DNA of 64,000 bases from Squalus acanthias (taxonomy: Eukaryota). Under the pieces are notes generated by a model that was not told where the DNA came from, searched no databases, and saw only the letters and a list, made by a program, of their open reading frames with translations. The DNA is taken from positions 81,468,001 through 81,532,000 of the forward strand of contig CM059435.1 of assembly GCA_030390025.1 (NCBI GenBank), read 5' to 3'. The stretch's first letter is position 1. Each line of letters opens with the position of its first letter. Both the position numbers and the translations under genes were made by a program. Positions 1 to 64,000 of the stretch are shown one piece after another.

Positions 1-257
1 GACGTGTTCCATGAAAACTTACTTGGATTTATAGTCTAATTATATATATCCTTGATTTGATACTTTGGTACTCCTACTCAAAGAAAATAAATCTGACGAC
101 AGAACACAGTTATAATGGTCTATGTGTACACCATGTGCTCTACAGAGTTTTTTACAAGTTTCCTTTTTGTTCTCTGATCCCCATTTTTGTTTCCATTTTG
201 AAATCTTATTTGCACCTTACCCAGTTCTCTTGGTGTGACAATTGTCTGTTAAGTTAA

Positions 258-615
258 GAAAAAAGAACTTGCATTTACAATGTGCCTTTCAAGTCCTCAG
301 GATTTCTACAGCACTACACAGATAATTAATTACTTTGCAGTAGTCACTGTTCATTTGCAGGCAAATGCAGCAGCCCATTTGTACACAGCAAGGTACCAGA
401 AATAGAAAACGGGATGAATGGTCAGTTAATCTGTTTTGAAGATGCTGGTTGAGGGACAAATGTTGGATAGAACACAACTACTTTTCTTCAATAGTGCCAC
501 ACGAACTACGATGGGTCCTTGGTTTAACATCTCATCCGAAAGACAGCACCTCCGCAGTGTAGCACTTGCTCAGTACTGCACTGAAGTGTCAGTCTAGATT
601 ATGGAGCCAAAACTC
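258..615 (-). mobile_element. Deu-domain tRNA-derived SINE (SacSINE1/AmnSINE-like) with L2-type tail
   Basis: Reverse complement of the Deu core (plus strand ggtttaacatctcatccgaaagacagcacctcc...cagtactgcactgaagtgtc) and L2-like tail aaagaacttgcattta; related copies at 14.4, 31.4, 40.5 and 53.6 kb. Confidence 0.8.
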
Positions 616-861
616 CACAGCCATTCGAACACACTTCCCACCGTGAGTCCAACGGGAGTGTAGCCGGATCCCAGCCTTCCCTACCAGTTCCCATGTAACT
701 CTGCAGAACCACCACCTTCCCCAAACATTGTCTCCAACAATAGAAGTGGTGTGGCCAGGGGAGGTAACTCCCAGGCCTGGAGTTTTCTTGTCCCTGGTCC
801 AGTGGAACAGCAGTGGGCCAGCACCCAAGTGACACCAGGTATACCAGCTTGCGGTCCAGTA

Positions 862-1583
862 GCCTTGCAAACTACTGCCCCACCTCCAACCTTCCTTTCC
901 TCTCAATTCCTTGAATGTGCTGTCACTTCCCAAATCCATGTCCATCTTTCTCGCAACTCCACGTTTGAACCTCTCCAATCAGGTTTCTGCCACTGCCACA
1001 GCACTGAAACAGCCCTAATCAAAGTCACAAATGACATCCTATGTGACTGGGACCATGGTGGACTATCCCTCCTCATCCTTCTTGATCTGTCTGCGGCCTT
1101 TGATGCGGTTAACCACACCATTCTCCTCTAACGCCCCACTCCATTGTCCAGCTGAATGGGACTGCCCTCAACTGGTTATATTCTTATCTATCCAGTCACA
1201 GCCAGAGAATCTCCTACAATGGCTTCTCTTCCCTCTCCCACACAATTACCTTTGGAGTCCCCAGGAGTCCCCTTCGCCCATCCTATTTCTCACCGACATC
1301 ATCCTAAAACACAACGTTAGGTTCCACATGTACACTCACGACAGCCAGCTCTACCTCACCAATGCCTCTGCGTTGTCAGGATGCTTGTCCAACATCCAGT
1401 ACTGGATGAGCAGAAATTTCCTCCAATTAAACATTGCGAAGTCCAAAACTATTATCTTTGGCCCCGCCACAAACTCCACTTCCTAGCAGCCACTTCCATC
1501 CCCTCCCTGGCCATTGTCTGAGGCTGAACCAGACTGTTTGCAACCTTGGCATTCTTTTTGACCCTGAGCTGAGTTTCTGACCC
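862..1583 (+). mobile_element. L2 LINE reverse transcriptase fragment (decayed)
   Basis: Translation QSGFCHCHSTETALIKVTNDIL...LLILLDLSAAFDAVNH, FHMYTHDSQLY, WMSRNFLQLNIAKSK; stops and frameshifts. Confidence 0.92.
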
Positions 1584-1587
1584 GAGG

Positions 1588-1903
1588 CATCTCACAGGAT
1601 CGTAATCAGACAAAAATTGACGCTGAGCCAAAGAAGGAGATATTAGGTCAGGTGACTAAAACCTTGGTGAAAAGGTAGGTTTTAAGGAGCATCTTAAAGG
1701 AGGAGAGAGCGGCAGAGAGGTTTAGGAGTGAATTCCAGAGCTTAGGGCCTAGACGGCTGAAAGCACAGCCTCCAATAGTGGGATGAAGAAAGAGGGTTTG
1801 CACATAAAGCCAGAGTTGGAGGCACGCAGAGGTCTCGGAGGGTTTGTAGGGCTGGAGGAGGTTACAGAGATAAAGAGGGGTGAGGCCATGGAGAGATTTG
1901 AAC
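1588..1903 (-). mobile_element. L2 LINE 3' end fragment
   Basis: Collinear with the 3' end of the minus-strand L2 at 33.9-34.3 kb (gtaggttttaaggagc..tcttaaaggagg, agcttagggcctag). Confidence 0.88.
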
Positions 1904-2309
1904 TACTGATGGCATATTTATGTTGGAGAAGTCCTTACTGTGCTGGGTCCCAGCCCACTTTCTGTTGAAACCCATTTTGATTTTAGGGTACTTTTGACAG
2001 TATAAAGCTTAAAGCAACTGCATGTCTACAGTTGTTTTAAAGCTGCTGATTTAGTCATTTTTTGGCATTAGTACCTCTCTCATAAAAAGATCTGTCATGC
2101 CATTAATAGCAGAACTGTTTTGCTGCCTATAGAGGCAGCCTACCAGAGACCATTTTCCTTGGCCACTTTTTGCTCCAAAGCATTCCACTTAGCATTTACA
2201 TTGGAGCCTAAGAGAACACTGCCAGCAGAGGCTTGGCTAAAATCTATATACTTTTGTGGTGCATGTTACCACCAGTGGCAGCTCGAGCAAACGTTTAATT
2301 TAGCCAACT

Positions 2310-2740
2310 GTGTGTGAGCCAAACAACACAGGAAGCAAGGTCTCAAGTTCAACCCTTGGCCTGTACTAAGGTAGCTGATCTCAGCTGGGGAAGGCAATAA
2401 GGCACCGTGATTAGCATTGATGCCCCTACACTAACGTTCCTCTTGCTGATCGCTCTCCAGTGAACCCCGCTGAAAAATGCACTTTTGGGAAATCAAGTGA
2501 GAACAGGGTCAAATGGTCTCCATGGTTAAATAATGTGTCAACATTCACTCTCCAGGTATACGGTGAAGAATGGGTGAAGTACTGGAGGGCTGCAGCCCCC
2601 TGTGAAACCATATCCCAGAAAGAGTCAGTGCCTTCAGCAGAAGCGTGGAGTATAAACACCGGCATTGACCTGTTAGGCCGAATGGCCTCCTTCTGTGCTG
2701 TATGATTCTATGAAGAGGGGAGGAAATTAGAAAAGAGTAA
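2310..2740 (+). mobile_element. Unclassified old SINE-like repeat, interrupted near its end by a CR1 tail (2642-2712)
   Basis: Similar head (B-box-like gttcaa..ccc), core (cccagtgacccctg..gaa) and end (gagtcag...ttcag.agagg) at 22340-23290 and 36130-36780. Confidence 0.55.
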
Positions 2741-2944
2741 ACAAATGACTATGTTGTACACGTAACAGGGCCAGATTCTCTAGAGAGACTTTTTGCCTTT
2801 TAATTTAACTCTACATTTCTATACTTGACCAATGTACAGGTAAGTGGAATAATGGTATTTCTTAGATGAGGTCATGAAGTGAGGATATACTTCACTGAGT
2901 GGTCCGTCTAAGAACTGGTCAGACACATCATAGATAGTAATACA

Positions 2945-3152
2945 TAGAGAGTGGTGAGAATGTGGAACTCTGCCACATGGAGTGGTTGATGTAGATAGCT
3001 TTGATGCATTTAAAGGGAGGTTTGATGCATACATGAGGGAGAAGAGAATAGAAGAATATGCGGAGCAGAGTGGGAGAAGTCTTGTATGGAGTATAAACAT
3101 CGGCATAGACCAGTTGGGCCGAATGGCCTGTTTCTGTGCTGTAAATTCTACG
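2945..3152 (+). mobile_element. CR1 LINE 3' end
   Basis: RVVRMWNS...FKGRFDAYM followed by the CR1 3' hairpin/tail gggccgaatggcctgtttctgtgctgtaaattcta. Confidence 0.88.
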
Positions 3153-3267
3153 TGGCAAAGAATATTGGCTGTTAGAAGAAAGGTAAGAGGTATTGTAAGA
3201 GTGAGCTCTCTGCTTCTTTCGTCACTTATCTAGCTTCTCTGTAGATGCAGTCATTTCTGACTTCTGA

Positions 3268-6200
3268 TGTCACGGTATTGTTGGATCTGGCTGTACAAGC
3301 AACAGTCTTCTCCAATCATTTAAACGGAAGATAAAACTTCCTTTGAGTCCACCCAAGAGTGAACAATGTGAGAAAACTAAAGTAGACGGTTTAGGTTTAG
3401 AATTGGGAGTGTTTAGAGTGAGTAATGAGCCTACACTGTAGTGCCAGGGTTAGGTGACATAACGAGACACAAAAGCGAAACTTAAGTAATCTGTACATGT
3501 CATATGAACCCCAAGATTAAATTACAAATTATACTCCCTCTATACTATCTATAATTTTTTGTTTAGATATATATTTCTATATGTACTATAAAGCATTAAT
3601 AAAATGAAAACATGCTAACACTGTTGAAAATAGAGCTGAAAGGACATTGAAGGCTGAAAGGTTACATGATGGATGTTACTGTCAATTCGTGCCGCACCCC
3701 AAAAAAGAATTTGTTGAACTGACTGTTTTGGTCTCACCGTTAACCTAAAACATCCCAAAGACAGCTGAACTGTTATTTAAACCAATGATGGAACAATATT
3801 CCTATTTGGCACATGCACTAGCCCAGTGTCACAATCTGGTACAGAACTAAACCATGCAAGGAAACAAATGTTACGTATAAGACTGGTACAGCTTCATTTT
3901 ATTATTAAAATGATCTTTTTTTTAAAAAACCTGCTCAATAATTCCTACTGAACAAAATTGTTTTGCTGGTTATCTTTTTAAAACTTGTTTAATGTTTTTA
4001 GTGTCAAAACAATGTAAACAATGAATTTTAATGTGTGTTGAAAGAGTATTGTAATTCTATACTTGTTAACATTTTTAATTTTATTTCCTTTTTGGCCTGT
4101 TCATTGTCTGTGTGTTAGATGCATTTATTAAAAAAAAAGGGTGTGTGTTTAATGGGCTTTGGTGCATTACATGAAAATCTTGTATGCTTAACAGATTGAT
4201 TTCTCTGACATTTACATTGACTAAAAAATGTACTGCCTTCATTCATCTTCATGATGAAAAAGGGTTTTCTCTTTGGTTCTTTCGCTGCAAACTATTGCCA
4301 GATTAAAATCTCACTTTTATTCCTCCTGCCTATGTAGTATAAACACTGTGTTAGCATGCTTTGTGCTTTTTTCTTTCCCCCATTACTTAGCATAAATGAA
4401 CGCCACCGCCAGGATTGAAATCAAGTCCAGCAAAAACTTTTGCAGTTACACTGTGTTGAAATGTTAGTGTTAGTGTTTTATAAATAAATAATTCATCATC
4501 TTGTATTGGATATGAACCAATAGGTAACTGATCTGGGATCTGTTCCATGCATGTTACTGAGGAGAAATAGGCAAAGCCATCCCATTTCATTTGGCCTTGA
4601 CAAATGTAGATCTGATCTAAATCGACAGCCAACTCAGATTAAAGGTAATCCCTAAGTAACTGATTTATAAGTGAAATTCTGACAAGCAGTGCATCCCTCA
4701 GTACAATGTCACAGTTTACATTATTGCCTTTACTCTAAATGAACTGCCCTGCTGATGATGTCAAAAAGTGATTCATAGCCTTATCCATCACATTGTCCAA
4801 TTCATGAGATTGTTGATTGGAGTAGTTAATTTGATGAATGGGGAATAAGAATTTGGGCTTTAAAACAAAGGACAGATTCAGATTTTTAATATAGTGCTCT
4901 GAGTGACACACTAATTGTTAGAACTCCCTGCCGTTATCTTGGGGATTCGTTTTAAAGATGAATGGGCAAATTAAATCAACGTGAAAATGTTCAGAATGTG
5001 AAAAAATTAAATCTAAATTTGCTGCCTCCTAAATCATACATCTAGATCGCTCATGGATGTGTCCCATGTATGAAACCTGCAATTCCCAACCACAATTGGC
5101 ATTGAGAGTCAACTTGTCAAGCAATAGACAAAGTTCATCCCGTCCACTTGATCCAATTCCCCAAGGCAAACATGCATGGAGAGTGGCAGTCAAGAAAAGC
5201 GAAACTTTTAGGGTCCGTTCAGTAGATAATTATGTTAAAATGTGTGTTCCACACTAACTATCCTGATTGTTTCTGCTCAATCACTGATGTAAAGATAGCA
5301 GTGGGAAACTGATGATGTTTTCCAGTAACGTGTTACAAGGCTTTAGGTTACAATATAATGTCTCGGATGTAGCAGTCCACACATATTCAATTTTCGGTAG
5401 TTTTCCACTGCAGCACTGTCATATATCATTAAGTGAACGGAGTCAGCATGTAAATGGAAGAATGAGAGCCTCCAGTCTGAGTGTGGCTTAGTCCTTATCT
5501 GATAACCAATGTGTTTACATCACATGAGGATCACAGTGGTGAATTTACAGCAGTTGCACTGGAGGAGACAATTTGCTCATATATGAGAATACGTTTACAG
5601 ACAAAAAAAGCTAAGCAGTAGTATTTTGTAAACAGTATGAAAGTCACAATGCAGGATGGAGGAGGCACTCTTAATTGTGTCCAGCTAATGTGCAGTTTGA
5701 GAAACATTCAAAATTAAATATTATGCTTTCTATGTTTCATATTAATATATTATGAGGATATAAAGAATTGCTCAAAATAATTGGATGCTGCTGTTATTAT
5801 GTAACTTAGCAATATTGGTTCTACCAATTGTTGCATTATTTGCTGATTGATGTAGATTGATCCTTTTTTAATTAAATTTAAATGAAGGTGAGTGAAGGTC
5901 ATGGGTGCAGATTGGTGCTCTTGTGCTAGTCTTGGTGACTTTAGTGAACATACTGATCTTACTATTAACTGAAAGTGAAGCAACTTAGTCTTGTTCTTCA
6001 TTTGGTTACAGGAACATTAGAAGGTAGGAAAAAGGACAATCCATTCAAACCTTAGCCTATTTGTTTCCATGTTCAGGACCTCCTTGGACTATTTTTTATC
6101 CCTTCACCTCTGGGTATCAAGTTTTTATCTCTCTGCTTCCTATTGAATTAGTTTTTGAATGCTTCAATTAAGTTTGCACTCACTGCTAATTCACAAGTTA

Positions 6201-7030
6201 ACAACTCTTAAATGTGAAATAGACATGCTTAGCTGGAGGTTTCCTTAGCTTTTAATTGGGTCCCATTACTTATTTTCTTTTGGTCCTGTAGAAAGAGTTT
6301 AATTGAAACTGAACATCTTTGCATGAACCCCTGTTCTCATGTAAGCTACAAGGGTCTACTGCTGGACAAGGATACCGTACTGTGCCTAAGTTTGAGATAC
6401 ATTCTTGAATTATGAGCTCAGGGAAATGGTGTCGATAAAAGGCTAGTTACAGGAGGCACACTTTGGAATAGGATATCCTGGGCACTGAGCACATACAGGA
6501 AAATGCACAATTGACATTTTTGCTACTGAAGGACCTCTTAAAGAAAACCAAAACTACAACAAAAAACCTTTGGGACATTTCTCTGCTGTAATAAAAAAAA
6601 AATCTTTTTGGTTGCTATGTATGTTATTCTTATTAACTTTTATTATGAATTTGAAGATTTCATATTTCTGTTTGCACAATGTTTCACTTTACTCCTGTAG
6701 GCTGGTGTTTGTAAAGGTGCCAACTCTCAGACATCAGCTAGGCAAAGTGGCACCTCATTTGTTTTGAGCATTATCAATATAAAAAGATGTCTCCTCTATG
6801 ATTTGCATTTACAATATATACTCATTTAAATTTAAGTTATGTATAACTATTTTTATTTTAAGAAATAACAGTGTATTAAGCTGCTTCCCCCTGCCTTGAT
6901 TCAGACATTTAGCTTTCTAGGAATCAGACTTTTGTATAATTGTGGGTGTTAAAACTTTTGGGCAGGCAGTATTGATATGTCCTTGCTATTAAAGTCTTTC
7001 ATTTGGGCTTTAATAAAAATATATTTAACC
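3268..7030 (+). other. Possible terminal exon and long 3'UTR of an upstream gene
   Basis: 57-codon stop-free frame 3268-3441 (...FKRKIKLPLSPPKSEQCEKTKVDGLGLELGVFRVSNEPTL*), then AT-rich TE-poor DNA ending in ATTAAA (~6988) and AATAAA (7012) with a downstream T/GT-rich tract; splice acceptor weak. Confidence 0.3.
6010..6320 (-). mobile_element. Very old CR1 3' end remnant
   Basis: Degenerate resemblance to the antisense CR1 3' ends at 32.6 and 56.2 kb. Confidence 0.4.
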
Positions 7031-7659
7031 AAAAGTTTTGCTTGTGAGTTTCTGTGTGTTTTATTTATATTTTTATTATATTACTAGCAAATGTGCTGTG
7101 GTGCACCACACGGTTATCGAAATGAGGCAAGGTTTGAAAGATGAGCAATATTATATGATGGTAAGTGTAGGTGTATGTCCTTTTAACGCTGCAATTAAGT
7201 ACCGGGTGATGTCATACAACCGTCAATTATGAGACTGCAGACATTCTGCCTCCATTATTTTGTACTCCTGAACTGTTACTTTGTTTCTTTATACTTTCTT
7301 TAAAGTGTGACACACAAAATTGAGCACAACACTTGATGTGTGACAGAAAGGAAATAGTTGTAACATTTTTTGTTTTTTTATATATATTTCTTCCTTCATT
7401 TACTAGCATCATAAACAGGAAGTGCTGTCTGCTGCCCCTTTTGGTAGATCCTGTACAAAATGGCTGTTCTAAGGCTGCCTCTAATGCCAATTTAAGGCAT
7501 GTGGCATTAAAGGAAATGTAGCCACAGGGATGGCTGAAGAACAGAAAGTAGGGGTAAATAGATATTTTCATATTAGCAAGATTTGGGTAGTGGGTGCCCA
7601 GGGAAATGTGCTGGCACATCTTTTACCTTTAATTTCAACATAGGCATCTGATGAATTAT

Positions 7660-8120
7660 ATCAAAGTTTGCTTATGACATTATGACAAATTGTGAGGAAG
7701 ATTCCAGGAGGACACAATAGGTTAGTAGAATGAGCAGTTAGGTGGAAGATGCAGTTCAATGCAGGAAAATTTGAACTAGTACGTCCTAAATGTAATATTC
7801 TTAAGAGTAGAGGAACAGAGATATGTAAATCTTTAAAGATGGGAGAGAAGGCAGAAAAGGACAAATGAATTCTTGGTTTTATATATGGATATTGAATATT
7901 TAAAAAATGATAAAATTATACAAGATATCGGTTAGACTGCAGTTGAAGTACTGCGAGTAGCTCTGAGCGCCCATTATAGGAAAGATGCTAGAGCCAGGGA
8001 AATGGTACAGTAAAAGTTCACTAGAATGACACTGGGAATAAGAGGTTATAGTAATGAAGAAAGACTCAAAAAACTAGGGCTTTTTCACTGAAACAGTGGA
8101 GGTTAAGAAGGTTATTCAAA
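7660..8120 (+). mobile_element. Old CR1 LINE RT C-terminal fragment
   Basis: Degenerate W.MQFNAGK, VRLQLKYC, YRKD and EERLKKLGLF motifs. Confidence 0.75.
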
Positions 8121-8124
8121 TTAT

Positions 8125-9560
8125 CTGTTAATTTGAATTGAAATTGTGCAAAAAAACTTTGAAAATGTATTAAAGATTTGTTGCTTAATTTGAAATTGGA
8201 TTTGAATTCTCACCCCAAAGGGTCCTGACCTATGAAATCTTCTGCTTAATTTGAATTCAACCTAATTCAAGCAGGCCAGAGCAGTTTACCCTCCTGGACT
8301 ATTCAATCTCATTTTGCTGCAACAGGCAACTGCATTCACCGAAGAGTTTGGATGTGAATCTGTTTCTGCATCTTAAATCAGTGCTTCAAAAACTGTGCTG
8401 GTCGACGTTTGGGGATGCAACTGATGTTACCACAAAAAGTGTCAACAACTGGGTGCTTGATAAAATTCTGGAAATTTAGCTCACTCTAAGCTCACTTCTT
8501 TAATGCTGGTGGAAGTGGTCTTTTGAACCAGCTCCATCCAATCAGAATGCAGCGTTTATTAATGAAAAATGCTTAAATTGGAAGCTAAGCAGTGAATTGT
8601 GCTATAATAAAAACAGAAAATGCTGGAAATACTCAGCAGGTCAGGCAGCATCTGTGAAGAGAGAAACAGAGTTAACGTTTCAGGTCGATGACCTTTCGTC
8701 AGTGAATTGTGCTCATGGTTTTTGGTAGCGGGCCTGTGAGGGACGGGGAGGAAGCTACTGGTGATTGACAATTACAGCCCCCACCCCGCCCTATGTTTTT
8801 ACGGTGCTGTTATTCCGGGTGATCGGCTACGTCCCTTTGATTGAAGCATAGCATCGCAAAGCAGCAATGTCACCTTGAGAGTTGACACACTCGGCTCGCG
8901 GGAAGTGCCTGTGTCTGAAAGCAGAACCTTGCTATTTACTATTTTACACCGTAAATTCATCCCACCAGCAGAGTTCGCGGCTGCATCTGACACAGTTAAG
9001 GATTTCACACGGGCGCCAACGATCACCTCGGAAGCAGTGAACCTCGCTGAGACCACGAGTTATCTGTTGCAACTGCCGGCAGACACGAGTTTTGAATCCA
9101 TTATCAGTGTTGATCAGGTAGTCCTGAAATCTGGATTGCTGACCGGCAGAGAAGTTGTAGATGCTGTGGACAGGAATGCTGCTGCCAGCGGGAGTGAGAA
9201 TGAGGAAGAAGTGCAAGTGAGTCGGAGCAGACGGAGGTGGATGAAGCAGCCCCTACCATGGCCATGGTGTCCAGTCTGTGCGATGGCTGAGGAAGTGGAC
9301 GATAACTAAGCCAGATGTGCCGATGGGACTTTTGTCTGGGCTACATTCTTGGTGGATGAATATGCTTCTGGCAGCAAGCAACCCACAATTAGAGTTTTCT
9401 GTGAAATGACCAAATTTTGCGTTGCGCAACTTGTACAGTGTTCAAGTTGCAATAGTTGCTTTGATGGTTGATGGCATATGTTAGTGTTCTTGTAGTGTTT
9501 TGATGTGCTGTTTCATTAAAATGACTCAATTTGAACTACTGGATAATTCATTTAAAAATC
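8125..9560 (+). mobile_element. Decayed pogo/Tigger DNA transposon (internally deleted DDE transposase)
   Basis: FFNAGGSGLL (~FNADETGLF) at ~8495-8525; KLLVIDNYSPHP (~LLLDNAPAHP) at 8752-8787; acidic C-terminus FESIISVD...GLLTGREVVDAV...SENEEE in ORF 8875-9309; taatttgaa subterminal repeats. Confidence 0.72.
8604..8702 (-). mobile_element. Penelope-like family A mini-insertion carrying a hammerhead core
   Basis: 14-bp direct repeat cagtgaattgtgct (8590-8603, 8700-8713); minus strand reads CTGACGA-A-AGGTC-atc-GACCT-GAAA-CGTT-AACT; homologous to 23112-23205. Confidence 0.85.
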
Positions 9561-9761
9561 ATTTAAAAAATGACAGTAGACTCTACATGGATAAGACTTT
9601 GAAGAGAAAACAGGAGTTGGGGATGTCGGAGCCTTGGCCTCAGCTCACGATCTATATCGCACTAACCATTCCTTTATTGTTCATGCTGTTCAGTCATGCA
9701 CTCACTGATATCAAAGCTTGCATTAAACAAAGAGGCACGTCAGTACTTTGGAGGTCACATG

Positions 9762-10031
9762 CAGAGCCGGATTAAGAATTCTTGGGGCCCTGGGCTCAGA
9801 CAACATTCGGGGCCCCTCCGCACAACACCACCACCAAACGTGTGGTAAAATGCATGAAGAAATAGGCCTGGACAATTCATACACACTGCACTAATACAGC
9901 AATTGATGTAACGTACTATGATTAAATGAAACTAATCGAGCGGTTGTCTGCAGTTTTTCTGTTATGGGGAGTTCTAGCAGGGGCCCCATATTTGGCTGGA
10001 GCCCCGTAGGTCCGAGCGTTAGTCTGCCCTT
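9762..10031. mobile_element. hAT-type MITE
   Basis: Imperfect TIRs cagagccggattaa / ttagtctgccctt; repeated subterminal ggggccc motifs; no coding capacity; TSD degenerate. Confidence 0.6.
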
Positions 10032-10311
10032 AGCTGCATGGCACCAAGTTGTAATAAGGACTTATTGGTTACACGTCTTCTCTTTCTGAGTCTGAAGGTT
10101 TGCCAGGAGATGCTGAGTGAAGAGTCATTGATCAGGAGCAACCATGTACCTCTCACCACACCCTGTCATTCAATCTCACTCTGACTAGCAAAAGCACAGA
10201 TACATCCACACTGGGGGAATTTCCAAGTGGGTTTGAAGACAGTACATTGAGTACACCACCTGGCACAAGTGAGCAAGTGAAGATGGTAGAAGAGAAGCTG
10301 GAATCACCTGG

Positions 10312-10460
10312 TTATTAAAGGGGGTGCAGCAACAGAGAGACCTGGGGGTGTATGTACACAAGTCTTTGAAGGTGGCAGGGCAAGTTGAGAAGGCTGTTAA
10401 AAAGGCTTTATAAATAGAGGCATACAGTACAAAAGTAAGGAAGTTATGCTAAACCTTTAT
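10312..10460 (+). mobile_element. CR1 RT fragment
   Basis: QRDLGVYVHKSLKVAGQVEKAVKK...YKSKEVMLNLY. Confidence 0.85.
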
Positions 10461-11110
10461 CATCTCATGTGGCCTCGCTATCCCCTCCATATCCATCACC
10501 AATAAGGCAATCTCCGACCATTTCCTTATATCACTCTCTACCCATTTCCCCTTCCCCCTCCTAAACCCACTTTTTTTCATATCCGCCCCGGAAAAAACTC
10601 TCCCTCAAGTCCCTTACCACTGCACAGTCTAATTCCCAACCACCTAGCCTTTGGCCTACAATTCTTCATGACATCTCTGCAGCTACTGACTTACTAAATC
10701 ACACCCTCTCCACCACCTTTGATGCCCTTGTCCCCACTAAAATCATTACACTCTAGTCATTCCCCCGATATACCCCTCATCTTCACTCCCTGAAGTCCAA
10801 GAGACGCAGACTTGAACGTCTTTGGTGAATAATGGTCTAATCATCCATCACTAGATTTGACTAGATCATATAAAGCACTATTGGGTCCTGCTCTCCATCA
10901 GTAAAACCGTCCATTATTCTAAGATCATCCAGGACGGCATAAAATACACCAGGCTTCTCTTCACCACTAACCATCTCCTCAAACCACCCTCCCCTGCCTC
11001 TTCCTCCCTCACCTCCAACAATAAATGTGAGGAGACCAACTCCTGCTCCTTTGATCCCCTTCCTTGTCAACTCCTGACTACTCAACTGCATTTCCTTACC
11101 CCAGTGTTCT
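10461..11110 (+). mobile_element. L2 ORF2 endonuclease/linker fragment
   Basis: C/T-rich sequence collinear with L2 copies at 35.0-35.45 kb (minus) and 61.9-62.4 kb (tccacc..tttgatgcccttgt). Confidence 0.75.
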
Positions 11111-11149
11111 TTTTACCATTAATAACCAAACAATTGGCATCTAGTACCT

Positions 11150-12020
11150 TTAATGAAGGAAAACATCCCAAGATATTTTGCAGCAGAATAAAAGCTTTAG
11201 ATGCTCAGCATTTATGGATGATTTTGGAGAGGTGACCAAAAATTTGGTCAAATAGATGAATTTTGAGAAAGCTTTAAAAGGTGGGGAAGGAAGTAGAGTC
11301 AGAGGGGTTTGGGAGGGTGTTCCAATGAGTAAGGCCAAGGAGCTGAAGGTGGATTGGAAGGAGGAGATTGTACAGGAGACCAGAGGATGCAAGAGGACAA
11401 GGGCAGCAGGTGCATGGGAACACCACCACCTGCAAGTTCCCCTCCAAGTCACGCACGATCCTGACTTGGAAATATATCACCATTCCTTCATCATCGCTGG
11501 GTCAAAATCTTGGAATAAATGCTGGCCCTGCCAGCGACGCCCACATCCAATGAATGAATAAAAAAAAGAGATGTAAGGCTGGATAAGTTTGCAGAGGTAG
11601 GGTGGGGTGAGGCCATGAAGAAATTTGTAGATGAAGACAAGGATTTTAAATGTGATCCACTGGGGGATGACGAGCTGTTGTAGGACAGTGAGGATGGGAA
11701 AACAAGACTTAGTGCAGAACAGGATGCAAGCAGTGAGGTTTTGGATGGTTTGGCACTTACGTAAGATGGAGGTTTGGAGGGCAGCAAAAAGGCCAAAGGA
11801 GAAGTCAAGATGAAAGCTTAGAAAAGAATTTTAGTAGCAGTGTTGGTAAGGTAGGGCGGTAGCAATGTTGAAGCTAGAAGTAAGAACTCTGTTAATGGAT
11901 CGCATGTGGGGTTCGAAACTCAGCCATGGGTAGAATAAAATGCTGAGTTTGTGTACAATCTGGTTCAAGCTGAGTGAGTAGCCAGGGAAGGAGACCGAGT
12001 CATTGGCAAGAAGGCAGAGG
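11150..12020 (-). mobile_element. Old L2 3' portion, interrupted by a LINE tail at 11392-11568
   Basis: Antisense L2 3' motifs (ggtgaccaaaa.ttggtcaaa, ggggtgaggccatg, LSFEPHMRSI). Confidence 0.75.
11392..11568 (+). mobile_element. CR1-group LINE 3' end with A-tail (internally deleted)
   Basis: RTRAAGAWEHHHLQVPLQVTHDPDLEIY; ends aatgaatgaataaaaaaaaa; same family as 25290-25550. Confidence 0.75.
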
Positions 12021-14367
12021 GTTTGATTCACTGATAAAAAAAACAAGTTCTGTTCTGTGAATCTTTCCTCATAAATCCCAAGTCTGTAAATTCTACTACT
12101 CCGCACTATTACCATAATTCATCTGACGCCCAATCACGAAGGAAAATAGGTTTACATCCCCATGACTTTTAATTTAGAGAACTCATAAACGGAAATAGCC
12201 TTGTGTCCTAATGAAATGTAATCTCGTTGTATCATTAAGAGCAAAGGCACTGGACTTAACTTTCAAAATCTGTTTTTTTTTAATGACCAACACAATTCCG
12301 GTTCGAGTGTTGAACAAAATGAATGTTTCTTACTGGATCTTCAAAGTCAATGATCAGCCCTAAGGATTCTTCCGAGATGCCAGCAAATGTGTTCTTAATT
12401 ACACGCTCCAATGACATTTAATATCGTTTACCCTCATAACTCGATTATTTAAAAGTCCAGTTCGCAACTGCAAAGTAATTGTTGCTTTTATTTCAATGTT
12501 CTGGAGAGTGCTGTATATTTGTTCTCCAGCTGCATCTAACATCAACCGAATGGGAGAAAAGGAGCTTGTTTTCTGTCTATGCAACAGCCTGCTTAATATA
12601 CTCCCAAATATCAAATCCATATCAGTTCCCTGAAAGCCCATTCAAAACTCGTCGTTCTGTGACTCTGAAAAGACGAGAGTATGGCAATCATTCTGGTCTC
12701 AACTCCACACAAACCTGTTGGGTAGAATAATTAGAAGGAGATGCTCACCCGGATCTTTGGATATCCTTTCAATTCAGGTTGCTCGCGCTCAAATCTCCTC
12801 CCATTCCATGGCAACAAGCGGTTTCAAAATAGATTTCAATGTAATGTTATTTTTGATACTAGATTGGCTGAGCTATGTTGTACTTGTTCATAGTGATTGA
12901 TATTCACGTTACCACGTTAAAGACAGCTGGCTACACGGAAAAGTTTTGGCGAAATCAAAAAAGTCATAGCGTCTCTGACAAGTGATGTGATCGCGGTCCC
13001 ACTTCCTGCTCCGGCACCTGTGAGAGTCCCTCTTCAAACGTTTAGAATAGAAAATGATCTAACGGTGTGTGTGGAATTCTACATTTAGATACAGCAAGAA
13101 TGAAAAGTTGGATTAATATTAAATGCTTCCTGAAAATCCAAATGACACTGGGGAGGGGGCGTTCGACAGTTCTGGAAAAGTAAAATATTAAAAGATGCTC
13201 GAATGCTATGCAACTAATTTAAGGTGTCTTGGTGCCGAAAAAGATCGAAAAGAGCATTTGTTGTTATTTTGATCCATCTACTCCAGAGACTTTTTTTTAA
13301 AATGAAAACGTTTTGTTGGGAAGTTGTCCTTCTCCTCGAGGTAGTTTCTCGGCGATGTTCTCGGAAATGAAGCGGTTAATATTCAGAATATAACCAGCTC
13401 CACATCCGCTCAGCCGCACAGTGAAACAGGATGAATGGATGTTGGAGAAAAGAGGGACTCACATTTAACCATTTTCCAAATTGCGTTGGGTGTGTTTTCT
13501 GGAATGATGCGGTTTGCCAGCGGCGCCAAATACACTGAATTAAAATGCTTGAAATAACTAAATCCTAAAATAACGCCAAAATACAGCAATTAGTCTGTCT
13601 GTTTGAAAAGCAGCAAATCCACCAATGTGGTGACCTTCACGGTAAACAAGCTGCGCTCCACACCATCTCAAAGGTTTTGTGAGCGAGTTTTAAAATACTC
13701 CATTCGAAATAGCGCAGGCTATAAGTAAAGGAGGGACTGTCCTTCGTTCTGACCCGTTACAAAATTAGCGACAGTCCAAAGAAGAGAATGATATTTTCTG
13801 GATATACGCCCAACTTTAAAAGAAGCAGATCCTTGAAGATGCGGCGTGAGGGGGTTTAACTCTGTTCTTTGGACTGCCTGTCTGCTCTCTGTCTTTAAAC
13901 TGGGGCTTTGAAGTTAATGAGCTAATGGTTCAGAAACAGACTTTTACACACGGAAACTGAAGAGACCAAGGGCCAGGTATCGACGGGATTGTAAAGTATG
14001 TCCATGTTTCCAAATGTCTTATGTTTGAATAACTTTTCTACTTACCTGTATTATCTAGTTTAAATAGGACAGCGCCACCTTAGGACGTGGAGGCATATCG
14101 AAATGGTTTCTTGTGGGGTTATTTGGGAAAGAGGACACTGAATAATCCCACTGGAATAGTAGGATGTACAATGGTACTAAGTCTAATGATAATCTGGGGT
14201 GTACATGGCACTGACAGATGAGTAATACAAACACGGCTGAAGGACAAACTCCATAGGATCTAATCTCTAGAACATTGGTTCTCTATAGAATCATGGAAAG
14301 AACGCCATTATCTTAAATTGCAGTTCACCTTGGCATTGACTTATTACAGTGCACACCTCTCACGCAT

Positions 14368-14730
14368 GTGTCAGCTTGGATCAGTAGTATTACTCTGGCC
14401 TGAGTCTGATGGTTGTGGACTCAAGCTCCATTACAGGACTTGAGAGCACATAAGTACTGAGAGAATGCTACATTGGTGGAGGTGCCATCTTTGAGATGAG
14501 ACGTTAAACCTAGGCCTATCTGGCTGCTCAGGTGGCCAAAGATCCCATAGCCTTATACTATGAACAGGAAGCTCTCCAGAGGCCCTGGCCAATATTTAAC
14601 TCTCAAGCATTATTTCCGCGTTTGCCTACATAATAGTAGTGCCTACATTTCAAGTAACTCATTGGCAGTAAAGCCTTTTGGGACGTGAACGGTGCTATCT
14701 GTATTCTGTATATATAAGTTCTTGCTTTCG
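14368..14730 (+). mobile_element. Deu-domain SINE
   Basis: tRNA-like head, Deu core ggaggtgccatctttgagatgagacgttaaacc, L2-like tail. Confidence 0.82.
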
Positions 14731-16057
14731 GAGTTACTGCAGCACCATGATGACCGCCATTGAGTTACACCATTTAAGAATATGCACTACGGAAAGTCTA
14801 TTGCACAAAATAGTTTATTTGCCAAAGTTGTCCTTTGTATCAACAATGAAATTGTTTATGGCTACTTTGAGTGCAACCTCGGTTACAACAAACTCTGATT
14901 ATAAACCAGCCTTTAAAACAACTCCTACTCTCCCCCGGTTCCAGTAGAAGCTACACTGTATCAATAAAGCAGCTCAAGTCTCATGAAGAGGAAGCTCCGA
15001 TAAGAGTTGGAGTTCATCAGGAGTTTATAATGTGAGGACGCACTGTTACTATGCTGTGGACTGTTGCGCATTTAACAGTTTACAAATGGCGATAGGCTGC
15101 AAAGTGCTAAAATTAAATCTATTGACGGTATTGTTATAGTTTTTCGATTAAACATATTTTACATTGTTATCACTTCTTCCTGTCCATTTCTGTAATACAA
15201 ACAATGCAACTAATCTACTCACTTCTGATAGACTTTGATTCATTCCTGGATATTAGATATCTCGAATGCTCAGGTTCTGTGCTACTCCTTATCTTCCAAT
15301 GATCCGTTTCCTGATAAAGGTTGAGTAACTCGATTTATTTTATGAAATACCCATAAAATATTGTTACACACATACATGTACACTTTCCATAACGGTCTCC
15401 CCTTTTAAAAATAATAGGAATTTAAGGATTAATCTCACCTGAAATAGACAAACAAACCATCTCAGATTCATTGCACTGGAACACTATTTCATCGCACCTG
15501 CATCGTGATGATCTTTGTCATTGTACAAATTGAGAGTATAATTCTGTGCTGCAACTGTGGGATGTGCTGGCTTTGGAGAGTTCTACTCTTTGTTTCAACG
15601 TAACAAACTACAGGAGGAAAAAAACTGCATTTGTTCCTGCTGTGATCCCAAACTAGAAATCGCATGCTATCACTGGTGTGTGACCTGGCCCCGCCATTCC
15701 AAAACCATCCAGTATTTCGTTCGCTGCTTCAGTCACAAAAAACGAAATCCGAACGCTAACTTGGCAGCAGAGATCAGACTAGATTGCGAGCTCGACCGGT
15801 TCCAGGGGTTGCTTTTGATTATTCCTGTACATAAAGTGTACATTTCTTTGATATTTACTACTTGTTTACCTGATGAATTCGTAGCATCGGCAACTTTGTT
15901 TATACCCACCCAATATCATTGATTGTAGCACATGTTGGTTTGCCACGTATTGTGTAACAGCTATTGCTTCGGCACAAATGAATTGTAACCTTTTATTTAA
16001 TAAACTCGTCAAGGACATATTTTTTGAAACCTGGCTAGATAAGTTACATTACAACAT

Positions 16058-16162
16058 ACGTTACAACAGTGACTACACTCCAAAAGTACTTCATTGGCTG
16101 TAAAGCGCTTTGGGACGTCTGGTGGTCGTGAAAGGCGCGATAGCAATGCAAGTATTTCTTTA
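16058..16162 (+). mobile_element. SINE 3' tail fragment (Deu-SINE/L2 tail)
   Basis: ttacaacagtgactacact...ttcattggctgtaaagcgctttgggacgtc...gtgaaaggcgcgatagcaatgcaagt. Confidence 0.75.
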
Positions 16163-16719
16163 TAAGCGGTGTAACGTATATCACTCCTCCAAAATAAACC
16201 TGTGTAAAATGTAATTGGTGTAATTAAAGCAATTGTAATAACGATCTTCCATTTGCGAAGTCTTATGCAGCCATTTTCTTTATTTCAAACGTTAAATACC
16301 CTAAATTATTCAATAATATATAAAGAGGATCGTTCATATGCCAGTTGATATATCGTATAGCCTCCACAAAATGGACCAGTAGGCGTTATTTAAAGATAAA
16401 GGGAATAATAATGTTATGTTTTGTGAAATTAATATAAATTCATTGATTCGCAAAAAATATATTTCTCCAAATTCGTTTCTCATTGGAACATAGTTGTGTA
16501 TTTTCCCGAACGTCGCCTTTTAAGCATAACAGGAAGCCCAATCCCCTTCTACAAAAGATCCAGTAAAAGTGTTGGGATATCTCTTTCGCAATGCCATGTG
16601 GTTTATATGTAGATAGAACAAACAGAGGAAATTATTGACTGGCCCATCAGGATAATGCATTAATCACAAATGAACAAGGAGCAAGGCACACGGTGTAACT
16701 TGGCCCATTTGTTTGTACA

Positions 16720-16935
16720 TAAGTACAAATACTGTTGTGTATAGACCTGTATGCAGGCATGCCTATATCCATGTAGGCGTGTCCTATAATCATGTTTGTG
16801 TATTTCAGCTGTAGATATGTTTGTCTGTACACATACATGTATGTGCAAGTATAAATCTGTGTGCTCGTGTATTCGCGCGCATATCTAGGAGTGGAACTCT
16901 ATATATAGATAAATATAAAATACATTTCATATACA
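16720..16935. repeat. TG/TA-rich low-complexity tract
   Basis: Degenerate tgta/tgtg/tata repeats. Confidence 0.5.
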
Positions 16936-17809
16936 GTATATAACAGTCCTCCAAAGCAGCACAATGCCGTACTTAAGAATAAACTATTGTCAGATATCAC
17001 TTTGAGTAACACAGCTGATCAATAAATTGGAAGCCTATGTTCTCGAACACATGTCGTTTCACAGGGAAATACGAATGTGACCACGAAAAAATAATTAGCG
17101 AATTCGCTTCCTAAAGAAGTCTTCAAAAGAGACTTCAACATATTGCAAAGGTGTTCAGGAAATTTAGAACTGTTCAAAATTGGTGTAAAAATTGAGGGAA
17201 ATTCAAGTTTATTCTGATATGAAATTCGCTGGTTTTCACTTTGTTAGAAAGGCAGGGATAAAATGTTCCACAATTCTGTCAACAGACTGGGAGGTCCAAT
17301 TTTACCCCGGGTAATCGGAAAGCCTCGGATAAAGATTTCAAGTGAAAGAAACTTAAGCAAAATCGAGTCTGAAAGCTCGGCTATGGGCGCTGAACGGACG
17401 AGATAACCGAAACATTTGGATGATTTCGGAAATGTGGGTGGGTACAGGACAGGCGGTGTGTGTGGCGGAGGGATGGCTGGAGAATTTGTGATGGTGAAGT
17501 GTTTTTAATTGCTTTTAACTGCTTTATTCAGGTATTATTTTCTACTTATTGTTATTGTTGGGGCGAATGAGCACAACGTTATAACACGACCAATACCTAA
17601 AATAGAGTACCCCGAAACTCGGAAACTCTAATCTTCCCGGATTTCATTTGCAGTTTCAACCCTGATAAAAATGTATCAATACTAACTCCCCCTCCCCTCT
17701 AGTTTTTTTTAAGCTTTGACAGTAATACTACATTTGTTTTGTTGTGAATGACTTTAATTTATATTTGAGATCCGGGACAGCCTCGCTTTAAGGCGTTAAC
17801 CTGTCACTG

Positions 17810-17860
17810 GGCTGTGCGCAGGGCGGCGGGGACAGCGAGTGCGCAGGCGCGGCTCTCTGT
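17810..17860 (+). promoter_or_regulatory. Core promoter: GC box and NRF1-like site
   Basis: GGGCGGCGGGG at 17821-17831 and TGCGCAGGCGCG at 17840-17851, at the CpG peak, followed by leader-like sequence. Confidence 0.55.
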
Positions 17861-19118
17861 CTCAGGTAGCAGTGTGAAGTCAGTCGGAGTCCGGGAGCAG
17901 CGCTTTACTGAAACGAGTCTGCTCAACTTCAGCAGCTTGACCTCCAACCACCGGACCTCGGCACACAGGCGAGGACAATGTCTCCTGCACAAAGATCAAG
18001 CAGCAACGAGTCGAGCTTCCACTGATCCAAAAGGGGCGGAGAGAGGGGAAAGCGCCAGCTAGATAAGGCAGAGTTCCTTTTTAAAAAAACAATAAGGCAG
18101 AAAAAAAGTTTTTGAAAACTTTTGCGATACTTTGCAGAAGTTCGCACGTTCAACTATAAGTGTACTTCAGAGATATACCTGCCCCCCCCGGGGGGCTGAG
18201 AGTGGCCGTCGGCTCAACGCGATTCTTGGGCTGCTGGATGTGTTACTTTGTCAAAGTGAGGGGTGCATGTGTGGACCAAAATAGCCAGTTAGTGGAGACT
18301 GGGAACTCGAGAAGAGATCCGAGTGATCGCAGCTGGGAGCATTGGAAGTGGGGATTGAATCGATTTGCTGTTGGTGGAGAAGGTTACTAAAAAAAAACCG
18401 CCCGGGAGAGAAGGTACTTTGTGTGAGCCTTGTGATTTGTTTCAAGTGGGCTCACGTTTTCAGCATTTTCTTCAGCAATTCATGTGACAGCCAGTTTGTG
18501 AAATGGCTGAACCGCGTTACAACCGAGCCGGGCTCTGACAGACAAGGCTGGCAAACAAAAATACACAAACAACACGGAATTGATGAAGTGACACTCGATT
18601 TGAAAACAAATAATAGCTCAGTCCCTCGGGTAAAATAGCCTGCGTCCAGAGGGAAGGTACAATAACAATAATTCAAATACAAAACAAAAAGTAAAAGCTT
18701 GCAAAACCAAAAGCTAACTTCAGTCATAAGACAAAAGTGGAATAAAGTACCAGAGTTGCAGAAAAAAACCTAACAAGCAGTGATAAGGGGGAGAGATCGG
18801 CTGAATGTGTGTGAGGGGGAAGTGAGAACGAGAGGAGTTCAAGGGTTGGTACGTCTGCCGGATCTCTTTATGTGCTGGTGTTGGTGTGGAGTTATGGATC
18901 TAAACCTGAAAGAGTTTCAATAACAGGTGCAACATGCTCACACAAGCCAGCTCCATTCCTCTTACTGCCCTGGAATCCTGAGAACCAACTGCTTCATGGT
19001 GACTTTGTTGGCTTCTTCATCCTGAGAATTTGATTGTAGCCAGCACACTGCTTTCCAATAGAAGAAGTCTGATTAACCGCAAGAGCTTGGATATTTACCA
19101 GTAATCCTGACCCTGAAC

Positions 19119-19124
19119 ATGCAG
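19119..19124 (+). CDS. Probable first coding exon end (Met-Gln) of a gene with a long 5'UTR and a first coding intron >44 kb
   Basis: gaacATGCAG|GTGAGT: A at -3, near-consensus phase-0 donor, in-frame TAA at 19074-19076, 1.3 kb downstream of the CpG promoter; no downstream exon recognised in the window. Confidence 0.45.
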
Positions 19125-22100
19125 GTGAGTGTTCACCTCCCCTCTAGTCTGTTGCTTTTAAGGAAGCGAGAGATGTGAAAATGAATGAGAAGTATTTATT
19201 ATGGATGAACATAAAACGTTAGATTGGTGTTGAAAATGGTCTTATTGTTACTATAAATTGTTTGCACTTGACAGCAGAATGCTGCAGAATGGATGCAGTA
19301 TTGTTCTCCTGCTACATAGGTGTTTATTTTACTTTGTTTGGAGTGTATGTTTGCAGAGTTGAAACAGAACATTGATAAGATGCCTTTATCACTCAGCCCA
19401 TCTCCCAATCTGGGACTACTTTCCCCCTATACTGCATTTAGTTTTTCATTTCCCCAGTGAATGTCATTTTACTTTTTCCCCTAATTGTTCTATCGCTGTT
19501 CTTTTACTTCTGAGTTCACGCCTTCAAAAATTACTGGGAAAGAATTTCATGCAAACTGTAATCTCAATCGACGTGGAGTAATAATAATCTCAATAATCTA
19601 AACCTCTATAAAGCAAATATCTGCTTTAGTGGAATTCAGTTGTATTTGAGCTGCAACGTTTAAAGCTCTTCTCAATGTCTAATTCACAACAATGCCTTGC
19701 CTTTACAGACAGTTTACCTTCCTGTGTTCCATACATTTGTTCAAATATTACATGAACATTTTAAATGTTTAGTTCATTCTTCGAGTTTAAGTAAGGAATA
19801 AAGTGTTCCAAGCACTCTGTGTTGTTCCTCCTACCTACACACACTTGTCTGATTTGAACTTTGCTGTGTCCTACTTTTCTCCATAGTACATAATCTCGGG
19901 CGGTTCTATGTACCAAAATATCTGTCGGTAGTTTTCAAGTCTAACAGAAGATTAACTCAGTGAGTTCTCATTTTGAGGACATTTGGATCCACGACGACCC
20001 TCCTCCCCTCAAAAAAAAATCTACGGCTGCTGAAGGAAGACAAACCATTAACGGAGCGACTGGTTTTAAATGGAAGAAGCGAGTTTCTCCTTGGAAACTG
20101 ACATTGACACACATGTGCCTTACAGCTGTAATGTGGTAGGCTTTGGTTGGTTGCGAAGGGGGAGGCTGGCTGTGCCTGGTGGTTGTTATATTGGTTGGAA
20201 GGGATAAGAACATTAACTACCGCATGCTTAAATTGAAAGAGTGGAGTGACAGGCGATCTCTGCTGGTTTCAGTGATCGGGGTACGATCTATGAAATTGAT
20301 CTCTTTGTGTGTGTGTGAAGGGGAGGGGGAGGCCCTGAGTCGGTTTACAGACCCCCCCCCCCCCCCCCAATCTGATTTAGCCCATGTTCCCTTGGGGTGG
20401 TGGGGGGATAGCCCTGTAATGTGTCCGGATCAGTCCGTGGCTCCAGCACGTTTTCTGGCTGATTGAAATGCTTTGTGAAGCAATTTAAACAAGAACATGC
20501 CGAGCTCGGGAATACCGCTCTCAAAATGTCGCGTAACACGAAAAGGGCCAGCTCCGGGCGTTTACAGGAGAGAGGGATTTCACAAAACTTTTCATGGGAG
20601 GCTTTGCAAGAACAAGCGTTACATTCGTGCTTATCGAGTGCGAGTGTAAAGTGGTGGTTATTATATTTAAACCTTTCGATAGTTACTAACCATCAGACTG
20701 CTAAGTAACTTCGAATAGCGCGGAAGTAAAGCTTTTTTGTGTAATATAATACAATATATTTCTATAACCAATGAAGTGGTCATCACCAAGTACTTTAAAC
20801 TTTAATTTCTTTTTAAAGGCTGCAGAAGTTATTTCCCGACGTGTGGTTCCACACTAAACTAAAGATAGGTGAAGCGTGTAGGTATTTTAAATGGTTCAGA
20901 TGAAGTCAATAAAGGGGACGATGTTGCCCAGTATTGATTCAAACCAGATCTGCGTTAAGTCAGACTGCGGGCCCTGATCCAGACAAGACCCCCCTCCCTC
21001 CCCCCTCCCGAGCAAAGGGCTCCCCACTCCCGGCACACCAGCGCTGCCTTCTCATCTCGCCAGGGTGTGAAAGTCGCGGAGCTGGGCGGCCAGTTTCAGG
21101 GCAGCACTCCACCATCACCGGCGCTTCTGAAAGGCGACACAGAACTCGAATGGAGAGAGATTGGTGGCAACTGTGTGTTTTAGTGCACAATTCATCATTC
21201 CCATCGTGTGCTCACTCACTATTCATGGCCATGATAAAAAAAAACACTTTTTTTATGCCAAACTAATTGTACTGGATCCATTTATTCCGATTGCGCCCAG
21301 TTGAATGGTTTATCTGTATAATGAAGAGAGCGCGGGCGATCCGCAGTGTCCTTTACAATCAGGGTAAATCAGCTCGACCTGTTGGCAATTTTCACGCACC
21401 AAGTCTTGCAGATTTTGGAGACATTCTCGATGATTTCACATGGTATTTTGTAAGTAGGCAGAAGTTTAAATAGCAGAGACTGTGATGCGGTTCGGCAAAG
21501 GGGTCGATAGAAGTGGAAAACAAGTCGTTTAACATCGGGCATTTTCCATGGAGTGAATTAACATTGCTTTAACTAAGAACATTAATTGAAGTGATGGGTG
21601 TATAATATGCACTCAAGTGAGCCCACCACGAGTCATTTCTGTCAGATCAAAGAGAGTTTAAATATGCGAGTGCCCCAAACTCATCCAGCAGAGCACAGAA
21701 TGAGGGGGAAAGGGAGACTCCAGAAACCAATCGGACCCAGCTTCTCCAGATCCAACACCAAGTTCATTCATCCGCAAAACTTCCCGAGTTCGCGTGATCA
21801 GATTTCAAAAAGTCCAGAAATCCCAGAGCTAACCTGTAGCGAATGTTGCCTCTCGCTGGCAGAACTCTGTTACTGCAGCTCTTTCCTGGCCGGATTGGGA
21901 TTTTGGGAAAGAAGTGTTTCCTCCCCGTGTTTAAAGTGGTTACCTAGTTCTGTGCGATAATCAGTTCGAAGAACGAATCAACATAACATCCTAATTCATT
22001 TCAAAAGGAACATTTAACTGTAAAGCAATGAACATTGACACCGAAAAATAAACCTCATAAATGATTAATATCTGTGTGTTTAATCCACGGGTCAAATCGC

Positions 22101-22339
22101 AAAGTATCATCCATTTCCCGTTATATATAAATCTTGATCGAATCGCACAATCCCAATTTATCACCAGTCCTCCCATTACACATAAATCCTCTTCCAATGA
22201 CTCGATTTCAATGTCCCATCCGCTCCCATGACAGAGAAACTCCGATCCAATTACACAGTTGCCGTTGTTCCATCTACGTCCATTCACAGAACTCCTGATT
22301 AACTTGTGTCATCCCTTTGTACCATCAATACTACTTTAA

Positions 22340-22710
22340 AGCCATCTTGATCTGGCTTAGTTGGAATTGTGCTGCCTGGTGTGAAATTCAGCCACACAGA
22401 CCAGGAATGTCCACAGTTCAATCCCCCAGCCAGTGCTACATCAGCTGATGGTGTGGTGATTTCCCTTCACATTCCTGGGCTTGAGAAGCGAAAACTAGCC
22501 AAGCTCCTGCTCTTGATAAGGACCCAGTGACCCCTGTTGGAAGGTGCAATTGTCTGAATGCTGGGTGAGGACAGGATTGGGCTCAACTGTGATGCCACCA
22601 GTGGTCAGGGAAGCCTGCCAGCACTTGTTTAGTCTCGCACTAGTCAAGAACGACAACTTGTATGAGATGCTGGAGGTTGGCCGGTGTCTGTAGAACATAT
22701 ATCCGCATGA
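22340..22710 (+). mobile_element. Unclassified SINE-like repeat (resumes at 23255-23290 after a Penelope insertion)
   Basis: Same family as 2310-2740 and 36130-36780. Confidence 0.55.
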
Positions 22711-23239
22711 AACAACAACAGAAAACGCTGGAAAAACTCAGCACCTCATCTTCCGATTAGGCACTTTACAGCCTTCCGGACTCAATATCGAGTTCAACAA
22801 TTTCAGATCATAACCTCGGCCCCTACCACACATATATATATATATACATTTTATCCACCCTTTTGGTTTGTGCCTTTTCCCTTTTTTTTCTCTCTCCCCC
22901 ACAGCAGCTGTCTCTCATTCTGCCAGCATTTCACACTTCACACTTCTGAGCCACCTTTTGTTTCTTAACCTGTCCTATTACCATCTCGTCTTGCCTTGAG
23001 CATCTCTTAATGTCTCTACTTACCATAGACCACCCCTTTTGTTCTTTTATTTCTCCCCCCAGCCTCCCCCTTGCTTTTTTATCTGTTTCATTTCCTGCTT
23101 TTTTCTCAGTTCTGACGAAGGGTTTCGACCTGAAACGTTAACTCTGTTTCTCTCTCCACGGATGTTGCCTGGCCTGCTGAGTTTTTCCAGCATTTTCTGT
23201 TGTTGTTTCAATTTTCTAGCATCCGCAGTATTTTGCTAT
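22711..23239 (+). mobile_element. 5'-truncated Penelope-like element (family A) with inverted terminal segment
   Basis: GIY-YIG-type C-terminus HLIFRLGTLQPSGLNIEFNNFRS* at 22742-22813; 36-bp inverted repeat 22708-22743 vs 23175-23210 (1 mismatch); 15-bp TSD 22696-22710 / 23240-23254 (2 mismatches). Confidence 0.88.
23108..23143 (+). ncRNA. Minimal type I hammerhead ribozyme motif (family A)
   Basis: AGTT-CTGACGA-AGGGT TTCG ACCT-GAAA-CGTT-AACT: stem I AGTT/AACT, stem II with TTCG loop, palindromic stem III AACGTT, GUU cleavage triplet. Confidence 0.72.
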
Positions 23240-23467
23240 CATACATCTGCATGAGTCAGCTTCAGTAGAGGAGGGGAAAACATCAAACAAAAAAACTCCT
23301 GATGAAGTCACAATATATCTTTCCTATTCAGTTCTACCATAAAAGGAACAATCTTGACATAACCAGAGAATCTGAGATAGACATATAATTCTGATATGGC
23401 TACCAAATTTATGAGGAAATTAGTTTAGCTTTTATTAATAGATAAAGTTTATGGTAGAATGCATACT

Positions 23468-23830
23468 TGCATTTGACAACCTCCACTGGCTCCCTGTTCT
23501 CCAAAACACAGAATTCAAAATTCTTATCCTCGTTTATAAATCCCTGACTGACCTCACTCTTCCCTATTTCTGTAACGTCCTCCAGTCATGGATCCCAGTC
23601 TGTACCCTTCAGCCTCAGAATTACTTCCGTAAACCTCTTTGTTGTACTACTTTTCTGTACATCTTTAAAAGCTTCCTCACAACATCCTGCTCAAAACCTA
23701 TCTTTTCAACCGTACTTTTGGTTACCGCTCTACATTACAACAACGACAACATTTCAAAAGTACTTTATTGGCTGTGGCGCACTTTGGGATGTCCTGGACA
23801 TGGAAAGGACTATTTAAATGAAAGTTTCTC
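23468..23830 (+). mobile_element. L2 3' fragment plus SINE tail
   Basis: LHWLPVLQNTEFKILILVYKSL; Deu-SINE-type tail at 23725-23825. Confidence 0.8.
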
Positions 23831-23905
23831 TTCCCCTCCTCCTCCTTCCTCCTCCTCCACTTTCTCCTCTTCATCCTCCTCCTCTTCTTTCTCCTCCTTT
23901 TCTTC
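23826..23905. repeat. (CCT/TCT)n pyrimidine-rich microsatellite
   Basis: cctcctcctccttcctcctcctcc... seen directly. Confidence 0.9.
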
Positions 23906-24869
23906 CGTGGCATCTATTCCTCTTTAAATCACCTTGGGATATTTTGTGTAAGTCACTATACAAATGTAAGTTGTTATGAATGTATAACTGCCTGCATCAG
24001 AAGAGCTTCATTCACTAGCGTTCAAATGCTGATTACATTTTAATGTTTACAGAGAGCTGACTGTCTTGTTGGCTCTCTGCTAACTGTAAGAATTGAAAAA
24101 AATGAAGGTTGGAGCATCTGCAACTTTTAAACTTCACTTTGCTACAATGGGTTGTAAAGCTGAAGCTGTGTTAGATTGTATCTTTTACCTATATGTGCTT
24201 TGGGTGGTTTCACATTTGAACTACGCTTCACACTGTTTGCACTGATGCAGACCATTTACTTTTACTGACCTATAAGCATGTGAGTGAATTGGAGCATTTT
24301 TTGTTTGTGTATGCGTTGGTGACTGTGTATGTACATGTGTGTTAATGAGCATGAATAAGTGATTGAATGCATGAGCATACTAGTGAGTTCAGTCTAAGTT
24401 ATATCTGAATGTCCTGAACTCAGGATAAGATGTCCAAATCATGAATAAAGCTGAACAAGAACAGAATGATGTTAGTTAAATGAGGCTATTATTAGATAAA
24501 GAGTCAATGAGGTCACTTGAACAGGACTGGAAACAGAAGTGAGATATTAAAAGAGAACATTTTCTGTGTAATACTGGCCATTAAAAATAATCAAACCCAA
24601 ATAATATGAACATTACTGTAATTTTAGGATTATTATTAAACACATGAAAGGCCAATGCATTTTGTCTACATCAACTGATTTTAACTGTACTTCCTAGGGT
24701 TCCTGCCCAGATTACAAAGTCTAAACCAAGATTAATTACAGTGCAGTTATATTGCCACTTTCACATCAATGCAAAGTGGTTTCACCAAAGTACATTACTA
24801 CTCAGATTCAGGTCACTGCACTATAAGTAACCTTCAAAAGATGTTAACATTTTTATAATTTTAACTCTT

Positions 24870-25550
24870 TTACTGCTCTGTCCTGGATTGTGCTGAACTT
24901 CTTGAGTGTTATTGCAGCTGCATCCATCCAGGAAAGTGGTAAGTATTCCATTGCACTCCTAACCTGAGGCTTGTAGATGGTGGAGAGGATTTGAGGGGCC
25001 AGGAGTTGAGCCACTTGCCACAGAGTGTCCAGTCTCTGTGTAGTTATTGTGTTGCTTTGGCTGGTGCAGTAAAACTTCTGGTCAGTAGTGACCCTCAAGA
25101 TATTGATGTTGGGAGACTCAATGATTGTGGTGCCATTGAATATCGGGGGAGATGGTTGGGCTTTTTCTTGTTCAAAATGGTCATTGACTGGAATTTATAT
25201 GGTGCAAATATTATCTACCACTTACCAGCCCAAGCCTGGATGTTATCCAGGTCCTGTTGTAGGCTGGTATGGGCTGTGCCTTCTACTACCAAGAAGGACA
25301 AGAGCAACAATGTTGTGGCAACACCATCACCTCTGAGACACACACCATCCTGACATGAACATATATCACTGTTCCTTCATTGTCTCTGGTTCAGAATCCT
25401 GGAATTCCCTTACTTGATATTATTGTGGGGCCACCATCACCAGGAGGATGACAGTGTTTCAAGAGAAGGCCCACCACCACTTCGCATGGCAACTAGGAAT
25501 GGGCAATAATTGTGGCCTTGCCAGCATTTCCCACATTCTGAGTACAAATT
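24870..25550. mobile_element. CR1-group LINE with inverted 5' segment (minus 24870-25285, plus 25290-25550)
   Basis: Minus strand IYKPQVRSAMEYLPLSWMDAA..LKKFSTIQDRA; plus strand PRRTRATMLWQHHHL then 3'UTR matching 11392-11568. Confidence 0.72.
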
Positions 25551-26567
25551 ATATATATATATTGGAAAACATCAACATTTAATAGCTTGATTGAATTTTT
25601 ACTACTGCTTTTAATATTTTAAATGTCTGTTTTTGTTGGTTATTTCATTATTATTAATTAATTGCTTTGTTTCTATAACCATTTGTAACCATTATGATTG
25701 TGGAAGGGATTACACAGACAGGGTGGAATGGGTCAGATGATCTATTGTGAACTTGAAAATGTAGAAAAACATACCAAATAAAATGTCAAAAATCACAATT
25801 TTCGAAGTGAAGGGTTGCATGCCCCAAGAGCACTCTAGAAAATAAATCACGTGCCTTCATTTATTCTGTGCCCTTTCAGACTTTCGTGTACTCATGCTTT
25901 TTGTTCCTCCAATGTACGTGAAAGAATGTTGGATATATCTACAACTTAAGTTACAAGAAGTATGTGTCTCTCTGCACTTTTTGTATAATTACTTGTTTTG
26001 CTTTATATTCAGGGCCATTTTTGAATTATTATTTGGGACTGTGCCAGTTTTTTTGAACCGCTGGTCAGTTTTTGCTGGTCCTACAGGCTAGTATGTATGT
26101 TTATTAAATATTTACTTCCTGGAAGTAATCACTAAAGAAAACATTAGTAACATGGCTACCCATCACAGGAGGATTTACGAGTAATTTAATAATTTTGATG
26201 GGAGGCCGTAGACAGGCTCAAAACAATTAAATCCCCAGGGCAAATATCCAAGGGTGCTAGGTGAGATTAGGGATGAAATCTGCAAAGTACTGATGGTCAT
26301 TATGAAGGAATTGATGAACACGGGAGGTCTCACTGGATTGAAAAGAAGCAAACATGGCAGCTATCTTCAACAAAGGTGACAAAACCCAAATCAGTCCCCT
26401 TAGTCTTATATACATCATTGATTGCATTATTTTATTTTGCCAATCATAAGGAACAAACCAGGGGATTATCTGTATGAGAATAATATAGTAAATGGAAGTC
26501 AATGTGATTTTAGAAGGGAAAGATCATGCTTGACAAACATTCTTGACTATTTTGAAGAAATTTTGAA

Positions 26568-27655
26568 AATTGGTTAACAGACAGGAAACAGAGAGTAGGA
26601 ATAAATGGGTCTTTTTCGGGTGGCAGGCGGTGACTAGTGGGGTACCGCAGGGATCAGTGCTTGGGCCCCAGCTAGTCACAATATATATCAATGATTTGGA
26701 TGAGGGAACCAAATGTAATATTTCCAAGTTTGCTGACGACACGAAACTAAGTGGGATTGTGAGTTGTGAGGAGGATGCAAAGAGGCTTCAAGGCGATTTA
26801 GACAAGTTGAGTGAGTGGGCAAATACATGGCAGGTGCAGTATAACGTGGATAAATGTGAAGTTATCCACTTCGGTAGGAAAAACAGAAAGGCAGAATATT
26901 ATTTAAATGGTGATAGATTGGGAAATGTTGATGTACAAAGGGACCTGGGTGTCCTTGTACACCAGTCACTGAAAGCAAACATGCAGGTGCAGCAAGCAGT
27001 TAGGAAGGCAAATGGTATGTTGGCCTTCATTGCAAGAGGATTTGAGTACAGGAGCAAGGATGTCTTACTACAGTTATACAGGGCCTTGGTGAGACCACAC
27101 CTGGAGTACTGTGTGCAGTTTTGGTCTCCATACCTAAGAAAGGATATACTTGCCATAGAGGGAGTGCAGTGAAGGTTCACCAGACTGATCCCTGGGATGG
27201 CAGGCCTGTCGTATGAGGAGAGATTGGGTCGACTAGGCCTGTATTCACTAGAGTTTAGAAGAATGAGAGGGGATCTCATTGAAACGTATAAAATTCTGAC
27301 AGGGCTAGACAGACTGGATGCAGGGAGGATGTTTCCCCTGGCTGGGGGCTCTAGAACGAGGGGGTCACAGTCTCAGAATACAGGGTAGGACATTTAGGAC
27401 TGAGATGAGAAATTTCTTCACTCAGAGGGTGTTGAACCTGTGGAATTCTCTACCACAGAAGGCTGTGGAGGCCAAGTCACTGAATATATTTAAGAAGGAG
27501 ATAGATAGATTTCTAGACACAAAAGGCATCAAGGGGTATGGGGAGAGAGCGTGAATATGGTATTGAGATAGAGGATCAGCCATGATCATATTGAATGGTG
27601 GAGCAGGCTCGAAGGGCCGAATGGCCTACTCCTGCTCCTATTTTTCTATGTTTCT
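26568..27655 (+). mobile_element. Young 5'-truncated CR1 (HER1-like) LINE
   Basis: ORF 26570-27172 SGVPQGSVLGP...KFADDTKL...LVRPHLEYCVQFWSP with one internal stop, then C-terminus and tail gggccgaatggcctactcctgctcctat..ttctatgtttcta. Confidence 0.96.
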
Positions 27656-28369
27656 AACAATTAAAATGACAATTTTCATGATTTATACCTAGACTTTCAA
27701 AATGTTTATTCCACGTCAAGGCTGCTACATTGCACAAGCTTAACAGAGTAGGTATGTATGGTGTAACTTAGAGGAGATAAGGAACTGGCTCAAAGAGAGG
27801 AAGCAGCGGGTAATAATTGGGGAGAGATATCAAGCTGGGGAGATGTACTGAGTAGAGTACTTCGGGGAACCCGCCTAGTCCTACTTTTATTTGAGGCTCA
27901 GTTTCAGAAAGGAAATATAATTTGGTCAAAGTTTCAAATGATCCTAAGCAAAAGGATAGGAATAGTCAAATCTAATGTGGCGGTCAAGGAACTATAGCAG
28001 GACCTAGATAAAATTTGCAAGTGGGCACAGTTCAAGAAGTGGATGGTATTGTATACTGGGGGAGATGCTCAATGAATGGTGATGAACCAGGTAGGGAAGA
28101 GGCTGAAATAAATCTGGAATAATCTAAGCATCTCCAATCACCACAAAGTGGCAATCAAAAAGTAAGCAGAATACTAAGCTATAGTGCCATGTCAGTAGAG
28201 TAGAAGTCTGATGTAATCACACTGAAACAGTACTGTGCTTTAGATTGGCCACACTTTGAGTACTGCATCTAATTCTGGTCAATAAGGTACAAGAGAATAA
28301 TCCAAACCCAGGAAGTGGTGCAGGGTTGGGCTACAGAGTGATCACTAGTGTCAGAGAACTGAAATAAGA

Positions 28370-28618
28370 TTTGGATATAAGGGGCACAATATCAAAGTTT
28401 GTAGACAATACAAAACTAGGGATTCTAAGCGATTTCAGGAGGACATAGACAGAATAGTAGATTGGGAAGATAGATGTCAGATGAAATTCAATGTGGAGAA
28501 ATGTCAAGAGATAGATTTTGGAAGAAATATTAATGAGAGGACATATAGACTAAATGGTAACATTTCAAAAGGAATAGAGGAGCATAAATAATTAAAATTG
28601 GAAGGGCAAGTTGATAAA
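28370..28618 (+). mobile_element. CR1 RT fragment
   Basis: SKFVDNTKLG, FQEDIDR, MKFNVEKC. Confidence 0.75.
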
Positions 28619-29055
28619 GAGGAGAGATTGAGTAGACTAGGCCTATGTTCCCTTGAGTTTAGAAGAATGAGAGGTGATCACATTGGAACATATAAGATTC
28701 TGAGAGGGATTGAGAGGATGTTTTCCCTGGTGGGGGTATCTAGAACTAGGGAGCATAGTTTCAGAATAAGGGGTCGCCCATTTAAGACGGAGATGAAGAG
28801 GAATTTCTTCTCTGAGGGTCGTGAATCTTTGGAATTCTCTACCCCAGAGAGCTGTGGAGGCGGAGTCATTGAATATATTCAAGGCGGAGATTGACAGACA
28901 GTTGAACTACAAGGGAGTCAAGGGGTATGGGGAGAGAGCGGGAAAGTGGTGTTGAGGCCAAGATTGGATCAGCCATGATCTTATTGAATGGCGGAGCAGG
29001 CTCGAGGGGCCCGATTGGCCTACTCCTGCTCCTGTTTCTTATGTTCTTATGTTCA
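28619..29055 (+). mobile_element. Young CR1 3' end
   Basis: EERLSRLGLCSLEFRRMRGD...; tail ttcttatgttcttatgttc. Confidence 0.93.
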
Positions 29056-29648
29056 TATGGAATGATTGAAGTCGATAACATTGACAGATTTAAGGGGAGG
29101 TTTGGTGCATGCATGAGGGAGAAGGGAATGGAGGATTATGGGGGCAGGATGGCAAGAGGTAATTAGAATGGCGGGAGGCTTGTGTAGAATATAAACACCG
29201 GCATAGACGGTTGGGTCAAATAATCTGTTTCTGTGCCGTATGTAAAAGCTGGGACTCTTTTCATTTGAACAAAGAAATTTAAGAAGAGATCTGATAGAGA
29301 TGTACACAATTATGAAGTGTTTTGATATAATAAATTGTGAAAAATTCTTTTCACTGGTCGGTGAGTTGGTAATTTGAGGGCTTAAATTTAAGCTCATCAC
29401 CAAAAGAACGAAGGGAGAGGATAGGTTTTTTTTTGCAGAGAGTGGTTAAGGCGCATGGAATTCCCTACCAGCAACTGGTGGAAGCAGAAGCTAGAATAGC
29501 AATTAAAATGAAAGTGGATAAATTTCATAAAAAGAAAAAAATTAAAGGGTATGGGGAATGGGCCTAAGTTAATAGGTCGTTCAGAGAGCTGACACAGACA
29601 CGATGGCTCAAATGGCCTTTTGCTGTGCTGCAAAATTCTACCGTTCTA
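29056..29648 (+). mobile_element. Two further CR1 3' ends in tandem (29056-29245; 29247-29648)
   Basis: Each ends in a CR1 hairpin/tail (..ctgtttctgtgccgta; ..aatggccttttgctgtgctgcaaaattcta). Confidence 0.8.
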
Positions 29649-29683
29649 CGAGGAGAGGCTGGAGAATATACTAAAGAAACATA

Positions 29684-29855
29684 GGGGGTAATTTTAACCT
29701 AACCTTCCCAGTGGGAAACTGACACAATCCGATTGGCCGCCCGTTTTACACATTGTCTTATTTCACTTTCTATTGAGGTCATGGGAAAGTAAAATCGGAC
29801 AGGGTGTAAAACAGGCGGACGATCTGATCACATCAATTAGGTTAAAATTATTTCC
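29684..29855. mobile_element. Palindromic (foldback) MITE
   Basis: TIR gggggtaattttaaccta / taggttaaaattatttcc; internal arms ccgcccgttttacac / gtgtaaaacaggcgg. Confidence 0.8.
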
Positions 29856-31344
29856 ACAGACTTCAAACCTTGAAAAGAGCTGGATGAGGGGGAACCCTAT
29901 AGAGATATATAGGATACTAAGCAGAATAGAAAACGTATGCTCAGAGTGATACTTTAAATAAAACTACCAACTGCTGGACAAGGGGATATGGGGACAAACT
30001 GGTAAATGGCAAGTACAGGACTGATGCGGAGACGCACTTCATGCAGAGCATGATCATTACCTGCAGTGGTCAATACATGCTGAGGCAAAAATGCTGGAAT
30101 ACAAAAAAAGACAAAAGACCAGCTCACCCATCAAACCTGTCCCATTCTGACATGGTGCAACCTACACACACCATCAACCCATCTCATACCCCACAGTTTT
30201 GCAATGTCCTTGGAGAGGCAAAAACACAAAGAAAAAAATCCTTTAGCCAATTTAGGAAAAAAAAAACCTATGGGAAATTTATCTCCAACCCCCAAAGGCA
30301 ATCAAGAAAGTTCCAGGAAACTGCAATGACTGATATCACTAGTCTAGGTTAACCTTCCATAATTCGAGTCATTCGAGAGGCAGTCAGCTGCTGTGATGTG
30401 GGAACTACAGGTTTCTGTGGAAAAATGGACCAAATGATATCCTCACCTTTGTGATAACAGAAATCTGCCACCTGCGCATTGCAACTAGCAGATTCAATCC
30501 TCGGGCCATTAGCTGCAGCATAACTGGAGCCTTCAAAGGGAATTTGTGATGTAAATGCCTGTCCAATGGCATGTATGTGACACAAAGGCATTAATTACTT
30601 TGTCAAATATACTAGATGACTGTGGATGAAGAAATGAAATAAATCCAATACTGAGACTATTAAATAACTCTTCTATTATCCTATTACACTTGTGAGAGTC
30701 GGAATCTTATTTATGGACTGCTTAAAATGAAGGTCATATTAGCATGCACACAATGACTGCTGATGGAAGCTTTAGGTGGGTGTTCTTTCGTGTGTATGTA
30801 TGTTTGTAAAAATTGTTTATATGTAATCACTTTTCCTCAGTTATGAATGTTTTTTAGTTAAGGATTAGGGATATATAGAAAGATGACTTCCCAGGAAAAT
30901 ATGAAAGTTTTTAAAACAAAAGTATAAAACCTCTTTAAATATATTTTGTTGTTTCAAAGGTTTTTTGATGAAAGATAAGCAACGACCCAGTCAGTGCATT
31001 TGTGATGTAAATGTTGGGTTTATTAATTAAGAGGGTGAACATCACAAAATTTGTTTTAGATCTCATTTTTATTTGCAGTCTGTTAGTCTGGCACTTTGTA
31101 TATGATCTTATGATTCAAAAGATGTCATCTGAGCGCATTGCTTCATGATTGAAATTATTCTATGAGTTTAATGAGGCTTTTTCATTTATAGTTACAGAAT
31201 AAACACAAAATATGTTGTTGGACAGAATATTTACCCAATGGGTGGAACCAATGTTGACATGCATTCGCAATTGTGTCACTTGTGTATTAATTGGTTGATT
31301 CAGCTGGTGGAAAAATATTGTCTAGTGGATGCCTATTTGACCTC

Positions 31345-31800
31345 TTGGCTCAATCTTTGTCTCTTAAGTCAATAGGTGGTTGGTTCTAGCCCTACTTCAG
31401 GACTTGAGTACATAATTTAAGTTGACACTGCAGGCAGTACCAATGGAGTGCTGTATTGTCAATATGCTGTTCTTAGGTTGAGGAATTAAAGCTGAGCCTT
31501 GCCTTCCTGTTCCAATGGTTCAGCTGGATGCTAAAGATCACAGTGCACTATTTGAAGAAGAGCAGGAAGCTGTCCCAGCAAATGTTCTTCCCTCAACCAA
31601 CATCACCAAAAATGGATAAACTGGTCATTCATCTTATTGTAGATTGTGGGATCTACCTGTGTGCAAAATGACTGCTTCATTTGCCTACATAAGTCACTGT
31701 ACTTCATAATGGTTCATTGTATTCGAAGAGCTTTGAGAAATTACTAAATGATGTGATAAGGGGCTATATAAATGCAAGTCTTTCTATTTCTCTTTCTTTC
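31345..31800 (+). mobile_element. Deu-domain SINE (diverged)
   Basis: caggacttgagtacataat, ttccctcaaccaacatcacc and tail gctatataaatgcaagtctttc. Confidence 0.78.
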
Positions 31801-32579
31801 TCTCCCTATCAGATAACACAAAGACACACTTAAATATCTACAATAGAAACTTAGAAACACCGCATCTAAAGATGTTTTTTGCAAACGGGTGCCTGAAGTG
31901 GGAGGAGTAATGAAGCCATATGCTCTGAAACTGTACTGTATTTTTGGGAGTGTTAATATTGTTTTTCTCTGTATTTGTGTGATTTCAAATTTCTTTAGTT
32001 TATCATTTACTTTATTACAGTGTTCTATAATGGGAACCGTTGGCCAGTTTGTGAGTGAGTTACAATGTCTGGTTAGTTTCTGCAACATTTGAAAGCTGCT
32101 TTCAATTTGTTCAAGTGCATGTAATGGAGGTCCCATTGTTACCATGAGGTAACATTGCTCATATCAGAATAATCAACGTCCAGAGGGGAATGTGAAGCAT
32201 GACTTTAATGATCAATATGAATTTAATTGATTGCAAACTCCACACTGAGGCAGTCAGTCAGATTGAACTGGGAACACAAATTTCAGCTCCCCATGCCTAT
32301 TTCTGCAATTTTCATGCAGTTTCCTTTTTTTTAATGATTAGGTTGTGTGAACAAATGTTTTGACAGGACTAAAAGAGCAACATAAGACTATAAGTTGTTG
32401 TTGGTGATAATAGTGGTTGTACAGAGATCGTAACCAGTTTATTTTAAATGAATTAATATTCATTAAAATAGCGGACAATGGAATTCGGTATGAATGTATT
32501 ACAAATTTGCAATAATTTCTAGTCTCAGGTGTTTGAAGGTTTTAAAAAAGGCAAATATTTGAAATGCACAGCAATTTAA

Positions 32580-33000
32580 TTAGAATGATAGAATCCATTC
32601 GGCCCATAGTGCCTGTGCCGGCTCTTTGGTAGAGCTATCCAATTAATCCCACTCCCCTTTTCCCACAGCCCTGTAACTTTTTTCCCTTCAACTATTTATC
32701 CAATTCTCTTTTGAATGCTACTATTGAATCTGCTTTCAGCATCCTTTCAGGCCGTGCATTCCAGATCACAACAACTCACTGTGTCAAAAAATGTTTCCTC
32801 ATGTCGCCTTTGTTCTTTTGCCTGTGTTCTCTGGTTACCAACTCTTCTGCTACTGGGAACAGTTTCTCTTTATTTACTCTATCAAAACCTTTCATGATTT
32901 TGAACACCTCTATCAAATCTCCTCTTAACTTTCTCTGCTTTAAGGAGAACAACCCCAGCTTCTCCAGTCTCTCTCATAACTGAAGTCCCTCATCCCATTG
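32580..33000 (-). mobile_element. CR1 3' end
   Basis: Antisense CR1 tail ccattcggcccatagtgcctgtgccggctc and RT C-terminus. Confidence 0.9.
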
Positions 33001-33897
33001 AAATTTAAAATTGGAAAAGACAGGTTAATGTTTGAGTGTTATTTTTTGAACTTGGATCTAAGATTTTACTTCAACGATATTGACTTGCTCTTATCCCTCC
33101 TGAAGGTACTTTATTAGCATATCCTGAATCTTAAGTAATCCCCCATCCGCCTCTGGGCTGCCATGGGATCTGGGATAGGGACGATGGGATAATGAGTCAG
33201 TTTGCCTCTTGAATGTGAAATTCCCTGTTGATGGGATTAATGCAGGTGCAAGTTGCAAATGTTTTCAGTTCACAAAATAACACCTGGACCTAGATTCCCA
33301 GTGAAAGCCTGAAGTCCCTACAACTAGTTTTCTTTTTGAATATTTAAAATATCTAACCCTCCCAGGATAAATAATGTTACTGTGAAAGGCAGAATTAGAT
33401 TAGACTCCAAAATGTCAGAAAACATACCATATTAATAGTCAAATATGAGCCTTTTCTGGGGCAGGGCATGTCCCGATTCCCTGATGGATCGTGGCTTCAG
33501 GGCTCACATTCCTCTTCAGCACATACATCAGCACTCACATTCAACTTCAGTAATCTCTCAATTCACCACTGCTGCAAACTATACTGTGATGCACTTTAGG
33601 TCTTTTACCCTGCAATAAAAATGATGGAATGTTGGGTATACCTGCAGTTATGACAAGCCCATATTCCAATGCACTTTCAGCCTAAGTCTTTGTTTTCTTG
33701 TACTATAAAGCATATGTTCATGGCTGTTTTTTGAGGTAATGGCCAGTTTTTGCTCATTTTCTAAGTTGGCATGTATGTATCTACAGTACTACTAGAAAAT
33801 GTAGAAAAAATATGCTATTGTGATTATAGGGTTAACAAGAAGTAATAGCCTTGATAGAATCACAGTCTTATCTCTTTAACATATCCTGCCTCATTAC

Positions 33898-35452
33898 ATA
33901 CAACAACAACAACTTGTATTATTATAGCGCCTTTAACATAGTAAAACGTTCCAAGTCGCTTCACAGGTGCATTATAAGACAAAAAATTTGACACCGAGCC
34001 ACATAAGGATAAATTAGGGCAGGTGACCAAAAGCTTGGTCAAAGAGGTAGGTTTTAAGGAGCGTCTTAAAGGAGGAAAGAGAGGTAGTGAGGCGGAGAGG
34101 TTTAGGCAGGGAATTGCAGAGCTTAGGGCCTAGGCAACAGAAGGCACAGCTACCAATGGTTGAGCGTTTATAATCAGGGATGCTCAAGAGGCCAGAATTA
34201 GAGGAACGCAGATATCTTGGGGGGTTGTGGGGCTGGAGGAGATTTCAGAGATAGGGAGGGGTGAGGCCATGGAGGGATTTTAAAACAAGGATGAGAATTT
34301 TGAAATTGAGGCATTGCTTAACTGGGAGCCATTTTGGGTCAGCAAGCACATGGGTGATTTGGTGCGAGTTAGGACACGGGCAGCCGAGCTTTGGATGACC
34401 TCAAGTTTACGTAGGGTAAAATGTGGGAGGCCAGCCAGGAGTGCGTTGGAATAGTCATTGCAGGTGATTCTCTGGCTACGATTAGATAGATAAGAATGGA
34501 ACCAGGCGAGTGCAGTCCCACCTAGCTGGACGACGGTGGGGAGGCATTGGAGAAGGATGGAGGGGTCAACCGTGTCAAAGGCTGCAGACAAGTCAAGAAG
34601 GACGATGAGGGATAGTTTACCTTTGTCACAGTCACAAAGGATGTCATTTGTGACTTTGATGAGAGCCGTTTTGGTACTGTGGCAGGGGCGGAAACCTGAT
34701 TGGAGGGATTCAAACATGAAGTTGCGGGAAAGATGGGCACGGATTTGGGAGGCGACAACACGTTCAAGGACTTTGGAGAGGAAAGGGAGGTTGGAGATGG
34801 GGCGGTAGTTTGCAAGGACGGAGAGGTCAAGAGTTGTTTTTTTGAGGAGAGGGGTGATGACAGCAGATTTGAAGGAGAGGGGGACAGTACCTGAGAGAGA
34901 GCCGTTAACAATGTCAGCTAACATGGAGCCAGAAAAGGAAGTTGGGTGGTCAGCAGTTTGGTGGGAATAGGGTCGAGGGAGCAGGAAGTGGGTCTCATGG
35001 ACAAGATGAGCGCGGAGTGGTCAGGAGGGGAGATCGGAGAGAAACTGGAGAAAGATGTGAGTTCAGGGCTAGGGCAGGGGGAACCTTAGAGGAAGGAAAG
35101 TGGCAGAGGCAGCTGAACAGATGGTCTCAATCTTAGAGACAAAGAAGTCTATGAGCTCCTCACACTTGTTGTCGGAGGTGAGGGTGGAGGAGACAGGGAA
35201 GAGGGGTTTAAGAAGACGGTTAGCAGTGGAGAATAGAAGCTGGGGTTTATCTTTGCATTCCAGAGTGATTCTGGAATAGTGAGCAATTTTGGCAGACGAG
35301 AGCAGGACCCGATAATGCTTTATGTGGTCCAGCCAAATCTGGCAGTGAATGGCTAAACCAGTTGTCCGCCATATCCGTTCAAGGTTGTGTCCCTTGGACT
35401 TAAGGGAGCGAAGATGAGGGCCATACCGGGGAAATGGTCAGGGTGAGAGAGG
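33898..35452 (-). mobile_element. L2 LINE, 5'-truncated, internally deleted, with (TTG)n tail
   Basis: ORF 34280-34924 NYRPISNLPFLSKVLERVV...QSGFRPCHSTKTAL...LLDLSAAFDTVD; caacaacaacaac at 33901-33913. Confidence 0.96.
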
Positions 35453-36129
35453 GTAATTGTTTTAATAGGGGCGAGCCTCTGTGTGCAACCCTCTTTGTGC
35501 TCCAATCCTTCTGTAGCTATACCTCAGAATGTTCAATATTACAGATACACAGAAAGTTATCTTTGGCCATGTTAAATGATAGAAAACATGAAATTATTTC
35601 AAAAGCTACAACAAATATTGACACAAGAAGGAAACAAATTTGGATATTTCATTGAACATAATTGCCAACATGAACACTGCTTCATTTCCAGGAGAAAACA
35701 GTTGTACTTTTGAACAAAATGGAGAAAATAATTCAAGGCAATATTCCAGGAATTCCTGATATATTTTAAAAATGCTGAGAACTGAAAGCCATTTGACCTG
35801 GCTGTGAGGCAAATTATTGGTGCGTCATCTAAAAATTTGGACAAGCAGATAATGCTCCTGTTGGCCTATATAACGAAAGCACTGCATTCAAAACAAAATC
35901 CATTTCAGATGTTTCTTATTGATAGGACACTATATAGTGCAAGTATTTTATATAAAGAATGATGATCCAGGAACCAGGAAAAACATCTTGCACTAACAAT
36001 GGACAGGCCTGATTAATAACACAAACAACATTTGTTCTTTGGTGCTCATCTCCCTCAACACATAACAATGTAAGGTACTTTACAATGTAATCTTTTAGCC
36101 CCAAAAAATACTTGGTTAAAGAAAGAGTA

Positions 36130-36780
36130 TCTCCCCATAATGGTTGAATTGATAAGTACAGTACATGCTGTGGTGCTGAGGCATTGAATTCAGGAAGGCC
36201 CTAGGTTTGATCCCCACTGTGCGCTGATCTAGTTGATCTAAGATGAGATGTGTAGGGGCCTTACAGTTGACTACAGCATCCACAGGCTGTAGTAAAATCT
36301 GCTGGGGTTTATGCTGTTGATGACTGTGATCTCTCCTGGTCAGTACGCATGTGCAAGAAGCATGACAACAGAATTGGACGTGACTGTGATGCCCCCACCA
36401 TCAAGTAACCTGCTGACACTCCTGGCTCACAAATTAAGAATGGCCATTTGGGTGAGGTGCCAGAGGAATGCTTATGAGAACAGGACTGCCACCCCCCCCC
36501 CCAACTGCAGTCACTCAGTGGGTAAATGTAATATTGTGTGGGACTGAATATCACAGGCCAAGAAAATCCCAGATGTCTGGCAGTATTGTTAGCCAGTTTT
36601 ACTCGGGGCAGTAGTTCAGAGAAGGGGGTGGCTGGGCACTGATCAGGGATCACCCCTGGGATCTTCCTGGTTTGTATGGTTCCTTGGCACACGCCATACA
36701 CCTGGCATCCATAGATTGATACCTCAGCAGGAATCTCTGCTTTCAGGATATGAAGAGAGAAAATTGTTTAAAAAAAATTA
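36130..36780 (+). mobile_element. Unclassified SINE-like repeat with an inverted related segment (~36500-36700)
   Basis: Head caggaaggccctaggtttgatcccc and its reverse-complement-like gggatcacccctgggatcttcctg. Confidence 0.5.
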
Positions 36781-37024
36781 AAACAGATGTATATGGAAGT
36801 GACTTCAAGGCTGTGATCTGAGGTTAGAGTTCAGGTGAGATTTATAAACTGCTCAATCATTTTATGATGTACTCTGAACGCCTTGATCAGACTGTTGCTT
36901 GGTAATCACTCCATTATCCTCTCTCTCTGGGCTAAAAGTAATCCAAATTCGTATTTAGCTATCATGGCCACCAAAGCTGAGTAAAAAGCACGGATTGTGA
37001 TATAATCCTTTCTCTTTGAACTAG

Positions 37025-37180
37025 GAACATAAGAAAGAACACAGGAACAGGAGTAGGCCATTCACTCTCTCACTGGCTGATCTGTATCTTAATTCCATCT
37101 ACCCGCCTTGGTTCCGTAACCTTTAATACCCTTGCTTATCAAAAATCTTATCAATCTCAGTTTTGAAATTTTTAACTGAA
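37025..37180 (-). mobile_element. CR1 3' tail fragment
   Basis: aggaacaggagtaggccattc...taatacccttg. Confidence 0.75.
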
Positions 37181-37949
37181 GATACTTGAGTCCTTTTTCA
37201 TTTATGTAACCACCACAATTTTTACAATTTGCATCAGGTCTCTCCCAAACTCTGAATGCAATACCTATAAACAAAAGAAATAATTTGAAGTGGCAGATAT
37301 AATTTCTGAGGGGCTTACACAAAGTTCACGTACCTAGGAGCCCATTCAAACTTCGATGTTCACTGTTAAGGAATCCAATAAAGATTCACGGTGTTGGAAT
37401 GTGTTTTTCTAATAATAGAGATAGAGGCTGTAGCCCTTATCTGTATACCAGAAATAAGGGTTCTGGACGCAGTGGACAAAACACTTGCAAGTTAATTAGG
37501 GATAAATGAACATATACTCACCGCCCGCCTACTGTGATACCCACTGTGGTAACACTTGTATTATAGGAAAAAAAAGATTAAAGTATGTAAAACTGCAGTT
37601 TGCAGCAGTGACAGATTTAAAACATTATAAAAGGGATGTGAGTGGTGAAGGCACTAGACTTATTTTCACGAGGTGAGGGACGATATATCCCCCAGGAAGA
37701 TCTTGTTTTTGGAGACTTGCAACAGGAACGCGCTGGAAGGGCTGTGGATTTTTGGCATTGATATATTTTTAAGCCTTGAATGTGCCATATAACTCTTAAT
37801 TCCACCTGCCTGGAATTTTTGGTGATAGAGTTCATTCTTCACCTTCACCAGCCTTCACTAAAAAGAAGTCTTCAACATTGATTGATTATTCTTGAAGATG
37901 AAAAATGACGTCTTAAATGAATCCAATGCTGTCCTGGGCGGTCTGGTGC

Positions 37950-38280
37950 TTCCCTATCTCTGTAAACTACAATCCACCCCAAGCTCTCCGTTTCTCCAAC
38001 TTTGACCTCGTGGATCCCCCCTCCGTTCTCCCGACCATTGGTGGTTTTGCCCTCAGCCACCTATGTCCCACTATCTGGAATTCCCTCCTTAAATCTCACC
38101 ACCTCTTTACCGTCCTCTTCTCCACTAAGAGCCTCCTTAAAACCCATCACTTTTCAAGCTTTAGGTCACCCCTCCTAACCTCCCCTTCTTTGGCTTGACA
38201 TCGTTTCTTTTCCTTATGCCGTTGTGAAGCACTGTGGAATGTTTTTCTATGTTAGAGGGACGATATAAATACAAATTGTT
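37950..38280 (+). mobile_element. L2 3' end
   Basis: TIGGFALSHLCPTIWNSL...KSLLKTH and L2 tail. Confidence 0.82.
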
Positions 38281-38789
38281 GCATGGCTTCTCACATCACA
38301 TATATTAAAAAAAAATCCTTGTTCATCAGTCTCAAACTTTTTTCTGATTGTTAAAAGCCAGTTTTTGGATGCGAATTGGATGTTACTGATTGCAAAAGTG
38401 GAGAAGTGGGTGGAGATCTATTCCACTAGATCTGCTCCAATTTCTTTGTCCCGTCTGATTTTGCAGGATTAATTGTGGTGTGTCTAGGAAGCACCTGCTA
38501 GGTTGTAGGCTGATGTATGTAAGTGAGGCCTCAGTGACATTGTGCACGTTAGCTTCCCCCATTTTCACTGGTGTGGCACGGGTTCCATACTTGCCTATAT
38601 AAATTGGTTCCCCAGGTGTTCTCGGCGCTGAACTATATGCTGAGGTTTAAAGAGCCTAGTAAAATGTAAGGCCATTGTGCAACTGTTTTTCTATTTTTTG
38701 GGTTATTTTTCTGTTGTTATTTAGGTTTTCAGCAGCCTTTGTGCCAATTGTTGTGCTGCTGCTCTTTTTCTCCAACAGCTTTAATGGTG

Positions 38790-39990
38790 CTACAATGGGT
38801 TTCTTATGGGAATATCCGTGCTTTTTGGAGGAAGAGGTGGCACTGTGCATGTCCCTGCTAGTACCCTGGAGTCTACAGACAAAGTTTTACATACCTTTAT
38901 CAGAGGAGGTGGGCTGTAGTTTACAAAGAATGTTGTGATAGAATTATGTTGCATGTTCTCATCAGACCTGTAGCCAAACTCCTCCACAGGCTCAGCACAG
39001 TGTGTTTATCAAGGTCAAAACTGCCCTTAATTCTTATGCTTCAAGATCGCCAGTTTCCAATTAGCTGTGGATAGATGTGTAAAACAAGTGCCGATGCCTC
39101 ATTTACTTGAGCAAAAATTTTACTTCCATTCCCCGGGCAATTGACAGCAGCATGAGAGGGCTGTGTAATTTTTATTGGCTAGCAAGACTCCCGAAGGGGT
39201 TTTAGGTTGCACTTATGTGGCCCTACATGTTCCATTATACAATACCAGTATCTACATGAATAGGAATGGAATTCACTCACTTGTTGTTGAGCTCATTTGT
39301 GACCATCAGCACTGGATTCTACAAGTTAATACTTATTACCAATGCAGAGGTCATAGTGCCTTTATTTTAAGGTAACCAACCAGCCGCCGATATTTGACCC
39401 ACAAAAGCAATTCTCGCTATCCTATGCAACCACGGCTCATGACACTTATGTGGTATTCCAGGACATCAGCTGGTCACAGGTATAGTGAGGTGCATGACTC
39501 CATCAGAGAATCACCGAGCACACCATTGGCATATTGAAGCAGTGCTTCAGGTGCTTGGAAAGATCTGGCGGTATCCTACAATACAGCTCGGTAAAGGTTT
39601 CAAGGATTGCTTGTGCTGCATATTTCACAGCTTTGCTCTGCAAAGAGGTACCATTATGTATCCTTGGATAACAAAGGCCTAGAGGTGCTTAAGGGAACTA
39701 CCAAGAGGAGCAGGAAGAGTATGAAGTAGGCAGCAGAGCAGAACCTGTTGCTGGGTGCAAGAGCCATTCAGCAAGTTCTCATACAGAAGACCTTCTCTTA
39801 ACTTGCAAATGCGGCCACTACATTAACAGTCCTGTATATATCTTTCCATGCCCTCCACAAATATGCCATCACCTGCAGTGCCTTAAATTTTCCAGGCACC
39901 GCATCAATATCAAATTCACACAGCTGATGAAACGTGCCTGCAAACCTTTGCAAGAATATTCTCTGCACAAAGCTTCAGTGCTATCACATT
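38790..39990 (+). pseudogene. Decayed PIF/Harbinger DDE transposase (HARBI1-like), followed by a possible second N-terminal fragment
   Basis: GVLGCTYVAL...YMNRNGIHSLVVELICDH...RGHSAFILR (~GAIDCTHV...NRKGFHS.NVQ.VCD...GS.HD..IL), RYPMQPRLMT and TIGILKQCFRCLERSGGILQYS; catalytic Asp positions mutated. Confidence 0.82.
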
Positions 39991-40026
39991 TTTATGGTTC
40001 TACTATGATTCTCCTTAGTGATAATG

Positions 40027-40468
40027 TATAGAAACATAGAAACTAGGAGCAGGAGTAGGCCATTCGGCCCGTCGAGCCTGCTCCACCATTCAATACGATC
40101 ATGGCTGATCATCCAAATCCAGTACCCTGTCCCTGCTTTCTCACACAGAATCCCCATCGAGCCTGCACCGACACATATCCCACCCTATCCCCGTAACCCC
40201 ACGTATTTAATTCCCCCTAACATATCCCATCCTATCCCTATAACCCCACATATTTAATCCCCCCCTAACACTAAGGGTCAATTTATCATAGCCAAATCAA
40301 CCTAACCCGCACATTTTTGGACTGTGGGAGGAAACCAGAGCACCCGGAGGAAACCCACGCAGACACGGGGAGAATGTGCAAACTCCACACAGACAGTCAC
40401 CCGAGGCCAGATTCGAACCCGGGTCCCTGGCACTGTGAGGCAACAGTGCTAACCACTATGCCACCGTG
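40027..40468 (-). mobile_element. Full-length HE1-like V-SINE with CR1-derived tail
   Basis: Minus-strand tRNA head with A box (tggcatagtgg) and B box (ggttcgaatc); V domain (ggtttcctccgggtgctctggtttcctcccaca); tail matching the CR1 tail at 27575-27655. Confidence 0.92.
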
Positions 40469-40479
40469 TATCTGTTGTT

Positions 40480-40747
40480 AACTCGAGGGGGTGAATTGAG
40501 GGTTGAATGTTGGCCTGGACACCAAGAGAACTCCCCTTCTCTTCGAATAGTGCCCTGGGATCTTTTACCTCCAGGGGTCTTGACTTAATGTCTTATTTGA
40601 AATATGGCACCTCCAACAGTGCAACACTCCATCAGTACTGCACTTAAGTTCAGCCTAGATTATGTGCTCCACTCTGTGGAGTGGGGCTTGGACCCACGAC
40701 CTTTGGACTCCAAGGCGAGAGTGCTACCACTGATCAAGGCTAACACT
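40480..40747 (-). mobile_element. Deu-domain SINE 5' portion
   Basis: Antisense Deu core and tRNA-like head. Confidence 0.8.
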
Positions 40748-41130
40748 AGGTGGGCAGCCTGGCTGTGTGTAGGTGTTGTTTTTGCTTTTGCTGCTAGGAG
40801 GTATGGTCTGACCTGCCAATTTACCCTTTTTCCTTGCAAGGAAGAGTCTGGCATCATCTTTGAACCTGTTTATCACAATACTGTTAATAGACCAGAAATT
40901 TGCTATGTATGCTAAACCTAGTCATAGTTCACTGGAGGGCTGACACTGCTGCCATCTTGTCACTGCTTTCCTGTGTCTTATCCAGCCTGCTTTAAACACA
41001 TTGCAAATTGTGAGTTACGTCAGTGAACTTTTATCCTCATAGCTATAAAATGCACGTGGCCATCAAGAGTTGCACTATCTTTATATTAAGGGAATATGCT
41101 TTGTGTTGATCCGGTGCAAAAGAAACAAGC

Positions 41131-42075
41131 CATAGAGTTATACAGCACAGAAAGAGGCCCTTCGGCCCATTGTGTCCACGCCGGCCATCAAGCCCTGTCT
41201 ATTCTAATCCCATTTTCCAGCACTTGGTCCGTAGCCTTGTATGCTATGGCGTTTCAAGTGCTCATCTAAATGCTTCTTGAATGTTGTGAGGATTCCTGCC
41301 TCTACCACCCTTTTAGGCAGTGAGTTCCAGATTCCAACCACCTTCTGGGTGAAAAAGTTTTTCCTCAAATCCCCTCTAAACCTCCTGCCCCTTACCTTGA
41401 AACGATGCCCCCTGGTTATTGACCCCTCTACTAAGGGGAAAAGTTCCTTTCTATCTACCCTATCTATGCCCCTCATAATTTTGTACACCTCAATCAGGTC
41501 CCCCCTCAGCCTTCTCTGCTCTAAGGAAAACAACCCCAGCCTGTCCAGTCTCTCTTCATAGCTGAAGCGCTCCAGCCCAGGTAACATCCTGGTGAATCTC
41601 CTCTGCACCCTCTCCAATGCAATCACATCCTTCCTATAGTGTGGCGACCAGAACTGCACACAGTATTCCAGCTGTGGCCTAACTAGCGTTTTGTACAGCT
41701 CCATCATAACCTCCCTGCTCTTATATTCTATGCCTTGGCTAATGAAGGCAAGTATCCCATATGCCTTTTTAACCACCTTATCTACCTGTCCTGCTGCCTT
41801 CAGGGATCTATGTACATGCACACCAAGGTCCCTCTGATCCTCTGTCCTTCCTAGGGTCCTACCATTCATTGTGTATTCCCTTGCCTTGTTAGTCCTCCCA
41901 AAATGCATCACCTCACACTTTTCAGGGTTAAATTCCATTTGCCACTGTTCTGCTCATCTAACCATCCCGTCTATCGTCCTGTAGCCTGAAGCTTCCCTCC
42001 TCGCTATTTACCACTCCACCAATTTTCGTGTTATCTGCGAACTTACTGATCATACCTCCTACATTCATATCTAAA
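41131..42075 (-). mobile_element. Young 5'-truncated CR1 LINE
   Basis: Uninterrupted 244-aa ORF 41204-41938 (MEFNPEKC...LVRPQLEYCVQFWSP...GYGPSAGKWD*) plus 3' hairpin/tail. Confidence 0.96.
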
Positions 42076-42862
42076 TGGCCTTGGCATAGCAAATCACATG
42101 TGCATTTCAAACACTTGATCAGGGCAGAGTTCAGATGGAAATGTTCTTGTCATAACAGCATTGTAAATTTTAATAACAATGATAAATTTTATGATATAAT
42201 AAAGGTGATATAACCCACAGCTTTAACCATCTTTATGACTGAGAAACTCTTCCACATTTCTGTTCAGAAGCACTGCACTTTCAACCATGTGTTACCAAGA
42301 AAATATAATGTATTAGACAAAGGTGTTGCACAACAAGATAAGAATGGTTATTTCTGAGAACCATTTATGGATACTTTGGCAGCTGTATTGAGATTTGCAG
42401 CTGTGCGATAGAAATGTGCGTGCCACAATAAAGGAAACTTCCTAAGCAGTTTATCATATTAGCATAGGCCAATGTCTCCAACAGTTAATTTTAATTGAGT
42501 TTCTATGTTTAAAGAAATTCTATTTTAAGGTGTGCATTCAAATTGCCTCTAATTGTTTATCTCAGTATGGAGCAAGAATAGGAGTTTTTGTGATCCATAG
42601 AACATTCTGAAATGACTGCCTAACGAGATTTTTATCCCTATGTAACTATTTGAACCCTATATTGAGGTGTGTAGCTGCATTTAATGATATAGATACTACA
42701 ACAGAAAACCTAAACCCATCTACCTATATAATTGCAAACATTGCATCCATAGGGTATCGTACCTTGAAAGTGTATGTTGGGCATTATACTTTAACTACCA
42801 CTATCTGTTTAGTTAACTATGCTGATTCATTTAAATATTCCATTGTCAATGAACGGGTAGGA

Positions 42863-43999
42863 TGAAGGGATATTTACTAGTCCCAGTCCCTTTAGGGCTA
42901 CCCCGGATCAGGCGTATTTCTCAGACGTTCACTTTCAACTAAAGTTTGAGGTAGCCGAATCTTAAAGACGCTTAATTGGGTCTAAAGGTCCGGGCTATCT
43001 CTCCCTAAAGGAAAGGAACAACCCAAGAATGTTACCGTCCTCCAGATAGCACTTTTAATAAGTTTAGCTAGACTGTAACATCCCGGATATTATGAGGGTC
43101 CGGAAAACTCCCTCAGAATTCTGCAACTCTTCACCAAAGAGTGTACAGAGATTGAGTTCGTGAGTTTTTGATACAGAAGACTTATGTGAGACTATTCTAA
43201 AAATATATAGAGATTTATTAAAAGAATCGACATGCAATTTACAGTTGGTGAATCAGTCAATCGCAACATTAACAGTTCTAAAAAGAGAAAAAATACTATC
43301 TTTTTAACAGAGAATCTTACTTTTAGATCTTAACTTCGCTACAGTATTACAGTTCTTAAAGTTCTCTTTACAGGATATCATCAATATCAAATACCTTTGA
43401 TCCCTGAGGTACAAAGAGTGGTGGACTACAGAGCCGCCTCTGAAGCCGAGAATCGCTTTGCCCGATTAAAGCGAGTCTGATATCCCATTTGAGAGTTCAA
43501 TATTTATACCCTTTTCCAGTGGTATTTCCTTTAAGGTTTTCTGCTGATGCAAGTTAATTATCTCTATTCATCTTTCTGTCGACCTCTGCAATTCTTACTG
43601 CCACATCAGCCAGAATCTTGTCTCATCTCCAGGTGTTCTAGGGTCACCATATAAAAACGGTGTGAATGGCAGGTGTTCCTTATTTTATGTCATCTTTACA
43701 AGGGCAGATGTTCCTTAGCTTATGTGCCATCTTTACGAAGTTAGAACACCTTATCCAGGGTGAACCATTGCTTTGTTCCCAAAAGGTCAGCTTGTCGGAG
43801 CCATGCACCTTCTGTTTCAATAAGGTTATTTATTCAGGGTCAACAACTGTCTTATCTCAATAGCCAGAATGCTTTCATAGCTATTTCATAGTTAGGTTTC
43901 TAAATTTCCAAACCCAGTTTGTCATGTTTTAATAAGGTCAAAATTCCTTCATAAGATAGTGTATTTTTCTGATTAGGTTATATGGCTTATTCCTTCACA
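42863..43999 (-). mobile_element. Solo LTR (1137 bp) of an ERV or Gypsy-type element
   Basis: TG...CA ends with inverted TGAAGG/CCTTCA; 4-bp TSD AGGA (42859-42862, 44000-44003); minus-strand TATAAATA (43508-43501) upstream of AATAAA (43219-43214). Confidence 0.68.
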
Positions 44000-44636
44000 A
44001 GGAAACACTATGACTACCAATCAGGAGCCAGCAACATCCATTAAACCAACCAATCAAAACAATGCTTTTCAAGTATTTTGAGCAACCACTTTGGCTGCAC
44101 ACAAACCTGCCACCCCCACATTCAGCTAAATTTAACATATAACATAATAAAAATATGAACAATTTAAAAAAGAGAAAAATAACTAAAATTACCCATAAAC
44201 ACCCATGAAGTATAATAACTCTCTTCCAGAATCATTCTCTCATGGGCCTATGCTTTCTCATGAGCTTGGAGCTTGGCTTGGCTCCCTTTCTCTGAAGCAT
44301 GCTTTACTCACCCGGGCCTTCCCGATTTTTTTCTGTCAAGTCTCAATGTATAACAAGGTCTTTGCCCTTCAAAGCCTCATTTAGAGCCTCTATATGTGCG
44401 GTCGTTCAGTGCTGCTTTGAGCATCTGCACCTCAGTCCTGGGCAGACGTGCATCTTTTAGATTGTGCACTTTCTCTTCCTCTCCCACTCTACTTTCCTCC
44501 ACAAGCCTGATATTTCCTCAGCCAGGACTGGCTCAGCTTTGTTTTTCTTCCTACTTAATTTTTCCCTCATAATTCTGTGTGTTCTCGGCCGTGACTCTGC
44601 TGTTGCATCTGAGCTTGGGTAGTTCAGAAATAGGAA

Positions 44637-44693
44637 GGATCAGACCGGGGAAAATGGATCAGACCGGGGGAAATGGATCAGACCGGGGGAAAT
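44637..44693. repeat. Three tandem 19-bp units GGATCAGACCGGGG(A/G)AAAT
   Basis: Seen directly, immediately 5' of the CR1 ORF2. Confidence 0.9.
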
Positions 44694-44929
44694 GCAAGGC
44701 AGACTAAGATTGGTTTGAAGTGCATGTGCATAAATGCACAGAGCGTGATAAATAAGGATGGTAAGCTGCAGGCACAAGTAGGCACATGGGATTATGATAT
44801 AGTGGCAATAACAGACACCTGGCTCAAATAAGGGGAAGAATGAACACTTAATATTCCTGGATACAATGTATTCAGGAAAGGTAGGAAAGGAAAAAAATGA
44901 GGGGGGTGGTAGTATTGATCAAAGATACT

Positions 44930-46668
44930 GGCCGGAATTTTCTGGGGTGTCAGTGGGTGGAATCGGTGGCGGGTCGGGTAGGAAAGTGCTTTTTTTTCAC
45001 AGCGGGACGGGAACCCGGCGCAACACGCCTTTCCCAATGTCGGGTCTGTCAGCGCTGAGCAGACCCGACAGGCAGTGGTTGGCGACCCAGTTAAACTCAT
45101 TATAATGTACTTAACAGACCCTTAACAGGCTTTTTTAACTTACTTTTTAACTTAAACTTCATGGCCACGGGAACCACACTGTTCGGGGACCACGTCTGTC
45201 AACCTGAGGCGGGAGTTCAGTGGCCATTTCTCCAGCTGATTATGACAGCTTCAAATGTACAGTAATAGCTCCCACCTGACAGATCATCACTTTCCTCAGC
45301 CACAAGCTGTTTCTCAGTCCATTTCCAGCACAGATTCTGCAGGCTTTCCACCCACTCTCACCTTATTGGAAGAACTCTCTCACCATTGACAGAATGCTTC
45401 TGTCATCTCTACTTCACCTGCCATCTATTCCATCAACACAGGTGCCCTGTATACTGTCTCACCTTGGTCCTCAGAATCTGACCACAATCAGCCCTAACAC
45501 CAGCAGCACCAGGCACACCAGCAGCACCAACAACAACACCAACCTTCTCCACAATCACCTGATGTGGCACAGCACAGAGGGCATCAGCACCCGAGCACAT
45601 TGCTGCCCGGGAGGCCAGGGATGGCCTCACCATGGCCAGATTTACTTCACTTGACGCTGTACACCCTGGCTGCCACATGATGCGCCAGGTTGGCACCACC
45701 CCACACCAACACCAAAAAGCATCCCTATAATGTCCAAGCCATTCCTTTCACACTCACCACCATTGCGGGGGGTACCGTTATGTCTCACCATTCACTGCAA
45801 CTCACTAAGACACTTACAAAGGTGCACACAAATCTGTCCAAGAATGGAAAGTGTTGAAAATAAAGGTTTCAATGTTTGACAGCACATTAACAGAAACTTT
45901 ACATGAACATTGGATAAAACACCCAAGTGGCTACCCTTGTGTGTTGTTAGTTGGTATGATTGCACTAGGATGAGGATGAGTGTGAGGGGTGGCTAGTGAG
46001 ATGGGGAAGTGATAATGTAGATAGAGAGTGATGGGTGGAGGTGCAAGGTAAGTTGGTGTGAGTAAGGATGTGCAGGAGTAGGGTAGGGAAGGCAGAGTGA
46101 TGGAGATGTGATGAGAGGCACAGGAGGATGAAGGTGAGTGTGGCTTTGTACTAATGTTTCGTGATCTAATGAGATCATTGAAAGGTTTGCAGCACTGCAC
46201 CCAGGTCCTCCTGATGACATCCCTGCTTGTGACCTCCTCTGCAATGTGCAACCAGCCTGTGTTGGTCTCCTGGGGAGGTCTCTTCCGCCCATGGGAAGGG
46301 AAGAGGACCTCCCTGCGTGCTGTGACTCCCTCCATAAGCATATGGAGGGAGTCATGGAAGAACCTGGATGCAGTCCTGCACCTCTGTGCAGTGATTGTCA
46401 CTGTTTGCAGCACTTCAATGCTGTAGAACACTGACAGCACAAATGTCAAAAGTAAGGTGGTCATGGTCCCTTTAAGGAAACCGGCTGATGATGCGTCATG
46501 AATGACGTCACCAGACCCACTTCCTCTAATTGGGCCGGGAAACGCGCTGGGCGGGCTTAACAAGCCAATCAACGTAAATTCATTTTGAACAACGGGATGG
46601 AGCCAGCAGCGGGGCCGCGACCCGACATCGCCCGCCCCGGACCCACCCAGGTGAACAAAATCCCGGTC
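44930..46668. mobile_element. Non-autonomous PIF/Harbinger transposon
   Basis: TIRs ggccggaatttt / aaaatcccggtc; 3-bp TSD ACT (44927-44929, 46669-46671); removal restores the CR1 frame IKD-TVTAL; CpG-rich subterminal arms. Confidence 0.9.
46155..46390 (-). pseudogene. Harbinger Myb/SANT-like DNA-binding protein, first-exon remnant
   Basis: ASRFFHDSLHMLMEGVTARREVLFP...GWLHIAEEVTS...RRTWVQCCKPFNDL matches the NAIF1/MSANTD-type Myb pattern. Confidence 0.82.
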
Positions 46669-47220
46669 ACTGTTACAGCACTAGACAGGGATGATGCACT
46701 TGAAGATTCTAAGACAGAATATATTTGGTTAGAATTAAAGAACAATTGAGCAGCTGTTATACTGCTGGGTGTATATTATAGGCCACCTAATAGTGGGAAG
46801 GAGATAGAGGAGCAAATTGCAGAAAGATGCAAGAACTACAGAGTAGTGATAATGGGGGACTTCAATTATCCTAATATAGACTGGGATAGTAACAGTGTAA
46901 AGGGCAAAGATGGAGAGGAATTCCTGAAATGTGTACAAGAGAATTTTCTTGATCAGTATATTTCTAGCCCAACAAGGAAGGAAGCAGTACTGGATCTAGT
47001 TCTGGGTAATAAAGTTGGGCAAGTGGAGCATATTTCATTGGGGGTGCATTTGGGGAACAGTGATCACAATATCATTAGGTTTAGAGTAGTTATGGAAAAG
47101 GACAAGGAAAAATCAAACGTGAAAATACTCAACTGGAGGAGAGCTAATTTCAGTGAGTTGAAAAGGGATCTGGCCAATGTGGATTGGAATCAAAGATTGG
47201 CAGGTAAAATAGTTAATGAA

Positions 47221-47447
47221 ACATAGAAACATAGAAACTAGGAGCAGGAGTAGGCCATTCGGCCCGTCGAGCCTGCTCCACCATTCAATACAATCATGGC
47301 TGATCATCCAAATCCAGTACCCTGTCCCTGCTTTCCCACACAGAATCCCCATCGAGCCTGCACCGACACATATCCCACCCTATCCCTGTAACCCCACGTA
47401 TTTAATTCCCCCTAACATATCCCATCCTATCCCCGTAGCCCCACATA
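47221..47447 (-). mobile_element. 5'-truncated HE1-like SINE inserted in the CR1
   Basis: Nearly identical to 40027-40253; short atgaa duplication at the junctions. Confidence 0.92.
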
Positions 47448-49167
47448 TGAACAATGGGAAAAAGAAGAGCATCCAAAGCTCAAGCTCCCTGGATGACTAA
47501 AGATATAGAGGTTTAAATGAGATAGAAAAATGAGGCTTATGACAATTGTAAGGTTCATAATACAGTGGAAAACCAAGCTGAATATAGAAGTACAGAGAAG
47601 ATCTACAAAAGGGAATAAGAGGGGCAAAGAGAGAGTATGAGAATAGATTAGCGGCTAACATAAAAGGGAACCCAAACACCTTTTATAAATACATCAATAG
47701 TAAAAGGGTAGTCAAAGGAAGGGTGGAGCCAATTAGGGACCAAAAGGAGATCTTCTTGTGGAGGCAGAGGGCATGGCTGAGGTAATAAATGAATATTTTG
47801 CATCTTCTTCACTAGAGAAGAGAATGCTGCCCAATGTAGCAGTAAAGGAGAAGGCAGTAGCAATATTGGATAGGATGAAAATAGATAAAGAGGATGTACT
47901 TAAAAGGTTGGCAGCCCTCAAAGTAGAAAAGTCACCCGGTTCGGATGGGTTGCATCCTAGGTTACTGAGGTAGGTAAGGGTGGAAATTGCAAAGGCTCTG
48001 GCCATAATCTTCCAATCCTCCTTAGATATGGGAGTGTTACCACAGGGCTGGAGGATTGCAAATGTTATGCCCCTGTTCAAAAAAGGAAGAGGGATAAACC
48101 CAGCAAATACAGGCCAGTCAGCCTAATGTCGGTGGTGGGGAAACTTTTAGAGACAATAATCTGAGACAAAATGATTTGGCACTTGGAAAAATATGGCTTA
48201 ATAAATGATAGCTGGCATGGATTTGTTAAAGGCAAATCGTGTTTGACTAACTTGATCGTGTTCTTTGAAGTAACAGAGAGGGTTGGTGAGGGTAGTGTGG
48301 TTGATGTGTATTTGGACTTTCAAAAGGCGTTTGATAAAGTACCACATCATAGACATTTTAGCAAAATTGAAGCCCATGGGATTAAAGGGGCAGTGGCTGC
48401 ATGGATATGAAATTGGCTAAGGGAAAGAAAGCAAAGAGTAGTGGTGAACGGTTGCTTTTCAGACTGGAAGGAAAAGTGCAGTGTTGTCCCCTAGGGGTCG
48501 GTGTTGGCACCACTGCTCTTTTTGATTTTTATTAATGACCTGGACTTGGATGTACAGGGCATAATTTCATCGTTTGCAGATGATACAAAACTCGGAAATG
48601 TTGTAAGCAGTGAGGAGGATAGTAAAAATTTTCATGAGGACATAGACAGACTGGTGAAATGAGCAGACACATGGCCGATGAAATTTAATGCAGAGAAGTG
48701 TGAAATGATTCATTTTGGTAGAAAGAATGAGGAGAGGCAATATGAACTAAATGGTACAATTTTAAAGGGGGTGCATGAACAGAGAGACCTGAGGGTGTAT
48801 GGACACAAACCTTTGAAGGTGGCAGGACAAGTTGAGAAGGCTGTTAAAAAAGCATACGGGATCCTTGGCTTTATAAATAGAGGCATACAGTACAAAAGCA
48901 AAGAAGTTATGCTAAACTTTTATAAAACACTGGTTAGGCCCCAGCTGGAGTATTGTGCCCAATTCTGGGCACCACACTTGAGAAGGATGTCATGGCCTTA
49001 GAGAGGGTGCAGCGGAGATTTATTAGAATTGTACCAGGGATGACAGAGTTCAGTTACGTGGAGAGGCTAGAGAAACTGGGATTGTTCTCCTTGGAGCAGA
49101 GACGATTAATGGGAGATTTGCTAGAGGTGTTCAATATTCTGAAGGGTTTTAATAGAGTAAATCATAA

Positions 49168-50110
49168 AATCATAGAAACCTACAGCACAGAAGGAGGCCA
49201 TTCGGCCCGTTGTGCCTGTGCTGGCTCTTTGAAAGAGCAGTCGTGCTTAGTCCCCCCCCCCCCCCCACTTTTTGTCGGTAACCCTGCAAGTTCCTCCTCC
49301 TCAAGTACCTGTCCAACTCTCTTTTAAAATTATTTCTGGAATCAGCTTCCACCACCTTTTCAGGTAGAGCATTCCAGATCCTGAGAACTCTCTGAGTGAA
49401 AAATATCTCCTTATTTCCCCTCTAGATCTTTTGCCAATGAATTTAAATCTATGATCTCTAGTTATTGACCCACTCACTATCTTCTCTGTCAAAACCTCTC
49501 ATCATCTTGAAAACCTCTATTAGGTCACCTCTAAAACTTCTCTTTTCCAACCTCTCCTCATAACTTAAGTCCCTCATCTCTGGTAACATCCTGGTAAACC
49601 TCCTCTGTACCCTTTCTAATGCCTTTACATCTTTCCTGAAGTGCGGTGCCCAGAATTGTCCACAATACTCCAGCTGAGGCCTAACCAGTGATTTATAAAG
49701 TTCTAGCATGATCTCTTTGCTTTTATATTCTATTCCTCTATTTATAAACCCAAAGAACCCATATGCTTTTTTAACCACCTTATCAATGTGCCCTGCCACC
49801 TTTAAGGATTTGTGTATATGGACACCAAGGTCTCTCTGCTCATCTATTTTTCAAAATCGTGCCATGTATAGTGTACTGTCTTTCCATATTAGTCCTCCCA
49901 AAGTGCATCACTTCACACTTCCCTGCATTGAATGTCATCTGCCATGCTTCTGCCCATTTCACCATCCTGTCTTATCCTGAAGCCTATAACTATCCTCATC
50001 ATGATCTATCTACTACTTTGCCAAGTTTTGTATCATCTGCAAACCTTATAATGCTGCTCCCTACTCCTGCGTCTAGGTCGTTTATAAAAATTGAAAAGAG
50101 TAATGGACCC
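49168..50110 (-). mobile_element. CR1 LINE inserted antisense in the 3' part of the large CR1
   Basis: ORF 49458-49799 LVRPQLEYCGQFWAPH; tail at 49170-49230. Confidence 0.92.
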
Positions 50111-51129
50111 AAACTGAATAAGGAGAAACTGTTTCCACTGACAGAAGGGTTGATACCAGAGGACACAGATTTAAGGTAATTGACAAAAGAAGCAGAGGTG
50201 ACATGAGGAAAAACATTTTTACACAGCGAGTTGTTATGATCTGGAATGCACTGCCTGAAAGGGTGGTGGATGCAGATTCAATAATAACTTTCAAAAGGAA
50301 ATTGGATAAAAACTTGAAGGGTTAACTATTGCAGGGCTATGGGGGAAAAAGCAGGGGAGTGGGACTAATTGTATAGCTTTTTCAAAGAGCCGGCACAGGC
50401 ACAATGGACCGAATGGCCTCCTTCTGCGCTGTATCATTCTAGGATTTTCTGAATCCTCTTTCCCCAACCATCTTTTGGAACAGTGAATGTATTCATTAAC
50501 GCGGTCATACGAGGGAATCTCTCGTACATGCTAACTCATAGTATCCACTATATCATCTGATCTGTTGAAAGGATCATAGCTGTTTCTAGAAAAAAATTTA
50601 GAAGCAAAAAATATTTTACTTCCAACATGCACGCTGATACTACTGCCACATTTCATTGAGCAGGAGCTTTGGGTAAAACATACCAGGCAAATTCCAGATT
50701 TCCTCTATAGAATGATCAGACACAGTCACAATAATATAATAAGAATTTGAATGTTAGCCAGCATTTTGACCACCCATCTATAAAGATCACCCAGTCAATC
50801 CCAAAGCTGGCTGTTGTGAATGCATTTCACGGCTCCTACTATCAGGAGTTTACAGGAATCATACAAAATGAAGAACATCTTACTTCATGACCTGAGAAGA
50901 AAGGGTCTTGCTTGCAGCCTCCCACTTTCTGTATCCTTTGTAGACTTGTGTACAATACTGTATTTAACTGAGTGGAGGAGGAAAGAGCAAGAGAACACTA
51001 CATTCTGCATCCTTCAGTAAAATAATCTATTTATTGGTATAATATACTTAAATGATACAAAAAAATAGCAATAGCATTTACTGATAGGATGGTTGCATTC
51101 CTTATTTTCTGTCTTTTTGGGGAAGAGAT

Positions 51130-51590
51130 GACTTTCACTGTCTGAATTGAATCTGAATTCATGTCCCAGAGGGGAAGGGAAAGTGATCTAACACACTGTG
51201 ACACTCAGTCGCTCATCAAAGAGCAGAGTCTTAATTTAATCTTTCTGGGATCGGTTTGAACCCGTACCCCAAAGGTGAAACAGCAGTGTTCGAACAGACT
51301 GTGACACCCAGTCCTTCAGCAATAAACCAGAGAGCTTCATTTCATCTGTCTGGGTCAGATTTAACCCATGCCCCAAAGGGCAAAGGAAAATGTTTGAATA
51401 TTCTGTGACACCCAGTCACCATTAAAGTGCGGAGATATTTGTTTCATTTATCTGGGCTGAATTTGAACACATGTCGGGTGGGGGAGAAAGACTGCGAAAA
51501 CAGGGTCAGCCAATTAACATCACAGAGCAGAACTTTCATCTGGGCTGGAAACAAACCTATATTCTAGAAATGAAAAGGCAATAATTAATA
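51130..51590 (-). repeat. Degenerate tandem array (~104-bp period, ~5 units) of tRNA-like SINE heads
   Basis: ctgtgacac at 51196, 51299 and 51403; minus-strand unit ggactgggtgtcacag...tttcacc...gggttcaaa..cccaga. Confidence 0.65.
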
Positions 51591-52712
51591 TTCTGACTTC
51601 ATGGTCCATTATGGTATTAACTCATATGCAGAACACAGCTGGATTTCCAAGGTGTGCTGCAGGTGGGCAAGGCCCCCTGACAGAAGCACAGTCAGTGCAC
51701 CACCAGTTCCTTATCTTGTTTTGTTTTTAAATCTGTCTTTCTCCTCTCAACTACCAAATATAATTTCCTTTTTTTTGTTCGGTCCATCCTTCTTTTAATT
51801 GTGGTATATTTTCAGGATAGTTTTGGTTGAAAGCTTATATCTTAAAGTGGCTGAAGAAATACAATTTTTTATTTTTACTAGAGTAATTATAACAGGAGAA
51901 TAACAGCTTTGAGGAAAACCTTTTTTTTAAATGGTAAATTTCAATAGTTTGTCCGCGAGCACAATCCTTTAACCAATTTCTGAACAAAATGGTAGTCTGC
52001 TGTGGACAAATCCTACGGACAACATTGTACCCAGGGCAAACATTGTTTCTCCTTCTTTCACCTGTATCAGCACTGAATTATGTGAACTGTTCCCTCTGAC
52101 CGAGAAGTTGTTTTATGATTGATAGTTACAGCATAAAATCAGGATGACTGCACAGTAAACAGCACATTTAATCAGCTCTATAGTCATTTGTTTTATTGAC
52201 AACTGGCATGCAACAGCAAACACCTGGTGTCAGAAGCGAACATAAAAGACTTGGGTTTTACCAGAATGGTTACGAAGGAGATACAGATGAAAAGAAAGAA
52301 CATTTGATCTCAGAAAAAAAACACCTTCCTTTTGCCCTTGTGCTTTTCAGCTATTAAACACTGTATTTCATGTGCATGGAATTACTTCAATGCTAATGCT
52401 GCATTGTGCTTTTTGACTATAACTTGCTCTACACTATCAGCCAATTAGACCACGTTAAATACTAGGGACCATGAATACAGCCATCCCACTGGCCACTGAG
52501 TTTTCAAACTATGTCCTTCCCAGCAAAACATATTAGTGGCAAGTAATCTAGCATGTTATTGGAAAAGGTTTGTAACAATATGGGATGACTGGGAGCATCA
52601 TATTTCAGTAAACAGCCAAAGGATGTCGGAACTGCTACACAGTTTACCTGCACTGGGAGAGACGCACTGAAAATACTTGAATGGTCTCCAGCTTGAGGCA
52701 GGAAAAGAGATT

Positions 52713-53456
52713 GGGCCAAAAATTGATGCCGCTACGCGAGAGTACGCACTGTGTACTCTCGCGTATTCTCTCTCCAATTGCCGGTTTTCTGCATGCACTG
52801 CGCATGCGCTGAAAACCGGCACTTGGTTTTTGGAAAAGGGGGCGGTTCCTCGGTGCAACGCGTGCACGCTACAGGCTGCGCGCACGCTGTGCACTTCGTG
52901 CTTTGGACGCGCAGGTAAGGACGGAAGATTTTAGAAATGAAAAAAGGAGGAGTAAGACCCACTTTTAACAAGGTAAGTAGTGAATTAAGTATTATTTTGA
53001 ATTTTTTTTAACAGGTATATCTTTTTTAGAGACTTTAAAGACAGGTAAGTTTATTTTTATAACTTTTTAAAAGATTTTAAATTTTTTCAAAAATTTTATT
53101 TTTTATTTAAAATGGTTAATTTATTTAACTATACTTATTTTATTAATGTGATGGTTTTTAAAAAAAATTTAATTGAGGTTTAGCTGTTATTTTGGGGGTG
53201 TGTAAGATTCATAGCTTTCACAGCACGTATGTGAAACTTATGAATGGAAGATGGTGTGCTGCCATTGGCTCTAACTGAGTCACGTGATCCCACAGCTCGC
53301 ACGAATTCACTACGCCGGTGGGATACGCAAGCACTGCCCAGCTGATGTCTAGAACATCAAGTTCGTGCGAGCTGGATCTGAAAAAGCCAACGCGGAGTGA
53401 GAGATCGCGCCTGCTCCTTACCCCCGCGGGAACAGAGCGAGATCAATTTCTGGGCC
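52713..53456. mobile_element. Harbinger-like MITE with CpG-rich arms and AT-rich core
   Basis: 15-bp TIRs gggccaaaaattgat / atcaatttctgggcc (13/15); imperfect 3-bp flanks att/aat. Confidence 0.78.
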
Positions 53457-53609
53457 AATTTTTCCTGAGATGTGATGATTATGTGTTAGGGAACCTAATG
53501 AAATTGATGAATGCATCATTTCCAACAACTGCACCTGATGAAGTAATAGTCATATGTAGCAAGCCTCTGTATCTTAGCTAGAAAATAGAGCTGCAGCTCT
53601 TTGCTGAAA

Positions 53610-53740
53610 TTGTCCTTCTGACTCAATTGGTAGCACCCTCTGAGTCAGAAGGTCAAGGGTTGAAACTCCATTCCAGGACTTTAGCACATAATTTAGCTGG
53701 CACATCAGTGTACTATTGAGGGAATATTGCAACTGAACAG
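53610..53740 (+). mobile_element. Deu-SINE 5' fragment
   Basis: ggtagcaccctctgagtcagaagg...ccaggactttagcacataat. Confidence 0.7.
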
Positions 53741-53879
53741 AGATGAATTGTGTTCAAATTGAAAAAGAACTTTCGGCCATTGATTTGGGGTTGGAGAAAT
53801 GTGAGCAGTAAACAAGTGGAAAGAAAATGACTGTAAAAAGTGACCACTAACAGCTTGAAGCCATTTTTGAAAAGAGTTC

Positions 53880-55750
53880 ATTAGTGCCAACATCTGGCTC
53901 GAAAGATTGATGTTCTATCTGCAAAACTAAGAATCTATGCCCCAAAATTCCTTGGGATTCCACTGATCTCCCACTGTAACTCTGGCAAATATCACCCACA
54001 AGGTGGAGGCAGGCACTGGGAGTTCCAACTCATTAGGCTGGATTGGAACCCAGTACGCCGTATCAGTTGAGGCTTGCCGGCCTCCACAATGCCCCACAGG
54101 TGGGACCAGGAAAGTGGAAAGAGGGACAGATCAGCACTCTTACCTAGGGGTCAAGAGGACTATGGCCAGGGTCGAAGTGGGGTAGCTTGGGCAACCACAT
54201 GAGCTGTGCCAGAGTGTCTGACAGCCATGGGCAGGTGGATGCTGGAGATGTGCTGGATGTGGCGCTTGTGCCTGCCTTTCTGATGGTTATTAGTTTCCCC
54301 TTCTCCCCAACTGACCCCATATACTCCCATCGGGGTAAGCGCTAGAAGGTGGTGTGATCCTGGTATGTCTGTTGGAACTCGACCCATGGATTTTCGACCT
54401 CCTGATGTTTACAAGAGAGGCAAAGCGATATTCCTTACTGAGAAGTTGAGCAGAGTGCACCTACCTCACATCCAAAAAGGCCAAAAGTAAGAAAGTTTTG
54501 CTCATTGACACAAGATTTGAAACAATTTTTTTAAAAAAAGATTGATGTGCTGTAATACTTACTGCTATCCGAGGATGGAGTAAACAAAATTCCCCAGCTT
54601 GCTGGAGTAGATGAAGGCCTGACGTTATTGAGAATAACAATAAGGAAAGGATGGCCTGATTCAAGTGAAGCAGGTCACCCCATATTGTGGTGTAATTCAA
54701 CATTAGAGATGAACTGAGCATACAGCGCAGACTGATATTCAAGGGTGTTCAATTTGTTACATGGAAGAATATGAGAGAAGAAAGGTGCAGCATTCACTCA
54801 AGCCACAAAGGAATCCAAGGTTGTCTTTGGAAAACCAGAGAGATGATTCACTGATGAACAAGAACATTGCGATGCACACATCTAGATTTGATATAAGCAA
54901 GCAGATTCAAGCCAAGCAGCAAAAGATGCCCTTTTATAAGTCATCAAATGCCAGAAAAGGCCTGTGATTTGTTCAAAGCATATGGAAAAAATTATCTCCA
55001 TCTTCTATTCGCCTAATTTCTTTGCGATTAACCAACTGATTTTATTTTTAAATGGGAAAGAAGTCCTAGCCAAGATGAAAGCTCATCCTCATGCCTGGCA
55101 TCCAGATGATGTTATATCAGACAGTGGGCCACCATTCAACTCCAGGAAATTCCAAGAGTTGGCATAACAATATGAGTGCAGTCATGTCACCAACTCGCTA
55201 AAATTCCAACAGTTAAAGGCAAGGCAGAGAACTCTTAAAATTACAAAGGCAGTCCTGAAAAAAGCACACGACCCTTCTCAACTGGTACATTACATTGGGT
55301 GAGATATTGAAGAGCTCACCAGCTAAAAGACTGTTTGGCAGACAAACCAAGACGTACCGTTAGCTGACTTCTGAACTTGATCATAATAAAGGATGCAAAA
55401 GAGAAGCTTTAACTGAAAACAAGCCTGACTCTAAATATTGGTACCAAAGAACGTGATAAACTTAGAAAATGAGAAATTGTCAGAGTTCATCCAGTAGGGA
55501 AAAGGAATGGATGCTGGCAAAAATACAACAGCAAATGGATTTCGTCCTTGCAAATAGAAACCGAAGATTCAAAGATCATGTGATTCACCTGCAAAGCACA
55601 GTAGAGCCGCCATTTGTAGAGAGAACTGAGAATGGGGTTATATACCCTGTAATACAAGTGATGCCATCCAGGCAGTCCACAGTCAAGAAACCACACAACA
55701 GAGTAGCAAAAAACCATGGCCAGTCATCAGCAGAACAGTGAACCAGAACT
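53880..55750 (+). mobile_element. Heavily decayed Gypsy-type pol (RNase H/integrase) remnant
   Basis: FNIRDELSIQRRLIFKG (~54695-54750) and HPDDVISDSGPPFNSRKFQELA (55098-55164; ~GIP..VSDNGPQF.S.EF); interrupted at ~54.0-54.4 kb. Confidence 0.72.
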
Positions 55751-56139
55751 AAAGGCAGCCAAACAACAGCAGTCCCAGATAGAAACCGCTTCCAACACCA
55801 AAAAGAATAAGCCCTGTATCCTAGCAACAAAGAATAACAAGAGTAGTGAGAAAACCACATAAGTGATTTTATTTACCAGTGACTTTGTAGCTATTTGAAC
55901 GGTTCCCATTGGAACTATGGGACTGTTCAGACTTAATCATTTTGTTTTTGATGTAAAGGTTTAGTTTTCTTCCGAGGAGGCAGATGTATCGCTATGGAAT
56001 TGAAGCCTTGTATCGATATGAATCATAAGATGAGCCCGAACTGTTCCCTTTGATCCACAAGTCGTTTTATGATTGCCAGCTGCAGTGCAGAATCAAGATG
56101 GCTACACAGAAAAGAGCATATTTCACGAGCTCTGAACGC

Positions 56140-56560
56140 TTTGAATCACAGAATTTTACAGCACAGGAGGCTCTCAAAGAGCTATCCGCTTAATCCTATT
56201 CCCCTGCCTTTCACCCAAACCTTTTATTTTTCTCTTTCAAATATTTATCTACTTCCCTTTTAAAAGCTATTATAGACACTGCTGCCACCACTATGTCTCA
56301 TGTGGCATTCCATGTCCTAACAACTCTGCGTAAAATAAAACTAACCTCTCCCTTCATTCCTCTGGTGATGATTTTAAATTTATGTCCTCTAGTTACTGAT
56401 TCACCGAGCAGTGGAAATAGTTTTTCCCTGTTTACTTCATGCGAACCCCTCAAATTCTGAACAACTCGATTTTATCCTATTAACCTTCCCTTTTCTAATG
56501 AGAAGAGCCTCTGTTTCTCATGTCGCTGCTCTAACTAAAGCCTCTCATCCCTGGGATCAT
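56140..56560 (-). mobile_element. Old CR1 3' end
   Basis: Antisense tail cacagaattttacagcacaggaggc and collinearity with 32580-33000. Confidence 0.75.
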
Positions 56561-58463
56561 CAGTTGTTCATTACTAAGTGTCCTGCAATAACAAATGTTA
56601 CAAACTGCATTCAGAGTGTGTAGTGGCATTATGGGGCAGAAGATGTACTTTGTGCACTTGCCCACAAATGAGCTGGCCTTGCCCATAATATGATGTCAGC
56701 TCATTATAATATTAAAATCCCCCCTCCCCCAGTGCCGTGCTCAGTATGTGTTGGGAGAGTCCATGGTGTTTCCAGCACCAGAAGCTTTGTATATAACTTT
56801 TCTATGGCGGTGGGGCAGGGGTGGTGGGCAAAGAAAGGAAGGATGATGGCAGCAGCAGCACCTTGGATTTGAGACCAACATTCACAAAAGGAGGAGGTGG
56901 GCTGGGTAACCTTAATGGAAAGTGCGGCCCATTTGGGAGGAAACCCTTTTGTTTTACATAGGGCCTCCATTTCAGCGCCCATTCCAAATGAGTGCTGTGC
57001 ATCTGGAATGATACTCGGGCTTCCAGTTGCTTTATGTAGAAGTCCCCTCACATCCATAAAATTTGAGGCTTGAATTGGCCTTGGACATAGTTTGTGCACT
57101 GGCTCCCAGCACACTACATGCCAGCTGCTTGTGTATGGGCATTCTAAGAACCTGAGGCACGTTGAAGGCCGTGTGCCTGATAATACAGGGTGCCCAGCAT
57201 GGCATTATCAAACCGTAGGACTATACATAGGGAGTCTAGATTTGCAACACAACTTCCACTGGAGTTCAGCGCATTCACTAATCACAAATCAATACAAGTG
57301 AAAGCAGGAAGCAGCAGCCAAGCGCTTCTCCATGGTAAAACTGGAGATGAGCGAGCCAGGGCCACAAACGCACCTCCTGACATCGGACTTAACAACAGCA
57401 TTGGCAGAGGACTTGAAGCAAACATGCCTGCATTCTTGGCCACAAAATGATACTTGTTGCAGGAAAACTAATTGCCAAGTAAAACCTGTAAAGGAAAATA
57501 GCACAATAAATTCAATTTAATGATTTTGGCTGGTATGAGAATTTGAATTTTTATATCTTACGAAGAAAGGCTCATAGGACCTATAGTATAGTCTATGCCA
57601 CTATAATTTGGAAACAAATCCCATTATGTAAAAATGTTAATGCATCACTTTCTGTATTAAGTATTTCACATCCCATGTACTTTATTCAAACATGTTCCCT
57701 TACTCTATGATGGGATAAATTACAGATATTATTCTCCCTTCTTTAGACTCTGTAGACATGCAGCTGGTCGACAGTCGCTCATCTAATGTAGATGGAGGCT
57801 CTGTCCTAGGATAGTTATCATTGGATTGTGAATTGTATCTTTCCTAGTCCAAGATAGTGATCCTGGAGCTCCAAAATCATAGAATCATAGAAAGTTACAG
57901 CACGGAAGGAGGCCATTTCGGCCCATCGTGTCCGCGCCGGCCAACAAAGAGCTATCCAGCCTAATCCCACTTCCCAGCTCTTGGTCCGTAGCCCTGCAGG
58001 TTACAGCATCCCAAGTGCACATCCAAGTACTTTTTAAATGTGGTTAGGGTTACTGCCTCTACCACCCTTTCAGGCAGTGAGTTCCAGACCCCCACAACCC
58101 TCTGGGTGAAGAAATTTCCCCTCAAATCCCCTCTAAACCTTCCACCAATTACTTTAAATCTGTGCCCCCTGGTTTTTGACCCCTCTGCTAAGGGAAATAG
58201 GTCCTTTCTATCTACTTTATCGAGGCCCCTCATAATTTTATACACCTCAATAAGGTCTCCCCTCAGCCTCCTCTGTTCCTAGGAAAACAAACCCAGCCTA
58301 TCCAGTCTTTCCTCATAGCTAAAATTCTTTATTCCTGGCAACATCCTTGTAAATCTCCTCTGTACCCTCGCTAGTGCAATCACATCTTTCCTGTAATGTG
58401 GTGACCAGAACTGCATGCAGTACTCTAGCTGAGGCCTAACTAGTTGAAGCATAACCCCCCTGC

Positions 58464-58621
58464 AATTGTAAGATACACATGCTTTGTTCTCTATCTATAT
58501 ATGCTTTGGCGATTCTGTATCTAATTTACTTCACCTGAGGAAGGAGCAATCGATAGCTCCGAAAGCTTGTGATTTCAAATAAAACTGTTGGACTATAACC
58601 TGGTGTTGTGCGACCTCTCAA
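58464..58621 (+). mobile_element. Penelope-like family B short insertion
   Basis: Interrupts CR1 between ataacccccctgc and tcttgtattc; 3' ~85 bp shared with 59540-59623; carries hammerhead motif and AATAAA. Confidence 0.75.
58531..58572 (+). ncRNA. Minimal type I hammerhead ribozyme motif (family B, copy 1)
   Basis: TCAC-CTGAGGA-A-GGAGC aatcgata GCTCC-GAAA-GCTT-GTGA: stem I TCAC/GTGA, 5-bp stem II, palindromic stem III AAGCTT. Confidence 0.72.
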
Positions 58622-59478
58622 TCTTGTATTCTGTGCCATGGCTAATAAAGGCAAGCATTCTGTATGCCTTCTTAACCACCTTATCTACCTGGCCTGCTAC
58701 CTTCAGGGATCTGTGGACATGCACTCCAACGTCCCTTTGTTCCGCTACACTACTCAGTGTTCTACCATTTAATGTGTATTCCCTTTCCTTGTTAGCCCTC
58801 CCCAAATGCATTACCTCACACTTAAAATGATTTAAAATTTAGTAGCAGCCAACACCACTCTGTATCTGAGACCCAGTGACCAGACCACAGCAAGTTGTCA
58901 GTAACTGAATTACCAATGCTGTTCTAGAGCTGAACTGCCCAGCAGTGATTGATTATGGCTTGTGATGATTTCCTCACCCTAATTTTCCTTCCTTTCCTAT
59001 TTAATTTTTGTTCTAAATATCCCTTCTCCAGACCACCCAACCTGGAGCTGGGTGCTCATTCAGAGATTAATTGATTTGAGCACTCATCCTTGCTACCATT
59101 TCATAAATGCTGATACATCAACAGATGACGCTGCCTGGCTTCCATTCCAAATTTTTGGGTTTACTCATATAATTATGAAGATTGCAAGATTCTAGCCAGT
59201 CAATTTACTGGAGAAGCATTTGAATCAAATCACTTCATGATATTAAAACCTACCTCTAGTCCAGATTTTTGAGTCTAATTAGCAGTTAGCAAAGTTCTGT
59301 CAGTCAATCTAGTTAAGAAGCATCTGAAGTGTTGTTTGAGGTATTGTAGAGCCACAGTAAATTGATTCTGCCAAAACTGGGATTTCCTCTGTTGCCTCAG
59401 TGTAGTGAACTTGTAAAGATGTTCTTTGGCAAAACGCTTTTGCTACATCTAGTGCACAGAGGAAATCACAGAGGAAAT

Positions 59479-61220
59479 TGGAAGGAGGAGAGCATGCCAT
59501 GGGATCTCAGAGACGCCGTAATCATGACCATCTTCAAGATGTACCTGAAGAAGGAGTGGAGCTCTGAAAGCTCGTAATTTTAAATAAAACTGTTGGACTA
59601 TAACCTGGTGTTGTGCGACTTCTCATCTTCAAGAAAGGTGACAAGTCCGATTGCGGTAATTACAGAGGAGTCTCCCTGCTGTCTGCCACAGGGAAAGTCA
59701 TCGCAAGAATCCTCCTTAATCGCCTTCTCCCAGTGGCTGAAGAGCTCCTCCCAGAGTCGCAATGTGGATTCTGCCCACTAAGGGGCACAATGGACATGAT
59801 CTTCACCATGCGTCAACTACAAGAGAAATGCAGAGAACAGCACCAACCGCTGTACATGGCCTCCTTTGACCTCACAAAGGCCTTCGACACCACCAACCAT
59901 GAGAGATTATGGAATGTCCTCCTCAAATTCGGCTGCCCTCAAAAGTTTGTCACCATCCTCCGCCTGCTTCACGACGACTTGCAAGCCGTGATCCTGACCA
60001 ACGGATCCACCACAGACCCAATTCATGTACGGACCGGGGTCAAACAAGGCTGTGTCATCGCACCAACGCTCTTCTCGATCTTCCTGGCTGCAATGCTCCA
60101 TCTCACCCTCAGTAAGCTCCCCGCTGGAGTGGAGCTAATCTACAGAACAAACGGGAAACTGTTCAACCTCCGTCGCCTCCAGTCCAGATCCAAGGTCATC
60201 CCATCCTCTGTCATCGAATTACAGTATGCAGACGACGCTTGTGTCTGCGCACACTCTGAGGCCGAACTCCAAACCATCGTCAACACCTTCACCGAAGCGT
60301 ACGAGAGCATAGGCCTTACACTAAACATCCGTAAAACAAAGTTCCTCTACCAACCTGCCCCCGCCACACAGTACTGCTCCCCAATTATCAAAATCCATGA
60401 CGAGGCCTTGGACAACGTGGACCACTTTCCATACCTCGGGAGCCTACTGTCAACAAGGGCAGACGTTGATGACGAAGTCCAACACCACCTTCAGTGTGCC
60501 AGTGCAACCTTCGGTTGCCTGAGGTAGAGAGTGTTTGAAGACCAGGACCTCAAACCCAGCACCAAGCTCATGGTCTACAGAGCAGTAGTAATACCCGCCC
60601 TCCTGTATGCTTCAGATACATGGACCATGTACAGCAGGCACCTCAAAGCACTGGAGAGGTACCACCAACGCTGCCTCCGCAAGATCCTGCAAATCCATTG
60701 GCAGGATAGGCACACCAACGTCAGTGTTCTCACTCAGGCCAACATCCCCAGCATCGAAGCTTTGACCACGCTTGATCAGCTCCGATGGATGGGTCACATC
60801 GTCTGCATGCCCGATACGAGACTCCCAAAACAAGCGCTCTACTCGGAGCTCCAACACGGCAAGAGAGCCCCAGGTGGGCAGAGGAAACGCTTCAAGGACA
60901 CCCTCAAAGCCTCCTTGAAAAAGTGCAACATCCCCACCGACACCTGGGAATCCCTGGCCCAAGACCGCACAAAGTGGAGGAGAAGCATCCGGGAAGGCAT
61001 CGAACACCTCGAGTCTCTTCGCCGGGAGCAAGCGGAAGCCAAGCGCAAACAGCGGAAGGAGCGCACGTCAACCCAAGCACCCCACCCGCCCCTTCAACCA
61101 CCGTCTGCCCCACCTGTGACAGAGACTGTAGGTCCTGCATTGGACTCATCAGTCACCTGAGAACTCATTTTTAGTGTGGAAGCAAGTCATCCTCGGTTCC
61201 GAGGGACTGTCGAAGAAGAA
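59479..61220 (+). mobile_element. Young 5'-truncated RTE-clade LINE
   Basis: KKGDKSDCGNYRGVSLL, PESQCGF, GVKQGCVIAPTLF, LQYADD, C-terminal CPTC...HLRTH; one stop (60525-60527) and one late frameshift; (GAA)n tail; 14-bp TSD gcacagaggaaatc (59454-59467, 61221-61234). Confidence 0.96.
59540..59623 (+). mobile_element. 84-bp Penelope-like family B mini-insertion with hammerhead motif (copy 2)
   Basis: Perfect 11-bp TSD catcttcaaga (59529-59539, 59624-59634); TAC-CTGAAGA-A-GGAGT gga GCTCT-GAAA-GCTC-GTA; removal restores the RTE frame VIMTIFKKGDK. Confidence 0.88.
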
Positions 61221-61894
61221 GCACAGAGGAAATCTCCTCCATCGTATCTCATGGAAAGGTCAGATGCAGCAGATGCTTCCCCACAACGAGGGACGGGGGT
61301 AAAGAGCCTATAGGCTGGGTATCTCCCGATAGCTCACTCCAGAATGTCCTTTGTTGGCACTTAACTTTCTGTCACTTACCTACTTTATTGATCAGAGAAT
61401 GGTTTGAAGGACCAAAAAGGAAGACAAAAAATCTTTATGATTTTTCCAGATTAAAGTAATTGGTTTACTGTATAAACTTTTCTGCCCCAGCACTGCTGTG
61501 AAAGAATAGTCTGTTGAGACACAGGTATTATCCATTTATGAGTTGATTCATAAAGCAGTAACTGATTTGCGATGTTTGTTTTCCAGCCTTCATTTGAACC
61601 TTATCTGGATCCCAGTCACCCATTCTTCTCCCCCACCGAGCCCCAATCATCCTCTCCTCCAGTTCCTATCTCACCCTCCCCCCCACCCCAGACGCCTGGC
61701 TGTTTCCCCACCAGCCGGTCTCGTTTACAGTCACCCCCTAAGCGGGGACCGGCTCTCTGCGGTGGTGGGGGGTGGGGGGGTGACGTCACCGAACCGGAGG
61801 CTTCCCTGCGGTGGCAGACAGTGAATTAACAAAGTGGAGGATTCATGCCCCATCCCAGGGTACTCCTGGACAATCTAGGGGTGGGGGGAACGGT

Positions 61895-63125
61895 TGGCAA
61901 CCCTATCAATACCTCTCCAGTCGTTGATTTGCTCAACCACTTCTTCATCTCCACCTTTGATGCCCTTGTACCTTCACCAACTCCCAGCCCAGTCATTTCG
62001 GTACAGGCTCCAGCTTTGCTCTCTCAAGTGCAAGAGGCACAGGCTTGGGCGTTTCTAGTGCACAACTTTCTTAGCCATTCATCACCAAATCTGGTAGGAC
62101 CACATCAAGCTCTATTGGGCCTCCCTCTCCTCTGCCAAAACCACTCACTGCTCCAGGATCATCCTGGAGAGCTAAGGTAACCCATGATTTCTCCATTACC
62201 AACCCTCTCTTTCAACTCCTCACTTCTAACAAGTGTGAGGAGCTCATGGACTTATTTATCACCAAGATAGAGATCATCTATTCAGCTGCTTCCCTCCCTT
62301 TTCTCTTTCCCACCAAGCCCTGTCAGTGAATTGCTGTCTCTCCCTTGTTTCGCTCCCATTTTCACCCATTTTGTCCATGAGACTCACTCTTGCCCCCTGA
62401 CCCCATTTCCACAAAACTGCTGACCACCCAACTTCCCTTCCTGGTCCCCATGCTAGCTGACATTCTAAATGGTCCCCTGTCCTCAGGCTCTGCACCCTCA
62501 CTTTGAAAACCACCATTATCAACACCTTCTTCAAAAAGGCCATCTGTGACCCTTCCATCCTTGCAAACTACTGCCCCATTTCCAACATCCCCCTCCCTTG
62601 CAAAATTCTTGACCATTTTGTTGCTTCCCAAATCCGTAGCCATTTCTCCCACAATTCTGTTTGAATCTCTCCAATTAGGTTGCTGCCCCTCCCACAGCAC
62701 CGAAATGGCCCTAACTAATGTCGTGAACAGCATTCTCTGTGACCGTGACCATGGTGCATTATTCCTCCTCCATGCCCTTGTGCTCTCTGCAGCCTTTGAC
62801 ACAGTTGACTACACCATCCTCCTCCAATTCCTCTACTTCGTAGTCCATCTCAGTGGGACTGCTCTCACTTGTTCCATTCTTACCTATAGTCAGAGCCTCT
62901 CCAGAAATGGCTTCTTTACCCACCCATACACCGTTACCTCCAAAGTCCCCCAAGGATTTATCTTTGCCGCCCCCCCTCCTCTTTTTCATCTACATTTTGC
63001 CCCTTGACAAAATCATCCACAAACATGGGGTCAGCTTCCACATGTAAGCTGATGAGACCCAGCTCTACCTCTCCACTGCCTGTCTCAACCCTTCCAGAGC
63101 TTCTGTGCTATCAAACTTCTTGTCC
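61895..63125 (+). mobile_element. L2 ORF2 fragment (decayed)
   Basis: FESLQLGCCPSHSTEMAL...LSAAFDTVDY...VPQG...FHM*ADETQLY. Confidence 0.9.
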
Positions 63126-63127
63126 AT

Positions 63128-64000
63128 CATCCTAGGAGTGTCTTAGTAAATATTCTCTGTACCCTCTCTATGACATCCTTTCTAAAACAGGACACAATGG
63201 ATGGGGTTTTCCACTTCTTTACTTCTGACACACACCAGCACTGAATAGCGGGAAATCCCATACCCCAGCCCATGATTTTTTTCCAATCAAAATAGTTAGA
63301 AAATAATGGGCTGGGGATGCAGAATTTGTTGATATATTCTCTCGGCACATGCCAGGAGCAATGAAGTTGAAAGGCCTAGCCAGCATTCTAACTGCAGCCT
63401 AACTAATAATTTGTACGGCTTACCATTACCTCTTTGTTTTTGTACTTTGTGCTCCTATTTATAAATCCTAGCATTTGATATGCTTTTCTACAATTTTATC
63501 AACTTGTCCTCCCACTTCTAATGATTTATGTATCCTATCCTCTGTCTCTCTTTCCTTCCATTCCTGTCAAAGTTTTACCATTTAGCATATTTGTCCTCGC
63601 CCTATTCTTCCATCCAAAAATGTATTATTTCACATTTCTCCACATTAAATTTCATCTGACATCTATCTGCCCAATCTACTAACCTGTCTTTCTTCCTGAA
63701 ATTGCTTGCAGCCCTCTTCACAGTTGACTTGCATTATCTACCAATTTTGATATTGTTCCCCTGAAAAAAGCAATGGTCCTCACACTTAACTCTGGGAGAT
63801 AACACTGTATTCATCCTCCAGTCCAAAAAAATCCATTAAATACTACTCCCTATTTTCTGTCCTTTAGCCAATTTCCTACAAATGCTGCTACATTCCCTTT
63901 AATACCATGTACCTTAATTTTTTTAGCAAGTCTCCTATGTGGCACCTTGTCAAATGACTTTGAAAATCCTTATTCAGCATCTGCTATATTTCCTTTATCA
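63128..64000 (-). mobile_element. Old CR1 RT fragments
   Basis: Antisense IERVQRIFT, MKFNVEKCEI and DFQSHLTRCH-like motifs; runs off the window end. Confidence 0.78.

Follow-up and report, generated by a model that had tools for sequence, protein, structure and literature searches.

In the genome of Squalus acanthias, short insertions of two Penelope-like families, A and B, share a 5' breakpoint at the front of their hammerhead ribozyme core, and this breakpoint is real in both families. A G that precedes an initiator-like A at the edge of the breakpoint cluster is position-specific and non-parental. The short inserts (stubs) are probably run-off copies: the template would have been an uncleaved, likely capped transcript, and the reverse transcriptase (RT) would have stopped at its 5' end, which is predicted to lie 4 nt upstream of the core in family A and 7 nt upstream in most of family B. 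On this reading the inserts likely mark the start of the element RNA.

Hammerhead motifs and their parent elements

The window analysed is a stretch of 64,000 nt (GCA_030390025.1, CM059435.1, 81,468,001-81,532,000, forward strand). Both strands were scanned for the order CTGANGA, stem II of at least 4 pairs, GAAA, palindromic mini stem and UH. The four hammerhead-order motifs of the original prediction are confirmed: exactly four minimal motifs are present, with C3, the first core C of CTGANGA, at 8702 (minus strand), 23112, 58535 and 59545, against a chance level of 0.01 (mean; maximum 1) in 100 order-3 Markov simulations. An Rfam scan of the window at E values up to 1 gave no hammerhead match. 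Three motifs lie on the plus strand and one on the minus strand; for the putative giant intron, to which three had been called sense, neither a host gene nor a direction was found by long-frame listing. Two of the copies are short and flanked by TSDs, as had been reported (96 bp with 14 bp; 84 bp with 11 bp), and the remaining two are longer, starting ~373 and ~75 nt before C3. The features are as follows.

8590..8603: left TSD, 14 bp, identical to 8700-8713
8604..8699, minus strand: tailless family A stub of 96 bp, reaching from hammerhead core to first 3' end; its match to the pseudo-LTR (pLTR) of full-length element L215 has 91% identity across 97 nt
8670..8702, minus strand: minimal hammerhead 1, core 8702-8696, predicted cut after 8674, stem I 5' strand missing
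8700..8713: right TSD, 14 bp; 8700-8702 are also core C3-G5 of hammerhead 1 (microhomology)
22701..22710: probable left TSD, 10 bp, one mismatch against 23245-23254
22711..22743, minus strand: short inverted family A arm (element 3' end), from blastn
22739..23244, plus strand: family A copy that begins ~373 nt before C3 and holds the GIY-YIG ORF end together with pLTR, hammerhead and tail
23108..23143, plus strand: minimal hammerhead 2, stem I 23108-23111/23140-23143, core 23112-23118, predicted cut after 23139
23245..23254: probable right TSD, pairing with 22701-22710
58460..58622, plus strand: family B copy of a young subfamily, beginning 75 nt before C3 and lacking a clear TSD
58496..58503, plus strand: TATA box match, 8/8, 32 nt upstream of the initiator-like A (58528); putative function
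58531..58572, plus strand: minimal hammerhead 3, stem I 58531-58534/58569-58572, core 58535-58541, predicted cut after 58568
59529..59539: left TSD, 11 bp, pairing with 59624-59634
59540..59623, plus strand: family B stub, 84 bp, beginning 5 nt before C3; 86% identical to the pLTR of full-length element L081
59542..59576, plus strand: minimal hammerhead 4, core 59545-59551, 3-bp stem I, predicted cut after 59573
59624..59634: right TSD, 11 bp, pairing with 59529-59539

The A at 23108 is initiator-like and represents the predicted transcription start of the family A copy, and the TATA box at 58496..58503 was called against the TATA consensus. The family B copy at 58460..58622 is 100% identical to the 3' pLTR of L081 and is hosted by a LINE fragment (repeat D7); the target of the family B stub at 59540..59623 is a LINE reverse transcriptase frame.

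Judged by sequence, the inserts are the 3' (pLTR) ends of two RT and GIY-YIG Penelope-like families with a Neptune-type linker. Their Penelope-like origin, proposed earlier, is substantiated by the full-length parents L081 and L215, in which pLTRs 3139 and 3198 nt apart, respectively, flank an ORF; RT and GIY-YIG are found in both, as are frameshifts. The reverse transcriptase of L081 matches Pfam RVT_1 (E 5e-9) and family A frames align to L081. A Pfam search at E 0.001 returned no GIY-YIG match; the VY..YIG motif of the C-terminal endonuclease is read directly in the ORFs of both families. Both carry a CX4CxxC linker and are for this reason classed as Neptune-type, a CX2-5CxxC linker between RT and EN being a feature of Neptune and Nematis (PMC8557442); the same motif speaks against a Poseidon identity. 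The families, initially described as unrelated, are both Penelope-like and have ~25-40% protein identity. An optional tail, 30-40 bp long in EN+ Penelope-like elements, and many inverted twins complete their architecture, with two fixed 3' ends near +97 and +131 in family A and +84 and +121 in family B.

Minimal type I hammerhead features are present (CUGANGA and GAAA cores, helix II, helix I and NUH), with helix I incomplete at 8702. The minimal anatomy that had been proposed is supported by compensatory changes between families and subfamilies: across 23 distinct sequences 96.6% of cells are paired and 7 of 9 pairs show two-sided changes, which amount to few independent events. An extra A after A9, earlier counted in three motifs, is carried by all four in the window and by 47 of 47 tabulated copies; an extra nucleotide at this position of minimal hammerheads has already been described (PMC4209133).

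Potential self-cleavage sites had been suggested to be scattered through pre-mRNAs, but it is doubtful that such sites are active. The stem I 5' strand is gone from many stubs, and the G10.1-C11.1 pair, present in family B except in the copy at 59545 (G-U), is A-U or G-U in family A, whereas published minimal hammerheads have G-C there and are inactive as monomers (PMC4209133). Thermodynamic folding of the four motifs was no better than that of shuffles (z +0.2 to -1.5), giving no support for stable monomers. In the anole element, hammerhead activity requires the element protein, which helps the ribozyme to fold (PMC11167929).

The 5' breakpoint cluster

Breakpoints were plotted for 179 evenly placed 10-kb stretches (1.79 Mb) and numbered relative to C3. 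Anchors for the copies lay 3' of the cut site, manual curation set the boundaries, and the interval -13 to +2 was picked after the data had been seen. Of 71 core-reaching insertions, 30 end in this interval, at about nine times the flanking rate: 16 of 43 in family A and 14 of 28 in family B, with per-nucleotide rates 7.1 and 11.9 times those of the flanks. Best-window simulations matched the observed count in 35 of 20000 runs for family A and in 0 of 20000 for family B. When only boundaries defined by a TSD (at least 10 nt) or an inverted junction are used, the ratios are 7.4 and 12.0 (9.4 for the 22 ends of both families pooled); solo family B stubs with long TSDs alone provide 3 ends (p 0.07), which are too few. 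The common 5' breakpoint of the original prediction is therefore non-random and located at the core front.

An artefact, with alignments ending at diverged upstream sequence or only core-bearing copies being noticed, is hardly credible as the source of the cluster. The upstream sequence does diverge between subfamilies, and both the manual boundaries and the post hoc interval invite this explanation; it is nevertheless largely refuted by the anchoring of copies 3' of the cut site, by the persistence of the effect for TSD or inversion boundaries and in the best-window test, and by the genome-wide pattern counts given below, which are alignment-free. Ribozyme cleavage was also rejected as the origin of the stubs, because they contain the core and span the cut site. 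Copies starting at the predicted cut site show no excess in the 179 stretches, with at most one candidate per family; in family A, two ends that seemed to fall at this site are later insertions of another repeat.

The 30 stubs in 1.79 Mb extrapolate to roughly 60,000 per genome, a minority class among ordinary truncated copies. This abundance and the recurrence of both ends might suggest that the ribozyme and its short tail constitute a self-propagating mobile unit copied from earlier stubs, and the tail retains an RT start, so that read-through copies could in principle be re-copied. Such a unit is very improbable, as it would have no promoter, its 5' ends vary by 15 nt and the stubs match sequence variants of long copies. 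A SINE-like test placed the TATA box outside the stub and found individual junctions, which argues against an own promoter and re-mobilisation. The sole repeated stub (6 copies) has common flanks and is therefore carried inside another repeat. The autonomous module originally envisaged is not supported by these data: in addition to the missing upstream TATA box and the minority status, none of 20 loci with a G at the junction continues into the parent, and the stubs are probably not mobile on their own. Throughout the window and the 179 stretches copies occur singly, in inverted form or as the pLTRs of long elements, and no head-to-tail tandem units were found.

Initiator-like A, TATA box match and non-parental G

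The edge of the cluster coincides with an initiator-like A at -4 in family A and -7 in family B. Of 13 family A references, 12 place the A of a YYANWYY motif at -4; in family B, 6 of 9 references place it at -7, and these six show an 8-of-8 TATA match 30-32 nt before the A. Against the run-off reading stand the three family B references that do not match the -7 initiator, the weak TATA matches of family A (5-6 of 8) and the parents themselves, which start at -145 (L081) and -21 (L215), neither at the predicted start.

Genome-wide exact counts of the base before A(-7) in family B gave 1873 G and 229 A, compared with G:A controls of 55:45 at -9 and 47:53 at -4 among the first 100 listed (Fisher p 2e-23). 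The family A bias is weaker, which counts against the run-off reading: G makes up 65 of the first 100 listed among 1029, where its genome share is 0.45. Also against run-off, most copies read past the site: in family B the parental bases at -9/-8 are retained in 14227 exact matches, compared with at least 2102 that have a purine at -8. Among the G-junction loci are 18 twins. Read by eye, 8 of them have a G that is not accounted for by the partner arm; in the other 10 this arm could template the G, a further point against run-off.

The proposed mechanism may be outlined as follows. A promoter in the pLTR is predicted to start the RNA at the initiator-like A. The element protein would prime internally at tail sites ~85-100 or 120-135 nt downstream, by analogy with the anole element in vitro, for which internal initiation and an uncleaved template are documented (PMC11167929). 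Because a copy of the tail priming site sits near the RNA 5' end, the cDNA would be complete after 85-140 nt. The enzyme would then run off the capped 5' end of the uncleaved RNA, adding a C opposite the cap and often then an A; this is likely why many copies stop just before the hammerhead, often with an extra G. Joining would trim 0-9 nt or pair the end with a second arm, resulting in solo stubs with TSDs or in fold-back twins, and longer copies would derive from RNA that reads through or from the downstream pLTR's tail. The stubs, which lack the TATA box, would thus be dead-end products rather than an autonomous module, and the ribozyme would be the first structure of the mRNA, placed for cap removal when paired with a second copy.

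Such stubs would resemble retroviral strong-stop DNA. A broader scheme, which can be advanced only tentatively, holds that a capped Pol II transcript opens with the hammerhead as its very first structure, that internal priming a short way downstream gives strong-stop-like cDNA, which integrates tens of thousands of times so that the genome records transcription start to the nucleotide, and that the ribozyme paired with its downstream pLTR twin is a switch that removes the cap and releases unit-length RNA, converting it from translation to a circular or tandem-forming template.

Two further explanations need to be weighed against run-off. The RT might stall or fall off on a longer RNA, either where it reaches the front of a hammerhead that is folded and perhaps dimeric or bound by protein, or at the preceding pyrimidine tract. 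The cluster overlaps the stem I 5' strand in both families with a spread of ~15 nt, 5' ends also occur at lower density inside the motif, and the protein-aided folding of the anole ribozyme (PMC11167929) would favour such an obstacle. Stalling is however unlikely, given that the G excess is limited to the base before the initiator-like A, that the four motifs fold no better than shuffles and that in one family B subfamily, in which the TATA-like box and the TCA(C/T)T motif are shifted upstream by 6 nt, 3 of 4 ends, a small sample, fall at -10 to -12.

Less probable still is a 3' splice site at the breakpoint, with stubs derived from spliced or part-processed RNA, for which D. virilis Penelope, with an intron ending at helix I, provides a precedent (PMC4209133, PMC2377424). 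In 11 of 13 family A references an AG ends at -2 after a pyrimidine tract, and this tract and CAG are also readable as a 3' splice site, yet an AG before +5 is present in 0 family B references. TSDs adjoin the stub directly, with no common upstream exon sequence, and the AG itself is retained in several stubs of family A. For family B, four sets of assembled RNA contigs list no splice-type joint over the 145 nt upstream that they cover, which is a weak argument; depth steps in these sets are confounded by copy number and do not serve as evidence here. Conversely, the TATA-less promoter of D. virilis Penelope and its intron before the ribozyme (PMC2377424, PMC4209133) count against the run-off reading.

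Comparison with known systems

The elements and ribozymes themselves are already of known kind. The minimal type I hammerheads of metazoan PLE pLTRs described by Cervera and de la Pena (2014, PMC4209133) share with those studied here the core, the extra nucleotide between 9 and 10.1, a 4-bp helix I, a palindromic 15.2-16.2 and mostly solitary copies from truncated elements; the portion of that paper considered here holds no 5' breakpoint map or helix I transcription start. PAc of Anolis carolinensis (Frangieh et al. 2024, PMC11167929) likewise has two 3' ends ~35 nt apart (the tail), both-strand products and copies from uncleaved RNA. It is a Poseidon element, whereas families A and B are Neptune-type by their CX4CxxC linker, and its main text maps RT start sites, not in vivo stops. 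Non-LTR retrozymes (bioRxiv 10.64898/2026.07.22.740005) are also non-coding, derived from Penelope pLTRs and equipped with a type I hammerhead, but form head-to-tail tandem repeats, in contrast to the solo or inverted copies with TSDs seen here.

In full-length LINE-1 a non-parental G at the 5' junction has similarly been ascribed to the mRNA cap (PMC11702581). The LINE-1 copies so marked are full-length (6 kb); those marked here would be stubs of 85-140 nt, because priming would be internal and near the RNA start. A start-site signal at nucleotide level in two families would provide exact predictions on PLE transcription and copying, and a very abundant class of 85-140 bp repeats would be explained without a new element type. 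The function of PLE hammerheads has been called unclear (PMC8557442), and the ribozyme is dispensable for insertion in vitro (PMC11167929). In the literature surveyed, mainly open papers exclusive of figures, neither a hot spot of 5' breakpoints nor an extra G was found for Penelope copies.

A putative TATA box and initiator are already known from a rotifer pLTR, and truncation is frequent in EN+ Penelope-like insertions, with no extra-G hot spot described in the parts of these reports considered (PMC8557442, PMC3846280). Such insertions have partial tandems, inverted 5'-truncated pLTR arms, an optional tail and TSDs in common with families A and B (PMC8557442, PMC3846280).

Hammerhead motifs and their parent elements

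A two-strand scan of the window recovers all four motifs of hammerhead order named in the original prediction, against a mean of 0.01 in 100 Markov simulations. Positions such as -7 are counted from the first core C (C3), which lies at the following coordinates.

8702, minus strand: minimal hammerhead motif
23112, plus strand: minimal hammerhead motif
58535, plus strand: minimal hammerhead motif
59545, plus strand: minimal hammerhead motif

The extra A in the core, a feature already in print (PMC4209133), is present as first described, in all four motifs rather than in three. A search of the window against Rfam returned no hammerhead match, and the monomers fold no better than shuffled sequences. 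Across 23 distinct motifs of the two Penelope-like families, A and B, 96.6% of the cells at stem positions are paired and two-sided changes affect 7/9 stem pairs, equivalent to a few family-level events and not to 23. Family A has a CG mini stem and family B a GC one, pair 10.1-11.1 in family A is A-U or G-U, and the predicted cut is placed after GUU or CUU/CUC.

Two window copies are short, as had been claimed, with clean target-site duplications (TSDs): 96 bp with a TSD of 14 bp and 84 bp with one of 11 bp. In the remaining two, C3 is preceded by 373 and 75 nt of element sequence. The family B parent consists of two family B matches 3139 nt apart and, between them, an ORF that contains a reverse transcriptase (RT; Pfam RVT_1) and a GIY-YIG motif; its family A counterpart is the full-length copy L215. 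The proteins of the two families are ~25–40% identical and have in common a CX4CxxC linker, of a type given for Neptune and Nematis (PMC8557442). Copies end at one of two 3' positions separated by ~35 nt, and arms in inverted orientation are frequent; both traits correspond to the tail and inversions already described for Penelope-like elements. Neither the elements and ribozymes nor the tails and inverted arms are new. The proposal that ribozyme and short tail form an autonomous mobile module is not supported and is highly improbable, as the stub unit has no promoter and its junctions are not common to copies.

Just past the ORF stop, ~280 nt before the core (22825–22850), a second TATATA-rich tract of family A may represent either a simple repeat or an additional promoter. 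On the minus strand, 28 nt at 3115–3142 match the end of the family A tail and are possibly a fifth, coreless remnant, and three diverged repeats with a spacing of 103–104 nt (family D15) occupy 51145–51417. Family B copies at window 58460–58622, window 59540, L081 and L115 lie within LINE fragments, which we take to be CR1-like and RTE-like. In a very young family B subfamily (L051–L080), 27/42 among the matches listed agree with the 153-nt query at every position (100% identity), suggesting that it was active recently; L081, the full-length parent examined, has one frameshift.

A breakpoint shared by both families

Breakpoints were sampled in 179 10-kb stretches placed at round positions along contigs C1–C17 of the 3.7-Gb genome, with the sequence 3' of the cut site as anchor. 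The 142 matches (94 A, 48 B) were filtered at 30 nt and 84% identity, which kept 115 arms and removed 27 A matches, and hand curation yielded 55 insertions for A and 33 for B. Fold-back copies with two inverted arms (twins) were scored a single time, by whichever arm was longer; one N-masked copy was left out along with five repeats of a twin that had been carried passively, and two copies interrupted by another repeat were put back.

The interval from -13 to +2 holds the 5' ends of 16/43 A and 14/28 B insertions reaching it, compared with 10/53 and 4/32 at +3 to +50 and 3/27 and 2/14 at -43 to -14. The corresponding rate ratios against the flanks are 7.1 (A), 11.9 (B) and 8.7 (pooled). This interval was picked after the data had been seen; a best-window simulation reached the observed count in 35 (A), 0 (B) and 0 (pooled) of 20000 runs. 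With TSD- or inversion-defined ends only, the ratios are 7.4 and 12.0, and solo family B copies alone, too few, give p 0.07. The shared breakpoint, anticipated by the original prediction, is a real feature: the TSD/inversion-defined subset and whole-genome pattern counts rule out an alignment artefact, a scarcely credible reading. A 3' splice site at this point would agree with the family A sequence, but family B does not fit and an upstream exon is not seen at junctions abutting TSDs, making this reading very unlikely. In the curated sample, at most one copy per family may start at the predicted cut site. Rough extrapolation gives ~180,000 insertions in the genome and ~60,000 stubs, short insertions ending in front of the core.

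One family A twin (arms ~+7 and +49) occurs six times with identical flanks (L098, L133, L168, L195, L197, L212), and was therefore carried within another repeat. In other twins (L062, L075, L084, L040, L178, L213) arm lengths are often near equal (-93/-93, -478/-478, -283/-282, -7/-6), a pattern suggestive of fold-back or coupled synthesis rather than of two independent stops. A ~750-bp repeat with short inverted ends interrupts the TTA of the predicted cut site in two family A copies (L135:1284-2062, L222:2303-3093); junctions at L236, L086 and L186 resemble such insertions, with the upstream half absent within 2.5 kb.

Initiator-like motif and extra G

The initiator consensus (YYANWYY) matches with its A at -4 in 12/13 family A references and at -7 in 6/9 of family B; the same six have a perfect TATA match 30–32 nt upstream, while only 5–6 of 8 match in family A. 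A putative TATA plus initiator is already published for a rotifer pseudo-LTR (PMC3846280), and the D. virilis promoter is described as lacking TATA (PMC2377424).

In whole-genome exact counts, with a preceding A excluded in both, the base before A(-7) in family B is G in 1873 matches and A in 229. Controls, scored by eye over the first 100 matches listed, give 55:45 at -9 (520 matches) and, with a slightly different pattern, 47:53 at -4 (216 matches). In family A, G occurs in 65 of the first 100 listed (1029 matches) versus a genome share of 0.45. Among 20 of the first 21 G loci listed, 0/20 continue into the parent and 18/20 are inverted twins, whose partner arm cannot supply the G in 8 and can in 10. 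An RT stop at the folded hammerhead would leave this excess at a single position without explanation and is unlikely. Exact counting also finds parental bases retained in 14227 family B matches: most copies read through, which counts against a simple picture. The literature searched yielded no report of a 5' hot spot or extra G; relevant data may lie in Fig. S2 of PMC11167929 and its sequence file, and in the supplements of a bioRxiv preprint on non-LTR retrozymes.

Stubs are likeliest to be products of run-off synthesis from a 5'-proximal tail to a capped start 4–7 nt before the core. RNA would begin at this putative promoter-driven start; RT, presumably priming at the tail, would run off the capped 5' end and so end the stub there, and joining would trim some nucleotides from the cDNA end. 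This reading combines the breakpoint and extra-G results with the anole element, for which internal priming at tail sites, extension of both strands, an uncleaved RNA template and a protein-assisted ribozyme are described (PMC11167929), and with the extra G at full-length L1 junctions, for which the cap is held responsible (PMC11702581). In about three quarters of the G matches listed, the G is itself preceded by T, which would be consistent with addition of C and then A at the end of the cDNA. RT could likewise add C at any template end, which would place an RNA 5' end at the breakpoint all the same.

In a family B subfamily (L092, L035, L184, L125, L049), the spacer from the TATA-like/TCA(C/T)T region to the core is longer by ~6 nt, and the few stubs of this subfamily stop farther upstream, at -6 to -12; the subfamily offers the start-site model a natural test.
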